IMG/VR virus record: IMGVR_UViG_2911215477_000001
Location: 38,486-102,485 of that record
Strand: one strand, 5' to 3'
Origin: a virus
Taxonomy: Duplodnaviria; Heunggongvirae; Uroviricota; Caudoviricetes
Length of the DNA: 64,000 nucleotides
The position numbers and the translations under genes are program-made. This document shows, in pieces, positions 1 to 64,000 of this stretch (positions within the stretch are counted from its first letter, which is position 1; each line of letters begins with the position of its first letter). The notes beneath the pieces are model-generated. The model saw nothing but the letters and a program-made list of their open reading frames with translations, was not told where the DNA came from and ran no database searches.

Positions 1-130
1 TTTCTTCCTATTTCGAGCCGGGTCTTCATTCCGGGATCAACGTAACTCTGAGCCGGGTATAATTCTCTACAGTAGCCCTTTAGTTATTAGTCCTGTAGAA
101 ACTAAAGAACTACGGTAAATAGAGGGAAAT

Positions 131-412
131 TCACGCCGGCTCCAGCGGTTCGATTCCCATAAGACGGAACCCTAGATCAGTGGGTTTCAGCAGTGACCGG
201 CTCCGGCTCCTGCGTATCTCCTTCCCATCCCGGATCACGTAGCCCTCTTCCAGCATGGGACGCAGCGTGCAGTGCATGCTCGCCTTCGACGTGACCCAGC
301 CGTACTGCACGACCAGGCTCTCAAGCAGCTGGTCGATGTCCAGGACGCTCCCATCGGGATTACCCCGGCACAGAAGCGTCATCACCTGTAGCTGCCGATT
401 CGTCATCTTCAT
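131..412 (-). CDS. small winged-HTH-like DNA-binding protein (start MKMTNRQ; ATGA overlap with upstream stop)
   Basis: ORF 131..454 trimmed to the ATG overlapping the upstream TGA; helix-rich, basic C-terminus; last gene of the coupled leftward operon. Confidence 0.45.
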   Translation of the reverse strand: MKMTNRQLQVMTLLCRGNPDGSVLDIDQLLESLVVQYGWVTSKASMHCTLRPMLEEGYVIRDGKEIRRSRSRSLLKPTDLGFRLMGIEPLEPA

Positions 413-1278
413 GGCAGGTTCTCCAATTTCAGCGGTTCGTCCGGACGCTGCCAATCGAAGGCTGCCAGAGGCAACCTGGTCGGGATCTCGCGTCCGTGAT
501 CAGGGTTTAGGTAGAAGCCATACATGGGCTGGGAGAACGCCAACTGGTTGAGGTTCTTCAGCAGCTCACGCGCCGGCATTGCGTCCACACGGGTCGTGCC
601 GTTCTCGCGGTTCTTGCCGGTCTTCTCCAGGCTGGAATGCTTGAAGTAGAACGTGCGCAGGTCGCTCAGGGCACGCTCCCTGTACGCTTCTGGCATCTTC
701 TCCAGCTCTTCGAGCAGTGCGACTTGATCGACAGGGTTGGAATCGAACCAGCGCGCATACAGACGCGATGCGGGGTCTTTCAGCTTCGGGGGTTCGGGCT
801 CGACGAACTGGAACCCAGCTCGATGAGCAAACTGGTTGAACTTCGACATGGACGACTGGATCTCGCACACACGCCGGCCATCAATGCGGGCAGCCAGGTT
901 GAGCATGCGGTATCCCACGCCCACGCCTCGGAACATGGTGTCGTTGACCGTGCGAGCGTTCAGCCCGAAGGTCCGGTTCAACCACTTGTAGCGGTAGGTG
1001 TTGGTGAGCTTGGTGTCCTGACCATCCGGTTTGATGTTCGGGAACGCCTTGTGACGGTCCCTGAGCAGCCCGCGTGGGTAGCACATGACGCACACACCCA
1101 CCAGGCGCGAGCCGATGCTCACGCGGTAGTAGCGAGCGCCCATGACGTGCCCTTCCGACTTGTAGTGGAACTCGTGCAGCTGAGCCCAGTCCTCGGCGGT
1201 GCCTGGCTCGATCACCATCTCGTGCAGCATCGGGAACGCGGGGCGTGCCGTGTCGTCGCGGGTTGCAATCCAGGTCAT
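409..1278 (-). CDS. GNAT-fold acyl-CoA N-acyltransferase-like protein with C-terminal extension
   Basis: Motif-A-like TVNDTMFRGVGVGYRML and preceding beta strands; start MTWIATR overlaps the upstream stop (gcATGAcc). Confidence 0.5.
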   Translation of the reverse strand: MTWIATRDDTARPAFPMLHEMVIEPGTAEDWAQLHEFHYKSEGHVMGARYYRVSIGSRLVGVCVMCYPRGLLRDRHKAFPNIKPDGQDTKLTNTYRYKWLNRTFGLNARTVNDTMFRGVGVGYRMLNLAARIDGRRVCEIQSSMSKFNQFAHRAGFQFVEPEPPKLKDPASRLYARWFDSNPVDQVALLEELEKMPEAYRERALSDLRTFYFKHSSLEKTGKNRENGTTRVDAMPARELLKNLNQLAFSQPMYGFYLNPDHGREIPTRLPLAAFDWQRPDEPLKLENLP

Positions 1279-1922
1279 GCCGGCAGCCACTCGTACTTGG
1301 TCAGGTCCACACGCTCGCCGTAGAGCTTCTCCACGGTGAGGGTCGGCCCGAGATACTTGGTCAGGTCCGTGTGCGTCGTCGCCACGACCAGGGTTGCACC
1401 ACGGGTGCGGGCAGCCTTGGAGATGTTGAACGCCACGATCTTGGCGGTCTCGCGGTCCAGCACGGCTGCGAACTCGTCAGCCACCCAGACATTCGCGCCC
1501 GACTCCAGCACTTTGGCTAGGCGGAAGCGGTAACGCTGACCATCGGACAGCTCAGAAGGCTTTCGCACCCATACGTAGGCGTCGTTCAAGCCGGCCTGGC
1601 TCATCAGCTCCAGTGCCTCGCGGGTGTCCGAGCCGATCTGATCAACCAGCGGGACATCCAGGAGGGGCACCTCGTCGATGGAGATGACGTTCTTGCCACC
1701 CTCGCGCAGCTGCTGGGCCACGTCGCGGAGCAACAGGGACTTGCCCGAGCCGGACTGGCCCGTGATGTAGAGGATGTCGCCGTCGTTGACCTCGATCTCC
1801 AGGTCTTCGTAGATCACAAAGCGCTTGTCGGAAAGACCGAGCCCAAAGGACTCGGCCACTTCCAACACGCGGCTGGATTTCTCAACGCGGGTGTCGAAGG
1901 ACTTGTTAACCCGCAGCAGCAT
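1275..1922 (-). CDS. soluble ABC-type ATPase (no TM domain)
   Basis: Walker A GQSGSGKS, ABC signature LSDGQRYR, Walker B VWVADEF, H-loop TTHTD; RBS GAGG. Confidence 0.6.
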   Translation of the reverse strand: MLLRVNKSFDTRVEKSSRVLEVAESFGLGLSDKRFVIYEDLEIEVNDGDILYITGQSGSGKSLLLRDVAQQLREGGKNVISIDEVPLLDVPLVDQIGSDTREALELMSQAGLNDAYVWVRKPSELSDGQRYRFRLAKVLESGANVWVADEFAAVLDRETAKIVAFNISKAARTRGATLVVATTHTDLTKYLGPTLTVEKLYGERVDLTKYEWLPA

Positions 1923-2601
1923 GGCCAGCCTCGATGTCCAGCATCAGCTCCTGGACGAACGCACCGAACGCTTCCCCACCCTTCTTGCCGGTCTTCATCT
2001 CGGCCTGGCCCTGGAATCGCGCCAGAGCACGCTCAAACGCGACAGGAAGCGCGCTGAAGCCCAGCACATGATTCACTGCGATGAACTGCGAGCGCTCTTC
2101 TGCGGGCTTCTCAGACGTGATGGTGACGGACGTGGTGCGGGCAGCTTCGATAGCGCCCACGAGGGACGAGGTATCGACTTCAGCCAGGTCGGTGAACAGG
2201 AACTCCAGCTCCTTGTCGTCGAAGCCGATGGTCTCCAGTTCGAAGCCTTCGTCCTTCAGCGAGTGCAGTTCGCTGTTGATCATGTCCACGTCGAAGTCAC
2301 CGAGGGCGACACGGTTGTCCGAGAGGCGCGCAGCCTTGGTCTGTGCCGGGGTCAGGTCACTGCGGACGATGACCGGGACTTCCTTCAGACCCAGATGGAT
2401 CGAAGCCAGGCGACGACCGTGGCCCTTGATGATCACGCCATCGGCGTCCACCACGATGGGCACGTCAAAGCCCTGGGTCTGGATGACCTTCGCCAGCGCC
2501 TCGACCTGGGCCGAGGTGTGGATCTTGGGGTTCTTGTCGTAGGGCTTGATGCGATCAATGGCCCACGATTCGATAGTTGGTTTGTACGGCTTCCCTGCCA
2601 T
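1906..2601 (-). CDS. ParB-like nuclease domain protein
   Basis: ParB N-terminal-domain motif IIKGHGRRLA, KP..K.H; start re-called at MAGKPYK with RBS CAGGAGC. Confidence 0.6.
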   Translation of the reverse strand: MAGKPYKPTIESWAIDRIKPYDKNPKIHTSAQVEALAKVIQTQGFDVPIVVDADGVIIKGHGRRLASIHLGLKEVPVIVRSDLTPAQTKAARLSDNRVALGDFDVDMINSELHSLKDEGFELETIGFDDKELEFLFTDLAEVDTSSLVGAIEAARTTSVTITSEKPAEERSQFIAVNHVLGFSALPVAFERALARFQGQAEMKTGKKGGEAFGAFVQELMLDIEAGHAAAG

Positions 2602-2614
2602 AACAGCTCCTGAG

Positions 2615-3274
2615 TTAATCCTTCTGGCTCCAGTTGGAGCAGAGATAGACGAGTGCGTCGCCGGCATTGGCCAGGGAGTCCTGTCCCGTAAAGCCCTGCC
2701 GCTTCATCACCGCCTCCATGATTCGGGTCACACGATCCGCGTCTTCGAGGGGAACCTTGAAGCGCATCATCTGGTGCGTCTGAGGTGCCGACGTCACCTC
2801 ATCCATCGGGCTGGGCTCCTCGGGTTTGGAGAAGCTCAGATCGAGTTCCAGGTCCAGCGAGTCCAGGTCGATGGAATCGCTCTGGAAGATCTCTTTGAGG
2901 TCGTTGTCGCTGAAGGGCATGAACTCGGTCACGTCGCCTTCGATGTCCTTGAGCAGGCTCGACAGCTTCAGCGTGTCTTCCAGCCCGTAGTGACGGTTAT
3001 CGACAACGGCAATCTCCTTCGCACGCTTGTCGTCAATCGGACCAAGGTTGTAGACGTCGATCTGGTCGTAGCCGATGGCAATCGCTGCGCGGGTCGTGTG
3101 CTCGCCGGCAATGACTTCCAGCTCGCCTGTCGGTAGCTCGCGCACAACGACGGGGCGGAACAGACCATTGCGGCGAATGCTCTCTTCCAGTCGTCGCTGG
3201 TTGTCCGGGGAGACGTGATTCGCGTTCCACGGACTGAATTGCAGATTTTTTGGATCAACGCACTGCGTTTTCAC
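2615..3274 (-). CDS. ParB-like N-terminal domain protein with acidic C-terminus
   Basis: EVIAGEHTTRAA ParB-like motif; first gene after the divergent promoter motif at 3285. Confidence 0.5.
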   Translation of the reverse strand: MKTQCVDPKNLQFSPWNANHVSPDNQRRLEESIRRNGLFRPVVVRELPTGELEVIAGEHTTRAAIAIGYDQIDVYNLGPIDDKRAKEIAVVDNRHYGLEDTLKLSSLLKDIEGDVTEFMPFSDNDLKEIFQSDSIDLDSLDLELDLSFSKPEEPSPMDEVTSAPQTHQMMRFKVPLEDADRVTRIMEAVMKRQGFTGQDSLANAGDALVYLCSNWSQKD

Positions 3275-3284
3275 TCAAACGTCC

Positions 3285-3308
3285 TGTATAATATGTATGT
3301 CCATACAT
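3285..3308. promoter_or_regulatory. family-A motif TGTATAATATGTATGTCCATACAT (extended -10 plus palindrome) in a divergent intergenic region
   Basis: TGTATAAT followed by a GTATG..CATAC inverted repeat; between minus gene 3274 and plus gene 3345. Confidence 0.5.
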
Positions 3309-3344
3309 AGTCTAAGGCTTATAGGGAAGCGCCACAAGGCAAAC

Positions 3345-4850
3345 ATGAACGTCAAGATCGCAATGAATGCGGTCGTCGCCAAGCTGATCACGGATGATCG
3401 CGAACTGAAGCTGGCTGTATCCGACCTCCTCTCCTACAACGTCGCGGGCGCTGAGCACTCTCAGTCGTTCCAGACGGGCGGTTGGTCGGGTCGTTCCACT
3501 CTCTTCAGCTATGGCACTTCGACCTTCCCTGCTGGCCTGGTCAGCATGGTCTACACCTGGCTGAAGCAGAAGGGCTACAACCCGCAGCTCATCCGGAAGC
3601 CTGCCCCTGAACCTCTGGGCAAGCCCGAACCCATCGTCAACGAGTTCGGCAAGTCCGAGGCATACGACTACCAGTACGAGGCTGTCCGGCAGCTCATCCG
3701 TCACCGCGCCATCATCGCCCAGGTCGCAACGGGCGGTGGTAAGTCGAACATCGCCTCCATCGCGGTGGGCTGGATCAAGCGCCCGACCCTCTTCCTGACG
3801 ACGCGCAAGGTGCTCATGCACCAGATGAAGCGCACGTTCCAGAAGTCGCTGAAGTGGCGCGCTCGCAACGGTGAGCCCGAGATGGCCGGCGTGAAGGTCG
3901 GTGTCATGGGCGACAGCGAGTTCAACCCTCGCAAGCACATCAACGTCGGCATGGTGCAGACCATCATGGCCAAGCTGACGTCGGACGACCCGAAGGTGGT
4001 CGCCCAGATGAAGGCAATCCTCGCCATGTTCGAATTCGTGATCCTCGAAGAGGCCCACGAGTCCAGCGGTGGCGGCTACTACGAGATCATGGGCAACTGC
4101 ACCAACGCCCACTATCGCCTGGCGCTGACGGCTACCCCGTTCATGCGTGAGGACGAAGAAGCGAACATGCGCTTGATGGCGTGTTCGGGACCGATCGCCA
4201 TCCACATCACGGAGAAGATGCTGATCGACCGTGGCGTGCTTGCCCGGCCCGAGTTCAAGTTCATCACGCCTCCGCAGAGCCAGAAGGTCCGTCGCAACAG
4301 CGACTGGCAGCGCTCCTACAACTACGGGATCGTCAACAACGAGGCTCGCAACGGGATCATCATCGCGGAATCGACGCGAGCTGCCCGTAACAGCCTGTCC
4401 GTGATGATTCTGGTGCAGCGCCAGGAGCACGGCAACAACCTGGAAGCCCAGCTCAAGGAAGCCGGTGTCCGCGCCCGCTTCATCTTCGGTAAGTCCGAGC
4501 AGGACGAGCGCGACGAAGCCCTCGCCTCCCTGATGTCCGGTGAGCTTCAGGTGCTGATCGGCTCGACCATCCTCGACGTGGGTGTGGACGTGCCGGCAGT
4601 GGGCATGGTGATCCTCGCAGGCGGTGGCAAGGCGGAAGTCGCCCTTCGTCAGCGCATCGGTCGAGGACTGCGAAAGAAGCCTGCTGGCATGCCGAACGTC
4701 GCCTACATCATCGACTTCATGGATGCCATCAACAAACACCTGGTCGGTCATGCCGCCCAGCGTCGTCAGATCATCGAATCCACCCCTGGATTCGCGGAAA
4801 ACATCCTGCCTTCTGGCAGGGACTTCAGCTTTACCTACAAACTCAAGTGA
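3345..4850 (+). CDS. SF2 DEAD/DEAH-box DNA helicase
   Basis: Walker A ATGGGKS, DEAH-like LEEAHE, SAT-like LTATP, motif VI QRIGRGLR. The ORF-track start MSIH is the promoter palindrome read as coding, so the start was moved to MNVKIAM. Confidence 0.8.
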   Translation: MNVKIAMNAVVAKLITDDRELKLAVSDLLSYNVAGAEHSQSFQTGGWSGRSTLFSYGTSTFPAGLVSMVYTWLKQKGYNPQLIRKPAPEPLGKPEPIVNEFGKSEAYDYQYEAVRQLIRHRAIIAQVATGGGKSNIASIAVGWIKRPTLFLTTRKVLMHQMKRTFQKSLKWRARNGEPEMAGVKVGVMGDSEFNPRKHINVGMVQTIMAKLTSDDPKVVAQMKAILAMFEFVILEEAHESSGGGYYEIMGNCTNAHYRLALTATPFMREDEEANMRLMACSGPIAIHITEKMLIDRGVLARPEFKFITPPQSQKVRRNSDWQRSYNYGIVNNEARNGIIIAESTRAARNSLSVMILVQRQEHGNNLEAQLKEAGVRARFIFGKSEQDERDEALASLMSGELQVLIGSTILDVGVDVPAVGMVILAGGGKAEVALRQRIGRGLRKKPAGMPNVAYIIDFMDAINKHLVGHAAQRRQIIESTPGFAENILPSGRDFSFTYKLK

Positions 4851-4858
4851 GGAAGAAC

Positions 4859-5170
4859 ATGGAACAGAAGATCGAGACCCAGAGCGAGCGCAAGACCCTG
4901 ATGGTGGACGAGAAGACCTACGACAAGGTGTCGGCGGCTGCCAAGCGTGGCGGTTCCGGTGTCACCCGTGGTGTCGTGGTCGCCGCCCTGATCGACCTGG
5001 TGGGTCAGGACCAGCTGGATCGCAAGCTGGCCGAAATCGCTGCCGAGGCGAAGGCTGCCCGCGAGAAGAAGTCCGAGCAGCGCTCCAAGCTGTCGGAGCT
5101 GGCCGAGGTGCTGAGCCCGGCTGAGATCGAAGCCCTGCTGCGCCAGGCGCGTCAGCGTCAGGGCAGTTAA
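4859..5170 (+). CDS. hypothetical coiled/Ala-rich small protein
   Basis: RBS GAGGAAG before ATG; charged helical composition. Confidence 0.4.
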   Translation: MEQKIETQSERKTLMVDEKTYDKVSAAAKRGGSGVTRGVVVAALIDLVGQDQLDRKLAEIAAEAKAAREKKSEQRSKLSELAEVLSPAEIEALLRQARQRQGS

Positions 5171-5200
5171 CGTCTCTTGAACTTGGGGTTTTGCGCGTGC

Positions 5201-5224
5201 TGTATAATATGTATGCGCATACAT
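5201..5224. promoter_or_regulatory. family-A motif TGTATAATATGTATGCGCATACAT
   Basis: Near-identical to the 3285 copy; upstream of the lysin gene. Confidence 0.5.
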
Positions 5225-5261
5225 CACGCGCATCACCCCAAGCAACAAGAGGCAATATGTT

Positions 5262-5744
5262 TTGGTATCTACACTCTCTTTCCTTCTACGGACTGCCGTA
5301 GCGCTCACCTCCCTCAATCCCCAACCTACGCAGGCTGAAATGCACTGCATGTCCGTCACCGCATACGCTGAAGCTCGCGGTGAAGGTGTTGAAGGGATGG
5401 CCCTGGTGGTCGAATCCCTCCTCCAACGAAAGCAGATGACCGGGCAGGACGCCTGCTCCATCGCCAATCGCTACTACGACGGCTTCAAACTGATGAAGCG
5501 TCGCCCCTCTCCAGCCAAAACGGATACCGAGAACTGGATCCGTGCAAGCGCAGTCACCGCGCTCACCGTCAATGGCGCCATCAACCTGGGCAGCTGCTCG
5601 GGCGCAACCCACTTCTATCGCAAGCTTCCAGGTCGCCGGGCACCCTACTGGGCCAAGCCGGAGCATCGCGTGTGCAAGTTGGGCAACCACATCGCCTATC
5701 GCTACGTCATGCGCCCCGCTGTGCAAGGTCAGGTTGCAGGGTGA
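5262..5744 (+). CDS. SleB-type cell wall hydrolase (putative endolysin), TTG start
   Basis: AYAEARGEGVEGMALV matches the cell-wall-hydrolase (SleB) family motif; RBS AAGAGG; N-terminal hydrophobic segment. Confidence 0.6.
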   Translation: MVSTLSFLLRTAVALTSLNPQPTQAEMHCMSVTAYAEARGEGVEGMALVVESLLQRKQMTGQDACSIANRYYDGFKLMKRRPSPAKTDTENWIRASAVTALTVNGAINLGSCSGATHFYRKLPGRRAPYWAKPEHRVCKLGNHIAYRYVMRPAVQGQVAG

Positions 5745-5807
5745 ACGCATAGGGAGGGGTAACACCCCTTCCTAGACTGCGCTTACCACAACAACGGAGA
5801 CACCCAG

Positions 5808-6302
5808 ATGCCAAGGAAGGCTAAGGGCAACAAGAAAGACCAGGCACCACCCAAGCCTGTCAGCATCATCACGCTCCGGTCGAGCAGTCGCGGGTATCAC
5901 ACCGAGGCTTTGCTGTGGGCCAGCCAGGAAGACATGATCCGCGCCCTCAGTGTCTACAGTGCAACGCCGGCCAACGTCGGGGCTGCGTTCGTAGGCTTCT
6001 CGCGCAAGGAGAAGAAGGCCAAGTGGGGCAAGCTGCCCTCCAGCGCTCTCCTGGGCGAGTTCCACTTCTACGTGGGCGGCTGGGACATCGAAATCGTTTC
6101 GCACGAAGTCACCCATTCCGCCATCCATCGCATGCGTGTGCTCGACCCCGATGGTGAGGATGTCCTGGACGATGGCGTTGCTGCTGACGGGGAGCCCCTG
6201 GAAGAAGTGATCGCCTACGAGTCGGGCTTCTGGACGAGCGACATCCATCGCTGGCTGTCTACGACTGATCCAACTGAACGCCCGGTTGATCACGGGCGCT
6301 AA
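5808..6302 (+). CDS. hypothetical protein
   Basis: RBS GGAGA; basic N-terminus; no recognisable domain. Confidence 0.45.
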   Translation: MPRKAKGNKKDQAPPKPVSIITLRSSSRGYHTEALLWASQEDMIRALSVYSATPANVGAAFVGFSRKEKKAKWGKLPSSALLGEFHFYVGGWDIEIVSHEVTHSAIHRMRVLDPDGEDVLDDGVAADGEPLEEVIAYESGFWTSDIHRWLSTTDPTERPVDHGR

Positions 6303-6356
6303 CGTAAGTATCCACATACGTATAATGTAAAGACACCAACAAGGAGCAACACCGCA

Positions 6357-6740
6357 ATGGAACTGCAGCATTACATCGGCGTCGCGATCTTCCTGATCGT
6401 GCTCATCCTCATCTTCCGTCCGAAGGTGGGCAAGCACGAAGAGAAGATCACCGTCGCCACCTACGACATCGCTGTGCCCGACGTCCCGGCATACGCCGAC
6501 TTCGAACAGTTCGCCTACGGTCGCAAGGCCGGCGAGTCCGAGAACCTGGGCGAAGTGGCCAGCATGTTCATCAACCTGATCGAGGAAGATCTGCCGGCAC
6601 GTCCGTCGCAGGACAACCCGATCCGCGTCCTGATCCGTCGCCACGGTGAAGACGTGAGTCCCGTGGAGCTGTTCATTGCTCCCACCCCGATGGGCGTGGG
6701 CGGTGGCATCGGTTTCCATCCGGTGAAGCAGATCCGCTAA
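6357..6740 (+). CDS. membrane protein (N-terminal TM helix)
   Basis: RBS AAGGAG; IGVAIFLIVLILIF hydrophobic helix. Confidence 0.45.
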   Translation: MELQHYIGVAIFLIVLILIFRPKVGKHEEKITVATYDIAVPDVPAYADFEQFAYGRKAGESENLGEVASMFINLIEEDLPARPSQDNPIRVLIRRHGEDVSPVELFIAPTPMGVGGGIGFHPVKQIR

Positions 6741-6762
6741 GCGTCAACCAAGACGCTCTATA

Positions 6763-6795
6763 GAAAAGGCCGGGAAATTCCCCGGCCTTTTTTGT
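6763..6795. terminator. bidirectional rho-independent terminator
   Basis: GGCCGGG-aaattc-CCCGGCC hairpin flanked by an A-tract and a T-tract, between convergent genes. Confidence 0.75.
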
Positions 6796-6798
6796 GGC

Positions 6799-7161
6799 TC
6801 ACAGACAGGCTTCTGCTTCGCCTCGTCGCTTGGAGAAGGAGCTGATCGAGGGAAGCGTGCGCATCGCAACCTCCGTGCCCGTAGCCGACTTCGTGGCAGA
6901 GAGCGTGCTCAGCACCTGGCCCTGCGCACCCGTGCCGGGATTGGGCATCACCAGCGTCCGGTCGTCACCGTTGGGCACGATATGCGCGAACGTGTTCTCT
7001 TCCATCCACTTGGGCTGGACGCACTCAAGATAGGTCTGGGGCGACTTGTCCGTGTGCGCAGTGAACAACGGCTTGCGCTGCTGGATCTCTCCGTAGGACA
7101 CGCAACCCGTCAGCAGGCTACCGATCACAGCGAACGCCACCAATCCCATCTTCAGCTTCAT
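6799..7161 (-). CDS. lipoprotein (signal peptide with LTGC lipobox)
   Basis: MKLKMGLVAFAVIGSLLTGC; RBS AGGAG 5 nt before ATG. Confidence 0.55.
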   Translation of the reverse strand: MKLKMGLVAFAVIGSLLTGCVSYGEIQQRKPLFTAHTDKSPQTYLECVQPKWMEENTFAHIVPNGDDRTLVMPNPGTGAQGQVLSTLSATKSATGTEVAMRTLPSISSFSKRRGEAEACL

Positions 7162-7234
7162 CACCACTCCTGAGTTCTGTTCTATGTAGTTCTATTTTAT
7201 CGACGCGGTGCATTGCCACCGGGTCGTTCCGTCT

Positions 7235-7260
7235 GTGTATGTACGCGCATACGTATAATC
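7235..7260. promoter_or_regulatory. family-A motif GTGTATGTACGCGCATACGTATAATC
   Basis: Palindrome GTATGTACGCGCATAC plus TATAAT, upstream of the XRE regulator. Confidence 0.5.
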
Positions 7261-7287
7261 AATACATACGAACGCACAGAGAGAGCC

Positions 7288-7659
7288 ATGACGGAAGAAG
7301 CCCCTACCCCGCGAAACAGCAAAGCCGATCAGGAGGCAGTAGCTGACGCCCTGGTCGATCAGCTGCACAACACGATTCGCACCCAGATCGCTCGACGCAA
7401 GATCCGAGTAGCCGACATCGCAAGAAATTATGGCTGCTCACAGGTCTATATCTTCAACCTGTTGAAGAACAAGGAAAACGTATCCCTGCGCGTCTTGGGC
7501 AAGCTCGCCCTGGCGATGGGACTGCAGGTGACGCTCGCCTTTGCACCCATCGAAGGCTGGGAAGACCGCGACAACGACATCCCCGGCACGTCGGGCCGAG
7601 ACCTCGACTCCATCGACCTGGACAACGAGATCCAGGAACTGCTCAGGAACTTCGCATGA
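7288..7659 (+). CDS. XRE-family HTH transcriptional regulator
   Basis: ADIARNYGCSQVYIFNLLKNKENVSLRVLGKLALAMG helix-turn-helix; start re-called at MTEEAP. Confidence 0.6.
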   Translation: MTEEAPTPRNSKADQEAVADALVDQLHNTIRTQIARRKIRVADIARNYGCSQVYIFNLLKNKENVSLRVLGKLALAMGLQVTLAFAPIEGWEDRDNDIPGTSGRDLDSIDLDNEIQELLRNFA

Positions 7660-8237
7660 TCACGCACATCACCATCGTCGTCGCCGTAGATCGCAAGATG
7701 GGCATCGGGAAGGACAACGCCCTGCCCTGGCCCCGTCTGTCCAACGACATGAAGCGATTCCGGGCTATCACGCAGGAGATCGGCACGGTCGTCATGGGCA
7801 AGAACACTGCCCTGTCGCTGGGCAAGCCTCTGGACGGTCGCATCAACTACGTCCTCTCGCGCACGAACCCCGAGCTGCCCGAGGGCTTCATCGTGGTCGA
7901 GTCGGTGGACGAGCTGGACGAGCTGCACCAGGGTCCGATTGCAGTGATCGGCGGCGCTCAGGTCTATGACGAGTTCTTGCCCGTTGCGGACGAGCTGAAG
8001 ATCACCTGGGTCCACGAGGAGTTCGACTGCGACACACGCCTGCACCTAGCTCCCGAGTTCCTGGAGCGCTTCCACATGACGGAGCAGGATCACCGGCCAC
8101 CGAATCCGGGTTCGACGATCCAGCTGACCTTCGAGAGCTACCGCTACGCCACCTCCCCCAATGCTGAGGGCGAGTTCGTGGATATGGGACCGCTCTCCGG
8201 AGATCCGGTCGAGTTGCTCAAGTCCTGGGCAGCATAG
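7656..8237 (+). CDS. folA: dihydrofolate reductase
   Basis: VAVDRKMGIGKDNALPW..L, VMGKNT, IGGAQVY DHFR motifs; ATGA coupling; C-terminus longer than typical. Confidence 0.75.
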   Translation: MITHITIVVAVDRKMGIGKDNALPWPRLSNDMKRFRAITQEIGTVVMGKNTALSLGKPLDGRINYVLSRTNPELPEGFIVVESVDELDELHQGPIAVIGGAQVYDEFLPVADELKITWVHEEFDCDTRLHLAPEFLERFHMTEQDHRPPNPGSTIQLTFESYRYATSPNAEGEFVDMGPLSGDPVELLKSWAA

Positions 8238-8575
8238 TCATCAGCGAGGTCTACCAGCTCCCGGACAAGCGCCGGGACTGGTGCCCTCTTGTAACGCTCT
8301 GGAAGCTCACGCCAGGTCCGTAGAAGCTCTCCGAGATCCAGATCCTCCCTAGGGAACACCAGCATCCCCCGACCGTCACAGACGGCGCACCGTCCGCCCT
8401 GCTCACCGTGGCATGGTCCACACGGGATGCACACCCAGAACCGTCTCCCGATGAAGACGCCCTTCCCACAGTGGAAGCACACGGCCCCTTCCTGATCCAT
8501 CGAGACACACCGCCCATAGCAGTTGTCGCAGAAGGCAGGTGGCCCCAGCAGGTAGTAGTTCACTCTCCGTCCCAT
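8144..8575 (-). CDS. Cys-rich protein with DnaJ-type CxxCxGxG zinc-finger repeats
   Basis: CFHCGKG, CAVCDGRG, CIPCGPC repeats; 3' end overlaps the DHFR 3' end by about 94 nt. Confidence 0.4.
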   Translation of the reverse strand: MGRRVNYYLLGPPAFCDNCYGRCVSMDQEGAVCFHCGKGVFIGRRFWVCIPCGPCHGEQGGRCAVCDGRGMLVFPREDLDLGELLRTWRELPERYKRAPVPALVRELVDLADDYAAQDLSNSTGSPESGPISTNSPSALGEVA

Positions 8576-8620
8576 GTGCGAAGGGTAAGCCTGCCCTGTC
8601 TCAATCTGCGAGCGTCACCT

Positions 8621-8755
8621 GGTCGCCTGTATAAGGACAGCCTGGTCGGTGGTCGCCAGCGGTAGGTCAGCCGGTCAATGGGTCGGTTGGTCTCCGGTCG
8701 CCTGTATAAGGACTGCCGGGAACCTGGTGCCGGGGTGCCTGTATAAGGTTACGTG
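8621..8755. repeat. three direct repeats of GCCTGTATAAGG (two as the 18-mer GGTCGCCTGTATAAGGAC)
   Basis: Copies at about 8624, 8698 and 8737 upstream of the Cys-rich gene. Confidence 0.6.
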
Positions 8756-8810
8756 GAAATCGTCGCACTTCGGAGGCATCCGGCTGGCGATGTTGCGCGA
8801 TTTCTAGGAC

Positions 8811-8850
8811 TTCGAAAACGAAAAAGTGAGCTAGATTTCTCTAGCTCACT
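8811..8850 (-). terminator. rho-independent terminator for gene 8874..9467
   Basis: AGTGAGCTAG-atttct-CTAGCTCACT perfect hairpin followed on the minus strand by TTTTTCGTTTTCG. Confidence 0.7.
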
Positions 8851-8873
8851 CTCTCATTGTTTGCTTTGTTCGC

Positions 8874-9467
8874 TTACGCTTCCAGTGCGAAGCGCTCCCA
8901 TTCTGCGCGCTTGCTGTCAAGCAAAGCGAAAGACTTGTCAGACACGTCAGAGCTGATCCAGTTGAGCGCACGCAGCGCCTTGAGACTGCTAGAGGCTTGC
9001 GTGGGAGCGGTCGAGCTGCCAATGGGGAGTTTCTTCAAAAGCGCATTGGTCACGCCTTTGGTCTGCAATTCGCCAGCATCACGCAGAATGCTGATCGAAG
9101 CGTAAAGCGTCACATTGGGCTTCTCACGCTGCAACACTTCGCGCCAATGGCAACCCTTGCCGAGTGCAGTCACGACAGCTTGCAGCTTGTCCTGCGCGTA
9201 GATAGCGGCGCGCATGGCGTAGGAGTGGTCAACGTGCGCAGTGTAGGCGGCGAGAATCTTCTCATCCTTCAGCATGCCGACCCACTTATCAGCGCGACGC
9301 TTTGCGTTCTTTGCGCTTGTCACTTCGTCGCTGCTCTTATTCTTGTCTGCAATGATCGCAGCAAGCTTGTCAGACTGCGCAGCGTAGTCTGCGCGGAAGT
9401 CGATAGCGTCAGCGACAGTAGCAGCGGCGACGGTCTTAGCAGCGGTCTTAGCGGTCTTAGCCATTTT
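8874..9467 (-). CDS. hypothetical Ala/Lys-rich protein (start MAKTAKTAAK)
   Basis: The ORF-track start lies upstream of the family-A motif at 9524, so the start was moved to the first ATG after the motif and a 5'UTR hairpin. Confidence 0.45.
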   Translation of the reverse strand, partial: KMAKTAKTAAKTVAAATVADAIDFRADYAAQSDKLAAIIADKNKSSDEVTSAKNAKRRADKWVGMLKDEKILAAYTAHVDHSYAMRAAIYAQDKLQAVVTALGKGCHWREVLQREKPNVTLYASISILRDAGELQTKGVTNALLKKLPIGSSTAPTQASSSLKALRALNWISSDVSDKSFALLDSKRAEWERFALEA

Positions 9468-9523
9468 AGTATTCCCTTTGGTTTGGTTTGGGTTAGTGCG
9501 GTCTTGCCCGACCGCACAAACAT

Positions 9524-9540
9524 AGTATGCGCATACATAC
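9524..9540. promoter_or_regulatory. family-A motif AGTATGCGCATACATAC
   Basis: Palindrome GTATGCGCATAC; followed on the sense strand by GTGCGGTC..GACCGCAC, a 5'UTR hairpin without a U-tract. Confidence 0.45.
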
Positions 9541-9977
9541 TTCCCGTCAACAGATTTATTCAACTTTTTTTGATGGAAAAAACATGGTGTATGTATTGAC
9601 ATACTATGCAAGTGCATGTTAGTCGCGTGCGCGCTTTCATTCTCTCTCAGTGCATGCTTTTTGCTGCGCTGCATATAGACGTCTATACGTCTGTGTGATA
9701 GTCGCGCACTCCTACGTGCGATGCTCCTATGCGACGCGCACGAGCAATCCATGGTTTTCCCACCGAGCACCGGTTTAACCAACGTCTTTCCACCGGGAGC
9801 AGGAAAGCCCTGGTGGCCGCCAAACCTAGAGGGAAACCTATGGGACGCCAACTTACCTATAGGGGCACCCATAGCCGGGTAATCCATGGGTCAACCTGCC
9901 CTATGCCCAAAAGAAAGCCCAGAGGTGATCTGGGCTTGCTGACTACGGTGGACAGGGCAACTGCAGGAGATTGAGAT

Positions 9978-10139
9978 TTAGCATGGGCTAAGGACGCTCT
10001 TTCGCTTCATGGTGCGTTGGGCGCGACGATCCAGGTTTCGGGCTTTCTCACGCTGTCGATGGCGGTGATGCGCTTCGACAAGTTCCAACGCAGAGTAGTT
10101 GGTCGTGTAACCACCATTGAATCGTTTGCTAGCTTTCAT
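9978..10139 (-). CDS. small basic protein (53 aa)
   Basis: RBS GGAGATGGAGAG before ATG; Arg/Lys-rich. Confidence 0.35.
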   Translation of the reverse strand: MKASKRFNGGYTTNYSALELVEAHHRHRQREKARNLDRRAQRTMKRKSVLSPC

Positions 10140-10510
10140 GCTATCTCTCCATCTCCATGTGTCTCTTATGTCGGGTGTCATCGCAGCTGTGAACTCGTTC
10201 AAAGTTCTTTGCGATGTGTGAATTTTGCGCTTATGCGCTATTTCCGAGAACAAATGGAACTAGGTAGAAGTCGATTTCCAGGAGAGACCCTATCAACGTA
10301 ACTCTAGGGCGAATGCCTGTCTGAAACGCCCTGTATCGAGCCCTAAGCGCCTCCTAGGGTTTCTCTATATCTGCGTCGCTCTGTAGGGCTGCGTGCGCTG
10401 TGTGACGCTGTAGGCCGCGTTTAGGAAGACCGTCCTAGGCCAGGTGTAGGAGAACCCATGGGTTAGCCGGCGACACAGTAGAAGAGCGCCCATAGGACGC
10501 TCTGTATCGC

Positions 10511-10855
10511 TCAGTATTGAACGCGCTGCAATGACAGCATCAGTTCACTGATTCGCTGCGCGAGCGCGTCGCGTGACTCGTACATCTCGCATGCAACGCG
10601 CTCTTTTTCGATGTCGTCGCTATTGCAGTAAGCGTGCAGATCACGAGTGTCGAGAAGTCCATCGGGTGATTTCTCACTCATCGAGTCGTAGACGTTCAGC
10701 GTATACATCGTTTCGTCGCTGTCGATCCACTGGTCATCAATCATCGTGTGCTGTGCTGCGATCACATGCACGACATAGCGTTCTTGAATCAGCATGAACG
10801 CGAAATTGTAAAAATCATCATGGTCTTGCACGTTTGCGACAGTGAAAGCTTTCAT
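10511..10855 (-). CDS. early-type small acidic protein (start MKAFTVANV)
   Basis: Preceded by the family-B cassette (CCATGG..GTGCCGATAGTCGG..CTCACTCACA); the ORF-track start MTTFNV lies inside the cassette. Confidence 0.5.
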   Translation of the reverse strand: MKAFTVANVQDHDDFYNFAFMLIQERYVVHVIAAQHTMIDDQWIDSDETMYTLNVYDSMSEKSPDGLLDTRDLHAYCNSDDIEKERVACEMYESRDALAQRISELMLSLQRVQY

Positions 10856-10939
10856 AGTTGCATGCTCTTGCGTTGTGAGTGAGCAAGCAGTGTCGCGTTG
10901 GATGCGAAACCCGACTATCGGCACGTTGAAGGTTGTCAT

Positions 10940-10975
10940 GCCGGAGTAACCATGGGTGATCTGCAGACAAGAGAA
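10940..10975 (-). terminator. hairpin terminator at the cassette boundary (GAGCGCC..GGCGCTC)
   Basis: Stem-loop followed by a T-rich tract on the minus strand. Confidence 0.45.
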
Positions 10976-11001
10976 AGCGCCTACAAGAGGCGCTCTCGCT
11001 A

Positions 11002-11277
11002 TCAGACGTCGAGGTCGATCTCAAAGTCAGACCATGAATCGCGCTTGTCGAACTCAGCGTAAGCCTGCATGAGGGCGCTCGATGCTTGCACGACATTCAG
11101 ACCCAGCTGTAGGCATGCGTTGCGACTGATCTGCACGTCGTAGAACAGGTCATTGAGGTCGTCATCTTCACGAACGAGGTCAAGCGTCGCGAAGCGAACA
11201 CCATCGCTCGTGACTTGAAAGGTCGTCGTATCGTTCGCTTCGTCGATGATGATTTCGAAAAGAACCTTGATCTGCAT
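11002..11277 (-). CDS. early-type small acidic protein (start MQIKVLF)
   Basis: Family-B cassette upstream; CACTCACTCACAGAGCAAAACGCT immediately 5' of the ATG. Confidence 0.5.
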   Translation of the reverse strand: MQIKVLFEIIIDEANDTTTFQVTSDGVRFATLDLVREDDDLNDLFYDVQISRNACLQLGLNVVQASSALMQAYAEFDKRDSWSDFEIDLDV

Positions 11278-11414
11278 AGCGTTTTGCTCTGTGAGTGAGT
11301 GTGTAAGCATCATCTGTGAGGTCGCAACGCCCGAGAATCGGCACGATGCCGGTGATTCCATGGGTTATCCATGCGCTCGATGCGAGAAGAGCGACGCTAG
11401 GTCGCTCTGTAGGT

Positions 11415-11741
11415 TCAGTCGTTCTCGCGATCAATAACCATGCGTTCGACGACGTGTTCCATCGCTGCTGCGATGCTGTCGTGCGTCTCATCGAGGAGCA
11501 CGCAGTTGACTTGAGAGAACACGTCAACACCTTGGTCGAACGAGAGCACGCGATACTGTCGCGTTTCGAGGTTCTGAAGGAGGAAATAGTGATTTCCTTC
11601 ATAGATCTTCGCTTGCACGCTGTAGGTTGTGTCAGCGTCATCGACGACCTCAGCGTTGAAATCTTGCGCGAGCAAGTAGCGAACCAGCGCGATGTGATTC
11701 GTGTCGATGTCGTTCGTGTCAATCTTCGCTGCAATCTTCAT
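11415..11741 (-). CDS. early-type small acidic protein
   Basis: Family-B cassette upstream (CCATGGATTCGCCGGCATG..CCGATTCTCGG..ACACTCACATGAG). Confidence 0.5.
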   Translation of the reverse strand: MKIAAKIDTNDIDTNHIALVRYLLAQDFNAEVVDDADTTYSVQAKIYEGNHYFLLQNLETRQYRVLSFDQGVDVFSQVNCVLLDETHDSIAAAMEHVVERMVIDREND

Positions 11742-11905
11742 ACGTAGGTCTCATGTGAGTGTGCGTCGCTGCATTGCGACGAGACACATGATCGAGTTGG
11801 ACGCGAGTTCCGAGAATCGGTGTGTTTGAGGACTCATGCCGGCGAATCCATGGGTTGCCCAGGAGGTGCGCATGAGAAGAGCGACACGAGGTCGCTCTAT
11901 AGGAC

Positions 11906-12187
11906 TCAGAGGGCTTCGAGCACGTCTTCGTCAACACCAGCTTCGCAACAGTTGAACTCGAAAACACCAGCTGCGAGAGACTTCATGTGCTCACGAGCGC
12001 GCTGTGCAAGTTCCAGCTGCTGCTCTTTAGGACGTTCTGCGATTGCTTCGCTGAGGTGATAGCTCAAGCGCACGAAGAGGTCATACTGCTCGCCCTCACT
12101 CTCTTGAAACGCGAAGAGCGCGAGGTCGTAATCGACGTAGACGAGAGTGTTGTTGAGGAACTTTTCGACGTACTGCTGAGCGTTCAT
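11906..12187 (-). CDS. early-type small acidic protein (start MNAQQYV)
   Basis: GACTCACTCACAGAGAAATAGACCT immediately 5' of the ATG; family-B cassette upstream. Confidence 0.5.
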   Translation of the reverse strand: MNAQQYVEKFLNNTLVYVDYDLALFAFQESEGEQYDLFVRLSYHLSEAIAERPKEQQLELAQRAREHMKSLAAGVFEFNCCEAGVDEDVLEAL

Positions 12188-12377
12188 AGGTCTATTTCTC
12201 TGTGAGTGAGTCGCTATCTGCGACACACGCATGATCGTGTTGGATCTGATTTCCGACTATCGGCACTCTTGAGGCCAGGATCACCCATGGTCTATCCATG
12301 GCTTGCCCTGACTCTCACCCAAAACAAAGGCCCGATGGCACTCACTCCATCGAGCCTCTGTCCCAGCTGACTTGTCT

Positions 12378-12409
12378 CCCCTACTGAGTCCTGGTCATTC
12401 TCAGTAGGG
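12378..12409 (-). terminator. hairpin CCCTACTGAG..CTCAGTAGGG downstream of gene 12453..12908
   Basis: 10-bp perfect stem; no clear U-tract. Confidence 0.35.
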
Positions 12410-12452
12410 CACAACTAATAAGGTGGTCATGTCCTTGTGGTCCCTTGGCCGC

Positions 12453-12908
12453 TTACAGGGCGACTGCGTGGATGCCGGCTTCACCGTTCATGGCGCGCTT
12501 CATCAGCTCAGCCACGAGTTCTTCGGTCGTCAGGGCGCTGACACTGGTGGTCGCTTCCACTGCCGGACCCTGGTTCGCATGGTCGTCGAAGGTCTCCAGG
12601 ACATCGAGGATCTCCTCCGCGATACCGTCGATGCGGGGCGTCACCAGGTCGTTCGGACGCTTGCTGGGCTGACCCATCACGATGGGACGCAGCAGATCCT
12701 GCAGCAGTGCCAGCTGGACGTTGCCTTCCTCGTCACCCTTGGCCTTGCGGAACTTGGCGAGCATCCCGGCGACCTGGTGGAGATACGCACCGTGCATCAG
12801 CACTTCCTCGGCGTGATGAGCCAGCTCCTGACGCAGCTCGTTCTCGGTCATGTTGCGGACCATCTCACCGTGCATCAACAACTGGTCTTTCTTCTGCTGC
12901 TCGTTCAT
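12453..12908 (-). CDS. hypothetical protein (start MNEQQKK)
   Basis: Start re-called downstream of the family-A motif at 12955-13000; RBS GAGAGAAACAGAGCC. Confidence 0.5.
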   Translation of the reverse strand: MNEQQKKDQLLMHGEMVRNMTENELRQELAHHAEEVLMHGAYLHQVAGMLAKFRKAKGDEEGNVQLALLQDLLRPIVMGQPSKRPNDLVTPRIDGIAEEILDVLETFDDHANQGPAVEATTSVSALTTEELVAELMKRAMNGEAGIHAVAL

Positions 12909-12954
12909 GGCTCTGTTTCTCTCTGTGCGCTGCGCGCTTTGTGTTTGTGTGCTT

Positions 12955-13000
12955 AGTGTATGTATGCGCTCACATATCGTCAAGCGCATACGTATGGGAT
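12955..13000. promoter_or_regulatory. family-A motif, extended palindrome GTATGTATGCGCTCACATATCGTCAAGCGCATACGTATGG
   Basis: Inverted repeat around the GCGC core. Confidence 0.5.
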
Positions 13001-13294
13001 CTACTTGGCAGTGCGTGACTCGTGGCGGTGCATGAAGACGATCAGGCCGATCCACATGACCAGGCCAATCACCCCACCCACGGCCATCATTGCATCGACC
13101 TCGCTGGTGTTCATCAGGACACAGAGGGCCAAGATGAGATAGAGGCTCAGCAGCACCACGTCCAACAGGTTGGCACCTCCCTTCTTGGCCGGCTTCCAAC
13201 CCTGTGCCATGCGGTAGACATCACCTGTGGCCTGAAAACGGGTCATGCCTGCCTCGATAGGAATGCCGGCGTACTGGTGTGCAATCACGTTCAT
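13001..13294 (-). CDS. small membrane protein (2 TM)
   Basis: The ORF-track start MTCR..MHIH includes the motif; start re-called at MNVIAHQ; hydrophobic LLSLYLILALCVL and VGGVIGLVMWIGLIVF. Confidence 0.45.
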   Translation of the reverse strand: MNVIAHQYAGIPIEAGMTRFQATGDVYRMAQGWKPAKKGGANLLDVVLLSLYLILALCVLMNTSEVDAMMAVGGVIGLVMWIGLIVFMHRHESRTAK

Positions 13295-13551
13295 AGCGTT
13301 TGCTCGCTGCGTTGTGTGTATGTGCATACATAGTAGCGCATCAGCAACAACCGACAATCGGCACGTCATAGGACTATTGGCGGCCCCTCCATGGGTTATC
13401 CATGGCTCACCCTAGGGCGGCTCCACCCAAAAAAGTGCCCCTGCGAGCGGGCAAGCTCCAGGGGCGTGGTCGAACAATAATCAGAGCCCAAAGGGAGGCC
13501 GAGGACGGGAGTCTTTGGCCCACCTACCCTGTTACTGCAGACAGGGTGATT

Positions 13552-14013
13552 TTAGTCGGTTTCGCGGAAGGGGGCCACCTTGTACTGGTCGTGGATCTGG
13601 ACGAACCAGGTCTCGGTGATGAAATCGAGGATGCTATGCACCAGGCGCAGGTCAAGCGTCCCCTGGTCCTCGTCCGTGGTCTCCTGGTGAATGCCCATCC
13701 AGTCGTTCCGGAAGGACAGAGGAAACAGGACTTTGGTGCCATTGATGGTCAGCTCCATCAGGACAATATCCGGGTCACGCATCAGATCACCATTGGACTC
13801 GCCGTAGCTGGCAATGGAGTACGTGGGCTGGCCATAGTGGTTGCTGATGACCTCGACCAACACATCCATCATGCCCTGGGACTTGAACCGCGTATTCCGG
13901 CGATGACCTTCCATCAGCAGATCGAACTGCTCATAGGCCCAGGTCATACGGCCAAAGGTTCTGTCTTGTGTGGCCAGCTGCTCGATGGCAGTGATCACTT
14001 TATGGTCCGTCAT
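13552..14013 (-). CDS. hypothetical protein
   Basis: Partial family-B cassette upstream (CCATGG x3, CAGATAGTCGG). Confidence 0.45.
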   Translation of the reverse strand: MTDHKVITAIEQLATQDRTFGRMTWAYEQFDLLMEGHRRNTRFKSQGMMDVLVEVISNHYGQPTYSIASYGESNGDLMRDPDIVLMELTINGTKVLFPLSFRNDWMGIHQETTDEDQGTLDLRLVHSILDFITETWFVQIHDQYKVAPFRETD

Positions 14014-14289
14014 GCTGTGCTCCGTTGTCAGTTGCTGCGATGAGCAAATGATGATTGTGGCGCATGACCCCGACTATCTGGGAGAGATCAGATACCTGCC
14101 CTAGGCTGGGCCATGGTTGTGCCATGGGCTCACCTGCGGTCTATCCATGGTCTGCTGATGGTTGGCCCACCGGCCCTATGGTTTGTGGCTGCTCTACGTG
14201 TATAGAGAGATAGAGATATGCACGCTTGTCCCTAGAGCCTATGGGAAAACCTATGGTCGGCCATCCATCAACCTATGGCACCTTGGCTG

Positions 14290-14560
14290 CTGGTCCACCC
14301 TAGTCCCAGTGATCATGTCCCTAGTTTTGATTAGTTATAGGGAAATATAGAACCCGTAGGCCGCCTATTTCCCAAGAATCACTGCTCAATAAACCTATTT
14401 GTTATGGCCGTCTAAATAGATACGTTTACTTTTGGCCATCCAGAACATGCTCAAAACAGCCAAAAACCATGTTGACGTACTGTTTGAGGGGTTAATGACT
14501 AATTTCCCTATGCTAATAAACATGAGGGAATGGCCAACCAGTGTGCCTAGTGCCAAGGCC
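14290..14560. other. AT-rich ORF-free tract with host-like promoter elements
   Basis: AT-rich tract, e.g. TTGACGTACTGTTTGAGGGGTTAATGACT; no coding signal. Confidence 0.4.
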
Positions 14561-14569
14561 AACCGCTCC

Positions 14570-14720
14570 CATGGTTCAACCATGGATAGACCTAGGGGAG
14601 AGTGACGGTTGGCTCATGGGATGGCCGGCTATGGGAGAGCCATGGTTGAGCAGAGGAGGTGCCAATACAGGGGAAACCATGGATAGACCATGGGCAAGCC
14701 TAGGGCCGGGTTGGCACCAC
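14570..14720. repeat. cluster of CCATGG / CCTAGG / ATCCATGG palindromic motifs
   Basis: At least 6 CCATGG and several CCTAGG within 150 nt; the same ATCCATGG motif heads the family-B cassettes. Confidence 0.5.
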
Positions 14721-15361
14721 TATCCCTATAGGGAACCAGGTCATCTGGAGCCGGGAGTATCTCTTTCTCTATGGAAGTGCCTATCTGATGCCGGAGCTAT
14801 CTGACTGACCTAGTACATGTGCTACGTAGGCCAGGATTAGGAAGACCGTGTTTGCTCCGGATGAGCGACAGCTCGGAAACTAGGCAATCTGAGAACTCAG
14901 GATATGACGCCCCCTACCCCGTGACGATGCACTGAGTAGGGACACATCCCGGCCTTCAGACTGCCTTGGGGAGTTTGACTCCCTCCCGGTGGTGATCCAC
15001 AGGGGCAACCTTCAACCTCATGCCATTGCGACAGTCACTGTTGTTCCTCGGTGCGCATGAGCCTGGGCAAGCCAGAACAGGTAACACCGTGTCACTCACC
15101 CGCCTCGCTGTCGCACCTATCGGTGACGCCCGAGTCCTGTCTGCGGGAAATCCTTCATCAGGGTCATTGCTACAAGAGCTGCCAGTGGCCGAACGTATGG
15201 GTGCCGATAAACCGCTAGCTGACCTGAGTATGTTAGCGCGTACATACCGTGGCGGGCAATGCTGGATAGAGCATGGGTCGGCCGGACTTGGGAGCGCCTG
15301 GACATGGAGGGGCCATGGGAAACCCTTGCAATATATGTGGCGCGGGCCGGCACCGTCATTT

Positions 15362-15560
15362 GCCCTTCCCTTCCACAGGCACCTCGGCTCTCCCATCCCT
15401 CTATACCCCGGCCTGTCTCTTCCCATACCCCTATGCGTAGGCCATCCCTACTGCTACTCCCCATAGCTCTCTCCCCTAGGGTGTGTGTGCTCCTCTATCC
15501 CTTCTTCCCTATACCCACAAGTCTTCTCCTGCATCCCTATAGCCGGACACAATACCGACC
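15362..15560. repeat. polypyrimidine (C/T-rich) tract with degenerate CCCTATAC-like repeats
   Basis: Roughly 200 nt of almost purely C/T plus strand. Confidence 0.5.
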
Positions 15561-15594
15561 TCGACCTGGTGCGATTCGTGTGTGTCTGTGTCGT

Positions 15595-15795
15595 TCTCTA
15601 TGCGTGGGATGAGCGCTCGTTCTTTGTATCGTTCGTGCTGCTTATCTCTATGCGAGAAACGCGCTAGATCGACGCGAGAGACATTTCCCTTATGCGAGCG
15701 CTGTGCTGCTACTCGTTCTATGCGGGGAACGTCACAGTGATCGTTTTAGCGTTCGACGATGTTGACGATATGGGTGTGTTTCTCATGCGGGAGTG
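15595..15795. repeat. five iteron-like direct repeats TCTATGCG(G/A)G
   Basis: Copies near 15598, 15656, 15690, 15720 and 15783 with 30-63 nt spacing. Confidence 0.55.
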
Positions 15796-15839
15796 TTGAT
15801 TTCGCGGAAAGCGTGTCAAGTTCCCTTTACATGTGTTGG

Positions 15840-15975
15840 CGATCGAGGCGTTTGCGAATTTAAGTTATTGATCCGGCAGGTTTATTTGGAATTTTGGTGG
15901 GTTCGATACAAATAATTTCTGTAACGGAGGGACTTAACAGATTCGTTGAGTGACCGCTTTGCAGGAATTGACCAA
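15840..15975. other. AT-rich tract (possible DNA unwinding element) next to the iterons
   Basis: gaatttaagttattgatcc..tttatttggaattttggtgggttcgatacaaataatttctg. Confidence 0.4.
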
Positions 15976-16011
15976 CTTGCGCCCTTACATCAACACCTAT
16001 AAGGCTTAAAC

Positions 16012-16386
16012 ATGAATCAACATTTCAGTAGTAACGACCCGAACCACCGCATCCAGATGGCACACGTCAAGGAGCTGTCCACCGACAAGCTCAGTGGCGA
16101 GTCCTTCAAGTACACCTTCCATGACGTGAAGAAGCTCTGGGAGGGACACTATGGCGGTCCATCGGGCTGGGCACAGAAGACCGCCAAGGAGCGCGACGAT
16201 TACCTTCAGGGATTGAAGGACTGTGCCAACGCAGTGAAGAAGATCGCGGAGATGGAGCCGGACATGGGACACAAGCGCAGCATGCTTGCTTGTTACCACG
16301 GGACCATCTGGATCTATGCCTGGATCAGCCACCTGACCGTCGACGGTCAGTTCTGCGATGACCTCTTGGACGCAGTTGGCTCCTAA
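16012..16386 (+). CDS. hypothetical protein
   Basis: Only plus-strand ORF in this region; followed by a bidirectional terminator. Confidence 0.4.
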   Translation: MNQHFSSNDPNHRIQMAHVKELSTDKLSGESFKYTFHDVKKLWEGHYGGPSGWAQKTAKERDDYLQGLKDCANAVKKIAEMEPDMGHKRSMLACYHGTIWIYAWISHLTVDGQFCDDLLDAVGS

Positions 16387-16425
16387 CCAAAAGAAAGCCC
16401 GGTCATGTGCCGGGCTTCTCTGTGT
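16387..16425. terminator. bidirectional rho-independent terminator
   Basis: AGCCCGG-tcatgtg-CCGGGCT hairpin with an A-tract 5' and TCTCTGTGT 3'; ends the long minus-strand gene array. Confidence 0.7.
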
Positions 16426-16437
16426 AAGGGTGGATGG

Positions 16438-16794
16438 TCAGTCGTAGTCTTGAACCTCGCACTGGATCGCCCTGTCGAGGATCAGTCGCATCTTGTCGCC
16501 TTCATCCCGCTCGCGGTCAGTGCCACCCTGTAGACGCTGGGAGATCAGCTTGAGCTTGTCGAAGTCCTCAGCCTCGATGCAGTAGTCGATGTAGATCCTG
16601 GTGGGTTCCCCGATTGTTGGCTCGGGTGCATCGAGTATCCGGCGAATGTCCTCGTTCGGGTCTGTCGAAAGCTCGCCCACCTTCAATAGTGCTGGGTCAT
16701 CCCAAACGCCTTGAATCCTCGCCCTGATGGCTTGAAGCTTCTCGTCCTGGCTCAGCGTCACTTGATGCTCCTTAGCTGCCCCTGTGTAAGGCAT
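16438..16794 (-). CDS. hypothetical protein
   Basis: ORF with a coupled arrangement. Confidence 0.4.
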   Translation of the reverse strand: MPYTGAAKEHQVTLSQDEKLQAIRARIQGVWDDPALLKVGELSTDPNEDIRRILDAPEPTIGEPTRIYIDYCIEAEDFDKLKLISQRLQGGTDRERDEGDKMRLILDRAIQCEVQDYD

Positions 16795-16997
16795 TCCATG
16801 TGCCCGCTCTTCCAGCCAGGCACTCCCTCTTTGTCTGCGTAGACCCGTTCGGTCCCCAGGTAGCCGTCGAACCGGACCCAGGGTGCTTCAGAGGTGCTCT
16901 GCACGACGGTTCCACACATGCCAGGTTCGATCCACTTGGGATCGTCCCGGTCGATGGACGCTACACAGACGCGATCACCTGCTTTGAACTTTACCAT
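16758..16997 (-). CDS. hypothetical small protein (KOW/SH3-like KFKAGDRVCV)
   Basis: Start ATG embedded in the upstream gene's EGRW-stop codons. Confidence 0.4.
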   Translation of the reverse strand: MVKFKAGDRVCVASIDRDDPKWIEPGMCGTVVQSTSEAPWVRFDGYLGTERVYADKEGVPGWKSGHMECLTQGQLRSIK

Positions 16998-17302
16998 CGC
17001 CCCTCCCCTGCCGCTGGCTTGAGCTTGGGAACACTGTCAGCGTCGCCATAGCTGACGTTGAGGTTCCTGACGATCTGCTCCACCACGCTGCGCTTGACCT
17101 CATGGCCGTTGGTTTTGTTGAACTCGCTGATGACCCGCTGGACGATCCAGTCGAGGTTCAACTCATGGGTCGTCTGACGAGCACGCTCCTGCACCGCCTC
17201 CTTGATCCACTCCTTCACCTCGGCCTTCGTGATGCCCAGGTCAGCAATGTGTTGGCGCAGGGCGAGCGTGATCTCCCGGCGTCCTACCTCGTCAGCCTTC
17301 AT
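16991..17302 (-). CDS. hypothetical protein ending ..GEGRW
   Basis: C-terminal tail shared with the 20.8-23.4 kb paralog family. Confidence 0.4.
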   Translation of the reverse strand: MKADEVGRREITLALRQHIADLGITKAEVKEWIKEAVQERARQTTHELNLDWIVQRVISEFNKTNGHEVKRSVVEQIVRNLNVSYGDADSVPKLKPAAGEGRW

Positions 17303-17535
17303 GCGTTCAGCGCCTTCTTGATTGCTGTCTGCACCTCACGACGGCCACGGTAGCTCGCCTCCCTGGCGATCTCCTTGAACAGTTCGGAGGCAGTGGGTGC
17401 CTTGAAGAACGTGTGGAACAGATCGTTCTCGTGCTTCCACCACGGTTCGGTGGGATTACCAGCTGGCCAGGTCTCCTTGAAACCGAGAGCCTTCATCACT
17501 TCCGGGCTGAGCTTGGGTTCGTTGGACTCACTCAT
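17299..17535 (-). CDS. hypothetical protein
   Basis: ATGA-coupled ORF. Confidence 0.4.
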   Translation of the reverse strand: MSESNEPKLSPEVMKALGFKETWPAGNPTEPWWKHENDLFHTFFKAPTASELFKEIAREASYRGRREVQTAIKKALNA

Positions 17536-18268
17536 GCTCGATCACCTGGTCATCATCGACGCGCTTGAGGATCTCGATCTTGGGCATCTCGACGGGATCG
17601 TAGGTCAGCGCGGTGTTCTTCAGCGCTTCCATGCCGGCACGTTGGATCGTCTGCACAACGTAGGCATCGACTTCCGATTTTGCGCTTTCGACCGTTTTCT
17701 CCATGTGTTCGTCGAACATGTCCGCGACGAACTTCATGTTGCCCGTCATCTGGGCGCGTGCAGTGGACGCCTTCAGCTGTAGGGCTGCCTTCTGTTTGAT
17801 GGGCAGCTTCAGCTCACCCAGCATCTTGTGCAGCTCATCCACCTCGCTGAGTGCGGTCTCCAGGCGCTTTCTGACCTCGCCCGCGAACTGCTTGGTTCGG
17901 GACTGTGGCGGTGCCAGCTCCGGGACATAGCCATTACCACCAGGCTCGCGATAGCGGAGCGTGCATTGGCTACCCATGCCTACGTTGGGGCTGGACACGA
18001 AATGCGCCCACTGGGCTTCGCTCAGATCCACCTCGATGTAGGGCTTGGTCGCTGCATGCACCCAATCGGTAGACAGGTCACGACGAATGGAGCTGCTCGC
18101 GATCCGAATACGGATGAAGTGCTGATGGTTGAAGTCCGACCCGTACAGATTGGTCATCCCACTGATGCGAGACGCTCCGATCTGCGCGTAGGCCGGGTGT
18201 TCGTAGATCAGCCCACCCATCGGGCCAGCCTCTTCACGAACGGTCGGTTCCAGGAAAATGCGCTTCAT
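17528..18268 (-). CDS. hypothetical protein
   Basis: 246-aa ORF, no recognisable motif. Confidence 0.45.
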   Translation of the reverse strand: MKRIFLEPTVREEAGPMGGLIYEHPAYAQIGASRISGMTNLYGSDFNHQHFIRIRIASSSIRRDLSTDWVHAATKPYIEVDLSEAQWAHFVSSPNVGMGSQCTLRYREPGGNGYVPELAPPQSRTKQFAGEVRKRLETALSEVDELHKMLGELKLPIKQKAALQLKASTARAQMTGNMKFVADMFDEHMEKTVESAKSEVDAYVVQTIQRAGMEALKNTALTYDPVEMPKIEILKRVDDDQVIEHE

Positions 18269-18271
18269 GGC

Positions 18272-18568
18272 TTATGCCTCTTTGCCATTGGTTTCGTTGT
18301 ACTTCGCGACACGCCAATTGACGTGCTCGGGCTGGATTTCGTCGGGGTTGGATCCGCACAGGTAGACCTGGGCCGGCTCAACCTCATTCAGGGCTTTGCC
18401 ACGCTGATGAACCAGGGTGATTTCGCTGGGCGGGAGATCCTCCACCACGTCGTCGTCGTAGTTGACGACCAGGACATCCATTGCTTCAGAGGTGGCGACA
18501 AACTGGACGACTCCAGCTTGGATCGTGACCACCACGGCGGGCAGCTTCTTCTCAGTGTCGGCGGGCAT
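18272..18568 (-). CDS. hypothetical protein (possible C-terminal half of a split vWA-like protein)
   Basis: Start MPADTEKK; see finding on 18272-18773. Confidence 0.3.
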   Translation of the reverse strand: MPADTEKKLPAVVVTIQAGVVQFVATSEAMDVLVVNYDDDVVEDLPPSEITLVHQRGKALNEVEPAQVYLCGSNPDEIQPEHVNWRVAKYNETNGKEA

Positions 18569-18773
18569 TCCAGTTCCTTCGTTGTTTCCCGCGATGCGGG
18601 TGCTTGTGTTGGTCGTTGAAATGGATCTTGGGCAGGCTGATGACCGAGTAGTCCGGCTTGCGAGGGACGACTTTGGAGAACTCGACGATCTCCACAGCTG
18701 CCTTGGCCATCGCTTCAGCAAGCCCCTTCATGGACCCGCTCAGGTCGTCGATGATCAGGATGCGGTGCTTCAC
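18552..18773 (-). CDS. hypothetical protein with MIDAS-like DxSGSM start (possible N-terminal half of a vWA-like protein)
   Basis: RILIIDDLSGSMKG. Confidence 0.3.
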   Translation of the reverse strand: MKHRILIIDDLSGSMKGLAEAMAKAAVEIVEFSKVVPRKPDYSVISLPKIHFNDQHKHPHRGKQRRNWNARRH

Positions 18774-18952
18774 TGCTCACCCCACTGCTTCTGCGGGCCG
18801 GCTTCGTCCCAGCGCATCACGAAGTTCTCCAGCCAGTCGCGCTGCTCCGAGGTCAGGTAGTCGAGCCACAGAAGCTCGTCAGCGCTGACCCAGGGGAGGC
18901 CCTGCTCCTCGCACCAGGCTTTGAACTCGTCGTAGAGGGATTGCCCGTCCAT
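18770..18952 (-). CDS. hypothetical small acidic protein
   Basis: ATGA coupling. Confidence 0.35.
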   Translation of the reverse strand: MDGQSLYDEFKAWCEEQGLPWVSADELLWLDYLTSEQRDWLENFVMRWDEAGPQKQWGEQ

Positions 18953-19212
18953 CAGTGAACCCTCACGAACTCGAAGGACTCACGGGCCGGGTTCAGCGGG
19001 CGACCCACGCGGTCATCGAAGCCATCGCAGTAGATGCGGTAGCACAGCTCACCCCGATAGTCCTTCTGGAACTCCCGGACGGTGAAGGTGAAGTCGCGGG
19101 CGATGGTGCCCATCTTCGGTTCCCAGTTCAGGTAGCGAAGCTTGCGACCTACGTTGTGCTTCATCTCCTCGGGCACGTCGTTCGGATCCACGTACAGCCC
19201 GAGATCCTTCAT
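18952..19212 (-). CDS. hypothetical protein
   Basis: Start re-called at MKDLGLY. Confidence 0.35.
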   Translation of the reverse strand: MKDLGLYVDPNDVPEEMKHNVGRKLRYLNWEPKMGTIARDFTFTVREFQKDYRGELCYRIYCDGFDDRVGRPLNPARESFEFVRVH

Positions 19213-19226
19213 CAGGGACTTGACGT

Positions 19227-19343
19227 TCACGACATGAACCTCTGGGCGACGATGTTGATGGACGCGGCGATCACGAGAGCGCTCGCGGAGTACAGGAGCA
19301 CGCACAGGGCGCGGACCAGGCGGGTTTCGTTCTGCTGGGACAT
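19227..19343 (-). CDS. small hydrophobic peptide (38 aa) missing from the ORF track
   Basis: RBS CAGGAGG 7 nt before ATG; MSQQNETRLVRALCVLLYSASALVIAASINIVAQRFMS. Confidence 0.35.
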   Translation of the reverse strand: MSQQNETRLVRALCVLLYSASALVIAASINIVAQRFMS

Positions 19344-19344
19344 G

Positions 19345-19773
19345 TCAATGAGCCTCCTGGGCGTTCGTGCGGTCTCGATAGAACTTCAGCAAGCTGTCCA
19401 CGACGTCCTCCACGTCACTCTCGGACACCTGCGGGCGCATGGATTCCACGACTTGCTCCAGCGCTTCGCGGAAGCCCTTGTCGTAGTTGTAGGCTTCGAT
19501 GGGTTCGTCCAGGTCGTCGTAGAGCGTCAGATCGAGGGGAATGGCGTCCTTGATCGCCTGCATGCAGTCGCGGGTCGTCTCGCCCTTCAGAATCGCCTGG
19601 ATGTAGTCGCAGTCTTCCTTCTCAGCGTCGCTGAGGAGATCCCATGCCACGCGCTCCCAGCTTTGATGGTTCACGGATCCATCCTTGAGCAAGGGAGTGA
19701 CCATCAGGGACTCTCCTTCATTGCTCGGACCCATCGCGTAAACCTTGCCTTCGGTGCGATAGAGGTTCTTCAT
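19345..19773 (-). CDS. hypothetical acidic protein
   Basis: Start MKNLYRTEG, ATGA coupled. Confidence 0.4.
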   Translation of the reverse strand: MKNLYRTEGKVYAMGPSNEGESLMVTPLLKDGSVNHQSWERVAWDLLSDAEKEDCDYIQAILKGETTRDCMQAIKDAIPLDLTLYDDLDEPIEAYNYDKGFREALEQVVESMRPQVSESDVEDVVDSLLKFYRDRTNAQEAH

Positions 19774-20489
19774 GCAACCTCCGGAACAAGCTTCGGACGA
19801 GCTGCGATGCGAGCTTCCTCGGCAGTGATCATTTCCATGCTCGGGGGTGCGGGGAAGCCAACGATGTCGTCCTGGAACACGCGACAGGCGATGCACGCGA
19901 GATTGGGATACTTCTCAAGCGTGGCGCGATCCTCGAAGGTGGAACGGCTGTAGACGTTCTCGATGGATTCGACTTCGCTGATCTGGTTCTTGGTCTTGAG
20001 GAAGAACGCAGAGCTACCCAGGTGGACTTCGTACTCACAGGTCTCGTCGTCGTAACCCACGATGCAGAGCTGCTGACCATTGGGAAGATCGGCGCGGACT
20101 TCGTAATCCACGACACGAGCCGGGTTGCTGTCGATGAACGAGTAGGACTTCAGCATTTCTTCCCACTGGGCATCAGTGAGAGGCGCGAACTTGGGATCCA
20201 GCAGGAACAGGAGGTCGCGGTCGAAGATCTCCTGAAGGTCGTCCTCGCAGATACCCCAGTCACGGATGTCCTGGCGGGTGTCGGCACCCTGGATGTTGAA
20301 CATGTCATCAACGTCTTCCGGAGCATCGACGGGCACGCAGTAGAGCTTCTGCTCGCCATCCACGGAGACGAGGAAGTAGTTGTAGCTCAGGCCCACGGTG
20401 CGGTAGCGGTCGGGCATCTCGACAAGGATGGCTTTGATCTTCATCGCTTGCTCGTGGACTTCTTTCACTGCTCGCTCGTACTTGGTCAT
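19770..20489 (-). CDS. hypothetical protein
   Basis: Partial family-B element (GTGCCGATAGTCGG) about 80 nt upstream. Confidence 0.45.
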   Translation of the reverse strand: MTKYERAVKEVHEQAMKIKAILVEMPDRYRTVGLSYNYFLVSVDGEQKLYCVPVDAPEDVDDMFNIQGADTRQDIRDWGICEDDLQEIFDRDLLFLLDPKFAPLTDAQWEEMLKSYSFIDSNPARVVDYEVRADLPNGQQLCIVGYDDETCEYEVHLGSSAFFLKTKNQISEVESIENVYSRSTFEDRATLEKYPNLACIACRVFQDDIVGFPAPPSMEMITAEEARIAARPKLVPEVA

Positions 20490-20784
20490 GTCTCTTCTCT
20501 CGTTGCGCGTCGTGCGCTTCTCAGTGCGAGCAGATTAAGAACGGCTCACACACCCGACTATCGGCACGTAATAGGCGCACGACGCTCTCTGTCTCGCTCT
20601 GCGCGTCGCGTGACGCTCAAGCTAGACAGTGATGTGATTTCTAGGGGAAGCGCTTAGCGCTCGTTCTACGCAGTCACAGACATCGCCCTGAAAGACGTGT
20701 CGCGCTGCGTCTCTTCTCTACCTGGTGAACCCAAGGCTGAACTGATCAGCCAATGTCACGTCATGGAAAACGTGACAAGTTGGC

Positions 20785-21459
20785 TTACCAGAGACCCTGC
20801 AGTGGGTTGACGATCACTTCGACCACCTCGGGCTCATTGAGGTAGCCAGGCCATGCCTTCCCACCCATGCTGTAGACCCGTTGGAGCACTGCTCGGGCGT
20901 CGCCATACCCAGTTGGGTTGCTCTCGACTTGCTTCATCAGTTTCTTGTTGTGGATCTGACGGGTCTCAAACTTGATGACGGGTGCCTCTACCACCGTGCA
21001 GAACGCAATGTCCTGGCCCGTGTGGTAATGCCGGTAGACCATCAGCCCACCGCCAGGGCTCGTGTAGACCGTATCGAACCCTCGACCGCGAATGTACTTC
21101 TCCAGGTTCAGCCACTTCGCCTCACCGAACTGGATCGTCACGTCGTCCGGCCTGGCCTTTGGGGCTCGGAGGAACGCTGGCATCGTCTGCCTGCCCAACT
21201 GGTAGACGCGAGCAAGCACAACACGGATGTCGTCGTGCTTCTCCGGGTCTCGCTCGATCAGGGACATGGTGTTCCCGTTGGCGACATCCCGGTGGTCGAA
21301 CTTCATCAGCGGGAAGTCGATCTTGAACCTGATCGCGAGACCCAGCTCAAGGTGACGATAGACGTTGGAGTCAATCGTCACTCCTTCCAGGGCGAACCCT
21401 TTCGCGGCAAGGAGCTTCTCGATCAGTGCCCACTCATCTTGGCCCAGGTGCAGCATCAC
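20785..21459 (-). CDS. tandem paralog family member (ends NPLQGLW)
   Basis: N-terminal W..L.EKL..GF.L block plus the C-terminal tail shared with neighbours. Confidence 0.5.
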   Translation of the reverse strand: MMLHLGQDEWALIEKLLAAKGFALEGVTIDSNVYRHLELGLAIRFKIDFPLMKFDHRDVANGNTMSLIERDPEKHDDIRVVLARVYQLGRQTMPAFLRAPKARPDDVTIQFGEAKWLNLEKYIRGRGFDTVYTSPGGGLMVYRHYHTGQDIAFCTVVEAPVIKFETRQIHNKKLMKQVESNPTGYGDARAVLQRVYSMGGKAWPGYLNEPEVVEVIVNPLQGLW

Positions 21460-21941
21460 CAGCGCCCCTCGCTCGGGTTGTCGGTCGGCTTGGGCTTCTT
21501 GAAGACGATCCTCTGGTTCTGCTCGCGATACATCCGACGTTTGTAGCGCTCCGCTTCCGTCAGCTTGGACTTGGGCTCATAGAGCGGCAGGAAGACATTC
21601 GGGTCAGCCTCCAGGAACTCCGGAATGGGCAGCTCAGCCTTGCCATACACCCAGCGCAAGGCAGCCTTGGGGTAAAGGAGCGTCTGCAGGCCGTGGGCGT
21701 CGTAGACAGCCTCAATAGCCTTGCCATTGGGACCGCCACTGGTGTCGAAGTAGACCGCGATTGAGTCCGCTGCGTCGATGCGGATCGACTTCAGCTGGAT
21801 CGTGATGTTGTCGTCCTCGTGAAAGTAGTCCTCGACCACCGACATGTTCGGGTGGATCTTGCTCTTCTTCAGGGCGAAGCCGTACTCAGCCAACTTCTCT
21901 GCGAGCTGCACCCAGTCGGCGCACATGAACTTGATTACCAT
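21456..21941 (-). CDS. tandem paralog family member (ends NPSEGRW)
   Basis: ADWVQLAEKLAEYGFAL; ATGA coupling. Confidence 0.5.
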   Translation of the reverse strand: MVIKFMCADWVQLAEKLAEYGFALKKSKIHPNMSVVEDYFHEDDNITIQLKSIRIDAADSIAVYFDTSGGPNGKAIEAVYDAHGLQTLLYPKAALRWVYGKAELPIPEFLEADPNVFLPLYEPKSKLTEAERYKRRMYREQNQRIVFKKPKPTDNPSEGRW

Positions 21942-22342
21942 TGCCCCTCCAGAGGGTTCGTCTCGACAGCCATCGACATCGTTGCGGTGGCGAATTTCAT
22001 ATCGGGTCCATCATCGAGACTGGACTCCCAGGTAGCTTCAAAGGCCAGGCGACGGACGACTTCAAAGAAGTCCTGGGCGAACTTGTCGTAGGTGTCGCGC
22101 TGCTGCGGGAACAGGAGCGTCAGATCGTGCCCGTTGATGCCATCGTTGTTGACGACCCGATGTATGACCTCAGCCGTCAGCGACACGCCTTTGAAGCTGC
22201 CGTGCTCACGCCGGAAGCTGATCGTTCCAGGCCAATCGGGGCTGGGCGCGCTCTTGAGGATCGCGAAGTGCGTGTCCTTGCAAGCAGCCTCCAGGTTCTT
22301 CCCGTTGATGCGGACTTGGAGCTTCTTGTACTTGATCACCAC
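21935..22342 (-). CDS. tandem paralog family member (ends NPLEGQW), GTG start
   Basis: Start GTG inside the upstream QW-stop codons (caGTGGTGAtc). Confidence 0.45.
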   Translation of the reverse strand: MVIKYKKLQVRINGKNLEAACKDTHFAILKSAPSPDWPGTISFRREHGSFKGVSLTAEVIHRVVNNDGINGHDLTLLFPQQRDTYDKFAQDFFEVVRRLAFEATWESSLDDGPDMKFATATMSMAVETNPLEGQW

Positions 22343-23058
22343 TGACCCTCCAGCGGGTTCGTCGGGCGTGCTGGTTCAGCAGGCTTCGCGAAGCCATAGC
22401 GCTCGCTGAACCGCTTGACCATTTCAGGGTTACGCTCCATCTGGTCCAGGCGGGCTTTCAGCTCCTCGACCTCGATCTTCTTCCTCAAGTCTTTCTCGTA
22501 AGCCGCCTTCTTGACCGCCTCAATCGAGCCCTCCTCGATCTCTCCGAACTCGTCGAAGATCATCGAGATACCCTTCATTCCACGGATCTCCGACTTCTTG
22601 CTCGGAAGGCCAATGGCTTTCGCAGCCTCTGCCAGCTCGTCGTAGATCTCCTTGGCCGGCTTGGGCTTGGGCAGATGGGTGGTCTCGTCCTTACCAGGCG
22701 AAGCCAGGCCCATCAGCTCGTGAATGCTCTTGCGCTTAGGCATAGGAATGCCGGGCGCACCGATCTTGATGAGGGCGTAATCATTCAGCGCCCTGCGCAG
22801 ATCCCTATCCGGACCCTCGTCGTAGATGTCCGGGTAGTGGATGTGCAGATCCCAGTGCTCTGTGTCTCCGCCCATCGCAGCCATTGCTGCCGAGTCGATC
22901 CGGATGTTCCGCTTGAACTCACCCGTGAACGTCGCGTAGCGCATCTGGATCTGGATGTAGCCGTCGCTCAGCTTCTCCTCCAGGATGTTGAACCCGCACT
23001 GATCAACCACAGCGCGCAGCTTCTCAAGGGAAATGTTGTATCGCGTGGTCATCACCAA
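22336..23058 (-). CDS. tandem paralog family member (ends NPLEGQW)
   Basis: SLEKLRAVVDQCGFNIL N-terminal block. Confidence 0.5.
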   Translation of the reverse strand: MVMTTRYNISLEKLRAVVDQCGFNILEEKLSDGYIQIQMRYATFTGEFKRNIRIDSAAMAAMGGDTEHWDLHIHYPDIYDEGPDRDLRRALNDYALIKIGAPGIPMPKRKSIHELMGLASPGKDETTHLPKPKPAKEIYDELAEAAKAIGLPSKKSEIRGMKGISMIFDEFGEIEEGSIEAVKKAAYEKDLRKKIEVEELKARLDQMERNPEMVKRFSERYGFAKPAEPARPTNPLEGQW

Positions 23059-23441
23059 CGTCCTGCGAGTGGGTTGGAAAGCATCTCCTGACGGGCGCGC
23101 TCAGCTGTCTCTTCCGCGAGCGCAGCAGCCTTCATCTGGAGGACTTCTCGGTTCGAATGACTGACGTCCTTCAACTTCGCGACGGCAGTGCGGTAACGGA
23201 TCGCGTTCGACTTGGGTCCGTCCAGCTCCATCGGGAGGTCAGCTTCAATGACGGTCTTGCCGTCGTACTCTTCGACGTTTGGCCAGCGGACGTCGATGTA
23301 CTTGCCGCCATGACTGCCGAAGTTGATGAGGATCTGTGTCGGATCGACGTGCTCGTACTGAACCTTGGCCCATCGCAGCACAGTGAGCAGCTGGTCATAG
23401 GTGCAGGTGACTGTCGTCCTTTGGTTATGTCGCGCCTTCAT
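23052..23441 (-). CDS. tandem paralog family member (ends NPLAGRW)
   Basis: Shared C-terminal tail. Confidence 0.45.
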   Translation of the reverse strand: MKARHNQRTTVTCTYDQLLTVLRWAKVQYEHVDPTQILINFGSHGGKYIDVRWPNVEEYDGKTVIEADLPMELDGPKSNAIRYRTAVAKLKDVSHSNREVLQMKAAALAEETAERARQEMLSNPLAGRW

Positions 23442-23623
23442 TTGCGAGGCGGAACGTATTTCTCGACCACTTCACCGATACGCTGCGTGGTCATGTTGAT
23501 TTCTACGATCACCCACGGGTATTCGCCCTTGCGCGGACGATAGGTGTGCTCGGCGGGTTGGATCCAAATGGGAGTGGCGGGACTCCGGACGGAGCTGCCG
23601 ATAAACATCGCGTGATGGTGCAT
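23438..23623 (-). CDS. hypothetical small protein (start MHHHAMF)
   Basis: RBS GGAGGAGAG; family-A motif at 23642-23659 just upstream. Confidence 0.4.
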   Translation of the reverse strand: MHHHAMFIGSSVRSPATPIWIQPAEHTYRPRKGEYPWVIVEINMTTQRIGEVVEKYVPPRK

Positions 23624-23681
23624 GTCTCTCTCCTCCGCAGGGAGCGCGCATGTATGCACATACGCACTCCCCAAGCCAGGT

Positions 23682-24113
23682 TTAGAACGCGGAGGCTTCG
23701 ATGCGACCACGCGACTCACGACGGATCACGTCGCCCAGGAGCGTCAGAACGTCCTTGTGCTTGGTGCCCTCGGCATCGTTGAAGTTGATCACTTCGTCCT
23801 GGCCGCCCTTCGTGAACTTGGCGACGGCCTTGTCCAGGATGGACTCGGCACCATTGGAGCTGTCAGCGTTGTCGCCATACAGTTCGAAGTCGGCGCGACG
23901 CAGTGCGCCCACGGTGCAGAAGCACTTCGCGTTCAGCGCTTCGGAGTGGACGCCGGTGCGACCATTGCCCTTCTTGTCGGTGGCGTAGGAGCCCTTGATC
24001 CAACGGGCCGGGTTCTTCAGGATCAGGAATGCGCCGACGAGAGCCTGGAGCTTGGCGTTCTTGAGCTTCTTCAGCTTGGCGATCTGTTCGGGCTTGAGGA
24101 TGTTCTTCGACAT
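23682..24113 (-). CDS. hypothetical protein
   Basis: 143-aa ORF. Confidence 0.4.
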   Translation of the reverse strand: MSKNILKPEQIAKLKKLKNAKLQALVGAFLILKNPARWIKGSYATDKKGNGRTGVHSEALNAKCFCTVGALRRADFELYGDNADSSNGAESILDKAVAKFTKGGQDEVINFNDAEGTKHKDVLTLLGDVIRRESRGRIEASAF

Positions 24114-24204
24114 GGTAAAACTCTCTTCTCTTCAGTGATTTATGGTTGATGGCTAGTTGAAGGACGCGACACGACCCGCCATCTGGGTCAGCGCGTTGCG
24201 GTGG

Positions 24205-24486
24205 TTACTGATACGCATGGCTGCACATCTGCTTGCCATCGGTGCCCAGGCGTGGTGTCAGGCTCTGTCCGGGGACGGAGATGTACTGGCAGCCGGTCTG
24301 CGGGTCGTTGACGATGCGAAAGCCCGCGATTTCGTTCTGGCGTTCAGCTCGTGCCTTAGCCTGGCGAGCTGCGAAGCCCTTCGGGTCTTTCCACTGCTGG
24401 TATTGCGGGATCGCAATGGCAGCCAGGATCGCGATGATCGCCACGACGATCATCAGCTCGATGAGGGTGAAGCCTTTCGCCTTCAT
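24205..24486 (-). CDS. type IV pilin-like / pseudopilin protein
   Basis: Prepilin leader and N-terminal methylation motif MKAKG|[22 protein letters not shown]; C-terminal Cys pair. Confidence 0.6.
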
Positions 24487-24815
24487 GCCTTCACCCGCTT
24501 GCCACGGTAGAAGCCAGCCGGGATGCGGCGAGCAACATTTGCGGGCTGCCAGTGGTATGCGATGCCGTCGATCACGCCGCTCTGACCAGGGAACAGCAGG
24601 CCACGGATCTTGTTGTCGTCAGCATCGAACCACTCGGGCGGCAGGTTGTAGATGCCCAGCTCGCTCTGTGCCGTCGCGATAGCCTGGTTCAGATCGACCC
24701 ACTCCTCCACCTCGGCGGGGGATTGGTCGCGATCAGCGAGCAAGTCCGCGATGTACTTGTTGCTCGCCTCGGCTGCCAGGATCAGGCGGATGGCGGTCTG
24801 CTTGGAAAGCCTCAC
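24483..24815 (-). CDS. hypothetical protein
   Basis: ATGA-coupled upstream of the pilin-like gene. Confidence 0.4.
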
Positions 24816-25009
24816 GAAGCGCTCTCCTCACTCAGGACGAAGGCTTCGACCAGCTCGTCCAGACCTTCCTGATTCGCCAGGAAGTTGATGAAGCGACCCG
24901 CGACACCATCGGTGCGCTGAATCACTGCCATCGTGCCAGCAACCTTGATCGCCTGGATCTCGGTCAGCTTCACGGTCTTGGTTGCACGAACGCCTTTCGG
25001 CATGTCCAT
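24812..25009 (-). CDS. hypothetical small protein
   Basis: Coupled ORF. Confidence 0.35.
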   Translation of the reverse strand: MDMPKGVRATKTVKLTEIQAIKVAGTMAVIQRTDGVAGRFINFLANQEGLDELVEAFVLSEESAS

Positions 25010-25017
25010 CTCCTCTC

Positions 25018-25219
25018 TCAGTTCAGGTGGTAGATCGTGTTGCGGGTCTCAGCGATCTTCTTGGCGAAGTCCACGGAGACAACGGTGCTCGTCCGGATCC
25101 ACGAGCCGCTGGGGAAGCGGTCGTCTTCGAAGACCCGTCCATGCAGAACGTGGTTGACACCGACCCGTTGAAGGGTCCAGTTCTTGATCGTGCGAACGGG
25201 CTTAGTGGAGCCGGTCACG
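25018..25219 (-). CDS. hypothetical small protein (GTG start, RBS AAGGAG)
   Basis: Start re-called from the RBS. Confidence 0.3.
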
Positions 25220-25489
25220 CTGGATCTCCTTGATGTAAAGCATCGCGTCGTCATAGGCGTCGAGGGCTTCCTCGCTCTTGTCAGCAGCGCGGGCACGACG
25301 CAGCGCCTGCAATGCCTGCTCCAGCGTGATCGTGTGCAGGTTCACTGCGCTCACGATGACCTGGTGGCGTCCGTAGAGGTTCAGCGCGCCAGTGATGACT
25401 GCGATGGTTTCGCTATCGAAGTCGCTGGTCTTGATCAGGTCGCGTGCGCTGTAGGTCGCGGTCTGTTCGAAGTTGTTTGGTAGGCTCAT
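25202..25489 (-). CDS. hypothetical protein
   Basis: Large family-A palindrome just upstream. Confidence 0.45.
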   Translation of the reverse strand: MSLPNNFEQTATYSARDLIKTSDFDSETIAVITGALNLYGRHQVIVSAVNLHTITLEQALQALRRARAADKSEEALDAYDDAMLYIKEIQRDRLH

Positions 25490-25504
25490 GTCAGGACTCG
25501 GGTT

Positions 25505-25554
25505 GTCGTATGTACGCGCTGCGATATGTCAGCGCGTACATACTATTAACGACG
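25505..25554. promoter_or_regulatory. family-A motif, long palindrome GTATGTACGCGCTG-cgatatgt-CAGCGCGTACATAC plus ACTATTAAC
   Basis: 13-bp perfect arms. Confidence 0.5.
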
Positions 25555-25585
25555 CAACAACCCTGCTATGCGTGGGTCGAGGGTC

Positions 25586-26194
25586 TTACGCGGCTTTCTT
25601 CGCGGACGCGGTGCGCTTTTCCTTCGCAGTCTTCACCGGGAGGTTCAGACGAGCGTTGAGGTCCGCGACCTTGCTGACCGGGAGCTGGCGATTGGCAGCC
25701 TCCGGAATCTCCACGAAGGGCTTCACTTCCGGCCAGGACTCCAGGAGTTGCTTGTAGGTGTTGAAGCCGGCCAACGCAGCTTCCACCTCCTGCAACGCCT
25801 TCGAGAAGTCCGTCTTGTAATCGCGGTCTTCAGCATCGAGGGCGTTGCAACGCGCCTCCAGCTTCGCCCCGATGCTCGTCTTCTCCAGGAAGCGGTGGCC
25901 GCTGCCATAGTGGGCGTTCACGTTGCCGGGCAAGTAGTCAGCCAGGGCGTAGTTGTGGGCGTAGCCATTGATGACCACAGACACGTTCGCGGAGACCGGC
26001 AGGAAGCCGCTCGGGAGCTGCGACATCAACTTGCGCGTCGCCTCGGGGTAGATCAGGTTGTAAAGGTCCAGCGCCAACGCATTGCGCTTCGCCTTCAGCT
26101 GCTTCGCCGTATCGCCAAAGCGATGGTCCAGCACCTTGCGAGCGATGTCCTTGCGGACGGAGATGCTCAGCTTGGCGTTCAAGTTCTTGGACAT
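25586..26194 (-). CDS. hypothetical protein
   Basis: 202-aa ORF. Confidence 0.45.
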   Translation of the reverse strand: MSKNLNAKLSISVRKDIARKVLDHRFGDTAKQLKAKRNALALDLYNLIYPEATRKLMSQLPSGFLPVSANVSVVINGYAHNYALADYLPGNVNAHYGSGHRFLEKTSIGAKLEARCNALDAEDRDYKTDFSKALQEVEAALAGFNTYKQLLESWPEVKPFVEIPEAANRQLPVSKVADLNARLNLPVKTAKEKRTASAKKAA

Positions 26195-26204
26195 AGGTCT
26201 CCCC

Positions 26205-26663
26205 TTAGTCGTGGTCGTATTCTTCGACTTCGACGCCTGCCGAGGTCACGGTGATCTTGGCGTGGCTGCCAAAGATGGCCTGGAGGGTGTCCTCCATCGG
26301 GCCGGACGTCAGCAGGTTCTCCAGCTCGTTGAGGGCCAGGTGGGTATCGGCGCTCACTTCCTCGCACTGGCGGTAGCTGGTCACTTCCAGCCAGCCTTCG
26401 CCGTAGTGATGGTTCTCGCGCTCGTCCACGACCGAGTAGTTGAGGCCGTTCACGCTGAACACGCACTCCTCGCCATCGTTGAAGTACGGCACATACTGGG
26501 TCCAGCACAGCGCCTTCACTTCCGGATGGTCAGCGAGGAAGCCCTGCAGGATGGGGCCGATGCGACCCTGGAGCTTCTCCTGGAGTTCGGCCTGCATGCG
26601 AGCCTGTTCGGCCACCAGTGCGCCCACTTCCTTCAGGGCTACAGTCTTGATTTCATCCAACAT
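26205..26663 (-). CDS. hypothetical protein
   Basis: 152-aa ORF. Confidence 0.45.
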   Translation of the reverse strand: MLDEIKTVALKEVGALVAEQARMQAELQEKLQGRIGPILQGFLADHPEVKALCWTQYVPYFNDGEECVFSVNGLNYSVVDERENHHYGEGWLEVTSYRQCEEVSADTHLALNELENLLTSGPMEDTLQAIFGSHAKITVTSAGVEVEEYDHD

Positions 26664-26668
26664 ATTCC

Positions 26669-27028
26669 TCAGTCCTCGTCGTGATTGAATGTGATCGCCA
26701 TGCGGCGCTTTTGTGTGCCACTCATCCAGCCCTCGATAGGCATGGTCTTGAGCCAGTCCTCCATCGTCGGGATGAAGCCGAGGTCTTGGATGATGTGTTC
26801 CTCTGCGATGTCGCGGGTGGACACCTTCTTGCCATCGGAATTCGTGATCAACGTGCCAAAGACACGTTCGACCAGGTAGCAGCCCCAGGCGCTGTGCAAC
26901 ATGGCACGATGCCGGACATCGGGGACTGCGATCTTGGAGCTGTCGATGAACTCATGGATGGGCATGTAGTCCTCGATCTGCCCGCCATACTTCTTCTGGG
27001 TGACGCGAGCGTGGAGATGCGGCTTCAC
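26669..27028 (-). CDS. hypothetical protein
   Basis: 119-aa ORF. Confidence 0.4.
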   Translation of the reverse strand: MKPHLHARVTQKKYGGQIEDYMPIHEFIDSSKIAVPDVRHRAMLHSAWGCYLVERVFGTLITNSDGKKVSTRDIAEEHIIQDLGFIPTMEDWLKTMPIEGWMSGTQKRRMAITFNHDED

Positions 27029-27240
27029 AGCGCCTCCTTCGGATCCAACTCGATTTCGTACAGGGTCTTGAGACTGCCTTCCGTCCTGCGACCCGAGAAG
27101 GACACCTTCATCCGCTTTGCGGGAGCGCCGGGAGGAAGATCAACGATCAGCGGGCGTGTCTTGCGAGGGCAAAGTCCCGCATCCATTCCAAGACCCTTGA
27201 ATACCTTCACCAGCTGCTTGCGGGTGACGAGGGTCTTCAT
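27025..27240 (-). CDS. hypothetical small protein
   Basis: ATGA coupled. Confidence 0.35.
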   Translation of the reverse strand: MKTLVTRKQLVKVFKGLGMDAGLCPRKTRPLIVDLPPGAPAKRMKVSFSGRRTEGSLKTLYEIELDPKEAL

Positions 27241-27497
27241 GCGCTCACCTGCTTGTTCAGCAGATCCTGCAGGACGCGGCTGCGACGCTTGCTGTAACGG
27301 ACAGCGATGCGCTGGGCGAACTCGTCAGCGTCCACGGTCTCGTTGTGCTTGATGAGGTGGCCGTAGTCGCCCAGGAGGAACTGGAGCGTGATCTTGTCCT
27401 GCTCCGGCATCTTGGGCAGACCGACCGTGTGGACGCCCTTGTGGACGCGAGTGATCTGGACCGTGGCCATTACTGCTGCCCCTGCGGGGTGAGCCAC
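27237..27497 (-). CDS. hypothetical small protein
   Basis: ATGA coupled. Confidence 0.4.
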   Translation of the reverse strand: MAHPAGAAVMATVQITRVHKGVHTVGLPKMPEQDKITLQFLLGDYGHLIKHNETVDADEFAQRIAVRYSKRRSRVLQDLLNKQVSA

Positions 27498-27703
27498 TGG
27501 TCAGCGATGCAGCTGATACCCTCGTTGTGGGCGTAGCAAGTCACGCCACGCTTCGTGTCGTGCCACACAGTCGGGGCACCCACGTTCCACTCGACCATGT
27601 TGACGTTGTAGGGAACGTCAGCGACTGCGCTCTGGGAGCAAGCAGTCAGAAACAGGCAATAACCCACCACGAGCGTCAGCGCTCGGCTCAGATAACGGTT
27701 CAT
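27470..27703 (-). CDS. small lipoprotein (LTAC lipobox)
   Basis: MNRYLSRALTLVVGYCLFLTAC; family-A motif at 27752 upstream. Confidence 0.45.
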   Translation of the reverse strand: MNRYLSRALTLVVGYCLFLTACSQSAVADVPYNVNMVEWNVGAPTVWHDTKRGVTCYAHNEGISCIADQWLTPQGQQ

Positions 27704-27807
27704 TCTCTTCTCTCTGGGTTGAAGCGCTAGCGCGCTTTCTCTATGTGCGCACAGTATGCGCATACATACTCGTAATTGCAACAGCTGGCACTAGGCACAA
27801 ACACTAT

Positions 27808-28134
27808 CTACCTACCCTCCAGAATCCGACGCGATTCGCTGATATTGGCCAACACACTCAGCTGGCCGAGGTAACGCTTGACGATCCGCTTGGCACGCTT
27901 GAGGTCGTTACCCTCCAGTGCCTCACCCTGCTCGATTCGCTCGGCATAGTGGGTGATGGGAAGCCTGTGGAAGTGTTCGATCACATCCGTTCGTGCTGCG
28001 TCCGGAATCATTTCCTTCCGGGCGTCACGACACAGTGCGAGCACTGCCCTTTCCACTGCCCTAGCGTTCGTCTCAAGAAGCTCCAGAACCTTAGCTCGGT
28101 CCCACATTTCTCGATCCTCTCTCACCCGCAGCAC
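27808..28134 (-). CDS. hypothetical protein
   Basis: 108-aa ORF. Confidence 0.4.
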   Translation of the reverse strand: MLRVREDREMWDRAKVLELLETNARAVERAVLALCRDARKEMIPDAARTDVIEHFHRLPITHYAERIEQGEALEGNDLKRAKRIVKRYLGQLSVLANISESRRILEGR

Positions 28135-28210
28135 TCTTGCTGCGTGCGATCAGTTTCGATGTGGTAGCTACTTCCGAGAACAGCTGGATCGAACGTGCCT
28201 GGTCACTGCC

Positions 28211-28636
28211 TCAGCCCTGCCCCACGTCGTACTTCTCAAGGAAGAGGTTGCAGTTGAAGGCCATCTTGATGAAATAGGCGTCGGTCTTCAGGCGGTTGAG
28301 GTGGCCTTCCCAGCGGGCGTCAGTCATCCAGCCAGGTCGTGCGGCTTCAAGGCCGGCGTGGAACTGCAGGTGCCAGCGCATGTGCTGGGCCAGGTCGAGG
28401 GGCTCACCACCATGATATTCGTGGTGATGCACGTCGAAGCGCCCCTTGTATTCCTCGCCATCGGCAAAGACCACGGTGAAATCGGTCTTGTCGTAGCTGC
28501 CGTCCTTGGGTGCGAAGCCGGCGATCTGACGCAGGCGGGCTTTCGCGTCCTCCCAAGACGTCACCGTCCACGACTTGCCCGCGTAGAAACCCTCGGCGGG
28601 TGCAATGACGATGGTCGCCATCTGAATCTTGCTCAC
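28211..28636 (-). CDS. hypothetical protein (GTG start, RBS GGAGG)
   Basis: Start re-called from the SD. Confidence 0.4.
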   Translation of the reverse strand: MSKIQMATIVIAPAEGFYAGKSWTVTSWEDAKARLRQIAGFAPKDGSYDKTDFTVVFADGEEYKGRFDVHHHEYHGGEPLDLAQHMRWHLQFHAGLEAARPGWMTDARWEGHLNRLKTDAYFIKMAFNCNLFLEKYDVGQG

Positions 28637-28974
28637 GTTACCTCCTTCCAGTCTGCTTTCCATTTGTCGTCCCAGGTCTTGTAGGGATGACGCTCATAGG
28701 TCTTACCTTCGAACTCGACCCGCTTGCCCTTCCCGAAAATCTTCGGGTGTGCCTGGTCGATCTTCTGGTTCAGAAGCTCCTGCTCCGTGTAGGGCAGCTT
28801 GCCCTCGCGCTTCAGACCCTCTTCGATGCTGTCCACGCGGCGCATAGCAGCACGGAGATCCGCCCTACCCTTGTTCGGGTTGTTGCCGTCATAGCGGTCG
28901 CAGAAGTCACTACAGGACTTCAGCTCAGCCTTGGCCTTCTCCAGCTCTTCCAGCGTGTAGTAGTTCGTCGTCAT
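28633..28974 (-). CDS. hypothetical protein (start MTTNYYT)
   Basis: RBS GGGAG. Confidence 0.4.
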   Translation of the reverse strand: MTTNYYTLEELEKAKAELKSCSDFCDRYDGNNPNKGRADLRAAMRRVDSIEEGLKREGKLPYTEQELLNQKIDQAHPKIFGKGKRVEFEGKTYERHPYKTWDDKWKADWKEVT

Positions 28975-29007
28975 GGGTTGCTCCCGTTGCTTCATGTCTA
29001 TTTTCTC

Positions 29008-29040
29008 AAGACACAGAAAAGCCAGCTAGCGCTGGCTCAA
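29008..29040 (-). terminator. rho-independent terminator
   Basis: GCCAGC-tagc-GCTGGC hairpin followed by TTTTCTGTGT on the minus strand. Confidence 0.6.
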
Positions 29041-29168
29041 GGGTCTCTGTTGGCTCTCTGTAGAGGGCGGTTCCTATCCACCGCCAAGTCACAGCTGTCA
29101 CCACCGCTGGCAACTTTCGAGAGTAGGGCGTGCCATTCACCCCTTCCCATCCTTGGGCAGAGAATTCG

Positions 29169-29501
29169 TTACTTGTTCTTGGTGGTCTTGGCTTCCTTCG
29201 CCTCGGGCTTCATGCACCAGTCGAAGTAGATGTCCGCAGTTTGGGTCGCAGACGCATCCGGGTTCTTGTAGACGACATCGACCAGGTTGGCCAGATGGTC
29301 ATAGGCGACCTGATCCTTCTCGGTGCCAGAGTTCTGCTTGTTGAGGCGATCAAGCATTTCAAACTTAGGCACGCCCTCGTCACGTTCCTTGGCGACGAAC
29401 TGCATGAAGCGGGCGATGCTCGTGCAGTAGTCGCGATCCGGCTTGGCGGCTACGTTGGTGACGGCGAGAGTGGCAATGAGGGCGATGATGAGGCGACGCA
29501 T
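29169..29501 (-). CDS. secreted protein (signal peptide)
   Basis: MRRLIIALIATLAVTNVAA signal peptide. Confidence 0.45.
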   Translation of the reverse strand: MRRLIIALIATLAVTNVAAKPDRDYCTSIARFMQFVAKERDEGVPKFEMLDRLNKQNSGTEKDQVAYDHLANLVDVVYKNPDASATQTADIYFDWCMKPEAKEAKTTKNK

Positions 29502-29514
29502 GTGTGTTCCTGAA

Positions 29515-29548
29515 ATTGGCTGAAGAGACCAGGGGCTTTCGCCCCTGG
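29515..29548 (-). terminator. rho-independent terminator
   Basis: CCAGGGGC-tttc-GCCCCTGG hairpin followed by TCTCTTC. Confidence 0.6.
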
Positions 29549-29566
29549 CGTCCGTTGGTGTGAGGG

Positions 29567-30289
29567 TTAGGCAGCAGCTGCGGTTGCGGCGGGGGTGCAG
29601 GCTTCGATGCACTGGACGATCATGCTGTCCGCGCGGATCTTGATCGCCTTGCCCACACGCTCCGCGACCTTCAGGACGGGGAACAGCTGCATGAGCTGAT
29701 TCGCCTGGCTGCGGGCGGTGCCGATGGTGTAGCCGTTCGCCTGGAGGTGCTCGGTCAGCTCCTTCGACGAGGCTTCGCCCTTCTGCATCAGGAACTCCAG
29801 GCCCAGGCGGGTGTAGACCTGCACCTTGTCCTTGTTGTTGCGGAAGCGCACCAGGTTCACGCCCTTGTCCGCGACCTTCTTCGCGAGCCCGTCCATGTCC
29901 TTCAGGGCCGTCTGGACCGCTTCGTCGCTGTCCTCGCCCACGGTCAGGGTCATCGCCGCCTTGAGCAGCTCCGGATCCTTGTTGAAGGCGTTGGTGAGGA
30001 TCTCGGAGGGCTTGTCGCCCGTGAGGCGCGGGGTGCGCTCAGCCTTCGCCTTCTTGACGGCCTCGATGGTCGTCACCTTGTCAGCGGGCTGTTCCTCGTA
30101 GTGCTTGCGCTGCTCTTCGGCAAGCTCGGCGTGCTCTTCGATGCGCTCCAGCTCCTCGATGGTGAGGTCAGCTTCCGGCGTCTTGGCTTCGACGACTTCG
30201 GTCGTCGTGGTCTTGTCGTCGTTGGTGCCCGTCACTTCTTCCAGGAGGGCTTCCAGCTCGGCGTCGAGCAGGCTCGGGTTGTTGCTCAT
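29567..30289 (-). CDS. hypothetical protein with acidic N-terminal region
   Basis: Start MSNNPSLLD; family-A motif at 30344 upstream. Confidence 0.45.
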   Translation of the reverse strand: MSNNPSLLDAELEALLEEVTGTNDDKTTTTEVVEAKTPEADLTIEELERIEEHAELAEEQRKHYEEQPADKVTTIEAVKKAKAERTPRLTGDKPSEILTNAFNKDPELLKAAMTLTVGEDSDEAVQTALKDMDGLAKKVADKGVNLVRFRNNKDKVQVYTRLGLEFLMQKGEASSKELTEHLQANGYTIGTARSQANQLMQLFPVLKVAERVGKAIKIRADSMIVQCIEACTPAATAAAA

Positions 30290-30466
30290 GGTTGAATCCT
30301 CTCTTCTCTCGTTTTGGGTGCGTCGCTCTCTGCGACAAGTGAATGATGTATGCAGATACATAGGGGCATCAACACTAAAACGCAGGCACGTTGTAGGGAC
30401 TGTGCCGACGCTCTGTAACGCTCTCTAAGCGCGTCGCGTCTCTTATGCGTGCGACGTGTCGCAATT

Positions 30467-30498
30467 GCAGCGCGTTACGCTAGCAGCGCGTTACGTGA
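30467..30498. repeat. tandem direct repeat GCAGCGCGTTACG x2
   Basis: Two copies 17 nt apart. Confidence 0.5.
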
Positions 30499-30500
30499 AG

Positions 30501-30545
30501 CGAGAAACAGAAAAGCCGACTGCAACGTCAAACGCTACAGTCGGC
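30501..30545 (-). terminator. rho-independent terminator
   Basis: GCCGACTG..CAGTCGGC hairpin followed by TTTTCTGTTTCTC. Confidence 0.6.
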
Positions 30546-30562
30546 TCATGGGAGAGAACTTC

Positions 30563-31108
30563 TCAGGCTGCGATGGGCAGCTTGTAGTAGCCGAGGTCGA
30601 TGCCCTTCCAGAGGCACTGCATCATGCAGTCCACGTCGTACATCGCCGCGTGAGCCTTGGACGGGTCATACGGGACGTTCAACGCCCAGCACAGCTCGCC
30701 CAGGTTAGGACTCTTGCCGGTCGGGGTTGCCCAGCGTCCGTTCTCCATCGTGCAGAAGGAGTCGATGTTCGGAACCTCCAGCCCGATGCGTGCCAGCTCC
30801 AGGCCAATGAACGGGCCGTCGAACATGACATTGTGTGCCACGAAGACCTTAGCCAGGCCCAGAGCCTTGGCAACGATGGGCGCAACCTTCTCCCAGGTGG
30901 GACACTCACGCAGATCTTCCAACACGATCCCGTGGACGGCAGTTGCTGCCGGTGGAATCGTGCGCAGCGGGTTGATGCGCTGCTCAATCTCCTTCACCTT
31001 TCGGCGGGTGTCGAAGTCCCAGATCTGGAAGGCGACTTCAATGATTCGGTCGCCCTTCTCGCTGTCGAAGCCAGTGGTTTCGACGTCACCTCCAACAATC
31101 AAACGCAT
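30563..31108 (-). CDS. DnaQ-like DEDDh 3'-5' exonuclease
   Basis: Exo I DVETTG, Exo II HNVMFDGPF, Exo III HAAMYD. Confidence 0.7.
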   Translation of the reverse strand: MRLIVGGDVETTGFDSEKGDRIIEVAFQIWDFDTRRKVKEIEQRINPLRTIPPAATAVHGIVLEDLRECPTWEKVAPIVAKALGLAKVFVAHNVMFDGPFIGLELARIGLEVPNIDSFCTMENGRWATPTGKSPNLGELCWALNVPYDPSKAHAAMYDVDCMMQCLWKGIDLGYYKLPIAA

Positions 31109-31560
31109 TAGTTCAGTTCCTTGTAGCCCAGGCGGGCAAACGATTCGATATAGCCATCGAAGCGACCGCGAGCCACTTCGTAGGGGTTGAGTTCTTCGGA
31201 GAAGTCCAAGACCTTCGTGCTACTCCAGGTCATGCGCGTCGTCTCCGACCAGTTCAGCTTGTGCAGCTTCACCACTGGCTCACCGAACGTGTACTCCAGG
31301 CAGTACAGGCACCCATCGCTGATGAACAGCCGGCGAGCAGTTGCCTCGCCGGTCTTGTCCGCGAACTCCTTGCTTGCCTCGGAGATCATGTCGAACAGAT
31401 CGTCGGTGATGAGGCCAGAAACAGCCTGGAAGAGCGTCTGAAGGCTGCTGCGAGCCTGCTCCACCGAGATAATGCCGGTCTGGTAATCGACGACGATCCG
31501 CTCAAGCGTGTCGAGCGCCTTACGGTTCAACTCGTCAACAAGCGTGTGGGATTCGCTCAC
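31108..31560 (-). CDS. hypothetical protein
   Basis: ATGA coupled. Confidence 0.45.
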   Translation of the reverse strand: MSESHTLVDELNRKALDTLERIVVDYQTGIISVEQARSSLQTLFQAVSGLITDDLFDMISEASKEFADKTGEATARRLFISDGCLYCLEYTFGEPVVKLHKLNWSETTRMTWSSTKVLDFSEELNPYEVARGRFDGYIESFARLGYKELN

Positions 31561-31570
31561 GTCCAGCTCC

Positions 31571-31807
31571 TTACAGGTAAGCGCCAGTCAGATCACCGGC
31601 ATCGGTAAGCACGCCCAGGCCGACACCGCACTTGAACACGCCTGACAGGAACTCCTCGTACTGGTCACGAGTGATCAGTTCCGCGAACTTGCTGTCAGCC
31701 TTGGCCATGTCGTCGTAGGTGACGTGCATGGAGATGGTGCTCAAGATGGTGGCCTCGACGGCACCGTCAGCAGTGATGGCGACGTTGGTGACTTTTCCTT
31801 TGATCAT
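31571..31807 (-). CDS. hypothetical small protein (start MIKGKV, RBS AGGAAGG)
   Basis: Start re-called. Confidence 0.4.
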   Translation of the reverse strand: MIKGKVTNVAITADGAVEATILSTISMHVTYDDMAKADSKFAELITRDQYEEFLSGVFKCGVGLGVLTDAGDLTGAYL

Positions 31808-31820
31808 GTCTCTAACCTTC

Positions 31821-32432
31821 CTAGTGCAACGTGTTCGAAGCCTTGGCTTCGATAGTGTCGAGGGCGTCTTCGATGACGCGAATGCAGATCGCAATGCGGC
31901 GGTCGTGGTCGATGACATGCTTGGCGATGCCATGCACGCGGATCGAATGCGGCAATGCACGCACGAGACCCTCGGCCACGTAGTCGAAATGACGGATGTA
32001 ATGCAGGCAGGACGGGGCCTTGCCTTCGGTCTCGGCAATCTCGATGCCGGGACGGACGTGGATCAGCTGCGCGAAGTAGAGCTGGGTCAGTTCGACAGCG
32101 CGCTGGAAATGGCGCTCGACGACGGATCGCTCCTCAATCGTGCCCAGGGTGGCACGCTGAATGTCGGTCAGCGTGTACGCAGCAACGTCCATCGGGGTGC
32201 GGTCGGCAATGAAGATGCCGGTCGCAGCTGCGTACTGACCCGCCAAGAATTCAAGAACGCTGTCTTGGATCTTGAGACGCGCCTGGAAGTCGAGGTTTTC
32301 CTTGGGGTCTACGCCCTGCTCTTTCAGGAAGCCGCTGACGTTGGTCTCCAGGAACTCAAGATCGAACTCCTTGGCCAGGTCTTTGGCGAGGGTGGTCTTG
32401 CCCACCCGATGTGCTCCAATGAAACCGATCAT
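31821..32432 (-). CDS. P-loop nucleotide kinase-like protein (putative dNMP kinase)
   Basis: Walker A GAHRVGKTTLA at the N-terminus; sits inside the nucleotide-metabolism module. Confidence 0.5.
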   Translation of the reverse strand: MIGFIGAHRVGKTTLAKDLAKEFDLEFLETNVSGFLKEQGVDPKENLDFQARLKIQDSVLEFLAGQYAAATGIFIADRTPMDVAAYTLTDIQRATLGTIEERSVVERHFQRAVELTQLYFAQLIHVRPGIEIAETEGKAPSCLHYIRHFDYVAEGLVRALPHSIRVHGIAKHVIDHDRRIAICIRVIEDALDTIEAKASNTLH

Positions 32433-32638
32433 GCGATTTCTACCTTTACTCGCTCGACGCTGAGGGTGCGGGGGTCGCGACCCTTAGCGATCATTTCGTC
32501 TCGTAGGTTGTTCACCCGGCTCTTCGTGCTCCACATGTCTTTCCCAGCGGCGGAATGCCACCGCTGGTGAAAGTCGTCCCAGAGCCGGAACTTGATGTCG
32601 ATGGCCCACTTGGAGCGCTTGACGGCGCTCTGGGTCAT
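32429..32638 (-). CDS. hypothetical small protein
   Basis: ATGA coupled. Confidence 0.35.
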
Positions 32639-33540
32639 ACCGCGACTTCGCCCTTGATCGCCGGGTGCGGGTCGTAACCCTCGAACTTGAAGTCCTCGAA
32701 GCGCATCTGTGCAGGATCCGTCACGACGTCACGGGTGATGCGGTTGATCGAGAGCTGCGGGTATGCCTTCGGGGCGCGGGTCAGCTGCTCCTTCACCTGC
32801 TCGATGTGGTTCGAATAGATGTGGGCGTCGCCAATGATATGTATGAACTTACCGACCTTGAGGCCCGTGATAAAGGCGATGATGTGGGTCAGCAGCGCAT
32901 ACGAGGCGATGTTGAACGGGATGCCCAGGAACATGTCACCGCTGCGCTGATACAGCTGGCAGCTCAGCTCGCCATTGCGAACGTAGAACTGGAACATGAC
33001 GTGGCACGGTGCCAGGGCCATCGCCGGAATGTCAGCAGGGTTCCAGGCGCTCACGACCAGGCGACGGCTGTTCGGGAACTCGCGGATCTCCTTGATCACA
33101 TTGGCGATCTGGTCGATGGGCGATGCCTCGACCGTGAAGAGCTTGCTGTTCTCGCGTGCCTCGTCCTCGTGGGCGTGGATCTCGGGCTTGCCAGCCCAAC
33201 GACGCCACTGCTTGCCATAGACCGGACCAAGCTCACCCGATTCGCTGGCCCACTCGTCCCAGATGGTGACGTCGTTCGCCTGGAGGTAGCCGACGTTCGT
33301 GTAGCCGTTGAGCATCCAGATCAGCTCATGGATGATCGACTTGAGGTGGAGCTTCTTGGTCGTGACCAGCGGGAAAGCCTTCGCCAGGTCGAACGACATG
33401 CGCAAGCCGAACTGACTGATGGTGCCGATGTTCGTGCGGTCTTCGGACTCGATGCCATTGGCAAGAACGAATGCCAGTGCGCGCTCGTACTCACCGGATT
33501 CGCTATCGAAGATGGCGGGATTGATGTGCAGATCCTTCAT
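32635..33540 (-). CDS. thyA: thymidylate synthase
   Basis: ELIWML, catalytic Cys context [12 protein letters not shown], typical length. Confidence 0.85.
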
Positions 33541-33549
33541 AACCCACCC

Positions 33550-34041
33550 TTAGTTCGCGCCAGTGGAACCGAAACCGCCGTTACCGCGATCCGTCGCCTC
33601 GTCGAAGTTCTCGACCTCGATCAGCTGCGGGCACACGACCGGCGTCAGCATGAACTGGGCGATACGGTCGCCACGGGCGATGTAGATGTCATTGTTGGAG
33701 CGGTTCAGCAGGGACACCTTGAGCGGCCCCTGGTAGTCGCTGTCGATCACGCCGACGCCGTTCGCCATCACCAGGCCACGGGTGCCGAGACCACTGCGGG
33801 GAACGATCAGACCCACGAAACCGGGGTTCTTGATCCAGATGTTGATGCCCGTGTCCATCATGTGCTGCTCGCCAGCGAGAAGCTCGATGTCCTCGGTCGC
33901 ACGCAGGTCGATGGCAGCGGCGCCATCGGAGCCACGAGCCGGCAGACCGAAGTCAGCGTAGAGCGCCTTGTCACGAACGATGGTCGAAATCGGGTGGGTG
34001 TAAACGCGGTCGAGGGCCGCGCCAAATGCGTGGTGATTCAC
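33550..34041 (-). CDS. dut: dUTP diphosphatase
   Basis: GLIVPRSGLG, GVIDSDYQG, GGFGSTG motifs; GTG start. Confidence 0.8.
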   Translation of the reverse strand: MNHHAFGAALDRVYTHPISTIVRDKALYADFGLPARGSDGAAAIDLRATEDIELLAGEQHMMDTGINIWIKNPGFVGLIVPRSGLGTRGLVMANGVGVIDSDYQGPLKVSLLNRSNNDIYIARGDRIAQFMLTPVVCPQLIEVENFDEATDRGNGGFGSTGAN

Positions 34042-34155
34042 TTCTCTTCTCTCCTGATATTGCAGGGGAGGTGGTCCCTCCCCTGCTGTCTTAGCGCTTA
34101 TGCTGCGCTTGTCTCGTCATTATACGTATGTTGATACATATTTTGACAGGGACGT

Positions 34156-35400
34156 TCAAAGTTCCCGGAGGTAAGCCCCGAGTTTGTCCGCCCCGCCTAC
34201 CAGCTTCCCGTTGTGAAGGATCTGGGGAACGCTGCGTGCGCCCGTCTGCTCGTAGAACTTGGCCCGTTCAGCGTCATCGTCCAGGCTGATTTCAGTCCAG
34301 GTGATGCCCTTCTGCTTGAGCATGTTCTTGGCCATCGTGCAATAGGGGCAGATGGTCTTCGTGTAGACGATCCACTCCGGCTTTGCCGAGACGACCGGCT
34401 CGTCCAGCTCCGCGAACACGTCGCCCCAGGTGCCCTGGGTGGCAGCCTTGGCATACTCGGTGCCACGCTGTTCGAAGAAGTTGACGTGCTCCACCGCGTT
34501 CAGCATTTCGTCCAGCCACGGCAGCGGGTTCTCCTTCACCTTGAAGATGCCCTTGTAGCCCAGCTGGATCAGGCGACGGTCTGCGATGTAGCGGATGTAC
34601 TGCTTGATTTCCTCGGCAGTCATGCCCTTCACGCCACCCATTTCGAACGCCAGGTCGATGAAGGCGTCCTCGTGGGCAACCACGTCACGGCATGCCTGCT
34701 CGATCTGAGCCCGCAGCTGTGCGTCGTTGACCTCGGGGTTCTCGCGCAGGACATCGTGGAACAGCCGGATGATGTTCTCGCAGTGGTGCGACTCGTCACG
34801 AACCGACCAGGTGATGATCTGGCCCATGCCCTTCATCTTGTTGAAGCGCGGGAAGTTCAGCAGCATGGCGAACGAGGCGAACAGCTGGAGACCCTCGGTG
34901 AAGGCACCGAAGACAGCCATCGACAGAGCCAGCTCACGCACGTCCTTCGGCTCGTAGAAGCCCTGGAGATACTCCCACTTCTCCTTCATTTCGCGATACT
35001 TGAGGAACGCCTCGTACTCCACTTCCGGCAGACCCAGCGTGTCGATCAGATGGGAGTAAGCCGCGATGTGAATCGTCTCCATGTTGTTGAAGGCGTTCAG
35101 CATCATCTGGATCTCGGTGGGCTTGAACCACTTCAGATACAGGCTGTGGTAGCTCTTGCTGATCTCCACGTCCGACTGCACGAAGAAACGGAAGATGTGG
35201 TTGAGCAGGTTCTGTTCGGACGGGCTCAGGTTGCGACGCCAGTCCTGCACGTCGTCAGCCATCGGCACCTCTTCGGGTAGCCAGTGCATCTTCTGCTGGG
35301 TGTGCCAAGCCTCGTAGGCCCACGGGAAGGAGAACGGCTTGTAGGCCGTCCTCTCAGTGAACAGGGTCTTCCCTGCAGGGATGGTGGGGTTGTAGGTCAC
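34156..35400 (-). CDS. nrdB: class I ribonucleotide reductase beta subunit fused to C-terminal glutaredoxin
   Basis: Di-iron ligand contexts (EE..H), C-terminal CPYC glutaredoxin (VYTKTICPYCTMAK); GTG start overlapping the upstream TGA. Confidence 0.8.
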   Translation of the reverse strand: MTYNPTIPAGKTLFTERTAYKPFSFPWAYEAWHTQQKMHWLPEEVPMADDVQDWRRNLSPSEQNLLNHIFRFFVQSDVEISKSYHSLYLKWFKPTEIQMMLNAFNNMETIHIAAYSHLIDTLGLPEVEYEAFLKYREMKEKWEYLQGFYEPKDVRELALSMAVFGAFTEGLQLFASFAMLLNFPRFNKMKGMGQIITWSVRDESHHCENIIRLFHDVLRENPEVNDAQLRAQIEQACRDVVAHEDAFIDLAFEMGGVKGMTAEEIKQYIRYIADRRLIQLGYKGIFKVKENPLPWLDEMLNAVEHVNFFEQRGTEYAKAATQGTWGDVFAELDEPVVSAKPEWIVYTKTICPYCTMAKNMLKQKGITWTEISLDDDAERAKFYEQTGARSVPQILHNGKLVGGADKLGAYLREL

Positions 35401-36032
35401 AGCGAGAACCTCAGAGCAGCGCGAGCCACAGCACGGAAGATGATGTCCTTCACCTTCTGCACTTCCGGAAGTTCGTCGTAGCTCACGAGGCACGGGTGCG
35501 TCTTCGCCTCAGAGTCCTTGACGGGGCCATAGACCCAGCCCTCAGCGATCTTCTGAGCGCTCCAACTCGCATGCAGCTCCACCGGGGACAGACCCGACTT
35601 CGCAGCGAGCACGCCATTGCGAGCGCTTTCCTTCTGCCAGGCGGGTGCGATGGACCAGGGCACCTGGCTCTCGTCACCGATGCTGATGCAGTATTCGCGA
35701 TTGGCTTCGTGTGCCATGCGCGCCGCGTTCTCGTACTGGAACGCCTGCTTGTTGCAGAGCTGATAGCCCTCCAGCGCCCAGATCTTCCGGATCGCATCCT
35801 TGCGTGCCAGCGTTCGGCCCAGGTCAGCGTCGAAGTTCGCAGGCGACGCGCATGCGCTCTCGCCCGTGACGGTGAAGCCGTTGCGCAGCTTCAGGGTGCA
35901 GATCGTCAGCGTAGTGCCCTCGGGGACGTAGTAGTCCTCCTTGGAGACCAAACCCTCGATATGCTTCTCAGTGACACGCGGGGCGTCCAAGCCCTTTGCT
36001 GCCAGATAGTCGTGAATTTCCTGCTCGTTCAT
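35397..36032 (-). CDS. Gp49-like (Phage_gp49_66) plus RyR-domain protein
   Basis: TICTLKLRNGFTVTGESACASPANFD..G..A...A..W.LEGY fits the family; C-terminal HASWSAQKIAEGWVYG..KTHPCLVSYDELPE is RyR-domain-like. Confidence 0.5.
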   Translation of the reverse strand: MNEQEIHDYLAAKGLDAPRVTEKHIEGLVSKEDYYVPEGTTLTICTLKLRNGFTVTGESACASPANFDADLGRTLARKDAIRKIWALEGYQLCNKQAFQYENAARMAHEANREYCISIGDESQVPWSIAPAWQKESARNGVLAAKSGLSPVELHASWSAQKIAEGWVYGPVKDSEAKTHPCLVSYDELPEVQKVKDIIFRAVARAALRFSL

Positions 36033-36045
36033 TTCTTCAACTTCC

Positions 36046-37860
36046 TTATTGGCAAGCCAAGCACTCGTCGTACTTGGTCTCTTCGGTGGTGGATTCGCTC
36101 TTCTGAGCGACCTTGACGTTCACTGCCTCGGCACGCTTCACAGCGGTCGAACGGCAGTAGTAGAGCGACTTCACGCCGGACTTCCATGCGTACATGTGCA
36201 GGTCGTGTAGCTCGCGCTTGTGGGTGTCGGCATGCAGGAACAGGTTCAGCGACTGCGACTGGCAGATGTAAGGCTGACGCTCTGCTGCGTGCTTGATCAT
36301 CCAGCGCTGGTCGATTTCGAACGCCGTGCGGAAGATCTTCTTCTCCTCATCGCTGAGGAAGTCCAGGTGCTGCACGCTGCCCTTGTTGGCAACGATCGAC
36401 TGCCAGGTGGCTTCATCGTTCTTGCCATGCAGGTCGAGGCGCTGGGCCAGATACGGGTTGCGGACGATGAAGCTGCCCGAGAGCGTCTTCTGGAGGAAGG
36501 CGTTCGTGCTGCGTGCCTCGGTGCTCGGGCTGGTCGTGCCAGCGATCACGCTGATCGAGGCAGTCGGGGCGTGGGCGAGCATGTTGGAGAAGCGACCGAC
36601 CATGCCGGCGTCCACAGCATCGGGGTTGGAGCCGCGCTCTTCAGCCAGCTTCAGGTTCGCAGCGTCAGCCTGCACCTTGATCCGCGAGTGCATCTCCTTG
36701 TTGATCAGGGATGCGAGGTCGCTCTCGATGGCGACACCCATCTTCTGCAGATAGGCGTGGAAGCCCATGACACCCAAGCCAACCGAGCGCTCACGCTTGG
36801 CAGCGTAGACGGCACGCGACATTTCGGGCGGGGCGTTCTGGATGAAGTCCTCCAGCACGTTGTCCAGGAAGCGCAGGATGTCTTCGATGAACTGCGGGTT
36901 GTCCTTCCACTCGTCCCACTTCTCCAGGTTCACAGACGACAGACAGCAGACCGCCGTGCGCATGTTGCCCAGGTGGTCCTTGCCAGTGAACAGGGTGATT
37001 TCGGCGCAGAGGTTCGACTGCTTGACGAACAAGCCCAACTTCTTGTGATGGGCCGGGATGGCACGGTTCACGTTGTCGATGAAGAGCATGTACGGCTCGC
37101 CCGTCTCCATACGGAGGTCGAGCATGCGGCTCCACAGATTGCGTGCCTTGATGGTGCGAACGGTATGACCGTCCTTCGGGCTCACCAGGTCGTAGTCCGT
37201 GCCCTTCTCCACCGCAAACATGAAGCCGTCGTCCACGACAGCGCCGTTGTGGATGTTGAGCGCCTTACGGTTGGGGTCGCCACCAGTCGGCTTGCGGATC
37301 TCCAGGAACTCGTCGATTTCGGGGTGCTTGGTCTGCAGGTAGACCGCTGCACTGCCACGACGCAGGCTGCCCTGGCTGATCGCGAGGGTCATCGAGTCCT
37401 GGACCTTGATGAACGGGATGATGCCGGTGGTCTGACCGTTGTGACCAACCTTCTCACCCATCGAGCGCACTTCGCCCCAATAGGTGCCAATGCCGCCGCC
37501 CTTGCTGGCCAGCCAGGCGTTCTCGTTGATCGAGTCCAGGATGCCCGGCATCGAGTCCTGCACGTCGTTGAGGAAGCAGCTGATCGGCATGCCACGGGTG
37601 GTGCCACCGTTGCTCAGCACGGGCGTCGCCGGCATGAACCACAGTTGGCTGATGTAGTCGTAGAGGCGCTGGGCGTGTGCTTCGTCGTCGGCGTAGTAGC
37701 CGGCCACACGGGCGAACAGTTCCTGGTAGGACTCGCCCTTCAGCAGGTAGGAGCGTTCCAGGGTCTCCTTGCCGAAGGCAGTCAGGAGTGCGTCGCGTAG
37801 GGGGTCAAGCTTGATCTTGGCGCGCATGTCCACGGCGCGCTGCTTAATTGGGGAATTCAT
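36046..37860 (-). CDS. nrdA: class I ribonucleotide reductase alpha subunit
   Basis: SNLCAEITLF active-site motif; the ORF-track start MHIH is the promoter palindrome, so the start was moved to MNSPIKQ. Confidence 0.85.
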   Translation of the reverse strand: MNSPIKQRAVDMRAKIKLDPLRDALLTAFGKETLERSYLLKGESYQELFARVAGYYADDEAHAQRLYDYISQLWFMPATPVLSNGGTTRGMPISCFLNDVQDSMPGILDSINENAWLASKGGGIGTYWGEVRSMGEKVGHNGQTTGIIPFIKVQDSMTLAISQGSLRRGSAAVYLQTKHPEIDEFLEIRKPTGGDPNRKALNIHNGAVVDDGFMFAVEKGTDYDLVSPKDGHTVRTIKARNLWSRMLDLRMETGEPYMLFIDNVNRAIPAHHKKLGLFVKQSNLCAEITLFTGKDHLGNMRTAVCCLSSVNLEKWDEWKDNPQFIEDILRFLDNVLEDFIQNAPPEMSRAVYAAKRERSVGLGVMGFHAYLQKMGVAIESDLASLINKEMHSRIKVQADAANLKLAEERGSNPDAVDAGMVGRFSNMLAHAPTASISVIAGTTSPSTEARSTNAFLQKTLSGSFIVRNPYLAQRLDLHGKNDEATWQSIVANKGSVQHLDFLSDEEKKIFRTAFEIDQRWMIKHAAERQPYICQSQSLNLFLHADTHKRELHDLHMYAWKSGVKSLYYCRSTAVKRAEAVNVKVAQKSESTTEETKYDECLACQ

Positions 37861-37893
37861 GTCTTTCCGTTTCGTCGTTGAAAGGGCTAGGGA

Positions 37894-37909
37894 GTGTATG
37901 TGCATACAT
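37894..37909. promoter_or_regulatory. family-A motif GTGTATGTGCATACAT
   Basis: Upstream of nrdA. Confidence 0.5.
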
Positions 37910-37953
37910 CTCCCTGCCCTGACAGTGGTTGAGCCATTTCTGGCCTTACAGTG

Positions 37954-38552
37954 CTAGCTCAGTCGGCCCGCAACGCTGCGATAGACAGCAGCCATGCGGT
38001 TGAACTCAGCGGTCTTGGTAGCTGCGTGAATGACCGCTACCGCGTCAGCCATGTGCTCGGCCTGCCCCACCGTGATCGACATCTGACCCTTCTTTTTGGA
38101 CATGGGCCAGTTGATCGTCGGGTATTTGCCGGAAGCCCAGGCGATGATTTCGTCCTTGTCGGCGTACTTGTCGCCCACTGCTTCCTTCACCTCGCGGGGC
38201 AACACCTGGATCAGGGGCTGGTCGATGGCAGCGAGCGTGCCCACCGCGATACCCAACGCCCAGGAGGCTCGTGCTGACTGCGTGCCCGTGGGGACTTCGC
38301 AGCAGACCAGGTGGATGCCGTGCTCTTCGACTGCCTGGCGAACGCCGGTCACAATCTCGCGGGCTCGTCGCAGATCGTCAGAGTTCTTGCGGACGACCTT
38401 CTTGCTCTCTTTGTCTGCCTCCGTCTTGATCAGCTCCACTCGCGTCACCGCGATGTGGGCGTCAGAAATGACAGTGCCCGACAGGTCAACTTCTGCAAAC
38501 GCCATCCCGGTGTGTGCAAAAGCCGCGTCGAGCCCCAATACCTTCAACTTCA
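37954..38552 (-). CDS. RuvC-like Holliday junction resolvase
   Basis: MKLKVLGLDAAFAHTGMAF N-terminus and acidic catalytic-residue spacing; RBS GGAGAGG. Confidence 0.55.
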
Positions 38553-38595
38553 TGTTGCCTCTCCGTGGTGTGTATGTCGTTACATACACTCTATG

Positions 38596-38844
38596 TTAGC
38601 GACCCTCTTTGATGAAGTAGCGCGGCTCGTACTCGGCAAATTCAGTCAGCTTGCGAAAGGCTTCCATTGCCTGCTCTGCCTGACCTCGATGCTTGAAACC
38701 GGCCATCTTGTGATCCTCCAAGAGCTTGCCCATGAACGTCGTCATGGGCGGTCGCTTCTCAAAGGTTCTCCACACTTCAAAGCGGTCGCGTTTGCTGGGG
38801 TTGTTGTGCCTGTCCCTGCTCCAGGCTGGTTCGCGCTGATACAT
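38596..38844 (-). CDS. hypothetical small protein
   Basis: 82-aa ORF. Confidence 0.4.
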   Translation of the reverse strand: MYQREPAWSRDRHNNPSKRDRFEVWRTFEKRPPMTTFMGKLLEDHKMAGFKHRGQAEQAMEAFRKLTEFAEYEPRYFIKEGR

Positions 38845-38896
38845 CGTTGGGACTAAAAGAAAGCGCCCCGAAGGGCGCTCTCTCGTGCCGTTCGTG

Positions 38897-39748
38897 TTAG
38901 TTCGGCAAGACCATCATCGTGTTGCTGTCCTTGCCGAGCTGGGTGACAGGCAACTTGCCGTCCCACTTCTCGATCCAGTTCAGCTGTGCGACGCCGGGGT
39001 TCTCACGCAGGGCCTTACCACGCAGGGCGATGGCTTGGGCTTCGGCTTCCGCCAACTTCAACCGGGACTGGGCCTGACCATCAGCGACAGCGACTTCCTT
39101 CTCGGCTTCGGCCTTTGCCTGGGCCACTTCGTTCTGACGCTGCTCGGCCATCTGGGTTGCCTGGATCTTGGCGTTGATCGAACCGACCACGTTCGGCGGC
39201 AGACGCAGCTCACCAATCCAGTAGACCTTCTCGACCACGATGCCGACCGGACCAACTTCGTTCTGCACGTCCGCTTGGACCGACTCGATCAGTGCCGTCT
39301 TGCCCTTGCCATAGACCGACTCGATGTCGAGGCTGCCCGCCTGTTTGACCAATGCGTCACGAACCATATTGCGCAGGTAGGTGTCCGTGATTTCGTCGAT
39401 GCCCTTCCGATACTTCTGGAAGATCGTCGTCACCTTGGTCGGGTCGATGTGGTAGGTGATGCCGACGTCGGCGTTGACCGTCAGACCCTGAGCCGTCTGG
39501 AAGCTGATCGACTCGTCCAGGTTCTCGCGCTGCTGCCACGTTGCGGTCTGGGTGAACGTCGGGAACGTGTAAAGCTCCTCGTTCCAGCCCACCCAGTAGC
39601 GACCCGGCTGGAGTTCCTGCATCTGCACGCCCTTGTCGGAGCCGTACAGGTTGAACTTCACACCCACGTTGCCAGCGGGAACCTTCGAACAGGCGGCGAC
39701 CAGGAGAACGAACGTCGCGACCATCAACTTCAGGAACATCTTCTTCAT
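38897..39748 (-). CDS. SPFH/band-7 (prohibitin/HflK-like) lipoprotein
   Basis: Signal peptide plus lipobox VAAC; SPFH core and a C-terminal coiled coil rich in AEAEKE. Confidence 0.6.
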   Translation of the reverse strand: MKKMFLKLMVATFVLLVAACSKVPAGNVGVKFNLYGSDKGVQMQELQPGRYWVGWNEELYTFPTFTQTATWQQRENLDESISFQTAQGLTVNADVGITYHIDPTKVTTIFQKYRKGIDEITDTYLRNMVRDALVKQAGSLDIESVYGKGKTALIESVQADVQNEVGPVGIVVEKVYWIGELRLPPNVVGSINAKIQATQMAEQRQNEVAQAKAEAEKEVAVADGQAQSRLKLAEAEAQAIALRGKALRENPGVAQLNWIEKWDGKLPVTQLGKDSNTMMVLPN

Positions 39749-39783
39749 TGAATTGCCTTGTGTATGTATGTGTTTACGTACTT

Positions 39784-39999
39784 TCAGAACCCGAAATAAG
39801 CGGCAGCGATGCGCTTGCCGAAACTCCGGACTCCCCAATAGATCATGCTGATGGAACCTACGACGCCCACGATCACTTCAGCGTCATCCTTGGCCGAGAC
39901 GAGTCCCGGCGCCACGAACAGGAACCAGATCACCAAAGTCCAGAAGTAAACGTGTCCGTTACGCCAGAACTTCAGCTTGTTGCCCTTTCCTTCCTGCAT
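39784..39999 (-). CDS. small membrane protein
   Basis: RBS GGAGAG; VYFWTLVIWFLFVAPGLV. Confidence 0.4.
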   Translation of the reverse strand: MQEGKGNKLKFWRNGHVYFWTLVIWFLFVAPGLVSAKDDAEVIVGVVGSISMIYWGVRSFGKRIAAAYFGF

Positions 40000-40000
40000 A

Positions 40001-40216
40001 TCACTCTCCAGGTTTGCTCTCCTTCTCTTTCAACCATCCGATGTCGCCTCGTGCGATAGCAGCCATGATTTCAACCACGAACCACTCGGTCGAATCGGCA
40101 TCCGGATCGCGCTTCGCCTGCCTGGCGAAGAACAGACCCACACTCTTTGCTTCTTCCTTCAGCTTGTCGCCCCTCGGGAGAGGCTCGTGCTCGTAAGGAT
40201 TGAAGTTGACGTTCAC
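40001..40216 (-). CDS. hypothetical small protein sharing a C-terminal domain with 40213..40707
   Basis: TEWFVVEIMAAIARGDIGWL versus TDWFVAEVIRAVADGRMGWL. Confidence 0.4.
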   Translation of the reverse strand: MNVNFNPYEHEPLPRGDKLKEEAKSVGLFFARQAKRDPDADSTEWFVVEIMAAIARGDIGWLKEKESKPGE

Positions 40217-40707
40217 AGCCAGCCCATACGACCGTCAGCGACTGCGCGAATGACTTCAGCCACGAACCAGTCCGTCTCGTTGATGTCCGGGAGGGCTTCC
40301 GTCTTCGCCTTCACGTAGCCCGATGCGAACGTGGCGTGCAGCTTCAGCGCTTCGCCTTTGGGGAGGCCCGTCACCATGTACGGGTTCTCGGCTACGTTCA
40401 GCGGCTTGAAGGTGATGGGCTCCGGCTTGGCATGTGCGACAAGCTTGGCGATCTTCACTTCAGCCTTCGCCTCAACGGCCTTGCGGGGAGCGGCGCGGAG
40501 ACAGCCGCAGGACTTCGTGTTGCCGCCACGCAGATTCTTGGCGAGGACGACGGTCTTGTTGCCACAGTCGCAGACGCAGTGCCATTTGCCACCGTAAGCG
40601 GGATGGATGTGCGACAGCGAGGTCACGACCAGTCGGCCAAAGCGCTGACCCGTCATGTTGATGACGTGGCGACCAGCGTGAGATACGGCAAAACGTGCGT
40701 GCTTCAT
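40213..40707 (-). CDS. zinc-ribbon protein (GRLVV..WHCVCDCGN..KSCGC) with a paralogous C-terminal domain
   Basis: Cys cluster; C-terminal domain paralogous to the neighbouring gene. Confidence 0.4.
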   Translation of the reverse strand: MKHARFAVSHAGRHVINMTGQRFGRLVVTSLSHIHPAYGGKWHCVCDCGNKTVVLAKNLRGGNTKSCGCLRAAPRKAVEAKAEVKIAKLVAHAKPEPITFKPLNVAENPYMVTGLPKGEALKLHATFASGYVKAKTEALPDINETDWFVAEVIRAVADGRMGWL

Positions 40708-40754
40708 TCCTTAGATCCTCTAGTTCTCGGTGTTCGTGTTGATGGTGGTCGTGG

Positions 40755-41018
40755 TCACAAATCGTCGCCTTCGTCGTAGAAGTGCCACATGTAGGGGATG
40801 TCGCAGACCGTTCCGATGTACTCGCCATCGGGAACGCTGTGACCAGTGCCGGCGCAGGCGATGTAGCGATTGACGGTCGGGTTATCCGTCTCGACTTCAG
40901 CCCAGAGGCAAGTCACACCGCTCGGGTCTTTGCCGACGTGCATGACTTGCGCGCCCTTGTGAATCAGCAGCGTCGTGCCATGTACGCTCAGCGGAAACTT
41001 GAAGATGGTCTTGCTCAC
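40755..41018 (-). CDS. hypothetical small protein
   Basis: ORF. Confidence 0.35.
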   Translation of the reverse strand: MSKTIFKFPLSVHGTTLLIHKGAQVMHVGKDPSGVTCLWAEVETDNPTVNRYIACAGTGHSVPDGEYIGTVCDIPYMWHFYDEGDDL

Positions 41019-41395
41019 TGCACATACCTCTTTTTCTTGTAGTCGTAGCCAATGGCCTTGTAGAACTTCCAGATCGAGTCGTGCTCCGCGATAGGCTTCA
41101 GCTCAGCAGGCGCTGGAATCTCAAGCCGCTTCGCAATCTCCTGGTCACGTTCCCAGCGGCTCATCGCGTCATCCATCGTGTGAACGCTGCACCACTCAAC
41201 CTTTGCAGCGCTCTCCTTGGTCCAGAGAGGGCGACAGTCTTTGTCCATCGGGAAGCGGCGATGCAGCTCACGACGACGAAAGGCGCTGATCGAGGTGATC
41301 TGCCGGTAGAACCCATCCTCGACAACTTCAGGCGTTGTGACGACGTGGTATTCCGACTCCCTGCCTGGTCGAACGTGCTCGATCCACCACTTCAT
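41015..41395 (-). CDS. hypothetical protein
   Basis: ATGA coupled. Confidence 0.4.
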   Translation of the reverse strand: MKWWIEHVRPGRESEYHVVTTPEVVEDGFYRQITSISAFRRRELHRRFPMDKDCRPLWTKESAAKVEWCSVHTMDDAMSRWERDQEIAKRLEIPAPAELKPIAEHDSIWKFYKAIGYDYKKKRYVQ

Positions 41396-41694
41396 TCCGT
41401 TTCCAGCCTGGTCAACGTCGCCTTGTTCTTCTCGTAGTAGGCGGGCGTCACGAAGTACACTTTCTCGGAGAACGTCGTGCCTCCAATGGTTGCCCCGATG
41501 CGCTCTCCTGCCCCACCTTCCAGCTTCCAGTCGGACATGTAGCCCAGCGTCCGGTCGTAGTCGTGACCGAAGATGCAGGGGTGGACGTTCAATTCACCCA
41601 CGTTGGAGAAGAACGATTCCCTCGTGACCGGGATAAGGCTCTTCAAGCGCTCGGGGAGAATCTGGAGAACCTCTTGTGCAGTCAGCTTGCTCAC
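41392..41694 (-). CDS. hypothetical protein
   Basis: ATGA coupled. Confidence 0.4.
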   Translation of the reverse strand: MSKLTAQEVLQILPERLKSLIPVTRESFFSNVGELNVHPCIFGHDYDRTLGYMSDWKLEGGAGERIGATIGGTTFSEKVYFVTPAYYEKNKATLTRLETE

Positions 41695-41891
41695 GTCCGC
41701 TCCTTTTCGCGTTCTTCCAAGCGCGTGACGCGCTCCAACAGGTCGATCAACAGTTCTTGCTTGGCGTATTCATCGACCGGGTGTTCGTGGTCGCATACCG
41801 GGCAGACGTGCGCATTGCGGATGATTTCTTCGGGCGTGGGACTTGCCATCCCGTTCTCACCCTTGCACTTCTCGCAGTAGCGATAGGTCAC
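41691..41891 (-). CDS. small zinc-ribbon protein (CEKCKG..CPVCDHEH)
   Basis: Two CxxC pairs. Confidence 0.4.
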   Translation of the reverse strand: MTYRYCEKCKGENGMASPTPEEIIRNAHVCPVCDHEHPVDEYAKQELLIDLLERVTRLEEREKERT

Positions 41892-43993
41892 GCAGCCTCC
41901 TCGATGATCGACTGACCGCCACTCTTTCGAACGGTGATGTGATCGCGCACCCAGTCACCAATGTCGTTGTGGCTGATCGTGAGCACGGTGCCGGTGGTTC
42001 GAGCCTTGTCTTCCAGGATGCCCATCAGACGTTCCAGACCCGACACGTCGAGTGCGTCGTCCACTTCGTCAGCCACGAACAGCTTCAGAGGCTTGTGGGC
42101 ACGACTCGCCACCAGGTCTTGCAGTGCCATCGCGGTCGCAATACGGACCTTGCGCTGCTCACCACCGGACAGACCCTCGAAGTCCTCGTCGCCGTGCTTG
42201 TTGTCAACGTCGATGTGGAACTTCTCGCGCAGCTCGCCCTTCTCGGTCTCACCCACGGTCAGCCAGGTCGCTTCGATGTTTCCATCCGACAGAGCGCCCA
42301 GATACGTGGCAGTCCGGTCGTTGAGGAACGGAGTCACGCTATCGAGCAGCTCGCCACGGATACCGTTGGGCGCGAACACTGCGACGGCAGCCTTGGCGAC
42401 CTCCACCGCTTCGTTCTTGAGATCCAGCTCCTCGCGGGTGGCTTTGCGAACGTCCAGAACCCGGTCGAGTTCCTCGCTGCGCTTCTCCACTTCCTTCTCC
42501 CACGGGTTCGTGGCAGCTTTCAGCTCCTCCACGCGCTCGCGGATCGTCTTCGCCAGGGTCAGGGTGGTCTTGATGTCCGCCACGACCGAATCGAACGCCG
42601 TCAGCTCGCTCTGTGCGACTGTGAGCGCTGCCAGTAGCTTCGACGTGTCGAGCTTCGCGATTGCTGCCCGATGCGCGTCTAGCGCTTTCTGATGCGTCTC
42701 ACGCGCTTCCTCGTATTCAGCGTCGAGTGACGCGCAGACAGCACGATGCTCATCCGCAGCGAGCGAGTTCTCCAGGTCAACTTCCTCGATCTGGCGCTTG
42801 TGCAGCTCTTCCAACTCCCGGATCGAGGCTTCGTCAGCTGCGATCAGGGAAATCAGGGTGTCGCGTTCCGTCTTCAGCTCACCCGCCTGCTTGGCGATGG
42901 TGGTCTTGCGAGCAGCCAGGTCGCCTTCCTCGTAGGTCTTGGAGCACTCACCACAGGCGGTGCCCACCTTGTCGTTGAGGTGCTTCAGCTCGTGAGCCAG
43001 GTTGCCCAGTTGCTTGGTGGCGTGTTCCAGCTTCACCTTGTTCTTGCCGACGTTCACAGCCAGCGCAGCAGAACCTGCAGGCGGGAGCGGACGGGGCTTG
43101 GGATAGGCAGCTGCCGGGTATGACGGGGCCACCGGAGCAATCGGAGCGGGTGGCGGGGAAGCCACTGACGCAATGTCCGCCTTGATGGACTCGATGCGAG
43201 CCTCCAGCCCTGCACGAGCTTCGGGGGTCGCCTTCTCCTTCAGACCCTTCGCCTTGGTCAGCGCGTCATTCACCGACTTCTCGGCTGTGGCGATCTGACC
43301 GGCGTTCTCGGATGCCCAGCCGGTGACGTTCTCGCGAGCCTCTTCAATCTGAAGCTCCAGAGCGCCCTGGGTGCGTTCCTGGGTCTCGTAGCGCGTCGCC
43401 ACTACCAGGGCAGCCTTCTCAGCCTCCTGGGCGCGTTTGCGGGCGATCTCGTAGGCAGCCTCAAGGGCTTTGCCACCCGCAGCCTCTTCGACAAGCTCCT
43501 TCAGCTCCTTGTCGGTCATCGCCGGGAGGTTGGGCATGCAGCCCTGCCCCGCGTAGATGGACGCCATGAAGACTTCCTGGCTACAGCCGAGAATCTTCTC
43601 CAGCTGTTCCTGGGTGAGCTTGTCGGTGCCGAGGGTCAGGTCGCTCTCGCCCTTGAACAGGTGCAGGCGGCTCTTGCCCTTCGTGTGCTTGCGGTAACGG
43701 GTGACGGTGTAGACGTCCTCACCCTCGCGAAACTTGACCTCGACGCGGCAGTTCTTCTTGGCGGTGCGATTGACCACCTTGTCGCCAGAGCGACCGCGTG
43801 CAGTGATTCCGTAGAGTGCCCAGCTCAGGGCATCAACGACGCTGGACTTGCCGGCACCGTTGCTGTTCGCGCTGGAATCGTCCTCGTTGATGCCCTGGAT
43901 CAGGAGCAGTCCACGATTCTCCAGATTCAGCGTGCCCTCTTTGATCGAAAGGAAGTTCTCGATCTGAAGGGTCTCAATGGTGATCTGACTCAC
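41888..43993 (-). CDS. SbcC/Rad50-like recombination ATPase (gp46-like)
   Basis: Walker A NGAGKSS, long coiled coils, C-terminal signature LSGGEQRKV and Walker B LFVADEVD; GTG start with RBS GAGGAGAGAG. Confidence 0.75.
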   Translation of the reverse strand: MSQITIETLQIENFLSIKEGTLNLENRGLLLIQGINEDDSSANSNGAGKSSVVDALSWALYGITARGRSGDKVVNRTAKKNCRVEVKFREGEDVYTVTRYRKHTKGKSRLHLFKGESDLTLGTDKLTQEQLEKILGCSQEVFMASIYAGQGCMPNLPAMTDKELKELVEEAAGGKALEAAYEIARKRAQEAEKAALVVATRYETQERTQGALELQIEEARENVTGWASENAGQIATAEKSVNDALTKAKGLKEKATPEARAGLEARIESIKADIASVASPPPAPIAPVAPSYPAAAYPKPRPLPPAGSAALAVNVGKNKVKLEHATKQLGNLAHELKHLNDKVGTACGECSKTYEEGDLAARKTTIAKQAGELKTERDTLISLIAADEASIRELEELHKRQIEEVDLENSLAADEHRAVCASLDAEYEEARETHQKALDAHRAAIAKLDTSKLLAALTVAQSELTAFDSVVADIKTTLTLAKTIRERVEELKAATNPWEKEVEKRSEELDRVLDVRKATREELDLKNEAVEVAKAAVAVFAPNGIRGELLDSVTPFLNDRTATYLGALSDGNIEATWLTVGETEKGELREKFHIDVDNKHGDEDFEGLSGGEQRKVRIATAMALQDLVASRAHKPLKLFVADEVDDALDVSGLERLMGILEDKARTTGTVLTISHNDIGDWVRDHITVRKSGGQSIIEEAA

Positions 43994-44004
43994 CGCTCTC
44001 TCCT

Positions 44005-44035
44005 CGTGCGTATGCGCTTACATACTATTATCGAC
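44005..44035. promoter_or_regulatory. family-A motif CGTGCGTATGCGCTTACATACTATTATCGAC
   Basis: On the sense strand reads ATAATAGTATGTAAGCGCATAC, then RBS and GTG. Confidence 0.5.
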
Positions 44036-44065
44036 AAAAGACGACTGCCGACTATCGGTGCATCT

Positions 44066-44178
44066 CTCAAGAAAGGGCTCTCGTCGGGGCTGCTAAGCCC
44101 CAGGGGCAAGAGGTCCAAACCAGGGTTCCGAGTGTTCAGCGCATCGGGTAGCGCAAGCACGAGAGCCCTTTCTTGATC
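44066..44178. other. nested inverted-repeat structured element (15-bp outer stem AAGAAAGGGCTCTCG / CGAGAGCCCTTTCTT around GGGGCT-gcta-AGCCCC)
   Basis: Perfect long-range complementarity; also holds a CCGACTATCGG family-B palindrome at 44048. Confidence 0.5.
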
Positions 44179-44212
44179 CCACTGATGCGCTCAGTGGGGA
44201 AGCGTATTGCCG

Positions 44213-44404
44213 TCAAGACCCCAGCTTGTGCAGGTATCGACGTTCCAGCTGGTCAGCGACTTCACGTAGGCGTTGGACGACCCACTGCATGCTGCTGACC
44301 TCTTTGCCCAGCGTGGCAAAATGAACTGCGTTCTTGATGACCCCATTGAACATGCTGTGGCTCATCCGACCGCGTGCTGGTCGAAGATCACGCTTGGGGT
44401 TCAT
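44213..44404 (-). CDS. hypothetical small protein
   Basis: ORF. Confidence 0.35.
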   Translation of the reverse strand: MNPKRDLRPARGRMSHSMFNGVIKNAVHFATLGKEVSSMQWVVQRLREVADQLERRYLHKLGS

Positions 44405-44646
44405 CAGTCATCCTCTCCATCATCGCGCTCTGGACCCGGATCTTGGAAGCAGTTGTACTGGTCATCCCAATCGCCAAAGTGCAGCTCGTCCGGGAAGATG
44501 TCGGTGCCCTGCTCCGCTTGCTCGACCCGGTATTGCAACGCAAAGCGGTCGATTCGTGCCTTCTCATCAGCGACCCACTCGTCAAGCGTTATGGGTCTAG
44601 GGCCAATGCTCTCTTCCATTCCTGCCATTCCTCGTATTGAGCGCAC
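44404..44646 (-). CDS. hypothetical small acidic protein
   Basis: ORF; start uncertain. Confidence 0.35.
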   Translation of the reverse strand: MRSIRGMAGMEESIGPRPITLDEWVADEKARIDRFALQYRVEQAEQGTDIFPDELHFGDWDDQYNCFQDPGPERDDGEDD

Positions 44647-44856
44647 CAGGTCATGTGGGGCTGCTCGGGGTCTCGCCCGTTCATGGAGGGAGCGAACCCG
44701 CCGCAGTTGCAGTAGTGCTTGAAGGACTTCAGCTGCTCAGCTTCTGTGCGGGTCACGTTCTTCTCTCCGTGCGTGCTTTGCTGCTACATGCTTATTATAT
44801 GTATGTTGATACTTATTTTGTCGTCCCCGCGAAAATAATTCGCAGGGACGTGTTGC

Positions 44857-45216
44857 TTACCAGCTCATGCGCACGACGTAGTGACCCTCGGGCAGGATGC
44901 CCTTGTTGCACAGGTCATTGAGGAAGATGCCCAGGTTGTAGCACTCGAAACCGCCCGACTCGACCGCTTCTGCGATGGTCTCTTCGTCCCACTGGTCCAG
45001 CTCCTCACGCTTGACGTCGTGGGCATAGTCCGTGTCGTTGGGCGACTCCAGCATCTCCAGCTTCTTGCCGTAGGCGAGTTCGAAGATACCCTCCATACCC
45101 AGCGTGCCCTTCTCGCGGTTGAACGAGTAGGTCAGCCAGCTACAGTCGATGGTGGTTTTGACGTCGTGAGCCAGCTTGTCGATGGTGACGGGCTTCTGCT
45201 CGGTGTTCTCGCTCAT
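44857..45216 (-). CDS. hypothetical protein (start MSENTEQ)
   Basis: ATGA coupling to the upstream gene. Confidence 0.4.
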   Translation of the reverse strand: MSENTEQKPVTIDKLAHDVKTTIDCSWLTYSFNREKGTLGMEGIFELAYGKKLEMLESPNDTDYAHDVKREELDQWDEETIAEAVESGGFECYNLGIFLNDLCNKGILPEGHYVVRMSW

Positions 45217-45452
45217 TGGGTTTCCTTTTCGACTACGTACTTGAGGGCTTCGCGCTGCACGAGGGTCTGTGCGAGCGTGAGGGATTGGTATTCGGAGACA
45301 CCCTGGAGGACTTCGGCAATCTCCCGGACGCGGCCATTGGGGAGGATCGAGGTCGTCGCCCATTCGATCAGCTCAGCGCATGCCTCACCCACATGCTCCT
45401 TCGCCATCGCCTGAGCCTTCGCCATCGCCTCGACGTACATATTGGTGCTCAT
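45213..45452 (-). CDS. hypothetical small protein
   Basis: ORF. Confidence 0.4.
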   Translation of the reverse strand: MSTNMYVEAMAKAQAMAKEHVGEACAELIEWATTSILPNGRVREIAEVLQGVSEYQSLTLAQTLVQREALKYVVEKETQ

Positions 45453-45652
45453 GCAGCCTGTGCCTCGTTGTATTTCAGGGCGGCGTTCCAGGCGATCCAG
45501 CGGTCATTGACCCGGAAGTCGCAGTAGCCGCCATCGAAGTTCTGACGGAAGGACATTGGCTTGCCCCGGAGCTTGCACGTCTTGTAGCCGCTCGTGGTCT
45601 GGAGCCAAGCCTCGAATGCCTCACGGCTGGGGTGGTCGAAGCGCTTAGCCAT
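45449..45652 (-). CDS. hypothetical small protein
   Basis: ATGA coupled. Confidence 0.4.
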   Translation of the reverse strand: MAKRFDHPSREAFEAWLQTTSGYKTCKLRGKPMSFRQNFDGGYCDFRVNDRWIAWNAALKYNEAQAA

Positions 45653-46055
45653 TGGGGTGAGTCCTGCGCCAGATTTCGTCAGCGCGGGTCAGCTCCTCAG
45701 TGCCCTTGCCCACCATGTCCACGACAGCCTCGGCCAACGAGGGGAATGACTTGCTCGCGGTGAAGCAGTGCCCGTCCGGCATGACCACCGACCAGAACCA
45801 GCGATCAGAGGGCGCAATCGAGCGGGTGACGCTCAGCTTGCACTGCGGGTGGAGGCGCTCGCAGCGCTCGACGCACTTTGCCTCCTGGCGATTGGCCAGG
45901 CGCACAGCAGACGCTGCCAACAGGGATCGACCGTGACCACCAACACCGTGAGGAACCAGGGCACCCGCGTCGTTGAGGTTGATCAGCGCCTTGATCGAAC
46001 GGACCAGGTGCGCGTCGTCGCCACGGAAGTCGTCAAAGATGGGCTGCTCAGTCAT
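45645..46055 (-). CDS. hypothetical protein
   Basis: ORF. Confidence 0.4.
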   Translation of the reverse strand: MTEQPIFDDFRGDDAHLVRSIKALINLNDAGALVPHGVGGHGRSLLAASAVRLANRQEAKCVERCERLHPQCKLSVTRSIAPSDRWFWSVVMPDGHCFTASKSFPSLAEAVVDMVGKGTEELTRADEIWRRTHPNG

Positions 46056-46419
46056 TGCCCTTCCCGTCTGCCAGTGCCAACAGCACTTCGGTCACGTTGT
46101 TGCCAAGCTTGTGATGATCCGGCGTGAGGACGTGGTTCCAGATGTGGTCGGACTTGGAGTGCTCCATCAGCGTCCGCCACATGAGAGCGTCATGGGCCAT
46201 CAGCTCGATGAAGTGGAGGAAGGCAGTGCCCTTGCCCAGACGTGCAGCGAAGACAGCGACCTCGCTCTTCGTGGCACCCGCTTCTGTGGAGACCAGTGGC
46301 GTGGGCTCGCGCTCTTGCTTCAGGGCGCGGAGCATTGCAGCAGCCTCACGACAGCAGCCGTAGGCGTCGAGCTTGCCCAAGCGGCGAGCCAGGGCTTCGA
46401 TTTCGTTATTCGTGATCAT
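46048..46419 (-). CDS. hypothetical protein
   Basis: ORF. Confidence 0.4.
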   Translation of the reverse strand: MITNNEIEALARRLGKLDAYGCCREAAAMLRALKQEREPTPLVSTEAGATKSEVAVFAARLGKGTAFLHFIELMAHDALMWRTLMEHSKSDHIWNHVLTPDHHKLGNNVTEVLLALADGKGND

Positions 46420-46822
46420 TGGAGATTGCCTTCAGTTCACCCTTCGAAAGGGCAAGAGCGACGTTGATCGTGTTGAACCAGTCGCAGTGAGTCCGGTCGT
46501 CAACCGTGTGGCCCTGTCCTACGACGCGAGCCTTGCTCATTTCGAGCCACACGCGATTGAGCTGGACATACCAGGACGGCGCTTCCAGCCAGTCGTAAGG
46601 CGGAATGGTTTCCTGCGTGGGAGCCAGCAGAGCCAGCAGGCGCTTGTTGGAGTCATCGAGCGCTTTGTTCATCGCCTTCAGCCACTCGACGTCTTCGATT
46701 GCCGGCTGCTTCAGGAATTCCTCAGCCTCGCGGGCCAGGCTGAAGTAGCTGTAGGTGTTGAAGGCTGCCTGCATGCGCTTGATGAACTTGCGCGGGACCA
46801 GCACGTTGTCGTTGTCAGCCAC
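46406..46822 (-). CDS. hypothetical protein
   Basis: ORF. Confidence 0.4.
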   Translation of the reverse strand: MADNDNVLVPRKFIKRMQAAFNTYSYFSLAREAEEFLKQPAIEDVEWLKAMNKALDDSNKRLLALLAPTQETIPPYDWLEAPSWYVQLNRVWLEMSKARVVGQGHTVDDRTHCDWFNTINVALALSKGELKAISNDHE

Positions 46823-47008
46823 GGATGGCCTCCAGGATGAAGTGAAGGATCGTGCAGAAGCCCATGCACATCAGTCGCTCCTTCCAGTGGTGGAGCTTGT
46901 GGGCGCGTTCGTCGGGCTTGCCCAGGTGGGTGTGATGCGGTTCGTCGCAGTGGTGGTCGTCGCCGGTCTGCGTGAACACGAAGCCATTGTCAGAGCGCGA
47001 GCCCATCA
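46815..47008 (-). CDS. hypothetical His-rich small protein (RBS CAGGAGG)
   Basis: Start re-called from the SD. Confidence 0.35.
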
Positions 47009-47347
47009 GACAGCCTCCTGTGCCGGCTTGTGGGCGTAGGCGCTGTGCTGGCAGAACATGTGGAAGAAGTACGCAGCTGCCATCACCGGATGCCCATACC
47101 AAGCCAGGAACGAGCAGATCGACAGGTCATAGACCACGTTCATCCACTCGGGGACGGACGGACCCTGCTTCGCCATCGCGACCTTGATCTCCGGCACGAA
47201 CACGAAGAGGGTCAGGATGACCGTCACCCAGAAGTAGAACTTGAAGAGGTATCGCGCCCCTTCGATGTCGTAGGTGTAGCCGGCGACCATCGCAGCAGCG
47301 AAGGCACCGTTCAGCAGGAACCACAGAATTGCGCGCTTAGCCTTCAT
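47006..47347 (-). CDS. membrane protein (start MKAKRAILWFLL)
   Basis: Multiple hydrophobic helices. Confidence 0.45.
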   Translation of the reverse strand: MKAKRAILWFLLNGAFAAAMVAGYTYDIEGARYLFKFYFWVTVILTLFVFVPEIKVAMAKQGPSVPEWMNVVYDLSICSFLAWYGHPVMAAAYFFHMFCQHSAYAHKPAQEAV

Positions 47348-47639
47348 TGGCCGTTTCCTTCTTGAAGTTGTGACGGCAGCCGAGGCAGCGCTTCGTCTCG
47401 TCGGAGTTGCCACAGCCGCCACAAGCGACCAAGCCAAGCTGCGCTTCCAGCTCTGTGACCCGACGTGCAATCGGGCGATGGGAACGCAGGAACTGGACTT
47501 CACGCTCCAGGAAGGACGTGCGGGCATCGAGCGACTTGCTCAGGTAGTCCGCCATCCAGTCCATACGCTCGTGGTGGGGCAAGTCGGTGGGACACAGCGC
47601 GTGCGCCTGGGAGACCATTCGTGCGGTGATGGCGCTCAT
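47337..47639 (-). CDS. hypothetical protein with C-terminal CGGCG..CLGC zinc ribbon
   Basis: ORF. Confidence 0.4.
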   Translation of the reverse strand: MSAITARMVSQAHALCPTDLPHHERMDWMADYLSKSLDARTSFLEREVQFLRSHRPIARRVTELEAQLGLVACGGCGNSDETKRCLGCRHNFKKETANEG

Positions 47640-48220
47640 TGCTTGAGTTCCTTCACCTGGTCGATCAGATGCGCGTGGCCACGGAACTGGACACCCTTCT
47701 TGCCACCGGACAGACCCAACACCGTCAGCCAGCGTTCGAAGTAGGCATTCAGCTCAGCCGAACGCTCATGCTTCCCGTCGTGATACGTGAGGAAGTCCTT
47801 GTAGTTCTGCACCTTGTCCGCGATCAGCATCTTTTTGACGTGGAGCAGCGGACCCGGATCGGGAGCACCGTTGAACATGATCCCGAGGGGCGACGAGAAC
47901 ACCTTGTCCGACAGCCAGGCGTTCGCCTTGTTGCGGTATTCCATCGCGACCGCCACGACCCGCAGCGAGTCCGTCATGGTCGTCAGCTCGCGAAGGTTGC
48001 CCTTCAGGGCTGCGTCTGACTGGAGCATCGGGTGCAGGCACCAGGCGCGCTGTGTGATCGCACTCGCCTTCAGTGCTTCGAGGATGATCAGACCCTCGTC
48101 GATGTGGTTGATCAGCGGAACACCGCTGCGCTCAGCCACCTTCTTGCCGTAGAAGCGCTTGACCGCCTTGTATTCCTTGAAGCTCATGCCGCCTGTGCCT
48201 CCTTCAGGATGTCCACGCAC
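47636..48220 (-). CDS. hypothetical protein
   Basis: 194-aa ORF, ATGA coupled. Confidence 0.4.
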   Translation of the reverse strand: MRGHPEGGTGGMSFKEYKAVKRFYGKKVAERSGVPLINHIDEGLIILEALKASAITQRAWCLHPMLQSDAALKGNLRELTTMTDSLRVVAVAMEYRNKANAWLSDKVFSSPLGIMFNGAPDPGPLLHVKKMLIADKVQNYKDFLTYHDGKHERSAELNAYFERWLTVLGLSGGKKGVQFRGHAHLIDQVKELKQ

Positions 48221-49260
48221 AGGGCATGGGCTGCTGCCGGGAGGCTGCGCTTCGTCACGAACTCCTTGATCGAGTTCTCGATGGAGTGTCCACCGCTCGG
48301 TGCCGGCGTGGTCGCACGGGTCATCACGGTCTTCTTCATGGCGTGAATCACGACGCCTGCGGCCCCGTAACCCAGCAAGCCCAGGCGGATCGTCTCCAGC
48401 TCGGACTCCGTAGCCACCTCGATCTTGACGCGGACGAAGTTGCCATTGACCTCCAGCAGCCCCTCCTCGTCCTCGACGTTATCCACGTCCATGAACTTGG
48501 GTGCCGTGGTCTCGTAGTGCTTCACCTGGTCGTCGGTGACGATCAGATAGCCAGCCTTCGAATTCACGTCGCCCCACGTCTGATGCGTGAGAGCGCCCAC
48601 GGAATACACCTCGTCGCCCATGTGTCGGTGATGGTGGTAGTGACCGCAGAACACGCGATTGAAGCCAGTGCCGGACAGACCCTCATGCGTCAGCCCGTGC
48701 TCGGGCAGATGGGGCAGCACGCCGTCGATGGGTGCATGGATGACGGCATCGAGCCAGGGCTCCTGGTCGAACTCACGCTCGTCGAAGGTCAGCTCGTCGC
48801 GCCAGGACATCATGGCTTCGATCAGATCCTTGGTCGTGGCATACCAGGGGAACAGGACGACCTTGTGGTCATCGCTGAGGTCCACGACCATCGGTTCGTG
48901 TGCGACCTTCACGCCCAGGGCTTCCAAGGCAGTGACGGCGTTGCCCACGCGCATGGACTCGTTGCGCTCCAGGTCGTGATTGCCGGGGATGACGTAGATT
49001 TCGAACCCTTCCGCAACCAGCTCGCGGAACAGATCCATGACCGGGTTCAGGACGCTTGGAGCGACCTCGCCCCGCTTGTGGAAGGTGTCACCCGCCAAGA
49101 ACAGCTTGTTGCCACCGGCTGCCTTGACCGCTGCTGCGTGCTCACGCATGGCGTCGAGGGTGGCTTGCAGACGACTGTTCACGCCCTTGTCGTTGACAGT
49201 GGCGAAAGCAGTGAACGAATGGAAATGGTGGTCTGACGATACCCCAAACGGCTTGCTCAT
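48184..49260 (-). CDS. SbcD/Mre11-like calcineurin-family nuclease (gp47-like)
   Basis: Phosphoesterase motifs DHHFH, LAGDTFH, GNHD. Confidence 0.75.
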   Translation of the reverse strand: MSKPFGVSSDHHFHSFTAFATVNDKGVNSRLQATLDAMREHAAAVKAAGGNKLFLAGDTFHKRGEVAPSVLNPVMDLFRELVAEGFEIYVIPGNHDLERNESMRVGNAVTALEALGVKVAHEPMVVDLSDDHKVVLFPWYATTKDLIEAMMSWRDELTFDEREFDQEPWLDAVIHAPIDGVLPHLPEHGLTHEGLSGTGFNRVFCGHYHHHRHMGDEVYSVGALTHQTWGDVNSKAGYLIVTDDQVKHYETTAPKFMDVDNVEDEEGLLEVNGNFVRVKIEVATESELETIRLGLLGYGAAGVVIHAMKKTVMTRATTPAPSGGHSIENSIKEFVTKRSLPAAAHALCVDILKEAQAA

Positions 49261-49275
49261 TCTCTTCTCTCCTGC

Positions 49276-49310
49276 GCTATGTATGCGCTTACGTACTATT
49301 GTACTTATAG
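49276..49310. promoter_or_regulatory. family-A motif upstream of sbcD
   Basis: GCTATGTATGCGCTTACGTACTATTGTAC. Confidence 0.5.
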
Positions 49311-49315
49311 AAACG

Positions 49316-49717
49316 TCAGCGTCTACGTCCCAGCTTCACTTCCCTGCTCAGTTGCCTGAAGTGATGCACTGGGAGATACCGCTGATCCGACCCGCCTCGC
49401 CCGCCGTAGTCCCGGCGCTGATACTTGGTGCGGTCGAAGAAATTCTCGATGGGCGTGATGAAGAGCCAGTTCAGCTTCCTCACCCACACCGCGATGCTTT
49501 TGCACCCTCGACGCCTGGCCATTTGGAGATGGTCGTCGTCGATGGCCCATGCAGCTGTCTCGTCTTTCAGAGCCTCACTGATGGACTTGAACTTGTTGGA
49601 CCCCTCGCGCACCGTTTTGAAGATGTCACCAGGGGTCCGAAACGCGCAGTAGACAGGAGCGCTCGACAGTTCGAAGAACGCTCCATAGACCCGCTTACCC
49701 TTACGAACCAGCTCCAC
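49316..49717 (-). CDS. hypothetical protein (GTG start)
   Basis: RBS GGAGAG. Confidence 0.35.
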   Translation of the reverse strand: MELVRKGKRVYGAFFELSSAPVYCAFRTPGDIFKTVREGSNKFKSISEALKDETAAWAIDDDHLQMARRRGCKSIAVWVRKLNWLFITPIENFFDRTKYQRRDYGGRGGSDQRYLPVHHFRQLSREVKLGRRR

Positions 49718-50237
49718 TTTCGATTCTCTCCATGTAGATCACCGTGCAGGTGGTCTCCCGGTTGAATCGGTGGGGTCCATAGTTCTTTCGCATCACCTCT
49801 TCCAGGTCGAGATCCTCGCCCTCGACAGCTGCTGCAATCGAAAGATGGTTATCGACGCCAAACTTCTCGTTCATCGCCGCAAAGGAGCCGGTGTGAACTT
49901 GCTTGACGACTGCCCTGCCGATTTCTTCACCGCCTGCCATGCTCAGCGCGACGGTTTGACCTTCGACCACCCTGGCTCCCCAGGCTGCTCCAACACGGAA
50001 CGTGTTGAAGTCGCCATGAAGCCCAGCTGGGTCGCGAAACTCGATCCTCACAAGGAAGCTCTCACATTCCAGGAGTCCGAGCTTCGCGCCCACCTTGTTC
50101 TCTTCCAGTCGTGTGAGGATGCCGCGAATGGAACACTCCACGTTGCCGCATCGCTCGCACAAGGATTCGAACTGCTCCAGCACCTGACGCCTCTCAAGCG
50201 TGTATTTGCCGGACTCCAACCTCTTCAATCGCTTCAT
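49701..50237 (-). CDS. hypothetical protein (possible ASCH/PUA-like fold)
   Basis: Weak pattern similarity only. Confidence 0.35.
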   Translation of the reverse strand: MKRLKRLESGKYTLERRQVLEQFESLCERCGNVECSIRGILTRLEENKVGAKLGLLECESFLVRIEFRDPAGLHGDFNTFRVGAAWGARVVEGQTVALSMAGGEEIGRAVVKQVHTGSFAAMNEKFGVDNHLSIAAAVEGEDLDLEEVMRKNYGPHRFNRETTCTVIYMERIESGAGS

Positions 50238-50300
50238 CAGGGACTCCCGTCTTGTGATGTTTCTAGTTCACAAAACGGGAGCTGATGGCGTCAAGGTTGG

Positions 50301-51350
50301 TTACGTCGCTTTTTTCGCTTTCGCTGCATCTTTCGCAGCGACGATCACGGCAACGAGTTCCTTGTACGTCATTTCCGCCTCCAACTTACGAGCCAGCGGG
50401 CCGACGTGGTAGCTCTTGCCTTCCCAGATGACATACGAGCCGGACGTCTCGATGTAGCCCTTGGCCTTCATGTACTCCAGGGTGCCTTCGAACACGTCGA
50501 ACTTGCCCGTGCCGTCTTCCATGAACTTGAAGTCCCACTCGGCGCTCAGGAACGGACGGTTGACCTTGTTCTTCTTGCAGACGGCGGTGATCGCCTGGCC
50601 CTCGACTTCCTTGGTCTTCTTGTCCTTCTCCACGCGACGCGAGAGCTGGATGCGAACCGAAGCGAAGAACTCGGGAGCGTTGCCACCCGGCGTCGTCGTG
50701 GGATCGCCGTATGCGACGCCCGGCTTCTGACGCTGCTGATTGAGGAAGATGAGGCAGATGTTCAGCTCGCTGGCGTGCTGCATCAGAGCCGGGAAGGACG
50801 TCGAAGTCGCCTTCGCGAGTGCCAGGTTGTCGTGCATGCCCATGCTGCTCGACTCGCGCATTTCACCCTTGTCGTCCATCAGCTTGGACTGCGGGACCAT
50901 CGAGGCGAGCGAATCGAAGACTGCCACGATGGGAGCCTCGTCGGGGATTGCCTTCTTCGCACGAATGGCACGGGCCAGCTTCACCGTGTCGTCGATGGAC
51001 TGTTCGAACGTGCGGGGCATCTTGTAGACCCAGCGACCCGGCGTCGGGTCGAGACCCAGCGCGACGCCCAGACCAATGTCGAAGGAGCGCTCGTGGTCGT
51101 TGAACATGGCGATGCCGCCCATCTGCTGCGCCGACTTCATCACGGCGGTTGCGATAGCGGTCTTGCCTGCGCTGGGCGGGCCGAAGATTTCGATCAGACG
51201 GCCACCCGGAAGACCCTTCTCCAGGTCTCCCGAGATAGCCTCATTCAGGGGAGCGTAGCCGGTGTCCAACCATACGGTGACTTCCTGCTGCTCGTCGTTT
51301 TCGCCAATTGCTGCGGCGACCAGGGACGCGAGATCCAATTCCTTGCTCAT
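50301..51350 (-). CDS. RecA/UvsX-family recombinase
   Basis: Walker A GPPSAGKTA, RecA core and L2-like loop. Confidence 0.8.
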   Translation of the reverse strand: MSKELDLASLVAAAIGENDEQQEVTVWLDTGYAPLNEAISGDLEKGLPGGRLIEIFGPPSAGKTAIATAVMKSAQQMGGIAMFNDHERSFDIGLGVALGLDPTPGRWVYKMPRTFEQSIDDTVKLARAIRAKKAIPDEAPIVAVFDSLASMVPQSKLMDDKGEMRESSSMGMHDNLALAKATSTSFPALMQHASELNICLIFLNQQRQKPGVAYGDPTTTPGGNAPEFFASVRIQLSRRVEKDKKTKEVEGQAITAVCKKNKVNRPFLSAEWDFKFMEDGTGKFDVFEGTLEYMKAKGYIETSGSYVIWEGKSYHVGPLARKLEAEMTYKELVAVIVAAKDAAKAKKAT

Positions 51351-51358
51351 GCTTTCTT

Positions 51359-52288
51359 CTACCGTTTGTTATTGAAGGGAGAGACGAACTCTTCGTACTT
51401 CTGGAGGATCGACATCAGGCCCATCTCCGCGCAGAACTCCTTGAAGGCGTCCTCGTCGTACATCGCAGGCAGGCTCCGCATCGCTTCACGCGGAATGTCC
51501 ACTTCCATCAGGTTCATCATTCGCTGGTTGCGTGCGAAGTTCGCCTGCTTCTCCTCGCTCTTGGTCAGCTCGGTGACGTGCTTGCGAACACGCGACAGTG
51601 GGGTGCTCTTGGGGATGGTCGGTTCGAACTCCGGCCAACGCTCCAGGAGATCCGCGTAGTCCTTGAACTCAGCGGTCAGAGCCTCTGCGCCCTTGTCGCC
51701 AATGCCACCGACGCCAGGGAGGTTGTCGCCCTTGTCACCACGCAGGCACTTGCCGAACAGGAAAGCGTTCGGGTCCGCGTAGCCAGTGAAGGTCTGGAAG
51801 TTCTCCAGGACGACCAACTTCTCTTTGTTGCGGTCGAACCAGTTGACGTTCTCGCTCACGAGCTGGAGCCAGTCCTGGTCGTTCGTGACGACCGTGACCT
51901 TGCCGGTCTTGCTGAGACGAGTAGCCAGGTAGCCGGCCATGTCATCAGCCTCGTAGCGCTTGGCGAACAACTGACGGATGCCAAGGAGCTGGAGAGCCTT
52001 CTGCACTTGCGGGCGCTGCGGCTTCAGTGCTTCCTTGATCTTGACCAGCTCGGCGTTGTCATCACGGGTGCCCTTGTATTCGGGGTATTCCTCGTGACGC
52101 CAGGTCGGACTGGAATCCCACAAGAACGTGGGCTTGGCGTTGGGGAAAGTCTTCTGCAGGTAGCGTGCGCTAGCCAGGGTGCCGAAGATCGCGGTTGTTT
52201 CGACGTCGCCGGACATCAGACGCCGTTCGCTTCCCGCCTGGGCTGCGAACATGACGTTGTTGGCGTCGATCAACAGATGGTGATCCAT
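51359..52288 (-). CDS. 5'-3' exonuclease / flap endonuclease (PIN-domain FEN, RNase H-like)
   Basis: LLIDANN, YKGTR, EADD motifs; RBS GGAGGAG. Confidence 0.75.
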   Translation of the reverse strand: MDHHLLIDANNVMFAAQAGSERRLMSGDVETTAIFGTLASARYLQKTFPNAKPTFLWDSSPTWRHEEYPEYKGTRDDNAELVKIKEALKPQRPQVQKALQLLGIRQLFAKRYEADDMAGYLATRLSKTGKVTVVTNDQDWLQLVSENVNWFDRNKEKLVVLENFQTFTGYADPNAFLFGKCLRGDKGDNLPGVGGIGDKGAEALTAEFKDYADLLERWPEFEPTIPKSTPLSRVRKHVTELTKSEEKQANFARNQRMMNLMEVDIPREAMRSLPAMYDEDAFKEFCAEMGLMSILQKYEEFVSPFNNKR

Positions 52289-52299
52289 GTTTCTCCTCC

Positions 52300-52330
52300 A
52301 GAGAGAAAGAACCCCGCGCTGGGCGGGGTT
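52300..52330 (-). terminator. rho-independent terminator after the SSB gene
   Basis: AACCCCGC-ccag-GCGGGGTT hairpin followed by CTTTCTCTCT. Confidence 0.55.
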
Positions 52331-52344
52331 CCTTCGTTCGGCTC

Positions 52345-53259
52345 TTAGGCCAGGCCGTTTTCCATCAGGAGAGCGTCCAGCTCGTCCAGCTCAGCGGATG
52401 CAGCACCCGTCGAGTCGATGGTCATCGGCTCCACCTTCGACAGGCTCGCAGCGCTGGCGTCGATCACACGCTCCGCTGCCGGGGCAGCAGTCGAGGTCTT
52501 GGCGGGCGACACGTCCTTCACTGCGCGGCTCGGTGCCGGGAGCAGCTCCTGGTTCGCGTGACCCAGGCGGGCGAAGTTGACACCAGTGACAGCACGCAGG
52601 TTGGTCAGCGCCTTCTGCAGACCCGCCTCGTACTCCTGAGCCGCGTAAGCATCCAGGTCACGGGCCTTCGACATCACCGAGGCATCCACCGGACGAGCCT
52701 TCGGGCTTGCCATCACGGTGTACTTCGTGTCGCGACCGCTGCCGGTCTTGGTGATCACGAAGTCGTAGCCCTCTTCCAGGCTGAAGACGTCGATGCTGTG
52801 CTGCTCGGCGTATTCCTCGGCAATCGCCAGGATCATGTCGAACACGGACGGCGGCAGTTCCATCAGCACCGGCTCGGTCTTCGCATTGGCATGCGAGCCG
52901 TTCAGGTAGATGGAGTTGATCAGCACGCGACGCGACGGACGGGCTTCGTCCAGGATCTTCGTGACGGTCTCGTCCAGGCCCGGCTGTGCAGCGGTTTCAG
53001 CCATCGCAGCGCAGACGTCGCACGGCTTGCCGAAGGTTTCCTGGGTGCAGATGTAGACCGCCTTGACGCTGCCGTCTTCCGCCTTGATGAAGTGCTGACC
53101 GAAGTCGTGGAAGAACTTGCCCACCGGGTCGCTGTTCCAGTTCGGGAGCACGCGCACAATGTTCTTGTCCGACGTCAGCTTTGCCGGCTTCTCGGTGTTG
53201 CCACCCTTCGCTGCCAGTGCCTGACGCTTCTTCTTGATGAGATCCAACAGTCCGCTCAT
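52345..53259 (-). CDS. gp32-like single-stranded DNA-binding protein
   Basis: RVLPNWNSD and YICTQETFGKPCDVC zinc-site context and EGYDFVITKTG resemble T4 gp32; acidic C-terminus. Confidence 0.55.
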   Translation of the reverse strand: MSGLLDLIKKKRQALAAKGGNTEKPAKLTSDKNIVRVLPNWNSDPVGKFFHDFGQHFIKAEDGSVKAVYICTQETFGKPCDVCAAMAETAAQPGLDETVTKILDEARPSRRVLINSIYLNGSHANAKTEPVLMELPPSVFDMILAIAEEYAEQHSIDVFSLEEGYDFVITKTGSGRDTKYTVMASPKARPVDASVMSKARDLDAYAAQEYEAGLQKALTNLRAVTGVNFARLGHANQELLPAPSRAVKDVSPAKTSTAAPAAERVIDASAASLSKVEPMTIDSTGAASAELDELDALLMENGLA

Positions 53260-53391
53260 TTGGGTATTTCCTTGTTGTAGTGTTTGAGTGTTTGCAGTGG
53301 CACTCGACTACGCGGGTTTTCGCTTCGTCGTCATGCTCGTGCATCGTATGCGTTTTGTATGTATCCGCATACGTATTTTTCTAGGCAGAGC

Positions 53392-53883
53392 TTAGGTGTG
53401 TGATCGCGACAGGGCTTCTGCCCGAGCCTGGCGCAATTCGCGTGCGGCGTCGGCACGAGAGTCGCCAAGAACGCGAACCTCGCCCTTCATCTCCTCACGC
53501 TTGTTGAAGGCTGCTTGAATCAGCATGTCCTTCCGATGCCGGAATGCTTCTGCATATCCCTTTGCGATCCCGGCGATCATCTTCGCCTCGTTGTACGCCA
53601 TGACCGCAGCTTTCATCTGCGTGTCCTGCGACACCTTGGCCTTGATCTGTCCTTCCGTGGCTTTCGTGCCCATCGCTGCGGCTTCGTCGCGATACTTGCG
53701 ATCCAGCTTGGCTTCGGTCACTTCGACGAGGTGCTCAAACTTGCTTGCCTGATGCTCTGCTCGGGCCGCCTGCTCCGCGTAGTACGCGAAGAGCCCTGCT
53801 TGACGCATCATTCCCGCATCCAGATCCAAGGGGTTGATGTTGAGGTCGCCCTTGGCGAGGTTGGGGTCAATGAACTTTTCCAC
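53392..53883 (-). CDS. hypothetical helical protein (possible UvsY-like recombination mediator), GTG start
   Basis: Sits next to the SSB and RecA genes; RBS GGAGAAG. Confidence 0.3.
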   Translation of the reverse strand: MEKFIDPNLAKGDLNINPLDLDAGMMRQAGLFAYYAEQAARAEHQASKFEHLVEVTEAKLDRKYRDEAAAMGTKATEGQIKAKVSQDTQMKAAVMAYNEAKMIAGIAKGYAEAFRHRKDMLIQAAFNKREEMKGEVRVLGDSRADAARELRQARAEALSRSHT

Positions 53884-53951
53884 TTTGCTTCTCCATTCGT
53901 TCCATCATGTGAGCACATCGTTTGTATGTATGTGCTCACATATTATACCCG

Positions 53952-56900
53952 TTACGAAATTAGCTCGGCGGCCCGGATGAAGATTGCGTCGAGAGTTTCT
54001 TGTTTCGCAGGGTCGAACGCGACCATGCCGGGATTGATGCCAAGGATGATGCTCGCGTCCAGCTTGCGGTCGAACACCACCTTCCCAGCCAGGTCCATGA
54101 TGGATCCACGTTCGTCAGGGCATAGCGTGCGCGAGACGTTCGAACCCAAGGCGATGATCAGCCCCGGCTTGAGGATCTCGATCTCCTTGTCCAGCCAGGG
54201 CCGTGACGCGGAAATCTCCTCGTTCGTGATCGTCTTGTCCTTCTTCGGCACCTTGAGGAACGAGGTGATGTAGAGGTCGTTCGTGGTCAGCCCAGCTGCC
54301 TTGATCGCCTCCTTCACCGGCAGTGCCGAGTCAGATTCGAACAGCTTGCCCTTCTTCTCGTCCTTCGACGATGGAGCCTCCAGGATCACCATGATCTTGG
54401 GTTTGGAGCCGAGCTTAGGCAGCGGTGGCGCTCCCAGTGCGTCTCGCATCTCCAGCAGCGTCCGTTTGAGGATGTCCAACACCGGCCCGTCACAGACGAT
54501 GGGTCGATCCACCCTGACAGACGCCGCGATCAGACCAGGTAGGCGCTCCAGCTGAGCCTTCACGCGATCAGGGTGCCTGGCTGGCAAAGCTCCAGGCGTG
54601 ATCGAAGCGAACGCTCCCACCTCCTCCAGGAACTCCCGTTGGCGCTTGTTGCACTTGCCAGGCACATGCTTGTCGAAGTGAGCCCGGTCAATGAACTTGC
54701 CGCCCGCAAGCTCCCTGCCATCCAGCACCGCCTTCTCGGAGATCTCCGACAGCCCCTTCACTCGGGAGATGGGCGCTACGAGAGCGTCACCCACCCGCTT
54801 GAAGCCATAGGTCGATTCGTTGACGTCGGGCGGGAGGATTTCAATGCCCCGCTTGGCTGCATCCGCAACCAGGCCAGCCAGCTTGTCCTCCTTGTGGATT
54901 TCCAGTGACGCAGCGTAAAAGGCGTGGGGGTAGTGAACCTTCAGATACATCGTCCAGACGGAGATGATCGAGTAGGCAACCGAGTGGCTCTTGTTGAAGG
55001 CGTAGCCCGCGAACAGCACGATCTTGTCCCACAGCTCCTTAGCCTGGTCTTCACCCATGCCGGCGACATCGACGCAGCCTCGGACGAACTTGTCGCCCTG
55101 CTCTGCCATCTTGTCCTTGTCCTTCTTGCCGATGGCCTTACGGACGTTATCTGCTTCCGCGAGGGTGAATCCCGCAAGGTCGCGGGTGAGCTGCATAACC
55201 TGTTCCTGGTAGACGATGACGCCCTTGGTCGCCTTGAGCGCGGGCTCCATCGCTGGATGCTCGTAGTGCTCCATGACGATGCCCTGGCGGACGTTCACGT
55301 AGTCGTCCAGCAGCCCTGAGTCCAAGGGGCCAGGTCGGAACAACGCAGTCGCAGCAGCAAGCTCTTCGAAGGTCAGGGGCTCGTACTTCGCCATGTCCTT
55401 GAGCAGCTTTCGCATGCCGCCCGATTCGAACTGGAAGACGCCGACAGTCTCGCCCCGCCCGAAGGCAGCCATCGTCTTCTCGTCGTCCAGGTGGAGATCG
55501 AGCAGGTTTATCCGCTCGCCATAGTCATGGAAGATCTTGTCGATCGCTCGACGCAGGATGTCCAGGTTGGAGAGGCCCAGCACGTCGATCTTGACCAGCC
55601 CCTGCTCCTCGACCACGCGCTTGTCCCAGTTGACCACAGTGTCTTCCCCGCGATCCTCGACGACAGCCATGCCCTTGATGGGTCGGCCAGCCACGATCAC
55701 ACCGGCAGCATGCGTGCCCATACTTCGCATCGTGCCCTCGACACGCTGGGCGATGTCGAACGCCTGCGGGTGTTTCTTCTGGTAGGTCTGAAGCTCGGGC
55801 ATCTTGTCCAGGGCTTCAGCCAGGCTCATCGACTGCCCGTGCTCCTTCGGGATGTAGGAGCTGCAGGCGTAGTCCCGGTCAGGGATGTCCAGAGCCTTGC
55901 CCACCTCACGCAGCGCAGACGGGGCACCCAGCGTGTTGTAGTTGGAGATCGACGCTACAGCCGCCTTCCCGTAGGTCTCGCGGAGGTAGGTGATGATTTC
56001 GTGCCGGCGCTCAGACATGAAGTCCAGGTCGGCGTCGGGAAGATCGAGACGGCTCGGGTTGATGAAGCGTTCGAACAGGAGGTCGAAGCGGATCGGGTCC
56101 ACCTCAGTAATACCGATCACGTAGGCGATAAGACTGCCGCCCACAGATCCTCGACCAGGACCGACCGCGATCCCGTTGTCCTTGGCCCAGCGACAGATGT
56201 CTGCCACGAGCAGGAAGTAGCCACAGAAGCCCAGCTCCTTCAGGACCATCAGCTCGGTCTTGAGGCGTGCCTGGTAGACGGGCAGCAGCGAAGGATCGGG
56301 CTTGTAGCCCAGCACAGGCTTGTCGATGCGGTCGCTCCAGTATTTCTTGCACTGCCTGACCAGCTCGACAAACTCGTCCTCTGCCATCTTCGGGATGGAG
56401 ATGTCCGCCTTGGTCCAGCGATACGAGAGCATGGGTGTCGGGTCGATGGGTAGCACCGTTCCCCAAGCCAGACCCATCTCAGTAGCCAGGTCGAGACTTC
56501 CCATCACCCCTTCCATCAGGGTGTCGAAGTCGCGGATGTGGAGTCCGGCGATCTGCTTCGGGGTCGCACCGTGGGAGTAGCGAAGGTTCCTAGTGATGGC
56601 GTTCACCACGTCACGAGCTTTCGCGTCCTCCTCGGTCGCATACATCGCCATGCCGTTGATGATGACGCCATCGCTGCCGACAATCGTATGCTCCAGGACT
56701 CGTGCGTTCTGTCGAGCGAATACCGGGGACGCTACTGCGACAAGCTCTAGCACAAGCTGAGACGCGCTTACGTCGTCGCGCATACGCTCAATGAATGCTG
56801 TCACGTCGTCGTCAGACATGACGCTAGAAAACGCGCTCAGAGCGTCGCCCGTGGTGACGACGAAGTTGCCCGTCTGCACAAGGCGACGGAAGGCGAACCA

Positions 56901-57224
56901 GTCGAAGAATCGACCGATCTTCTTGGCGCTCTCGCACTCGGACAGCGCAGCCAGGAGATCCACGAAGCCCTGAGCCTCTTTCACGTAGACCTTCGGGTAG
57001 AAGAACTTGCCCTCGTGATCCCAATGCTGGACTCGGAGGGTGCAGCCGGTGATCACTTCCACACCAGCTTTCTTGGACGACTTAGCTAGGTCGATGACTG
57101 CGGACACGGACATCGTGTCTGCGATGGCGACGTGGGTATAACCCACCTCCTTGGCCTGCTTGAGCAGATCGTCCGGCTGGAGAATCGACTCGCCTACTGA
57201 GAAGTGGGTGCGAGCGCCCCACAT
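53952..57224 (-). CDS. dnaE: DNA polymerase III alpha subunit (DnaE-type, PHP domain)
   Basis: N-terminal PHP domain, polymerase core and fingers region; start re-called at MWGARTHFS to avoid overlapping the upstream gene (uncertain). Confidence 0.8.
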   Translation of the reverse strand: MWGARTHFSVGESILQPDDLLKQAKEVGYTHVAIADTMSVSAVIDLAKSSKKAGVEVITGCTLRVQHWDHEGKFFYPKVYVKEAQGFVDLLAALSECESAKKIGRFFDWFAFRRLVQTGNFVVTTGDALSAFSSVMSDDDVTAFIERMRDDVSASQLVLELVAVASPVFARQNARVLEHTIVGSDGVIINGMAMYATEEDAKARDVVNAITRNLRYSHGATPKQIAGLHIRDFDTLMEGVMGSLDLATEMGLAWGTVLPIDPTPMLSYRWTKADISIPKMAEDEFVELVRQCKKYWSDRIDKPVLGYKPDPSLLPVYQARLKTELMVLKELGFCGYFLLVADICRWAKDNGIAVGPGRGSVGGSLIAYVIGITEVDPIRFDLLFERFINPSRLDLPDADLDFMSERRHEIITYLRETYGKAAVASISNYNTLGAPSALREVGKALDIPDRDYACSSYIPKEHGQSMSLAEALDKMPELQTYQKKHPQAFDIAQRVEGTMRSMGTHAAGVIVAGRPIKGMAVVEDRGEDTVVNWDKRVVEEQGLVKIDVLGLSNLDILRRAIDKIFHDYGERINLLDLHLDDEKTMAAFGRGETVGVFQFESGGMRKLLKDMAKYEPLTFEELAAATALFRPGPLDSGLLDDYVNVRQGIVMEHYEHPAMEPALKATKGVIVYQEQVMQLTRDLAGFTLAEADNVRKAIGKKDKDKMAEQGDKFVRGCVDVAGMGEDQAKELWDKIVLFAGYAFNKSHSVAYSIISVWTMYLKVHYPHAFYAASLEIHKEDKLAGLVADAAKRGIEILPPDVNESTYGFKRVGDALVAPISRVKGLSEISEKAVLDGRELAGGKFIDRAHFDKHVPGKCNKRQREFLEEVGAFASITPGALPARHPDRVKAQLERLPGLIAASVRVDRPIVCDGPVLDILKRTLLEMRDALGAPPLPKLGSKPKIMVILEAPSSKDEKKGKLFESDSALPVKEAIKAAGLTTNDLYITSFLKVPKKDKTITNEEISASRPWLDKEIEILKPGLIIALGSNVSRTLCPDERGSIMDLAGKVVFDRKLDASIILGINPGMVAFDPAKQETLDAIFIRAAELIS

Positions 57225-57232
57225 GGTCTTAT

Positions 57233-57826
57233 TCACGGGGACACCATATTCACGCCCACGAACTCCAGGGCGTCCTTTGTCAGTTTGTAGTTGGAGGTCA
57301 GCGATGCGACCGACCATTCCGCGCCGTCAGCGGTTCGGAGCAGCTCGTTCACACGACTGATGTGTTCCTTACGTGGGACCAGGTGCGATCCCAGGGTCTC
57401 GCGCAGCTCGTGGTAAGCCTGCACAAACATCGCCGGGAACTTCACCTCACCCTTGAACGGGTTCGCACCTGAAACGATGCTGCCCAGGTCAAAGCCCTTC
57501 TTGTTCCAGCGATCAACAGCTTCCGCAGCCTTCTTCGCAAGGGTCACGGTCTCGCCCGTGCTCGTGAGCACGATGGTCGGGGTGATCTTGGCTTCAGTCT
57601 TGGCGGGCTTCTTGGTCGCGAGCTTGCGAGTCGTGCGGACATGAGCAATGGCCATATCGAGCGCGGTCTTGGGCTTCGCTTCACCTTCAGCACGGAGAGC
57701 TGCGATTTCTTTACGAACTTCCTCCACCTTTTCCGAACATGCTTTGAAGAACTGGCAGTTGGAGCAGTAAGCGTCAGCGGCGTCGTGGAGGACTACGCTT
57801 CCGAAGCAATCAAGTTGGTCAGACAT
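57233..57826 (-). CDS. hypothetical protein with N-terminal Cys cluster
   Basis: CSNCQFFKAC. Confidence 0.4.
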   Translation of the reverse strand: MSDQLDCFGSVVLHDAADAYCSNCQFFKACSEKVEEVRKEIAALRAEGEAKPKTALDMAIAHVRTTRKLATKKPAKTEAKITPTIVLTSTGETVTLAKKAAEAVDRWNKKGFDLGSIVSGANPFKGEVKFPAMFVQAYHELRETLGSHLVPRKEHISRVNELLRTADGAEWSVASLTSNYKLTKDALEFVGVNMVSP

Positions 57827-57832
57827 TTACAC

Positions 57833-58516
57833 CTAGCCCAGAAACAGTTGTGCCTTGCGCTCGATTTCGTGGCGGCTACGACGCGCCACGCTCGGGTGAA
57901 TTTCCATGAGGGAAGCAACGAAACTCAGGGTCAGCTCCTTTCTGGCTCGGGTGGCATAGCCGGCGTTACGACGCAGCTGTGCCCCACGTTGGTATTTGTC
58001 GAACTGGTTCAGGACCACTTCGGGCGGGTTGATCACGCACTCCAGGAGCTGACGGGCGTCGGCACTCAATGCCTTCACCAACTTGTCCGTGGAATCCGCA
58101 TAGGTCACAAGCTCTTCCGGCGTCAGCTCGTCCGAAGCGATCACTGCCCAGAGGCTTTCGCCTTCTTCGTCGTCAGCACGCTGATCCGGATGGAGCACGG
58201 AGCCATGAAGGACGGCCTGCTCGTCTCGCGTGACCAGGCGCTGCAAGTTCTTCCAGCTGGCCTGAATGAAGAAGTTGATGAAGGACGCACCCTTCTCGTC
58301 GTCGTAGGACTGGTCGCAACGGACGAAGGTCAGAGCCAGCTCTTGCTCGATGTCGTCCAGGTCGTAGGGGGCACCAGTGGCCATCACACGAACCATGAAC
58401 TTGTTGGCGAGCTTGTTGATGAGCGGGTAATACTGCTCGACCGTCCTCTTCTCGGAGTGGTGGGTCTTGCGGACCCACACCTCCGACGTTGCTTGGACGT
58501 TTGTCTGCTCGGTCAT
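57833..58516 (-). CDS. sigma-70 family RNA polymerase sigma factor
   Basis: Region 2-like DLDDIEQELALTFVRCDQSYDDEKGASFINFFIQASWKNLQR; start MTEQT with RBS GAGGT. Confidence 0.6.
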   Translation of the reverse strand: MTEQTNVQATSEVWVRKTHHSEKRTVEQYYPLINKLANKFMVRVMATGAPYDLDDIEQELALTFVRCDQSYDDEKGASFINFFIQASWKNLQRLVTRDEQAVLHGSVLHPDQRADDEEGESLWAVIASDELTPEELVTYADSTDKLVKALSADARQLLECVINPPEVVLNQFDKYQRGAQLRRNAGYATRARKELTLSFVASLMEIHPSVARRSRHEIERKAQLFLG

Positions 58517-58526
58517 GGTTTCGACC

Positions 58527-59660
58527 TCAGCCGAACATGCGCTGCATGACGCTGGTCGCGAACGCTGCCGACTGGGGCGGCAGACGATTGATGTAGGCAC
58601 AGGTGATGCCGTACTTGTAGTCGCTGCGAGCCAGGCCCAAGCGGGCTGCAAACTGGAGCGAACGCGGGGACAGCGGGTTCGTGACCTCGCGGCGGTCGAA
58701 CGAGTTGCGCATCATCTTGGCGAACTCGACCAGCTTCTGTGCGACTTCCTTCGCCACGGTGGTCTTGCCCATGAGAAGAGCGATTTCCTGCTTCTCTTCC
58801 ATGTAGTCCTTCTTCATCACGATGCCAAAGCGCTCGTAGTTCGCCGCGTTCTGGATCTGGGTGCCGGCGTACAGACCCGACTCGTCACCCGAGCCGTTCG
58901 TGTTTCCCGTCGCAACGAAGCGGAAGTCGGGGTGGGGTTTGACCACCTTGTTCGCTGCCTTGATACGCAGGGGCTTGCCTTCCAGCACAGCCTGGTAGAT
59001 CGAGCAGACCATCGGGGAGGCGAAGTCGTACTCGTCGGCGTTGTAGATCAGACCGTGTTCCATCGCGAACGGAAGCGGGCCGTCTTCCCAGACCATCTCG
59101 CCGTTCTTGACGCGCCACTGGCCTTCGATGTCGGCTTCTTCGGTGTTCGCGGTGTGCTGGACGCGGAGGTAGCCACGACCCGTGCGGGCTGCGCACTCTT
59201 CGAACAGGGAGGACTTGCCCACGCCCGAGTGACCCCACATGAGGATCGGGATGTTCATCTCCAAGGCCATCATCACCGTCTTGGTGTCGGCAATGTCGAA
59301 GACGTACTTGGAGTCGGCGTCGGGGACGTGAGCCTCGATCTCCGGACGATGACACAGCGAAACCTTGATGGCTTCGCCCAGAGCGTTCATGGCAGCCTTC
59401 GCGGTCGCGGGGAAGCCGAACAGCTCATGGAGAGCGCCGGTCTTCTTCTCGGGGCCAGCAGTGGTGGGAGCGACGGTCACGGACTTCGCAGCCGCGCCCT
59501 TCTTCATGTCGATCTGAGCCTGGGCTTCCGGGGAGAGCGTCGGGGCCAAGGGATACTTCTCCTTGTACGCCTCCAGGGTCATCTCCGGATGGTCTTTCGA
59601 CAGGTGAACTGCGATTGCGTGGGTGGTAGCACCGCACTCCTGGCAAGTGATAGCAGCCAT
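58527..59660 (-). CDS. CobS-like / MoxR-type AAA+ ATPase
   Basis: Walker A GHSGVGKSSL, AAA_5-like core. Confidence 0.65.
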   Translation of the reverse strand: MAAITCQECGATTHAIAVHLSKDHPEMTLEAYKEKYPLAPTLSPEAQAQIDMKKGAAAKSVTVAPTTAGPEKKTGALHELFGFPATAKAAMNALGEAIKVSLCHRPEIEAHVPDADSKYVFDIADTKTVMMALEMNIPILMWGHSGVGKSSLFEECAARTGRGYLRVQHTANTEEADIEGQWRVKNGEMVWEDGPLPFAMEHGLIYNADEYDFASPMVCSIYQAVLEGKPLRIKAANKVVKPHPDFRFVATGNTNGSGDESGLYAGTQIQNAANYERFGIVMKKDYMEEKQEIALLMGKTTVAKEVAQKLVEFAKMMRNSFDRREVTNPLSPRSLQFAARLGLARSDYKYGITCAYINRLPPQSAAFATSVMQRMFG

Positions 59661-59761
59661 TGGGTCTCTCCTCTCTTCTCTCTGAATTGTTCGCGCTGCG
59701 CGCTTTATGTATGTACGTACATACTCTAAGCGTCGCAGCGCGGGGTTTCAATACTGGTTCG

Positions 59762-61870
59762 TCAGGTAACAACGATTTTCTTGAGCAGTGCCAGGATGCG
59801 CTCCGGGATCTCCTCGACGCGACCGATGACCTCGGCGTTCTTGTAGAACTCCTTGACGGAGTGATCCATCAAGCCAAGGCCGTAGATCTCCAGTCCAGCA
59901 CGCTCCATCTCCTTGATGACCTTCTTCAGGTGGGAGCCGAGACCGTGCGCGCAGTAAGCAGCGGGTGCGCCATCGGACATGACGATCATCACCTTTCGTG
60001 CTTCCTTCTGGGCAACCAGGCGAGTCGCTGCCTGTTCGATAGATTCACCATCGACGTTGTTGCGGAGGATGCCGTAAAGCTCGGGCATGTATGCCAGCGC
60101 TTTCTTCTGGGAGTCGTTGAAGCGCTCCTTGAACTCCTTCAGGACGTAGAGTGCGAGCGGTTCCACGCGACCGTATTTGAAGCCACCTGTGCCGCCTTCC
60201 CAGATCGCCTTGTAGACCTCGCCTGCTCGTTTGAAGCCCAGCGAGTCCGCAATGCGGTCGTCGAGCGTGGAGAACGCCACGATTTCACAAGCCACGCCGA
60301 TGCGTTGCAGCAGGGTCGCGAAGATATAGGCAGCGACGCACGCAGCTTCGATCTTGCCACCGGACATTGAGCCCGAAGCGTCGATGACCAGCTGCACTGC
60401 GACCGACTTGGTAGTGGTCTCTAGCTTCGTGCGGAACACGCGGTCGTCGCCAGAGATCAGCTTGTGCAGTCCAGCTCGATGGAGCTTGCCCTTCTTCTGG
60501 GCAGGCAACCAACGGGCAGCACTGCGGGCGCGGAACACACGCTCGACCTCGGACTGAAGACCCGGCGACATGCTTTCCGCCTGGCGGGGAATCTTGCTTC
60601 CGGAGAGGGTCTTCCCGTCCCACTGGTTCGGGTAGGGCAGCCTGCCGACGTAATCCCCGTCTCGACTGTAGGGCAGATACTTGCTGGGCGACTTCGAAAG
60701 GTGCGCAGCCAGGTCAGACGAGATTGCCTCGGACATGGTGTCATCCATGTCCTTCACATCATCGGTGTCGAACGCTGCGACGGCGGACTCTTCACGCGAA
60801 TGTCCACCAAGACCGCCCGTGCCTTCGTTCGGCTCGTCGTCCTCTTCCTCTTCTTCGTCCTCGTCGTCGTAGTCGTCAGCACCCGTGCCGCCGTCTCCGT
60901 CACCCTCGCCGTCACCGCCCTCGCCTTCCCTGGAGTCCTCACCCTCTTCGGACTCGTCCTTCTTTTCCTCGGACTCTTCCTCGTCACCACCCTCACCCTC
61001 TTCGGACTCTTCGGGCTTCTCTTCGGGCTTGGGCTTTTCCTTCTTCTCGGGCTTGGACTTCTCGCCCTCTTCCTCTTCGGATTTCTTTGCGGGCTTGCCG
61101 GACTTGGTGCCGGAGCTGGACGACTTACCACCGCCCTTGCCCGACGCAGACTTTTTCTTCCCACCGCCACCGGAGTCACCCGGCTCGCCTTCACCCTCGG
61201 ACTCTTCGGACTCTTCGTGCATGGCATCGAAGATCGCCTGGGCGACGCTGACAGCGGTCGTGGTGGAGTTGACGGACTTGATCTCCTTCTCCATCGACTG
61301 CAGCACGGTTCCGACCTTCCCCATCAACGGCCACTTGCCGTCCATGAAGTTCGCGAACTCGGTGTAGCCATAGAGCGCACGGATCGCAGCTGCAATGAGG
61401 ATGCCGGCGAACTTGTACTGATCGGCACCTGCTGCGACTGCCTTCTCGTAGGTGGGAGCGATCATGCGGCTGATCGCGAAGATGCGCGTGTCGCCCAGGT
61501 TGCGGCCCGACCCGTAGAACTTGTCGGCCATGCGCTTCTCGATCATGCAGTCTTCGAGAATGTTCCAATAGGCGTGCTTCTCTTCGCTCTTGCCCTTCTT
61601 GTGCAGCTCCTTGATGACGTAAGCCATGTCGGTGAAGAGCAGATGCGCGACCTCGTGATCCAAGAAGCCCTGGATCGCAATCATCAGATCGCGGGGTGCA
61701 TCATCGGGAAGCGACGGCAGGGTCACGCACTGCGGCTGACCGTCTTTGTTGTACGCGACGTGGGCCTTCAGACCCTCCTGGCGGACTTCGATGTTCGAAT
61801 CCGTCAGGGCGCGAGTGACTCGCCCAATCGTCTCGCGCAGATACTGCACATCCTGCAAACCAGTGGCCAT
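59762..61870 (-). CDS. CobT-like vWA-domain protein with long acidic low-complexity linker
   Basis: MIDAS motif VIDASGSM; E/D/G-rich region of about 150 aa. Confidence 0.6.
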   Translation of the reverse strand: MATGLQDVQYLRETIGRVTRALTDSNIEVRQEGLKAHVAYNKDGQPQCVTLPSLPDDAPRDLMIAIQGFLDHEVAHLLFTDMAYVIKELHKKGKSEEKHAYWNILEDCMIEKRMADKFYGSGRNLGDTRIFAISRMIAPTYEKAVAAGADQYKFAGILIAAAIRALYGYTEFANFMDGKWPLMGKVGTVLQSMEKEIKSVNSTTTAVSVAQAIFDAMHEESEESEGEGEPGDSGGGGKKKSASGKGGGKSSSSGTKSGKPAKKSEEEEGEKSKPEKKEKPKPEEKPEESEEGEGGDEEESEEKKDESEEGEDSREGEGGDGEGDGDGGTGADDYDDEDEEEEEDDEPNEGTGGLGGHSREESAVAAFDTDDVKDMDDTMSEAISSDLAAHLSKSPSKYLPYSRDGDYVGRLPYPNQWDGKTLSGSKIPRQAESMSPGLQSEVERVFRARSAARWLPAQKKGKLHRAGLHKLISGDDRVFRTKLETTTKSVAVQLVIDASGSMSGGKIEAACVAAYIFATLLQRIGVACEIVAFSTLDDRIADSLGFKRAGEVYKAIWEGGTGGFKYGRVEPLALYVLKEFKERFNDSQKKALAYMPELYGILRNNVDGESIEQAATRLVAQKEARKVMIVMSDGAPAAYCAHGLGSHLKKVIKEMERAGLEIYGLGLMDHSVKEFYKNAEVIGRVEEIPERILALLKKIVVT

Positions 61871-61933
61871 TCTCTCTTCTCTCCGTTATGCGTCGCGCTC
61901 GCATTGAATATGTATGCGCGTACATACGAGTAT

Positions 61934-61968
61934 AACGAGAGACAAGCAGGGGCATCTAGTCCCCTGCT
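61934..61968 (-). terminator. rho-independent terminator
   Basis: GCAGGGG-catctagt-CCCCTGC hairpin followed by TTGTCTCTCGTT. Confidence 0.55.
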
Positions 61969-61990
61969 CACATTGCCTACCGATTGCCTG

Positions 61991-62299
61991 TTACAGGACT
62001 TTCGTAGCGAGAGGGATCAGCAACGAGAACGCAGCGGTCAGCGCGTGCGCTCCCAGCAAGCGGACGTGAGGCGTCAACGCATGGGTTGCAAAGAGAACTA
62101 CTGCCGAGGTGCTCTGGACGATATACATCAGTCCGACCTTCGGGTGCTTCGCGACGGTGAGCATCAGCCCATCCATGTCGCGGCTTTGAATCTGGGTGCT
62201 TTCGGAGAGAACTTCCTCCAGGGCGTCCGTAGACAATTCCCACGGCTGCATCTGCTGGTTGGGCAAAGCGTCCATCGTGTCCCACTTCAACTGCTTCAT
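61991..62299 (-). CDS. hypothetical protein
   Basis: RBS GAAGGAAG. Confidence 0.4.
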   Translation of the reverse strand: MKQLKWDTMDALPNQQMQPWELSTDALEEVLSESTQIQSRDMDGLMLTVAKHPKVGLMYIVQSTSAVVLFATHALTPHVRLLGAHALTAAFSLLIPLATKVL

Positions 62300-62454
62300 A
62301 TTTTTCTTCCTTCAGGGGTCAACCAAGTTTCTTGTTATGCGTTGCGTAAGAAATTGTAGGAAGCTTGTCGTAAGGAAGGTATTGGCATTTCATGCAGTAG
62401 GAAAAGGACTACAAGCTCCCATACGGTGACGTAGTTGGTCACTTTTCAGCCGAG

Positions 62455-63177
62455 TCACATGGTCGCGAGTTCGATCAACCCAAGAGCGACGGACACGGCA
62501 CATAGGGCGGCTTTGTTTCGCACCCCTAATCGGTCACTGGCCATGTTGAGGTGCGCATTGACGGTGCGCATGGAAATCCCAAGGCGTTCAGCAACTTCCT
62601 CGGCAGTGAGTCCTTGGGCGGATAACTCAACGACCGCAACCTGCTGAGGCGTCAAAATTTCGACGCTCGATTTCACTCCGTCATCCTCTCGACTGAGGGC
62701 GTAGTGCATGTGCCCAAAAAAGGCATACATGTCGTTCTCCCTCTGCATCGCGTGCCAGAGAGGAATGTCAGCTTTCGTGGCAAGACACATGATCATCCAG
62801 TTCCGAGCGGTGTGTCGGTCCTGGAGGATGACGCCGGAATGGATCCCGTTCTGTCTCCACAGATTTATCGCGCACGGTTCTTCGGTGAGGACTTGCAGCG
62901 CTGTGTTGTAGACAGCCTGCCCGTCATCACGCCATGCGGTTACAGGAGCAGTGCTCCAGAGAATGTCGTAAGCATCTTTGCCTCGATTCTCTTTCCATAT
63001 CTGGATGCGCTGTTCCCAGGCACCCGTAGGCATGTTGTCGAACGTATAGATATGACCGGAAGCGCGGCGGCCTATCACCGCCAGAAACTCATAACCGAGG
63101 TTCGTTGCGATCCGATAAGCGTGTTCCCTAAGCCGATTTCCATCCTCGGAAGCCAGTCCGGAGATGTCCCTAGGCAT
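62455..63177 (-). CDS. LuxR-family transcriptional regulator (autoinducer-binding N-domain plus GerE/LuxR HTH)
   Basis: C-terminal LTPQQVAVVELSAQGLTAEEVAERLGISMRTVNAHL; the N-terminal 170 aa have Trp/Tyr/Asp spacing like an autoinducer-binding domain. Confidence 0.6.
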   Translation of the reverse strand: MPRDISGLASEDGNRLREHAYRIATNLGYEFLAVIGRRASGHIYTFDNMPTGAWEQRIQIWKENRGKDAYDILWSTAPVTAWRDDGQAVYNTALQVLTEEPCAINLWRQNGIHSGVILQDRHTARNWMIMCLATKADIPLWHAMQRENDMYAFFGHMHYALSREDDGVKSSVEILTPQQVAVVELSAQGLTAEEVAERLGISMRTVNAHLNMASDRLGVRNKAALCAVSVALGLIELATM

Positions 63178-63303
63178 GGGGCAGCCCTCCGTAAGAACCG
63201 GAAATTGTGAGGCTTTTCTCTTGTATAAGTCTTTTGGGACGGGGCGAAAAGTCTTGCGATTTACTCGTTGTTAAGCGAACTAACTATTGGTAACGTAGTC
63301 CCC

Positions 63304-63328
63304 GCATATAATCAGTACGTACATACAT
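63304..63328. promoter_or_regulatory. family-A motif CATATAATCAGTACGTACATACATC
   Basis: TATAAT plus palindrome GTACGTAC. Confidence 0.45.
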
Positions 63329-63350
63329 CGTCACACGGAGAGAAGATTTC

Positions 63351-63761
63351 ATGCCTGCGAACCCGGTATCCAACTACCTGAAAGCGAAGATCGAAGCGAC
63401 CGGCAAGACGCTCAAGGAGTTGGGAGCGGAAGCCGGCTTCAAGCAAGCGAACGCTTTCGTCCTCCTCAAGAGCGGCGACATGCGTCTGCCGATGGACCGC
63501 ATCCCTGGCGTTGCGAAGGCCATCGAGGCTGACGAGAAGGAACTCTTCGAACTCGCCCTGAAGCACTACGAGCCCACCGTCTACAAGATGATGCAGAAGC
63601 ACTACGCAGCCGGCGCAGTCGATCCTGAAGAGGTGAAGCTCCTGGCTGAGATAAAGCGCGCCATCGGCGGCAAGAGCATCAAGCACGATGCCAAGACGCG
63701 CTCTCTCATCCAGGAGGTTGTGAAGAACGTCTACGTCGGCGCAGCGCTCAAGAAGGCTTAA
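63351..63761 (+). CDS. HTH DNA-binding protein
   Basis: RBS GGAGAGAAG; helix-turn-helix-like LKELGAEAGFKQANAFVLLKSGD. Confidence 0.45.
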   Translation: MPANPVSNYLKAKIEATGKTLKELGAEAGFKQANAFVLLKSGDMRLPMDRIPGVAKAIEADEKELFELALKHYEPTVYKMMQKHYAAGAVDPEEVKLLAEIKRAIGGKSIKHDAKTRSLIQEVVKNVYVGAALKKA

Positions 63762-64000
63762 TTGATCGTCTTCTGGCGATGCTTGCGAAACCAATCTAGC
63801 GTCGCTCCCAACTCGTAACGAACGATTCGGCCCGTCTGGATAAAAGGCGGGCCTTTTCTTTGCCAGCGGTTGTTGATGAACCACTTCTCGCTCAGTCCGA
63901 GCAGTGCGGCAATCTCTTCGGTCGTCAAAGGCATGTCAGGCGCAGTCCTGGCCATGCGCTCCACACGCTCGTCCAGCGTGAGCGTTCTCAGTGCTCCCAT
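63758..64000 (-). CDS. AlpA/excisionase-like HTH protein; start may lie beyond the window edge
   Basis: LTTEEIAALLGLSEKWFINNRWQRKGPPFIQTGRIVRY, an AlpA/MerR-type motif. Confidence 0.45.
   Translation of the reverse strand: MGALRTLTLDERVERMARTAPDMPLTTEEIAALLGLSEKWFINNRWQRKGPPFIQTGRIVRYELGATLDWFRKHRQKTIN

What the first reader, a model, noticed from the sequence alone, without database searches (positions are those of the whole stretch)
131..3274. Five-gene translationally coupled leftward operon: ParB-like, ParB-like, soluble ABC ATPase, GNAT-fold protein, small wHTH
All five junctions are stop-start overlaps (ATGA or a 17-nt overlap), implying stoichiometric co-expression from the divergent family-A promoter at 3285. 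The combination of two ParB/sulfiredoxin-like nuclease-domain proteins with a transporter-less ABC ATPase and an enlarged GNAT acyltransferase (289 aa, motif A RGVGVGY) does not correspond to a phage module I recognise. It could be a partition/segrosome-like system, a DNA-modification or anti-restriction system, or a defence/anti-defence cassette. Soluble ABC ATPases and ParB-like nucleases are recurrent in defence islands.
Basis: partly seen in the sequence, partly recalled or inferred. Interest (0 to 1): 0.6.

Follow-up and report, generated by a model that had tools for sequence, protein, structure and literature searches.

The report
Phage ParB–ABC–GNAT module beside terminase
The five genes are real and form a conserved core block of a large family of phages and phage-plasmids (including the Yersinia pestis pMT1 type); its ATPase plus acyltransferase pair was predicted years ago to put an unknown acyl mark on phage DNA, but nobody has tested this.

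Summary
The five leftward genes exist as described: ParB-like (2615-3274), ParB-like (1906-2601), soluble ABC ATPase (1275-1922), GNAT-fold protein (409-1278) and a small probable winged-helix protein (131-412). Three of the four junctions overlap. The first is a 13-nt spacer with a Shine-Dalgarno site.

The promoter-like motif at 3285 points rightward, toward the helicase, not into the operon.

The block is not an accessory cassette. With the divergent DEAD-box helicase on one side and terS/terL on the other, gene order is invariant in 31 of the 33 relatives examined; the other two contigs are too short to tell. These relatives include SSU5-type phage-plasmids, Pseudomonas phage nickie, and Rhizobium and Stenotrophomonas phages. 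The GNAT gene occurs in 967 PLSDB plasmids.

The ABC and GNAT genes are a split form of a widespread viral fusion protein (the COG2401 type, by record names). That fusion also sits next to the large terminase in archaeal viruses and in Gordonia, Leptospira and Heliorestis phages.

Iyer et al. (2013, as cited in their 2021 paper) already predicted this ABC-GNAT pairing to acylate a DNA base. It is therefore a new member of a predicted but untested kind.

A partition role is rejected, and no known defence system matches. The function remains inferred (about 0.45).

The parts
2615..3274 (-). g1, ParB1: a 219-aa ParB/Srx-fold (ParB_N) protein with no recognisable HTH domain. GTG start, preceded by AGGA.
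   Evidence: Pfam ParB_N E = 1.2e-10. PHROG 723 E = 5e-59. Noc/ParB structures E = 7e-7, N-terminal domain only. TIGR00180 score 32 against a cutoff of 58. The family consensus keeps GGEHR and DN.RYG motifs. NCBI calls the same 219-aa gene.
1906..2601 (-). g2, ParB2: a 231-aa ParB/Srx-fold protein. It is closest to the N-terminal ParB module of phage ParB-methyltransferase fusions. ATG at 2601, with AGGAG 7 nt upstream.
   Evidence: PHROG 930 E = 1e-64. PHROG 498 'DNA methyltransferase' E = 4e-41, N-terminal part only. PADLOC MTase_II E = 2e-24, positions 7-144 of 436. Pfam ParB_N E = 5e-5. GHGRR and R..DNR motifs are conserved. It shares 23% identity with g1 over 158 aa.
1275..1922 (-). g3: a 215-aa stand-alone ABC-type ATPase (a nucleotide-binding domain only). 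It overlaps g2 by 17 nt.
   Evidence: Pfam ABC_tran E = 1.6e-12. PHROG 293 E = 1.6e-42. PDB hits are ABC nucleotide-binding domains. The motifs GQSGSGKS, LSDGQ, VW.ADEF and ATTH are conserved across 32 orthologues. In other viruses it is fused to the g4-type domain.
409..1278 (-). g4: a 289-aa protein with an N-terminal GNAT acyltransferase fold (~1-165; motif A is RGVGVGY at 117-123) and a conserved C-terminal helical domain of unknown fold (~165-289). ATGA overlap with g3.
131..412 (-). g5: a 93-aa small basic protein, probably a MarR/PadR-like winged helix. ATGA overlap with g4. It is the last gene of the operon.
   Evidence: PHROG 900, E = 1e-11, function unknown. Orthologues hit HTH_27 (E = 3e-6), PadR and MarR_2. 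The family profile hits MarR/PadR structures at E 0.04-0.09. tblastn detects it in only about half of the relatives, but a small ORF occupies this position in most of them.
3275..3344 (.). Divergent control region between g1 and the helicase. It contains a 29-nt element (3280-3308): an extended -10-like TGTATAAT plus the inverted repeat ATGTATG/CATACAT.
   Evidence: The element recurs at 5196-5224 (90% identical, + strand) and partly at 53939-53949. It is oriented rightward. No consensus sigma-70 promoter was found for the leftward operon.
3345..4850 (+). Divergently transcribed DEAD/ResIII superfamily-2 helicase (UvsW-like, 501 aa). It is an invariant syntenic neighbour of the module.
   Evidence: PHROG 16 DNA helicase E = 1e-83. 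Pfam DEAD, ResIII and Helicase_C on the NCBI gene. It is present and divergent in 31 of 33 related loci.
1..130 (.). Start of the 338-bp intergenic gap that separates g5 from the terS-like and terL genes, which lie just outside the window.
   Evidence: Source-genome context: after g5 come a 215-aa terS-like gene, TerL (Terminase_6N) and a 533-aa protein in the portal position. Nickie, ANB28, SSU5 and RHph_N1_10 have the same arrangement.

Best explanation
The operon most likely encodes a phage DNA-modification machine that acts on newly made phage DNA around the time of packaging.

Shown:
- g3 and g4 are the two halves of a widespread viral 'ABC ATPase + GNAT acyltransferase' protein.
- Both ParB proteins have the ParB/Srx NTP-binding fold but no recognisable HTH DNA-binding domain.
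- The block is a fixed core part of SSU5/nickie-type phages, lying between a helicase and the terminase genes.

Inferred mechanism:
- The two ParB paralogues, possibly as a heterodimer, act as nucleotide-dependent DNA-loading or activating partners. Precedents are the ParB module of phage ParB-methyltransferases, DpdB for DpdA, and the ParB that activates phage thymine dioxygenases.
- ATP-driven dimerisation of the ABC domain brings GNAT subunits onto DNA and gives them access to a base.
- The GNAT domain transfers an acyl or aminoacyl group from a CoA thioester to an exocyclic amine of a base. This would be a Mom-like reaction of unknown chemistry.
- The mark protects packaged DNA from host restriction.
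- The small winged-helix protein regulates the operon or adds DNA specificity.
For: 1. ABC and GNAT are functionally linked.
- A profile of g4 finds 1025 relatives. Many are 450-560 aa with an N-terminal ABC_tran domain and a C-terminal g4-like domain.
- The fusion P0168 aligns across g3 plus g4 of nickie and SSU5 (96% coverage). It also hits the ABC gene of Tenacibaculum phage pT24, the phage Iyer et al. gave as their example (H72).

2. The enzyme looks active.
- g4 has a GNAT fold with an intact motif A and many invariant residues.
- Remote members reach Pfam Acetyltransf_1.
- The ATPase motifs are all conserved.

3. Published prediction. [quoted passage not shown] 2013.

4. ParB as a partner of DNA-modifying enzymes.
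- g2 matches the ParB part of ParB-methyltransferase fusions.
- A phage ParB without a DNA-binding domain activates a thymine dioxygenase (PMC13229309).
- ParB-fold fusions to methyltransferases and acetyltransferases exist (PMC12704722).
- DpdB is a ParB-like ATPase whose activity drives insertion of preQ0 into DNA in the DpdA system (PMC12839542).
- ParB plus ABC-GNAT lying just before the terminase gene recurs in Gordonia phage Sisko and Leptospira phage LE4. Streptococcus phage Javan511 has ParB plus the ABC ATPase there, but no GNAT gene was found.

5. Links to DNA transactions.
- The block is immediately upstream of terS/terL here and in all SSU5-type relatives examined.
- The fused gene lies directly downstream of TerL in at least 43 of 80 IMG/VR loci.
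- Elsewhere it sits between DnaB and Pol III alpha or is fused to a family-B DNA polymerase (P0188).

6. Neighbouring group-transfer enzymes in other phages suggest a multi-step chemical modification: Formyl_trans_N in Sisko, and Amidoligase_2 plus GGACT in the Heliorestis prophage.
Against: - There is no direct evidence that DNA is the substrate.
- The C-terminal domain of g4 gives no clue.
- ParB proteins are absent near the fused gene in archaeal-type viral loci (2 of 80), so ParB is not essential to the core enzyme.
- Adjacency to the terminase fits a packaging or virion-protein role equally well.
- In the papers found here, nobody reports unusual bases in SSU5-type or nickie-type phage DNA.
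- The 2013 paper that made the prediction could not be read here. Its reasoning is known only through the 2021 citation.
Confidence: 0.45

Rival explanations
1. Packaging or late-assembly accessory. The ABC-GNAT enzyme acetylates a protein of the packaging or virion machinery (terminase, portal, capsid or a DNA-condensing factor), or a polyamine that is co-packaged with the DNA. The ParB proteins and the winged-helix protein organise the DNA substrate or the pac region for the terminase.
For: - The module shows a very strong and ancient linkage to the terminase: upstream of terS/terL in all SSU5-type genomes examined and directly downstream of TerL in at least 43 of 80 archaeal-type viral loci.
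- The best structural matches of g4 include N-terminal protein acetyltransferases (RimI, NatA) and polyamine acetyltransferases.
- It behaves as a core gene rather than an accessory gene.
Against: - No known tailed-phage packaging system needs an acetyltransferase or an ABC ATPase (established knowledge).
- In some phages the gene sits in the replication module or is fused to a DNA polymerase.
- Neighbouring formyltransferase and amidoligase genes point to small-group chemistry.
- The closest kin of g2 are ParB modules of DNA methyltransferases.
Confidence: 0.2
2. Host-takeover or anti-defence enzyme that does not act on phage DNA. The GNAT acylates a host molecule (tRNA or aminoacyl-tRNA, RNA polymerase, an immune signalling nucleotide or a defence protein), with the ABC ATPase and ParB-fold NTPases as cofactors.
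For: - The variable gaps inside the module carry accessory genes such as a DUF2829 protein in Rhizobium phages.
- An ATPase plus a GNAT is the design of the tRNA cytidine acetyltransferase TmcA (own knowledge).
Against: - Invariant synteny and core status across very distant phages are unlike fast-evolving anti-defence genes.
- The position next to late and packaging genes argues against an early takeover role.
- There are no PADLOC matches.
- There are no tRNA genes in the window.
Confidence: 0.15
3. Partition/segrosome system for the plasmid-prophage state, built from two ParB homologues and an ABC ATPase in place of ParA.
For: - Many carriers are ~100-120 kb phage-plasmids.
- Two ParB_N proteins and an ATPase are present.
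- RefSeq phage records name the two genes 'ParB-like partition protein'.
Against: - SSU5 has a separate ParA-like locus.
- There is no ParA in the operon, and both ParB proteins lack the HTH and dimerisation domains and score below the TIGR00180 cutoff.
- The block is equally conserved in nickie, isolated as a free phage from wastewater, in a chromosomally integrated prophage (this window), and, as the ABC-GNAT core, in archaeal proviruses.
- A partition role does not explain the GNAT partner.
Confidence: 0.05
4. GNAT-toxin/antitoxin or superinfection-exclusion cassette (g4 as toxin, g5 as winged-helix antitoxin) that has hitch-hiked in the phage.
For: - g4 and g5 are translationally coupled (ATGA overlap).
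- The pairing of a GNAT with a small DNA-binding protein resembles TacAT/AtaRT modules (own knowledge).
Against: - g4 is much larger than GNAT toxins and has a unique C-terminal domain.
- It is obligately linked or fused to an ABC ATPase.
- g5 lies downstream of g4 and is poorly conserved.
- There are no PADLOC or NCBIfam toxin hits.
Confidence: 0.03

Closest known systems
ABC ATPase-GNAT predicted DNA-base acylation system (Iyer, Zhang, Burroughs and Aravind 2013, NAR 41:7635, as cited in Iyer et al. 2021, Viruses 13:63; named COG2401/MK0520 'ABC-type ATPase fused to a predicted acetyltransferase domain' in some records)
   Same: - It has the same two domains. The fused proteins align over g3 plus g4 (96% coverage in nickie and SSU5).
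- The same search hits the ABC gene of the cited example phage, Tenacibaculum phage pT24.
- The context is a phage or prophage.
   Different: - Here the two domains are separate, translationally coupled genes.
- They are embedded with two ParB paralogues and a winged-helix gene in a fixed helicase-to-terminase block.
- The kind is only a computational prediction. No activity, product or phenotype is known.
Mom of phage Mu (a GNAT-fold enzyme that makes N6-carbamoylmethyl-adenine in DNA)
   Same: - It is a phage-encoded GNAT-fold enzyme.
- It is expressed with the late genes (own knowledge).
   Different: - g4 shows no specific sequence or structure affinity to Mom beyond the shared fold.
- Mom works without an ABC ATPase or a ParB partner.
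- g4 has an extra 125-residue domain.
ParB-assisted DNA-modifying enzymes: phage ParB-dependent thymine dioxygenases (PMC13229309), ParB-methyltransferase fusions (PMC12704722) and DpdB-DpdA (as described in PMC12839542)
   Same: - A ParB-fold protein without an HTH domain is encoded next to, or fused to, a DNA-modifying enzyme in a phage.
- g2 matches the ParB part of ParB-methyltransferases (PHROG 498, E = 4e-41).
   Different: - The partner enzyme here is an ABC ATPase-GNAT pair, not a dioxygenase, methyltransferase or transglycosylase.
- There are two diverged ParB paralogues instead of one.
- Nucleotide binding and activation were not tested.
ParABS partition cassette
   Same: The ParB N-terminal (CTPase-fold) domain is present, and the operon includes an ATPase.
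   Different: - There is no ParA.
- There is no HTH or C-terminal dimerisation domain.
- Both ParB proteins score below the family cutoffs.
- The block occurs in phages that are not plasmids.

Membership tests
ABC ATPase-GNAT predicted DNA acyl-modification system (Iyer et al. 2013/2021; COG2401 type) | An ABC-type ATPase domain fused to, or encoded directly beside, a distinct GNAT-clade domain | tested here: met
   - g3 hits ABC_tran, and g4 has a GNAT fold.
- The two genes overlap by ATGA.
- A g4 profile retrieves hundreds of ABC+GNAT fusions.
- The fusion P0168 covers g3 plus g4 of SSU5 and nickie at 96%.
ABC ATPase-GNAT predicted DNA acyl-modification system (Iyer et al. 2013/2021; COG2401 type) | Homology to the published example in Tenacibaculum phage pT24 | tested here: inconclusive
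   P0168 hits the pT24 'ABC transporter ATP-binding' gene (H72, E = 8e-14, ABC part only). The GNAT part of pT24 was not aligned to g4 directly.
ABC ATPase-GNAT predicted DNA acyl-modification system (Iyer et al. 2013/2021; COG2401 type) | Acyl modification of a DNA base | not testable with these tools
   This needs nucleoside mass spectrometry or enzyme assays. No report was found in the library.
ParABS partition system | An adjacent ParA (Walker-type or actin-type) ATPase gene | tested here: not met
   No ParA family matches any of the five proteins. SSU5 carries its ParA-like gene about 30 kb away.
ParABS partition system | A full-length ParB with an N-terminal domain, an HTH DNA-binding domain and a dimerisation domain (TIGR00180 above cutoff) | tested here: not met
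   TIGR00180 scores are 32.4 and 25.7 against a cutoff of 58.45. PDB ParB and Noc structures align only over the N-terminal ~70 residues.
ParABS partition system | parS centromere repeats bound by ParB | not tested
   The repeat search of 1-6000 found no obvious array, but no specific parS search was made.
Mom (momylation) family | Specific membership of the Mom clade within the GNAT superfamily | tested here: not met
ABC transporter | A partner permease or transmembrane domain, and g4 being an ATP-binding subunit as database names state | tested here: not met
   None of the five proteins hits a permease or transmembrane family (no dedicated transmembrane-segment prediction was run). g4 has no ABC domain and a GNAT fold instead. 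The name comes from the fused family.
Known anti-phage defence systems (PADLOC) | Match of the component set to a described system | tested here: not met
   Only generic hits were found: the MTase_II N-terminus for g1 and g2, and P-loop models for g3. Nothing was found for g4 or g5.
GNAT superfamily | The GNAT fold with the beta4-alpha3 pyrophosphate-binding motif (R/Q-x-x-G-x-G/A) | tested here: met

The most novel reading that the evidence does not exclude
The module makes a chemically new acyl or aminoacyl mark on a DNA base. The reaction would be ATP-dependent and ParB-assisted, and would occur on phage DNA just before packaging. The same enzyme core would be shared by about a thousand sequenced Enterobacterales and Acinetobacter phage-plasmids (including the Yersinia pestis pMT1 type), many soil-bacterium phages and archaeal tailed viruses.
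Probability: 0.35. Interest if true: 0.8.

Novelty: new member of a known kind. Interest (0 to 1): 0.5.

Why it matters
If the prediction is right, a whole class of DNA modification has gone unexamined. It would be as widespread as the ABC-GNAT gene: 967 plasmids in PLSDB, 361 stretches in IMG/VR and more than 2000 proteins in metagenomes.

Carriers include clinically common phage-plasmids of Klebsiella, E. coli, Acinetobacter, Salmonella and Yersinia pestis.

A modification of this kind would affect restriction evasion, phage-therapy host range and sequencing-based modification calling.

The module would also be a further case of the ParB NTPase fold serving a DNA-modifying enzyme.

Even if the substrate is not DNA, a core, terminase-linked ATPase-acyltransferase shared by bacterial and archaeal tailed viruses has no known role, and it is easy to test.

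A practical point: database names for these genes ('ABC transporter ATP-binding subunit', 'ParB-like partition protein', 'DNA methyltransferase') are misleading.

Tried and rejected
- NCBIfam and Pfam gave nothing for g4 or g5.
- A PDB sequence-profile search for g4 gave nothing.
- PADLOC gave no system-level match.
- The AlphaFold-database fold library was unavailable.
- The C-terminal domain of g4 was modelled alone, confidently, but has no PDB fold match (Z max 4.0). It gives no clue to the substrate.
- A search for ParB-GNAT(g4-type) fusions among shorter profile hits found only truncated ABC+GNAT fragments.
- A search for ParB genes near the fused ABC-GNAT in 80 IMG/VR loci found ParB-like ORFs in only 2. 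ParB is therefore an add-on in bacterial phages, not part of the universal core.
- The idea of a tRNA acetyltransferase (TmcA-like) was raised because nickie has tRNA genes near the helicase. The window has no tRNA genes, so nothing supports it.
- Literature searches for COG2401, 'ABC-type ATPase fused' and SSU5+ParB+ABC found nothing.
- The 2013 paper that made the original prediction is not held.
- The partition, toxin-antitoxin and defence-island readings were considered and rejected for the reasons given under the rival explanations.


Full report
**1. Observation**

The region 131-3274 holds five co-directional minus-strand genes. Their boundaries agree exactly with the NCBI gene calls of the source genome, the Dyella telluris chromosome CP060412.1.

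| Gene | Coordinates | Length | Start |
|---|---|---|---|
| g1 | 2615-3274 | 219 aa | GTG |
| g2 | 1906-2601 | 231 aa | ATG |
| g3 | 1275-1922 | 215 aa | ATG |
| g4 | 409-1278 | 289 aa | ATG |
| g5 | 131-412 | 93 aa | ATG |

There are four junctions, not five.
- g2/g3 overlap by 17 nt.
- g3/g4 overlap by ATGA.
- g4/g5 overlap by ATGA.
- g1/g2 do not overlap. A 13-nt spacer carrying AGGAG separates them.

The 'family-A promoter at 3285' is a real repeated element. The sequence CGTCCTGTATAATATGTATGTCCATACAT lies at 3280-3308. It recurs at 5196-5224 with 90% identity, and partly at 53939-53949.
- Both full copies are on the + strand, so the -10-like TGTATAAT points toward the helicase and not into the five-gene operon.
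- The consensus scan finds no sigma-70 promoter on either strand in 1-5400.
- The helicase most likely starts at 3345 (501 aa). This leaves a divergent control region of about 70 nt.

**2. What the proteins are**

- g1 has a ParB N-terminal domain: Pfam E = 1.2e-10, PHROG 723 E = 5e-59.
- g2 is a diverged paralogue, 23% identical to g1 over 158 aa. Its best matches are PHROG 930 (E = 1e-64) and the N-terminal part of phage ParB-methyltransferase fusions (PHROG 498 E = 4e-41; PADLOC MTase_II E = 2e-24).
- Both align with solved ParB and Noc structures only over the N-terminal nucleotide-binding fold. Both fall well below the ParB/RepB/Spo0J family cutoff. Their orthologue families keep GGEHR / DN.RYG (g1) and GHGRR / R..DNR (g2) motifs.
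- g3 is a minimal ABC nucleotide-binding domain with all catalytic motifs conserved.
- Residues ~165-289 of g4 form a highly conserved helical domain. Modelled alone it has no structural match (Z max 4.0).
- g5 is weakly supported as a MarR/PadR-type winged helix, through its orthologues.

**3. Context and conservation**

The window is part of an integrated prophage. Its other genes include DNA polymerase, SbcCD, a UvsX-like recombinase and ribonucleotide reductase.

In the source genome a 338-bp gap follows g5. Then come a terS-like gene, TerL (Terminase_6N), a 533-aa protein in the portal position and the head genes.

tblastn with g4 finds the gene in 31 phage records:
- Stenotrophomonas phages ANB28 and BUCTxx99 (66% identity, the closest);
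- Pseudomonas phage nickie and its kin;
- SSU5-type phage-plasmids of Salmonella, Escherichia and Klebsiella;
- Rhizobium RHEph10-type phages;
- Xanthomonas phage JGB6.

The gene is also found in 30 species genomes, many on contigs of 100-118 kb, including Yersinia pestis, Kluyvera, Xenorhabdus and Morganella. It occurs in 967 PLSDB plasmids, mostly ~100-120 kb and non-mobilizable.

In the 31 of 33 loci with enough flank, the order is invariant: helicase (divergent) | ParB1 | ParB2 | ABC | GNAT (| small gene). Variable gaps hold extra small genes in some lineages.

This is therefore a core block of the phage supergroup, not a movable island. SSU5 has its ParA-like gene about 30 kb away.

**4. 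The ABC-GNAT pair is a split form of a widespread viral protein**

- A profile of g4 searched against 1.84 billion representative proteins finds 1025 relatives. Many are 450-560 aa, with an N-terminal ABC_tran domain and a C-terminal g4-like domain.
- A search with one such fusion (P0168) returns more than 2000 proteins. Many come from Bathyarchaeia, Nitrososphaeria and Methanocella, and some from Firmicutes. Sources often name them 'ABC-type ATPase with predicted acetyltransferase domain'.
- P0168 aligns over g3 plus g4 of nickie and SSU5 at 96% coverage.
- Unusual architectures include a family-B DNA polymerase + ABC + GNAT fusion, an intein inside the ABC domain, and a TFIIB-repeat fusion.

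Contexts of the fused gene:
- A Heliorestis prophage has ABC-GNAT, Amidoligase_2, GGACT, TerL and portal in that order.
- A Bathyarchaeia provirus has TerL directly followed by ABC-GNAT.
- A metagenomic phage has it between DnaB/DHH and Pol III alpha.
- IMG/VR holds 361 stretches that encode it. In the 80 best loci the upstream same-strand neighbour is a large terminase in at least 43. In 32 loci the gene's 3' end lies within 400 bp of the contig end.
- Among isolated phages, Gordonia phage Sisko has ParB-like, ABC-GNAT, a formyltransferase-family gene and terminase as genes 1-4.
- Leptospira phage LE4 has ParB-like and ABC-GNAT genes, then three small genes, then TerL.
- Streptococcus phage Javan511 has ParB_N and an ABC ATPase upstream of TerL, but no GNAT gene was identified there.
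- ParB genes are rare near the archaeal-type fused gene: 2 of 80 loci.

**5. What is known**

[quoted passage not shown] They cite Iyer et al. 2013 (NAR 41:7635) and give Tenacibaculum phage pT24 as an example. P0168 hits the pT24 ABC gene. The 2013 paper is not held.

I found no experimental work on this system.

There are independent precedents for ParB-fold proteins serving DNA-modifying enzymes:
- Phage ParB proteins lacking a DNA-binding domain activate cognate thymine dioxygenases (PMC13229309).
- The ParB fold is often fused to methyltransferases in phages, and to an acetyltransferase in a bacterium (PMC12704722).
- DpdB is a ParB-like ATPase whose activity drives insertion of preQ0 into DNA in the DpdA system (as described in PMC12839542).

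**6. Most likely mechanism**

Shown:
- domain identities;
- the split-versus-fused relation of g3 and g4;
- the core synteny;
- the linkage to the terminase and, in some phages, to replication genes.

Inferred:
- g3 and g4 form an ATP-dependent acyltransferase that acts on DNA.
- g1 and g2 load or activate it on phage DNA.
- The product is an acylated base that protects packaged DNA.
- g5 regulates the operon or adds specificity.

I put about 0.45 on this explanation.

The main rival, at about 0.2, is a packaging or virion-protein (or polyamine) acetylation role. It explains the terminase linkage equally well. It explains less well the polymerase fusion, the replication-module contexts and the kinship of g2 with methyltransferase ParB modules.

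The other rivals are weaker:
- a non-DNA host target, about 0.15;
- partition, about 0.05;
- toxin-antitoxin or defence, about 0.03.

**7. Novelty and verdict**

The finding is real.

The module is not unknown as a kind. Its ABC-GNAT core was predicted in 2013 to modify DNA, so I rate it a new member of a known (predicted) kind.

What this analysis adds:
- the fixed five-gene SSU5-type form, with two ParB paralogues and a split enzyme;
- its presence in about a thousand sequenced plasmids;
- the cross-domain linkage of the ABC-GNAT gene to the large terminase.

I did not find these three points stated in the papers I could read.

Interest is moderate (0.5). The kind is already predicted, but it is widespread, untested and easy to test.

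Noticed in passing
window 3280-3308, 5196-5224 (+), 53939-53949 (-): A 29-nt element (extended -10-like TGTATAAT plus the 7-bp inverted repeat ATGTATG/CATACAT) occurs twice on the + strand at 90% identity, with a third partial copy. It looks like a promoter-operator family for rightward early or replication genes.
   Followed up: partly
window 3297-4850: The longest helicase ORF starts at 3297, only 5 nt after the TATAAT box. The NCBI call and a nearby AAGG site favour the ATG at 3345 (501 aa).
   Followed up: yes
whole window; L123: The window is 100% identical to the Dyella telluris chromosome CP060412.1 (4.99 Mb). This SSU5/nickie-type element is therefore chromosomally integrated, whereas most relatives are ~100-120 kb extrachromosomal phage-plasmids or free phages.
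   Followed up: partly
P0188, P0180, P0164 (remote homologues of g4): Unusual architectures of the ABC-GNAT protein: a family-B DNA polymerase + ABC + GNAT fusion (1260 aa), an intein with a LAGLIDADG domain inside the ABC domain, and a C-terminal TFIIB repeat.
   Followed up: no
L039-L118 (IMG/VR loci): In 32 of 80 viral contigs the 3' end of the ABC-GNAT gene lies within 400 bp of the contig end. None has the gene's 5' end near a contig start. The gene may mark a provirus or genome boundary next to TerL, or the pattern may be an artefact of provirus trimming.
   Followed up: no
L124 5133-5435 (Rhizobium phage RHph_N1_10); L001 5681-5935 (SSU5_128); L002 4168-4329 and 5646-5981 (nickie): The gaps between the module's genes hold lineage-specific small genes. 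One example is a DUF2829 protein between ABC and GNAT in Rhizobium phages; from my own knowledge, that is the family of the Thoeris anti-defence protein Tad2. The window's copy is the most compact form seen.
   Followed up: partly
L119 1814-2464 (Gordonia phage Sisko gene 3); L034 9534-11338 (Heliorestis prophage): Group-transfer enzymes sit between ABC-GNAT and the terminase in other phages. One is a Formyl_trans_N protein annotated as 'tRNA-methyltransferase'. The others are an Amidoligase_2 and GGACT pair.
   Followed up: partly
window 409-1278 and its homologues in RefSeq phage records: g4-type proteins are annotated 'ABC transporter ATP-binding subunit' (PHROG 886), although they have no ABC domain. 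nickie's ParB2 is annotated 'DNA methyltransferase', and Javan511's ParB_N protein 'DNA modification methylase'. These names were carried over from fused relatives.
   Followed up: yes
window 34156-35493 (-): The ribonucleotide reductase small subunit appears to carry a C-terminal thioredoxin-like domain (PHROG 22 at residues 375-445).
   Followed up: no
window 59762-61870 (-): A 702-aa protein of PHROG 1576 (function unknown) has a CobT-like C-terminus. SSU5 carries two genes annotated 'porphyrin biosynthesis'; their relation to this protein was not checked.
   Followed up: no

Follow-up and report, generated by a model that had tools for sequence, protein, structure and literature searches.

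Phage P1 offers a close described parallel to the locus analysed here, a prophage of the SSU5 type that resides in the chromosome of Dyella telluris. Both are temperate and appear to place many separate lytic promoters under a single repressor whose operators are spread over the genome (22 in P1; PMC8546580). P1 is moreover a phage-plasmid, as are most SSU5-type relatives, and its repressor C1 is autoregulated via operators at its own promoter, for which a putative counterpart exists here. The P1 operators are asymmetric 17-mers (ATTGCTCTAATAAATTT; PMC8546580), whereas the site here is a symmetric 20-bp palindrome of higher density (~25 copies in 64 kb) and the candidate protein is an XRE-type HTH protein of 136 aa. 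No Coi-, Lxc- or Ant-type partners, as found in P1, were identified here. Mycobacteriophage L5 and the cluster A phages likewise carry tens of repressor sites, scattered over the genome in the small gaps between genes (PMC9283540, PMC6550527), with site sequence and repressor co-diverging into immunity groups. Their stoperators, however, are asymmetric, bound by monomers (PMC9283540) and halt elongation away from promoters, whereas the present sites are palindromes that lie over core promoter elements in fixed registers.

The lambdoid CI/Cro and 434 Cro systems share with the present one operators that are palindromes, with one helical turn between the half-sites, placed over the -10 or -35 element and bound by small HTH dimers (here predicted). 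But lambdoid operators are two or three clustered sites in one immunity region, the rest being controlled by antitermination cascades, while here nearly each operon has its own operator-bearing promoter. Lehnherr et al. reportedly described in 1992 the Lpa-dependent late promoters of P1, in which a -10 hexamer is combined with an inverted repeat near -22 that replaces the -35 box. A part of the copies here (register A, below) share this geometry, although Lpa activates late genes only, the genes here include those of replication and recombination, and about half of the copies have their centre at +1 to +5. T4-type PeSL cassettes are also repeated intergenic modules, consisting of a promoter plus an inverted repeat before many small phage genes; their stem-loops are structural and variable in sequence, as opposed to the element here, which folds weakly and is conserved in its sequence but not in its pairing.

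The palindrome and its position in the promoters

The window, i.e. the whole stretch of 64,000 nucleotides that was analysed, contains a repeated unit of 20 bp with the consensus (A/G)TATGTATGC·GCATACATA(T/C), the Dyella version being ATATGTATGC·GCATACATAT. The GT/AC cores are invariant with a spacing of 11 bp (G-6, T-5, A+5 and C+6 are identical in all copies). An iterated symmetric PWM gave about 25 strong copies of 17-30 bits, compared with a mean maximum of 10 bits and a highest value of 15 in shuffled sequence. All but one of these 25 lie between genes, and 19 of the 31 intergenic gaps of 40-1500 bp contain a copy, which lies 23-60 nt 5′ of the start codon and often directly before the Shine-Dalgarno sequence. 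Along the direction of transcription the left arm is less strictly conserved than the right (position -3 vs +3, p = 0.003), so that something beyond a symmetric dimer also constrains the site. At each of the 23 coordinates listed in the earlier note we found a copy, and its consensus GTATG(C/T)GC(R)TACATAC has 44 matches at ≤3 mismatches against 0.53 expected, a number reached in none of 100 shuffles. The formula TGTATG-N3-7-CATACA proved imprecise and matches exactly only once, because the arms ATGTATG/CATACAT are mostly 2 bp apart. Additional to that earlier list are the copy at 15228-15247, the weak ones at 25508-25527 and 9589-9608 and the intragenic half-site at 32837; one further copy lies just past the right end of the window (L005 5606).

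The palindrome overlaps the predicted core promoter, as located by consensus matching, in two fixed registers. In register B it lies just 3′ of a -10-like hexamer with its centre at about +1 to +5, and in register A it occupies the -35/-10 spacer with its centre at about -14 to -20. The copies and the candidate repressor gene are as follows.

3291..3310, + strand: palindrome ATATGTATGTCCATACATAG, 27.7 bits, its first bases overlapped by the end of TGTATAAT; in register B relative to the UvsW-like helicase gene; given TATTAT at +8 on the opposite strand, may also serve divergent gene 2615-3274
5207..5226, + strand: palindrome, 27.0 bits, register B (TGTATAAT at -14..-9)
6304..6323, + strand: palindrome, 24.5 bits, register A, perfect TATAAT at +8..+13
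7237..7256, + strand: palindrome in divergent gap, 27.3 bits; register A for 7288-7659 (+), GATTAT at -14 for 6799-7167 (-)
9521..9540, - strand: palindrome, 21.3 bits, 5′ of gene starting at 9464 (-), occupying the whole spacer of TTGACG-N17-TACTAT
9589..9608, unstranded: weak palindrome, 12.4 bits, inside the null range, membership uncertain
12958..12977, - strand: palindrome, 26.4 bits, in spacer of predicted TTGACG-N17-TACACT
13314..13333, - strand: palindrome, 27.5 bits, register B, TACTAT at -12
15228..15247, unstranded: palindrome, 24.0 bits
23648..23667, - strand: palindrome, 20.4 bits, no recognisable -10 close by; forms the tip of a longer GGGAG...CTCCC inverted repeat
25508..25543, - strand: composite of two overlapping palindromes, GTATGTACGCGCTG-N8-CAGCGCGTACATAC (25524-25543, 24.4 bits; 25508-25527, 12.7 bits)
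27750..27769, - strand: palindrome, 21.3 bits, predicted TTGCAA-N17-CATACT
30344..30363, - strand: palindrome, 22.1 bits
32837..32856, unstranded: intragenic half-site within 32635-33540, 18.0 bits, probably non-functional
34122..34141, - strand: palindrome, 23.8 bits, register A, perfect TATAAT at +8..+13, 3′ of the RNR small-subunit gene
37892..37911, - strand: palindrome, 22.0 bits, 5′ of the RNR large-subunit gene
38568..38587, - strand: palindrome, 21.0 bits, TAGAGT at -16
39762..39781, - strand: palindrome, 23.3 bits
44006..44025, - strand: palindrome, 25.0 bits, GATAAT at -17, SD immediately following, 5′ of SbcC/Rad50-like gene
44797..44816, - strand: palindrome, 24.3 bits, register A, perfect TATAAT at +8..+13
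49277..49296, - strand: palindrome, 27.1 bits, behind TAGACG-16-TACAAT (promoter scan), 5′ of Mre11-like phosphoesterase gene
53357..53376, - strand: palindrome, 27.3 bits, 5′ of gp32-like SSB gene, conserved in L008
53924..53943, - strand: palindrome, 26.0 bits, perfect TATAAT at -14, identical in L008
59705..59724, - strand: palindrome, 26.8 bits, behind TTGAAA-17-TAGAGT (promoter scan), 5′ of CobS-like gene; L008 version differs at the centre only
61908..61927, - strand: highest-scoring palindrome, 30.2 bits, TATACT at -17, 5′ of CobT-like gene, identical in L008
63311..63330, + strand: weaker palindrome, 17.5 bits, degenerate outer left arm, TATAAT at -14, adjoining the next gene on its 5′ side; putative autoregulatory operator
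63351..63761, + strand: candidate cognate repressor gene, 136-aa Cro/CI (XRE)-type HTH protein

The -10-like hexamer begins at -14 in 11 sites (4 of them a perfect TATAAT) and at -12 or -17 in others, while in 4 sites a perfect TATAAT is present at +8..+13; about 8 copies have no convincing -10. Relative to the predicted transcription start, the palindrome centre lies at +0.5..+5.5 (12 sites) or at -13.5..-19.5 (10 sites). The predicted start falls within the palindrome in the major register, whereas in the other one the palindrome is 5′ of the -10. The coupling to TATAAT proposed earlier is real except that there are two registers and not a single one, and about half of the copies show the proposed arrangement of an extended -10 with a repeat behind it at +1 to +20, some ten others lying between -35 and -10. 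In the region from 44 to 64 kb the scan found only two full sigma70 promoters, both at motif sites.

A candidate repressor and its co-occurrence with the palindrome

We consider it rather probable that the palindrome is a dispersed repressor operator, the cognate protein most likely being the 63351-63761 product. The operator would be built into the core promoters of the prophage, and nearly all transcription units in its region of early, replication and recombination genes would have one. A dimer of the Cro/CI-type HTH protein would contact the half-sites TATGTATG and CATACATA, whose GT and AC cores, 11 bp apart, would be separated by one helical turn. As the operator would overlap the -10 hexamer, covering either about -8..+12 or about -30..-11, the bound dimer would exclude RNA polymerase, and one protein would thereby silence some 25 dispersed promoters in the lysogen. 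The weaker copy on the repressor's own promoter would provide negative autoregulation. Both the binding by this protein in particular and the direction of regulation, i.e. repression, are what we infer.

The 63351-63761 gene is the only divergently transcribed one at that prophage end and is an ortholog of CYRAN_45 of Cyrano, a phage of E. coli, which is listed as master repressor and is transcribed ~10-fold over the silent prophage background in lysogens (PMC9928086). It belongs to a conserved family of Cro/CI-type HTH genes (130-136 aa) that co-occurs with the palindrome. The family profile has its best match among solved structures in the 'immunity repressor' 8bny (E 5e-4), followed by a weak match to 434 Cro (E 0.33), and the members match PHROG repressor/regulator families. 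The Dyella protein itself gives a weak HTH-family match (PHROG E 0.002), no match in the Pfam search and a single-sequence structure model too unreliable for use (pLDDT 45). Among 50,697 phage records homologs of the gene were found only in SSU5-type temperate phages, and they also occur in 865 plasmids, nearly always adjoining an integrase gene. Analogous weak copies lie 5′ of the repressor genes in Cyrano and pJN2-26. It may be noted that the earlier note had named three HTH candidates, of which this one is supported. No phage record contains a homolog of the 7288-7659 protein, which hence cannot be a family-wide reader, and the LuxR-type gene was not found in L009 or L010.

The temperate relatives (metagenomic contigs, RHEph10, Cyrano/SSU5 and Klebsiella pJN2-26) each have their own version of the palindrome on a common scaffold, namely ATAAGTCAGC·GCTGACTTAT in L010/L006, GTCAGTCAAT·ATTGACTGAC in RHEph10 and ATAAGTAAGT·ACTTACTTAT in SSU5/Cyrano/pJN2-26, and the changes between lineages are mirrored in both arms. 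In the close relative L008 the arms are unchanged at all 6 shared sites, the centre of one site being changed from CGTA to TCAA. Neither palindrome nor HTH gene was found in the lytic-looking ANB28, JGB6 and nickie. SSU5 carries the palindrome without the repressor gene, which is explained by its being a deletion derivative of plasmids that are 98-99% identical to it. The recognition helix differs between L009 and L010 despite their similar palindromes, so the covariation of helix and arms is only qualitative. Of the three roles offered by the earlier note, the protein-type conservation (invariant cores, arms that change independently), the promoter overlap and the co-occurrence with the HTH gene favour the first, in which the palindrome is the operator of a single phage regulator.

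Other readings of the palindrome

An activator site, or a promoter-specificity element that stands in for the -35 box as in the Lpa-dependent late promoters of P1 or in MerR-type promoters with the regulator in the spacer, is an unlikely reading. Full sigma70 promoters are not enriched (2 found vs 4.2 expected in 20 kb), which implies that many motif promoters are without a good -35, and the register A copies at 6304, 7237, 34122 and 44797, as well as most enterobacterial ones, are centred near -20 with a good -10. Also the 7288-7659 protein has a weak match to the PHROG 'late transcriptional activator' (E 7e-4), and the copies 5′ of late genes in Cyrano (lysis, tail-fibre) fit an activator; copies before late genes in relatives are accommodated, not predicted, by a pure lysogeny-repressor model. 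Yet about half of the copies in the window have their centre at about +1 to +5, a position from which a bound protein blocks polymerase instead of recruiting it, several belong to promoters with a good -35 box of their own (TTGACG, TTGAAA), and the presence of the motif follows a gene expressed in the lysogenic state (PMC9928086).

There is a slighter chance that the palindrome is bound by a host regulator, e.g. an SOS- or stress-linked repressor that couples the phage promoters to host physiology. The arms follow the host group, in that the elements of E. coli, Salmonella and Klebsiella share one palindrome while those of Rhizobium and Dyella have others, and since phage and host lineages are confounded, lineage-specific arms would fit a host-encoded factor as well. 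The Dyella TGTAT-N6-ATACA bears a superficial likeness to the LexA box of enterobacteria, ciprofloxacin induces Cyrano (PMC9928086) and no cleavage domain is obvious in the candidate repressor. But the CTG/CAG that defines the LexA box is missing (position -8 is A in 22 of the 25 copies), the enterobacterial version of the palindrome is no CTGT-N8-ACAG box either, and the motif is absent from ANB28 (Stenotrophomonas) and JGB6 (Xanthomonas) despite their related hosts. A search of 5.6 kb of flanking host DNA, a very small sample, gave no copy.

Action in RNA, as a 5′-terminal or intercistronic stem-loop that stabilises transcripts or serves as an RNase III-type processing site, is very improbable. 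The repeat does lie upstream of start codons, often abutting the Shine-Dalgarno sequence, and the copy at 38568 folds at -9.8 kcal/mol (z = -3.3). It is the only stable one, as 9 of the 10 folded copies reach only -1.5 to -5.4 kcal/mol (z +0.7 to -2.1). Within-copy pairing of the arms is 75.0% against 75.2% with arms swapped between copies, i.e. there is no covariation, and 78 uncompensated arm substitutions (66 one-sided and 12 double non-complementary) stand against 4 complementary ones, so that what is conserved is sequence and not pairing; this contradicts the 5′-terminal stem-loop of the earlier note. Also, the register A copies lie 5′ of their -10 hexamer and would not be part of that promoter's transcript, and a search of Rfam with the element gave no match. 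Recognition by the phage sigma-like protein 57833-58516, another suggestion of that note, is hardly credible in spite of a Sigma70_r2 match that is weak and falls short of the Pfam cut-off (E 6e-5), PHROG sigma matches and a positional equivalent in RHEph10 annotated as sigma factor, because gene and motif dissociate both ways (gene present in ANB28 and JGB6 without the motif, absent from the motif-bearing Cyrano and SSU5 loci), the motif is found at either of two positions with respect to the -10 hexamer, and twofold symmetry is no property of sigma-recognised elements.

The logic of one repressor acting at many operators is familiar, and for the large SSU5/pHCM2/pMT1 group of phage-plasmids it appears to be undescribed. 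If the repressor operator reading is true, one small phage repressor would keep the entire lytic programme silent.

The prophage and its promoter palindrome

The window has a G+C of ~59% and carries a replication, recombination and nucleotide-metabolism module comprising DnaE fused to a UDG domain, CobT-like and CobS-like proteins, ribonucleotide reductase, a RecA-like protein, Mre11/Rad50-like proteins, a UvsW-like helicase, DHFR and a gp32-like SSB. By exact-protein look-up, the window belongs to the chromosome of Dyella telluris (CP060412.1). Directly past the window's right end are host ftsH/ftsJ and a tRNA cluster with tRNA-Lys as its last member, and therefore the window is one end of an integrated prophage. 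The host cluster abutting the prophage reads Arg, Pro, Arg, His, Lys, and a tRNA search of the window found none. Just past the same end, the stretch from the host tRNA-Lys (5215-5290 of L005, the locus that reaches beyond the window) to the first prophage gene holds GGGCTACAG / CTGTAGCCC eight times, in both orientations, within ~115 bp (L005 5358-5471). These repeats are kept in the metagenomic relative L008 and are likely to be recombinase arm-type or att-associated sites. Genes are read leftward in 131-3274, rightward in 3297-8237, and leftward again between 16.4 and 62.3 kb.

Window genes referred to in the text
7288-7659, HTH_26 protein
8874-9464 (-), alanine/lysine-rich protein with N-terminus MAKTAKTAAKTVAAA, downstream of the window's best canonical promoter; G+C is lower and gene calls are unclear in the surrounding 8.2-16.4 kb
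53952-57317 (-), DNA polymerase III alpha subunit with a C-terminal uracil-DNA-glycosylase-superfamily domain (residues 971-1072), a fusion common to the metagenomic relatives
57833-58516 (-), sigma-like ORF conserved in the CobS-DnaE module of lytic and temperate relatives; its Sigma70_r2 match is below the Pfam cut-off, and a word-indexed search of 5.8 billion proteins gave a single 30%-identical homolog, so divergent is it
58527-59660 (-), CobS-like AAA+ ATPase whose N-terminal 40 residues weakly match the ROS/MucR zinc finger (E 2e-4, below the Pfam cut-off)
62455-63177, LuxR-type gene
63351-63761 (+), 136-aa Cro/CI (XRE)-type HTH gene

An earlier note on this DNA had listed 23 positions for an inverted repeat, and the repeat was present at all of them; it is real, but the formula given for it, TGTATG-N3-7-CATACA, lacks precision, with a single exact match. 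With up to 3 mismatches allowed, the 16-mer of that note matches 44 times, where 0.53 matches are expected. Iteration of a strand-symmetric PWM ends at 25 strong sites in the window (17-30 bits), as compared to ~10 bits on average and 15 at most for shuffled sequence. All but one of these (24/25) are intergenic, and 19 of the 31 gaps of 40-1500 bp are occupied. The repeat unit is a 20-bp palindrome, (A/G)TATGTATGC to the left of the centre and GCATACATA(T/C) to the right. Counted from the centre, G-6, T-5, A+5 and C+6 do not vary in 24-25 copies and the half-site cores are 11 bp apart, which gives an inverted repeat with conserved cores about one helical turn apart, as in sites of the Cro/CI type. 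A mild transcription-linked asymmetry is also seen, whereby -3 is T in only 12-13 copies, as against A in 22-23 at the mirror position +3 (p = 0.003), and this fits an overlap with start-site constraints.

Further symmetric elements accompany some copies. At 25508-25543 two copies overlap and together make an inverted repeat of larger size, its arms 14 nt long (GTATGTACGCGCTG-N8-CAGCGCGTACATAC). Copy 53924 is followed at a distance of 5 nt by a small palindrome ATGTGCTCACAT (53896-53907), GC-rich inverted repeats CGCTGCG/CGCAGCG flank copies 59705-59724 and 12958-12977, and GGGAG...CTCCC arms lengthen copies 23648 (23640-23675) and 37892 (37885-37918).

Copies were oriented by the downstream gene before hexamer offsets were read, and the predicted start was placed at the usual 7 nt from the hexamer; all promoter positions are predictions. 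In the oriented copies, -10-like hexamers cluster strongly at fixed offsets from the palindrome centre, in two registers. In register A, where the palindrome lies in the -35/-10 spacer, a perfect TATAAT occupies +8..+13 in four copies (6304, 7237, 34122 and 44797). In register B, where it lies just downstream of the hexamer, the hexamer starts at -14 in 11 copies (4 with perfect TATAAT) and at -12 or -17 in others. The hexamer shares 2-3 bases with the outer edge of the palindrome in both registers. Relative to the predicted start, the centre lies at +0.5 to +5.5 in 12 copies and at -13.5 to -19.5 in 10, and about 8 copies have no convincing -10. A generic promoter scan of 44-64 kb found two full -35/-10 promoters, fewer than expected by chance, both at motif sites; elsewhere, copy 9521 exactly occupies the spacer of TTGACG-N17-TACTAT, the promoter of 8874-9464.

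The distance from palindrome centre to start codon is 23-60 nt, often with the Shine-Dalgarno right behind the right arm. Immediately 5′ of many start codons is a purine-only tract, GGAGAGAAGAGA, that resembles an extended ribosome-binding site (e.g. 34043-34054, 49261-49272, 61873-61884, 59665-59683 and 27704-27715, all on the - strand); it has 20 matches at <=2 mismatches against 8.8 expected, a count reached in 0 of 100 shuffles. Several mechanical ORF calls, such as 3297-4850, open at an ATG within the palindrome, and for this helicase gene the ATG near 3345, which follows a purine-rich tract, is probably the true start. If it is a promoter operator, the motif could therefore aid the annotation of promoters and true start codons in such genomes.

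A DNA site kept across relatives

The earlier note had also offered a 5′-terminal RNA stem-loop, and this is contradicted by the pattern of change in the arms. Deviations counted over 24 copies and 10 symmetric position pairs are one-sided in 66 cases, double and non-complementary in 12 and complementary in only 4, and these 4 all lie at the degenerate centre or edge of the palindrome. Taken as an 8-bp stem, 75.0% of cells pair, against 75.2% when right arms are swapped among copies (300 of 500 shuffles equal or exceed the observed value), and no covariation measure on the stem rises above shuffles. The folds of 9 out of 10 copies are weak (-1.5 to -5.4 kcal/mol, z +0.7 to -2.1), and a search of Rfam returned no match. 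The uncompensated arm changes, shuffle-level pairing and weak folds contradict a reading as RNA hairpin, 5′ stem-loop or RNase III site. Conservation lies in the half-site sequences themselves and not in their complementarity, which is the signature of a dimeric DNA-binding protein.

The DnaE of the window has 37-50% identity to that of Stenotrophomonas phage ANB28, Xanthomonas phage JGB6, Pseudomonas phage nickie, Rhizobium phage RHEph10 and enterobacterial SSU5-type phages/phage-plasmids. A DNA-level search of the phage collection found no close relative, a search of viral and genome contigs with the CobS-like protein gave no match, and the exact 16-mer ATGTATGCGCATACAT had only three unrelated single matches in viral contigs. 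Loci of relatives were instead obtained by protein search followed by contig look-up; de novo counting of exact palindromes was too insensitive on such short loci. L008, a metagenomic relative with 91% identity in the CobT-like protein, keeps the palindrome at each of the six positions that it shares with the window, with 0 arm changes and the centre of one site altered from CGTA to TCAA. This footprint is weakly informative as the two are too similar, and the raw figures of 96% versus 87% are inflated by end gaps. More distant syntenic relatives lack the Dyella sequence and have their own palindrome in the same gaps, in the same two registers beside TATAAT. For L009, another metagenomic relative, the motif rests on direct reading of the gaps, because the iterated PWM drifted into GC-rich coding sequence.

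Consensus arms of the palindrome by lineage
Dyella prophage: left arm ATATGTATGC, right arm GCATACATAT
L010 / L006 (metagenomic relatives): left arm ATAAGTCAGC, right arm GCTGACTTAT; L010-type palindrome AAGTCAGCGCTGACTT
RHEph10: left arm GTCAGTCAAT, right arm ATTGACTGAC
SSU5 / Cyrano / pJN2-26: left arm ATAAGTAAGT, right arm ACTTACTTAT

The positions fixed across the family (T-9, G-6, T-5 and their mirrors) are those invariant within the window, and lineage-specific positions vary on both arms together. No motif enrichment was found in ANB28, JGB6 and nickie, which use ordinary promoters and terminators. ANB28 (L004) has a single palindrome at 31323-31360, ATATGTGAGCGC-N10-GCGCTCACAT, with an arm like the variant left arm of copies 12958 and 53924, an isolated case in a genome otherwise devoid of the motif.

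The candidate repressor and its apparent loss in SSU5

The earlier note had named three HTH proteins as possible readers of the site. The gene at 63351-63761 is the supported candidate; the other two were rejected as not conserved, the HTH_26 protein 7288-7659 having no homolog in any phage record and the LuxR-type gene 62455-63177 being absent at that position in L009 and L010. The candidate is the sole divergently transcribed gene at this prophage end, and its positional orthologs in L009 and L010 (34-39% identity) keep the synteny. Further homologs are RHEph10 gp041, Cyrano CYRAN_45 (annotated ‘putative repressor’ and adjoining the integrase) and a protein of Klebsiella pJN2-26. In a set of 50,697 phage records, SSU5-type temperate phages alone have homologs, and in PLSDB the gene is found in 865 plasmid records, nearly always next to an integrase. 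It is co-distributed with the palindrome and absent from relatives without the motif.

The best match of the family profile is 8bny, a solved phage ‘immunity repressor’ (E 5e-4), followed by LexA-type and 434 Cro HTH domains, and family members match HTH_3/HTH_19 and PHROG repressor/regulator families. A word-indexed homolog search with the 136-aa protein returned only itself, and its single-sequence structure model was unusable (pLDDT 45). The predicted recognition helices vary from lineage to lineage; those of the two enterobacterial proteins, whose palindrome is the same, are near-identical.

Predicted recognition helices
Dyella: FKQANAFV
L009: FRSANMIS
L010: FPRANIIS
RHEph10: WTQSNMVT
Cyrano: YKNANNLS; pJN2-26: YKNPNILS

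Just 5′ of the candidate repressor gene, the window (63311), Cyrano and pJN2-26 each have a weaker copy whose outer arm is degenerate, and this suggests autoregulation. In transcriptomes of Cyrano lysogens, CYRAN_45 is expressed ~10-fold above the silent prophage background and is listed by the authors as master repressor; Cyrano is induced 39-fold by ciprofloxacin (PMC9928086).

SSU5 is an exception in that it has strong palindromes and no repressor homolog was found in it. Its alignment to Cyrano is collinear, at 75-80% nucleotide identity, and passes over ~3.9 kb of Cyrano that holds the integrase, the repressor and a small divergent gene. The junction lies at about 7963-8026 of SSU5 (L013) when set against Cyrano (L016) and the plasmid pECL-90-1 (L017). 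None of 822 plasmid relatives spans this junction contiguously, including Enterobacter plasmids that are 98-99% identical up to the breakpoint; one of these, pECL-90-1, carries an integrase, a divergent regulator and a small gene exactly there. The block of integrase and repressor that SSU5 lacks is found in all 822. SSU5 thus looks like a recent repressor-deletion derivative of a phage-plasmid with inherited operators, as judged from these alignments, and such a deletion would explain the motif without a repressor. We infer that it also underlies the plaque-forming behaviour of SSU5.

Regulatory readings and known systems

The operator for one phage regulator proposed in the earlier note is supported by half-site conservation, placement, conservation in the family and co-occurrence with the HTH gene, and we hold with moderate confidence that the palindrome is a dispersed operator of the 136-aa HTH repressor. 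A dimer of this protein would sit on each palindrome and cover the -10 hexamer plus the start site or the spacer, so that RNA polymerase would be excluded. In the lysogen, ~25 dispersed lytic replication/recombination promoters would in this way be kept off, and the repressor would restrain its own synthesis via the weaker operator.

That the palindrome is an activator site or stands in for a -35 box, as with P1 Lpa or MerR, seems unlikely to us: the geometry of register A and the scarcity of -35 boxes fit it, whereas register B and the copies already having good -35 boxes do not. The P1 Lpa late promoter, with a -10, an inverted repeat near -22 and no -35, has its geometry matched in register A only (centre -19.5) and not in the ~12 register B copies; no Lpa homolog was found beyond a weak PHROG match of one non-conserved protein. 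Register A is the dominant form in the enterobacterial phage-plasmids, where it precedes the lysis and tail genes. One HTH protein could act as a universal switch that represses in register B and remodels or activates the promoter in register A, as regulators of the MerR or P1 Lpa type do, and lysogenic silencing and lytic order would both be set by one site and one protein, a scheme that we regard as decidedly improbable. Binding by a host factor is more doubtful again. Phage lineage and host lineage are confounded, which would allow it, but relatives on related hosts lack the motif, and the comparison with the enterobacterial LexA box CTGT-N8-ACAG failed, since TGT/ACA are present but -8 is A in 22/25 copies and +8 is T in 19/25. 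A recognition element for the sigma-like protein 57833-58516, as had also been proposed, is contradicted, since that ORF has homologs in motif-free ANB28/JGB6 and none in the motif-bearing Cyrano/SSU5 loci, i.e. the distributions dissociate both ways, and the motif occurs in two registers rather than at one fixed position.

Read as a repressor operator, the palindrome has its closest functional counterpart in the C1 regulon of P1, whose 22 operators are dispersed (PMC8546580); the L5-type stoperators come next (PMC9283540). In both, the sites are asymmetric and the proteins unrelated. As with C1, some 20 or more sites lie at separate promoters, here as 25 strong copies in 64 kb and 19 gaps; the C1 operator is an asymmetric 17-bp ATTGCTCTAATAAATTT (PMC8546580), unlike the symmetric 20-bp palindrome of unrelated sequence found here. 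Mycobacteriophage stoperators are asymmetric, monomer-bound, transcription-oriented and located off promoters, whereas the present site is palindromic and overlaps -10 hexamers. In structure, the site and the candidate protein resemble the CI/Cro operators of lambdoid phages, where an operator on nearly every promoter is not seen. Our literature search found no description of this operator or of the repressor’s targets in SSU5/pHCM2/pMT1-type elements, nor any account of how SSU5-type elements silence their lytic genes.

pHCM2 of Salmonella Typhi and pMT1 of Yersinia pestis are SSU5-type elements, as are hundreds of phage-plasmids of Klebsiella, E. coli and Enterobacter. If the repressor reading holds, these would have a testable immunity system with a 20-bp operator consensus per lineage and a named repressor gene, lineages with different arms would be predicted to be heteroimmune, and the repressor-less state of SSU5 would be explained as a deletion. 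A symmetric-operator, Cro/CI-type case would also join the few whole-genome repressor regulons (P1 C1, L5 gp71). Such an operator system is unsurprising in principle, yet useful and open to direct test as an entry point to the immunity system of a large phage-plasmid group of clinical relevance.

What the first reader, a model, noticed from the sequence alone, without database searches (positions are those of the whole stretch)
10855..14160. Repeated early-gene cassette (family B): CCATGG..CCGGCATG..GTGCCGAT(A/T)NTCGG..CTCACTCACAGAG before each small acidic ORF
Five to seven small minus-strand genes (starts at 10855, 11277, 11741, 12187 and, partially, 14013 and 20489; also 44048 before sbcC) are each preceded by the same roughly 100-nt module. 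The module runs: terminator hairpin (GAGCGAC..GTCGCTC type), ATCCATGG, CCGGCATG, the palindrome CCGA-N3-TCGG, then CTCACTCACA(G)AG about 10 nt before the ATG. The element is conserved at the nucleotide level but falls in different reading frames in different copies (MTTFNVPIVGF versus MESPASCRFSG). It is therefore regulatory rather than coding, and the ORF-track N-termini are artefacts. This looks like an array of host-takeover (early) genes, each with its own promoter or operator and a shared leader. The proteins are small and acidic, which is typical of anti-restriction or anti-host factors.
Basis: seen in the sequence. Interest (0 to 1): 0.7.

Follow-up and report, generated by a model that had tools for sequence, protein, structure and literature searches.

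The report
Repeated promoter–terminator cassettes in a prophage
A large prophage in the soil bacterium Dyella telluris puts the same short control module (terminator, 14-base box, promoter, leader) in front of several unrelated small acidic genes of unknown function; this layout is known from other phages, but this box has not been described.

Summary
The core CCGATNNTCGG occurs 7 times exactly (0.72 expected). A position-weight scan finds exactly 8 sites. All are on the minus strand, all are intergenic, and all lie 54-69 nt before a start codon.

The whole ~100-130-nt module (terminator, CCATGG, CCGGCAT, box, CTCACTCACAGAG) is shared only by the tandem cassettes at 10.8-13.4 kb. The copies at 14013, 20489 and sbcC share only the 14-nt box and a -10-like hexamer placed 16±1 nt after it.

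My reading is that each cassette is an insulated transcription unit. The box's right arm, T(A/T)NTCG, acts as a weak -35. The palindrome over it is probably a regulator site. The predicted start, 7 nt after the -10, coincides with 5' hairpins in two copies. CTCACTCACAGAG is the mRNA 5' end plus a weak ribosome-binding site.

The proteins are acidic singletons with no homologues. Early timing and an anti-restriction role are untested.

The window is an integrated ~110-kb prophage encoding a DnaE-type polymerase. The closest analogues are T4 PeSL cassettes and prophage morons.

One oddity: CCATGG is purged from the rest of the window but occurs 19 times here, in 11-bp-phased arrays.

The parts
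10911..10924 (-). B-box copy 1, GTGCCGATAGTCGG, before the 114-aa gene (true start probably 10855)
   Evidence: PWM 22.6
10889..10894 (-). -10-like hexamer GACACT, 16 nt after the box; predicted transcription start about 10882
10968..10997 (-). Terminator hairpin GAGAGCGCC..GGCGCTTTCTCTTG after the 91-aa gene
10865..10883 (-). Leader CTCACTCACAACGCAAGAG (predicted mRNA 5' end plus a weak AGAG ribosome-binding site)
10511..10855 (-). 114-aa acidic singleton protein (pI 4.36); annotated as 142 aa from 10939
11331..11344 (-). B-box copy 2, GTGCCGATTCTCGG
   Evidence: PWM 20.5
11309..11314 (-). -10-like hexamer GATGAT; predicted start about 11302; leader CTCACTCACAGAG at 11278-11299
11358..11374 (-). 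CCATGG dyad GCATGGATAACCCATGG (11-bp phase), followed by CCGGCAT at 11346-11352
11384..11408 (-). Terminator hairpin AGAGCGACctagcGTCGCTCTTCTC
11002..11277 (-). 91-aa acidic singleton protein (pI 4.05); AF2 model pLDDT 87, no fold match
11810..11823 (-). B-box copy 3, ACACCGATTCTCGG
   Evidence: PWM 16.7
11788..11793 (-). -10-like hexamer GATCAT; predicted start about 11781
11764..11781 (-). 5'-terminal hairpin CGTCGCaatgcaGCGACG; its first base is the predicted start (leader folds to -10.8 kcal/mol)
11874..11898 (-). Terminator hairpin AGAGCGACctcgtGTCGCTCTTCTC; then a degenerate CCATGG dyad at 11848-11863 and CCGGCATG at 11835-11842
11415..11741 (-). 108-aa acidic singleton protein (pI 4.42)
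12253..12266 (-). B-box copy 4, GTGCCGATAGTCGG
   Evidence: PWM 22.6
12231..12236 (-). -10-like hexamer GATCAT; predicted start about 12224, which is the first base of the hairpin GTCGCagataGCGAC (12210-12224); leader CTCACTCACAGAG follows
12285..12301 (-). CCATGG dyad CCATGGATAGACCATGG
12318..12360 (-). Strong terminator with a T-run (CAGAGGCTCGATGG..CCATCGGGCCTTTGTTTTGGG)
11906..12187 (-). 93-aa acidic singleton protein (pI 4.35)
13351..13364 (-).
   Evidence: PWM 21.9
13315..13335 (-). -10-like hexamer TACTAT (15 nt after the box), running into a copy of the phage-wide palindrome TATGTATGCACATACACA
13389..13405 (-). CCATGG dyad CCATGGATAACCCATGG, with CCTAGG one phase step upstream; terminator at 13426-13465
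14070..14083 (-). Degenerate B-box copy 6, TCCCAGATAGTCGG, before the DUF6908 gene 13552-14013; -10-like CATCAT at 14048-14053
   Evidence: (PWM 15.5)
14100..14150 (-). Five-unit phased array CCATGG-CCGCAG-CCATGG-CCATGG-CCTAGG (11-12 bp steps)
20554..20567 (-). B-box copy 7, GTGCCGATAGTCGG, before the 239-aa acidic gene (start 20489; PGAP uses 20444); -10-like TAATCT at 20532-20537
44048..44061 (-). B-box copy 8, GCACCGATAGTCGG, before sbcC (GTG at 43993); -10-like GATAAT at 44027-44032, then palindrome TATGTAAGCGCATACGCA at 44007-44024
   Evidence: identical in the relative L136

Best explanation
Each cassette is an insulated single-gene transcription unit inside an integrated ~110-kb prophage of Dyella telluris that encodes a DnaE-type polymerase.

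Reading 5' to 3' on the minus strand, a cassette contains:
1. a rho-independent terminator that closes the upstream gene;
2. a CCWWGG array phased at 11 bp (usually CCATGG-N5-CCATGG), probably bound by an unknown oligomeric DNA-binding protein;
3. a two-element promoter of the sigma-70 type.

In this promoter the right arm of the 14-bp box, T(A/T)NTCG, sits where a -35 hexamer belongs. It resembles the TTGACG used by the prophage's consensus-like promoters. A hexamer (G/T/C)A(T/C)NAT follows after a 16-17-bp spacer, counting the box's last G as part of the spacer. The box extends the weak -35 leftwards into the palindrome CCGA-N3-TCGG, centred near -34. This is most simply a site for a phage (or host) regulator that sets when this promoter class fires.

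Transcription would start about 29 nt after the box. The mRNA begins either with the CA-rich CTCACTCACA or with an inserted 5'-terminal hairpin, and a weak AGAG/GAGA ribosome-binding site follows.

The same promoter class also drives sbcC and a 239-aa gene. The cassettes therefore belong to the phage's own lytic programme, though whether early or middle is unknown.

The five tandem modules are homologous over 100-130 nt while their genes are unrelated singletons of lower G+C. This fits module-mediated gain and loss of accessory genes, as with T4 PeSLs.

Shown: the motif statistics, spacing, strand and position, the hairpins, and the properties of the proteins. Inferred: promoter activity, the start sites, the binding protein, timing, and recombination.
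For: - There are eight sites and only eight. All are co-oriented with the genes, all are intergenic, and all lie 54-69 nt before a start codon.
- A -10-like hexamer sits 16 nt after the box in 6 copies and 15 nt after it in 2. The mean best -10 score is 4.06, against -4.12 for random sets of 8 positions; 0 of 20000 random sets reach it.
- This spacing holds in copies 14013, 20489 and 43993, whose intervening sequence is unrelated.
- All length variation lies downstream of the hexamer. The inserts in copies 11741 and 12187 are hairpins whose first base is exactly 7 nt after the hexamer.
- A terminator-like hairpin lies upstream of 6 of the 8 copies: the five tandem modules and sbcC. None was identified upstream of the 14013 and 20489 copies.
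- Consensus-like promoters elsewhere in the prophage use TTGACG-17-TACACT or TACTAT, which is close to the box's TTGTCG, TAGTCG and TTCTCG.
- A ninth site, TTGTTCTCGG-N16-CAAAAT (10222-10253), keeps the right arm and the spacing but lacks the left arm.
- The downstream proteins are unrelated to each other and are singletons. G+C is 0.528 in 10-12 kb, against about 0.59 elsewhere.
- The box falls in two different reading frames.
Against: - There is no transcript data, so promoter activity and start sites are predictions.
- The -35-like arm matches TTGACA at only 3-4 of 6 positions, and the -10 hexamers often start with G. The generic sigma-70 scan did not call these sites.
- The box itself contains GAT(A/T)NT, an xAxxxT hexamer present in all 8 copies. 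Its left half resembles the sigma-28 -10 consensus GCCGATAA. A single-element promoter is therefore not excluded.
- No comparative support was obtainable. More distant relatives lack the box. The only close relative is 100% identical across the sbcC upstream region, and its cassette region is not in the collections.
- The five tandem copies are related by descent, so they are not independent observations.
- No candidate binding protein is identified.
Confidence: 0.6

Rival explanations
1. The 14-bp box is by itself a single-element promoter, read as an extended -10 by an alternative sigma factor: host FliA/sigma-28 or a phage-encoded factor. Transcription would start 4-8 nt after TCGG, and the hexamer 16 nt downstream would lie in the leader.
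For: GCCGATAG matches the sigma-28 -10 consensus GCCGATAA at 7 of 8 positions in 3 copies (consensus from PMC12784957). GAT(A/T)NT inside the box is an xAxxxT hexamer in all 8 copies, with a mean score of 2.94. No conserved -35 lies upstream of it. The prophage encodes a 240-aa protein whose C-terminus scores with GerE and sigma-70 region 4 models.
Against: No TCTAAAG or TAAA lies 14-15 bp upstream in any copy (checked by reading the sequences). The last two consensus positions vary (AG, TC, TG), whereas TCGG, which is not part of the sigma-28 consensus, is invariant. The fixed spacing to the downstream hexamer in otherwise unrelated copies would be unexplained. The 240-aa protein shows no sigma region 2, even at E up to 1.
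Confidence: 0.12
2. The cassettes are morons: accessory genes with their own promoter and terminator, expressed from the repressed prophage for the benefit of the lysogen, rather than lytic early genes.
For: The element is integrated in the chromosome next to ftsH and has structural genes to the left of the window. Each gene has its own terminator and promoter-like site. G+C is lower than in the neighbouring DNA. The products are singletons.
Against: The same box drives sbcC and a gene inside the long leftward early/replication array. Two box promoters also carry the palindrome found on more than 20 promoters of replication and nucleotide-metabolism genes. This argues for control by the phage's own programme. 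The genes lie in line with, and in the same orientation as, that array.
Confidence: 0.2
3. The similarity is only a leftover of tandem duplication, or the box is a recombination or structural (hairpin) site with no promoter role.
For: The five tandem modules are clearly related by descent. CCGA-N3-TCGG and CCATGG-N5-CCATGG can form small hairpins of -3.3 to -6.6 kcal/mol. PeSL-like modules are thought to act as recombination points (PMC2839356).
Against: The coding sequences between the modules share nothing, so plain duplication does not explain the pattern. Three distant copies (14013, 20489, 43993) keep only the box and the spaced hexamer. All copies have one orientation and one distance to a start codon. 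The stem is only 4 bp. No integrase or recombinase family appears among the Pfam hits listed for the called genes.
Confidence: 0.08

Closest known systems
PeSL (promoter-early stem-loop) cassettes of T4-like phages (Arbiol et al. 2010, PMC2839356; Comeau et al. 2014, PMC4122927)
   Same: A conserved composite intergenic element of about 100 bp holds a stem-loop terminator, a promoter, a Shine-Dalgarno site and the start codon. It is repeated in front of unrelated orphan genes clustered in a variable region, and each gene is transcriptionally insulated.
   Different: The phage lineage is different: a temperate ~110-kb element with a DnaE-type polymerase, not a T4-like myovirus. There is no consensus sigma-70 -35 and no AT-rich upstream region. 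Instead there is a 14-bp GC-rich palindromic box and CCWWGG arrays. Recombination at the modules is not shown here.
Morons of lambdoid and other prophages
   Same: Single accessory genes sit between their own promoter and terminator inside a prophage, with base composition differing from the neighbouring DNA.
   Different: Morons do not normally share a conserved flanking module, nor a promoter class that is also used by core phage genes such as sbcC.
Promoters whose -35 is replaced or overlapped by a regulator box (T4 middle promoters with the MotA box; operators over the -35)
   Same: A recognisable -10 is combined with a conserved non-consensus box in the -35 region that defines a promoter class. 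This comparison rests on my own knowledge of T4 biology.
   Different: The box sequence is unrelated. It is palindromic and centred near -34 rather than -30. No MotA/AsiA-like proteins were found, and the binding factor is unknown.
Phage T5 pre-early (first-step-transfer) region (Davison, bioRxiv 10.1101/866236)
   Same: Poorly conserved small genes lie next to a large non-coding region (1.66 kb in T5, 2.0 kb here) packed with direct repeats and palindromes. Repeat motifs also occur at the equivalent place in relatives.
   Different: This element is integrated and so presumably temperate. Terminal repeats, two-step injection and homologues of the T5 genes were not examined here, and the repeat motifs are different.
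Helically phased iteron or centromere arrays bound by ParR/omega-type proteins (R1 parC, pSM19035); from my own knowledge
   Same: Short repeats spaced by one helical turn lie in arrays of 2-5 units just upstream of several promoters.
   Different: No ribbon-helix-helix or ParR-type gene was identified. The unit is itself a 6-bp palindrome. This comparison applies only to the CCWWGG part of the module.

Membership tests
PeSL-type regulatory cassettes | Conserved composite intergenic element of about 100 bp holding a stem-loop terminator and a promoter next to the Shine-Dalgarno site and start codon | tested here: met
   Five modules align above all shuffles. Terminator hairpins are found, together with the box and a spaced -10. 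All evidence is in silico.
PeSL-type regulatory cassettes | Strong consensus sigma-70-like early promoter with an AT-rich upstream region | tested here: not met
   The sigma-70 consensus scan does not call these sites. The -35 arm matches TTGACA at 3-4 of 6 positions. The upstream region is GC-rich with CCATGG arrays.
PeSL-type regulatory cassettes | Preferential association with orphan genes in a hyperplastic region | tested here: met
   No PHROG or Pfam hits. All are singletons. The proteins are unrelated to each other. Almost nothing in 8.8-24 kb is shared with relatives.
PeSL-type regulatory cassettes | Recombination between modules creates indels between close relatives, or mini-circles | not testable with these tools
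   The cassette region of the only close relative (SRR11658448) is not in the collections.
PeSL-type regulatory cassettes | Found in T4-like myoviruses | tested here: not met
   The DnaE-UDG polymerase is closest (about 50% identity) to Stenotrophomonas phage ANB28; more distant hits include Rhizobium RHEph10 and Pseudomonas nickie.
Morons | Gene flanked by its own promoter and terminator inside a prophage, with deviating base composition | tested here: met
   Prophage context; hairpins and promoter-like sites; G+C 0.528 against about 0.59.
Morons | Expressed from the repressed prophage | not testable with these tools
   Needs RNA-seq of the lysogen.
Sigma-28 (FliA) promoters | -10 element GCCGATAA | tested here: inconclusive
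   The copies read GCCGATAG (3), GCCGATTC or GCCGATTG (2), ACCGAT.. (2) and CCAGATAG (1). Consensus from PMC12784957.
Sigma-28 (FliA) promoters | -35 element TCTAAAG/TAAA 14-15 bp upstream of the -10 | tested here: not met
   At that position three copies read CGGCATG, GGTGATC and AGCGTCG, and the TAAA position was read in a fourth (11277, ATGG). No TAAA or TCTAAAG was seen there in the others (read).
N4-type hairpin promoters | Hairpin with a 5-7-bp stem and a 3-nt loop, read by a giant virion RNA polymerase | tested here: not met
   The stem is 4 bp in the 7 exact copies. The largest ORF in the window is 1121 aa, which is DnaE. The definition of the family is from my own knowledge.
Integron gene cassettes (attC) | IntI integrase and attC recombination sites between promoterless cassettes | tested here: not met
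   No integrase family appears among the Pfam hits for called genes across and beyond the window. No Rfam family matched. Each cassette carries its own promoter-like site.
Phased iteron/centromere arrays (ParR/omega type) | Short repeats at one-helical-turn spacing in arrays near promoters | tested here: met
   CCATGGNNNNNCCATGG with up to 2 mismatches: 19 matches against 3.2 expected, 16 of them within 9.7-15.4 kb. Arrays are 2-5 units long.
Phased iteron/centromere arrays (ParR/omega type) | Cognate array-binding protein encoded nearby | tested here: inconclusive
   No such family was detected. The only DNA-binding candidates in the window are two ParB_N proteins (1906-3274), a LuxR/GerE-type protein (62455-63177) and an HTH_17 protein (63758-63955).

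The most novel reading that the evidence does not exclude
The 14-bp box and the 11-bp-phased CCWWGG arrays may be the cis-elements of an undescribed phage-encoded control system. In this reading, a box-binding factor and an array-binding oligomer govern a swappable array of orphan-gene cassettes. That would be PeSL-like modular shuffling outside the T4 group. It would also mean that CCATGG sites are kept only here, against a prophage-wide purge of 6-bp palindromes, because they are needed for that function.
Probability: 0.25. Interest if true: 0.6.

Novelty: new variant of a known kind. Interest (0 to 1): 0.4.

Why it matters
If the reading is right, composite promoter-terminator modules that carry orphan genes are not peculiar to T4-like phages. 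They would also occur in a temperate ~110-kb phage group that is linked to phage-plasmids.

The finding gives a compact, testable promoter class: a 14-bp box, a 16-17-bp spacer and a -10. It also gives eight natural variants for finding the factor that reads the box.

It corrects one, probably two, annotated start codons.

Finally, it flags four acidic singleton proteins as candidates for host-directed functions. That function remains open.

Tried and rejected
- Scan of viral contigs with CCATGG..GTGCCGATNNTCGG: 118 unrelated single hits, many of them a palindrome GTGCCGAT..ATCGGCAC in other genes.
- Search for relatives through the DUF6908 protein, the 196-aa protein and the 246-aa protein: nothing close was found. 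L133 and L134, found through the 246-aa protein, are not syntenic, and their box-like hits lie inside coding sequence.
- Relatives reached through the UvsW-like helicase (L122-L127) and phage ANB28 lack both the box and the CCATGG clustering.
- The genome collection gave nothing.
- Phylogenetic footprinting at sbcC: the only close relative is 100% identical there, so it carries no information.
- Known RNA families: none at the gathering threshold. The only weak match is sX7, E = 0.84.
- Paralogy of the cassette proteins: none.
- Function of the proteins by family or fold: none.
- Sigma-28, N4-hairpin and integron readings: each fails a defining feature (see the membership tests).
- The 240-aa LuxR/GerE-type protein as a sigma factor: no sigma region 2 was detected. 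It has only one homologue, so no useful alignment for a structure could be built.

Full report
**Where the window comes from**

The 153-aa protein at 13552-14013 is encoded on NCBI record CP060412.1, a 4.99-Mb chromosome of Dyella telluris. Window position equals record position minus 103258.

The window encodes a DnaE-type polymerase fused to a UDG domain, CobT and CobS, ribonucleotide reductase, SbcCD and a UvsX/RecA-type recombinase. The polymerase is about 50% identical to that of Stenotrophomonas phages ANB28 and BUCTxx99. More distant hits include Xanthomonas JGB6, Rhizobium RHEph10 and Pseudomonas nickie. All of these are phages of about 110 kb, and gene order matches ANB28.

Host genes (ftsH, rlmE and others) begin about 1.4 kb beyond the right end of the window. 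Two ParB_N proteins, a large terminase subunit and further head and tail genes lie to the left. The element is therefore an integrated prophage of about 110 kb. RHEph10 and nickie have been discussed in connection with phage-plasmids (PMC7969092).

**Check of the observation**

- CCGATNNTCGG occurs 7 times exactly, always on the minus strand, against 0.72 expected.
- The 14-mer GTGCCGATNNTCGG with up to 1 mismatch gives 7 matches against 0.58 expected.
- A position-weight matrix separates 8 sites (scores 15.5-22.6) from the next best (12.0, which lies inside a gene on the other strand).
- All 8 sites are intergenic, point the same way as the downstream gene, and end 54-69 nt before its start codon. 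One of them counts as intergenic only if the annotated start at 10939 is rejected.
- The complete module is not universal. Whole-intergenic alignments beat every shuffle only among the cassettes 10855, 11277, 11741, 12187 and 13294. The copies at 14013, 20489 and sbcC share only the core.
- CTCACTCACA is not enriched across the window. It belongs to the homologous leader of four cassettes.
- The frame argument is correct.

**Anatomy of a cassette**

I anchored the eight copies on TCGG. A -10-like hexamer then appears 16 nt downstream in six copies (GACACT, GATGAT, GATCAT twice, CATCAT, TAATCT) and 15 nt downstream in two (TACTAT, GATAAT). The mean best score is 4.06, against -4.12 for random sets of eight positions. 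None of 20000 random sets reaches it.

With a 16-17-bp spacer (the box's last G counted in it), the -35 position is occupied by the right arm of the box: TAGTCG, TTCTCG or TTGTCG. The prophage's consensus-like promoters use TTGACG-17-TACACT or TACTAT.

All length differences between copies lie downstream of the hexamer. In copies 11741 and 12187 the extra sequence is a hairpin (CGTCGC..GCGACG and GTCGC..GCGAC; leaders fold to -10.8 and -7.6 kcal/mol). Its first base lies exactly 7 nt after the hexamer, where transcription would start.

Similar GC-stem hairpins follow other promoters of this prophage. The usual ribosome-binding site there is GAGAGAAGAGA. The cassettes have only AGAG or GAGA.

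Terminator hairpins precede the five tandem modules and sbcC.

A ninth site at 10222-10253 keeps TTCTCGG, the spacing and CAAAAT, but lacks the left arm. This suggests that the right arm is the promoter part and the left arm is an added regulatory part.

**The genes**

- The four tandem products (91-114 aa) have pI 4.05-4.42. The window median is 6.03.
- They are unrelated to each other.
- They have no Pfam or PHROG family.
- Each is the only member of its 90%-identity cluster among about 15 billion proteins.
- G+C is 0.528 in 10-12 kb, against about 0.59 elsewhere.
- A single-sequence AlphaFold model of the 91-aa protein is confident (pLDDT 87), but it matches nothing in PDB or BFVD. The 108-aa model is weak.

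Acidity is therefore confirmed, and function stays open. The box also precedes a basic 97-aa membrane-like protein, a DUF6908 protein, a 239-aa protein and sbcC.

**Comparative evidence**

None was obtainable. ANB28 and the IMG/VR relatives reached through the helicase or the 246-aa protein lack the box. The one close relative is a 29.8-kb Logan contig whose LuxR-type protein is 90% identical. It is 100% identical across the sbcC upstream region, and its cassette region is not in the collections.

**Interpretation**

The best reading (confidence 0.6) is a class of two-element promoters whose weak -35 is overlapped by a palindromic regulator site. These promoters sit inside terminator-insulated modules that carry orphan genes. 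Because sbcC uses the same class, and two copies also carry the phage-wide palindrome, the cassettes look like part of the phage's lytic programme rather than independent lysogenic genes. This is an inference.

The rivals are:
- a single-element promoter resembling the sigma-28 -10, which fails the -35 test (for the consensus);
- morons expressed in the lysogen;
- duplication remnants or recombination sites.

The closest known kind is the PeSL cassette of T4-like phages. The architecture and the association with orphan genes match. The promoter type and the phage lineage do not. The recombination role could not be tested.

**The CCATGG part of the module**

All 19 CCATGG sites of the window lie in 9749-15318. 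Outside that stretch there are none, against 15.7 expected. Inside it there are 19, against 2.1 expected.

The prophage lacks at least 20 different 6-bp palindromes altogether. For example, CTCGAG occurs 0 times against 37 expected, and GAGCTC 0 against 37. The flanking host DNA does not show this.

CCATGG is therefore kept only here. It stands in 11-bp-phased CCWWGG arrays of 2-5 units, upstream of six of the eight box promoters and in the gene-free stretch 14014-16011. The distance from array to box varies between 13 and 26 nt, so the arrays are a separate element.

**Verdict**

This is a real and well-defined regulatory module, and a new variant of a known kind. It is of moderate interest.

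Noticed in passing
window, e.g. 5208-5225, 9522-9539, 12959-12976, 27751-27768, 44007-44024, 49278-49295, 53358-53375, 59706-59723, 61909-61926: A second, far more widespread element is the 18-bp palindrome TATGTATGCGCATACATA. Its 12-bp core occurs 16 times at up to 2 mismatches, against 1.24 expected, and the 18-mer gives 25 hits at up to 5 mismatches, most of them in front of genes on both strands. Its register relative to the -35 and -10 varies. It is conserved at matching places in the close relative L132. It looks like the operator of a global phage repressor or a 5'-terminal RNA hairpin.
   Followed up: partly
whole window, and L131 10649-20648: At least 20 six-base palindromes are completely absent from the prophage (CTCGAG, GAGCTC, CCGCGG, CACGTG, GTGCAC, ACGCGT, CCCGGG, TCATGA, GGGCCC, ATCGAT, AGGCCT and others; 14-37 expected for these in the window). 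They are present in the adjacent host DNA. ANB28 is purged of a partly different set. This is very strong avoidance of restriction sites.
   Followed up: partly
window 9749-15318: CCATGG is the exception to that purge. All 19 sites of the window fall in this 5.6 kb, mostly as CCATGG-N5-CCATGG inside longer 11-bp-phased CCWWGG arrays. The 17-mer CCATGGATAGACCATGG occurs on the minus strand at 12285-12301 and on the plus strand at 14677-14693.
   Followed up: partly
window 14014-16011: A 2.0-kb stretch has no called gene and is full of CCWWGG, TATAGGG and GGGATGG repeats. The relatives ANB28 (L120 11175-11230) and L124 (7582-9575) carry CCTATAGGG and CCCAT-type repeats at what appears to be the corresponding position. 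It could be an origin, a centromere-like site or something like the T5 injection-stop region; the data do not decide.
   Followed up: partly
window 62455-63955 and L130 1-7900: This is the right end of the prophage. It holds a 240-aa protein with a C-terminal LuxR/GerE helix-turn-helix, a divergently transcribed 136-aa gene and a 65-aa HTH_17 (excisionase/AlpA-like) protein. About 1.4 kb without called genes follows, and then host ftsH. This is probably the control and attachment end of the prophage.
   Followed up: partly
window 1906-3274: Two adjacent ParB_N-domain proteins (231 and 219 aa) lie next to an ABC/AAA-type ATPase and upstream of the terminase gene. This phage group has been linked to phage-plasmids (PMC7969092).
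   Followed up: no
window 10856-10939 and 20445-20489: Two annotated start codons are probably wrong. QNK01690.1 (142 aa) starts at an ATG inside the promoter module, and 10855 fits better. QNK01707.1 (224 aa) probably starts at 20489, which follows the phage's typical GAGAGAAGAGAC ribosome-binding site.
   Followed up: yes
window 8874-9464: A basic 196-aa singleton protein (pI 9.5) has an N-terminal AKTAKTAAKT repeat. It lies behind a consensus-like promoter (TTGACG-17-TACTAT) preceded by an A-tract. It may be a histone-like DNA-binding protein.
   Followed up: no
L135 vs L136 (Logan SRR11658448_40792): The only close relative is mosaic. Some segments are 100% identical (the 63-aa gene and the whole sbcC upstream region), others are about 90% identical, and the small genes upstream of that point differ.
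   Followed up: partly
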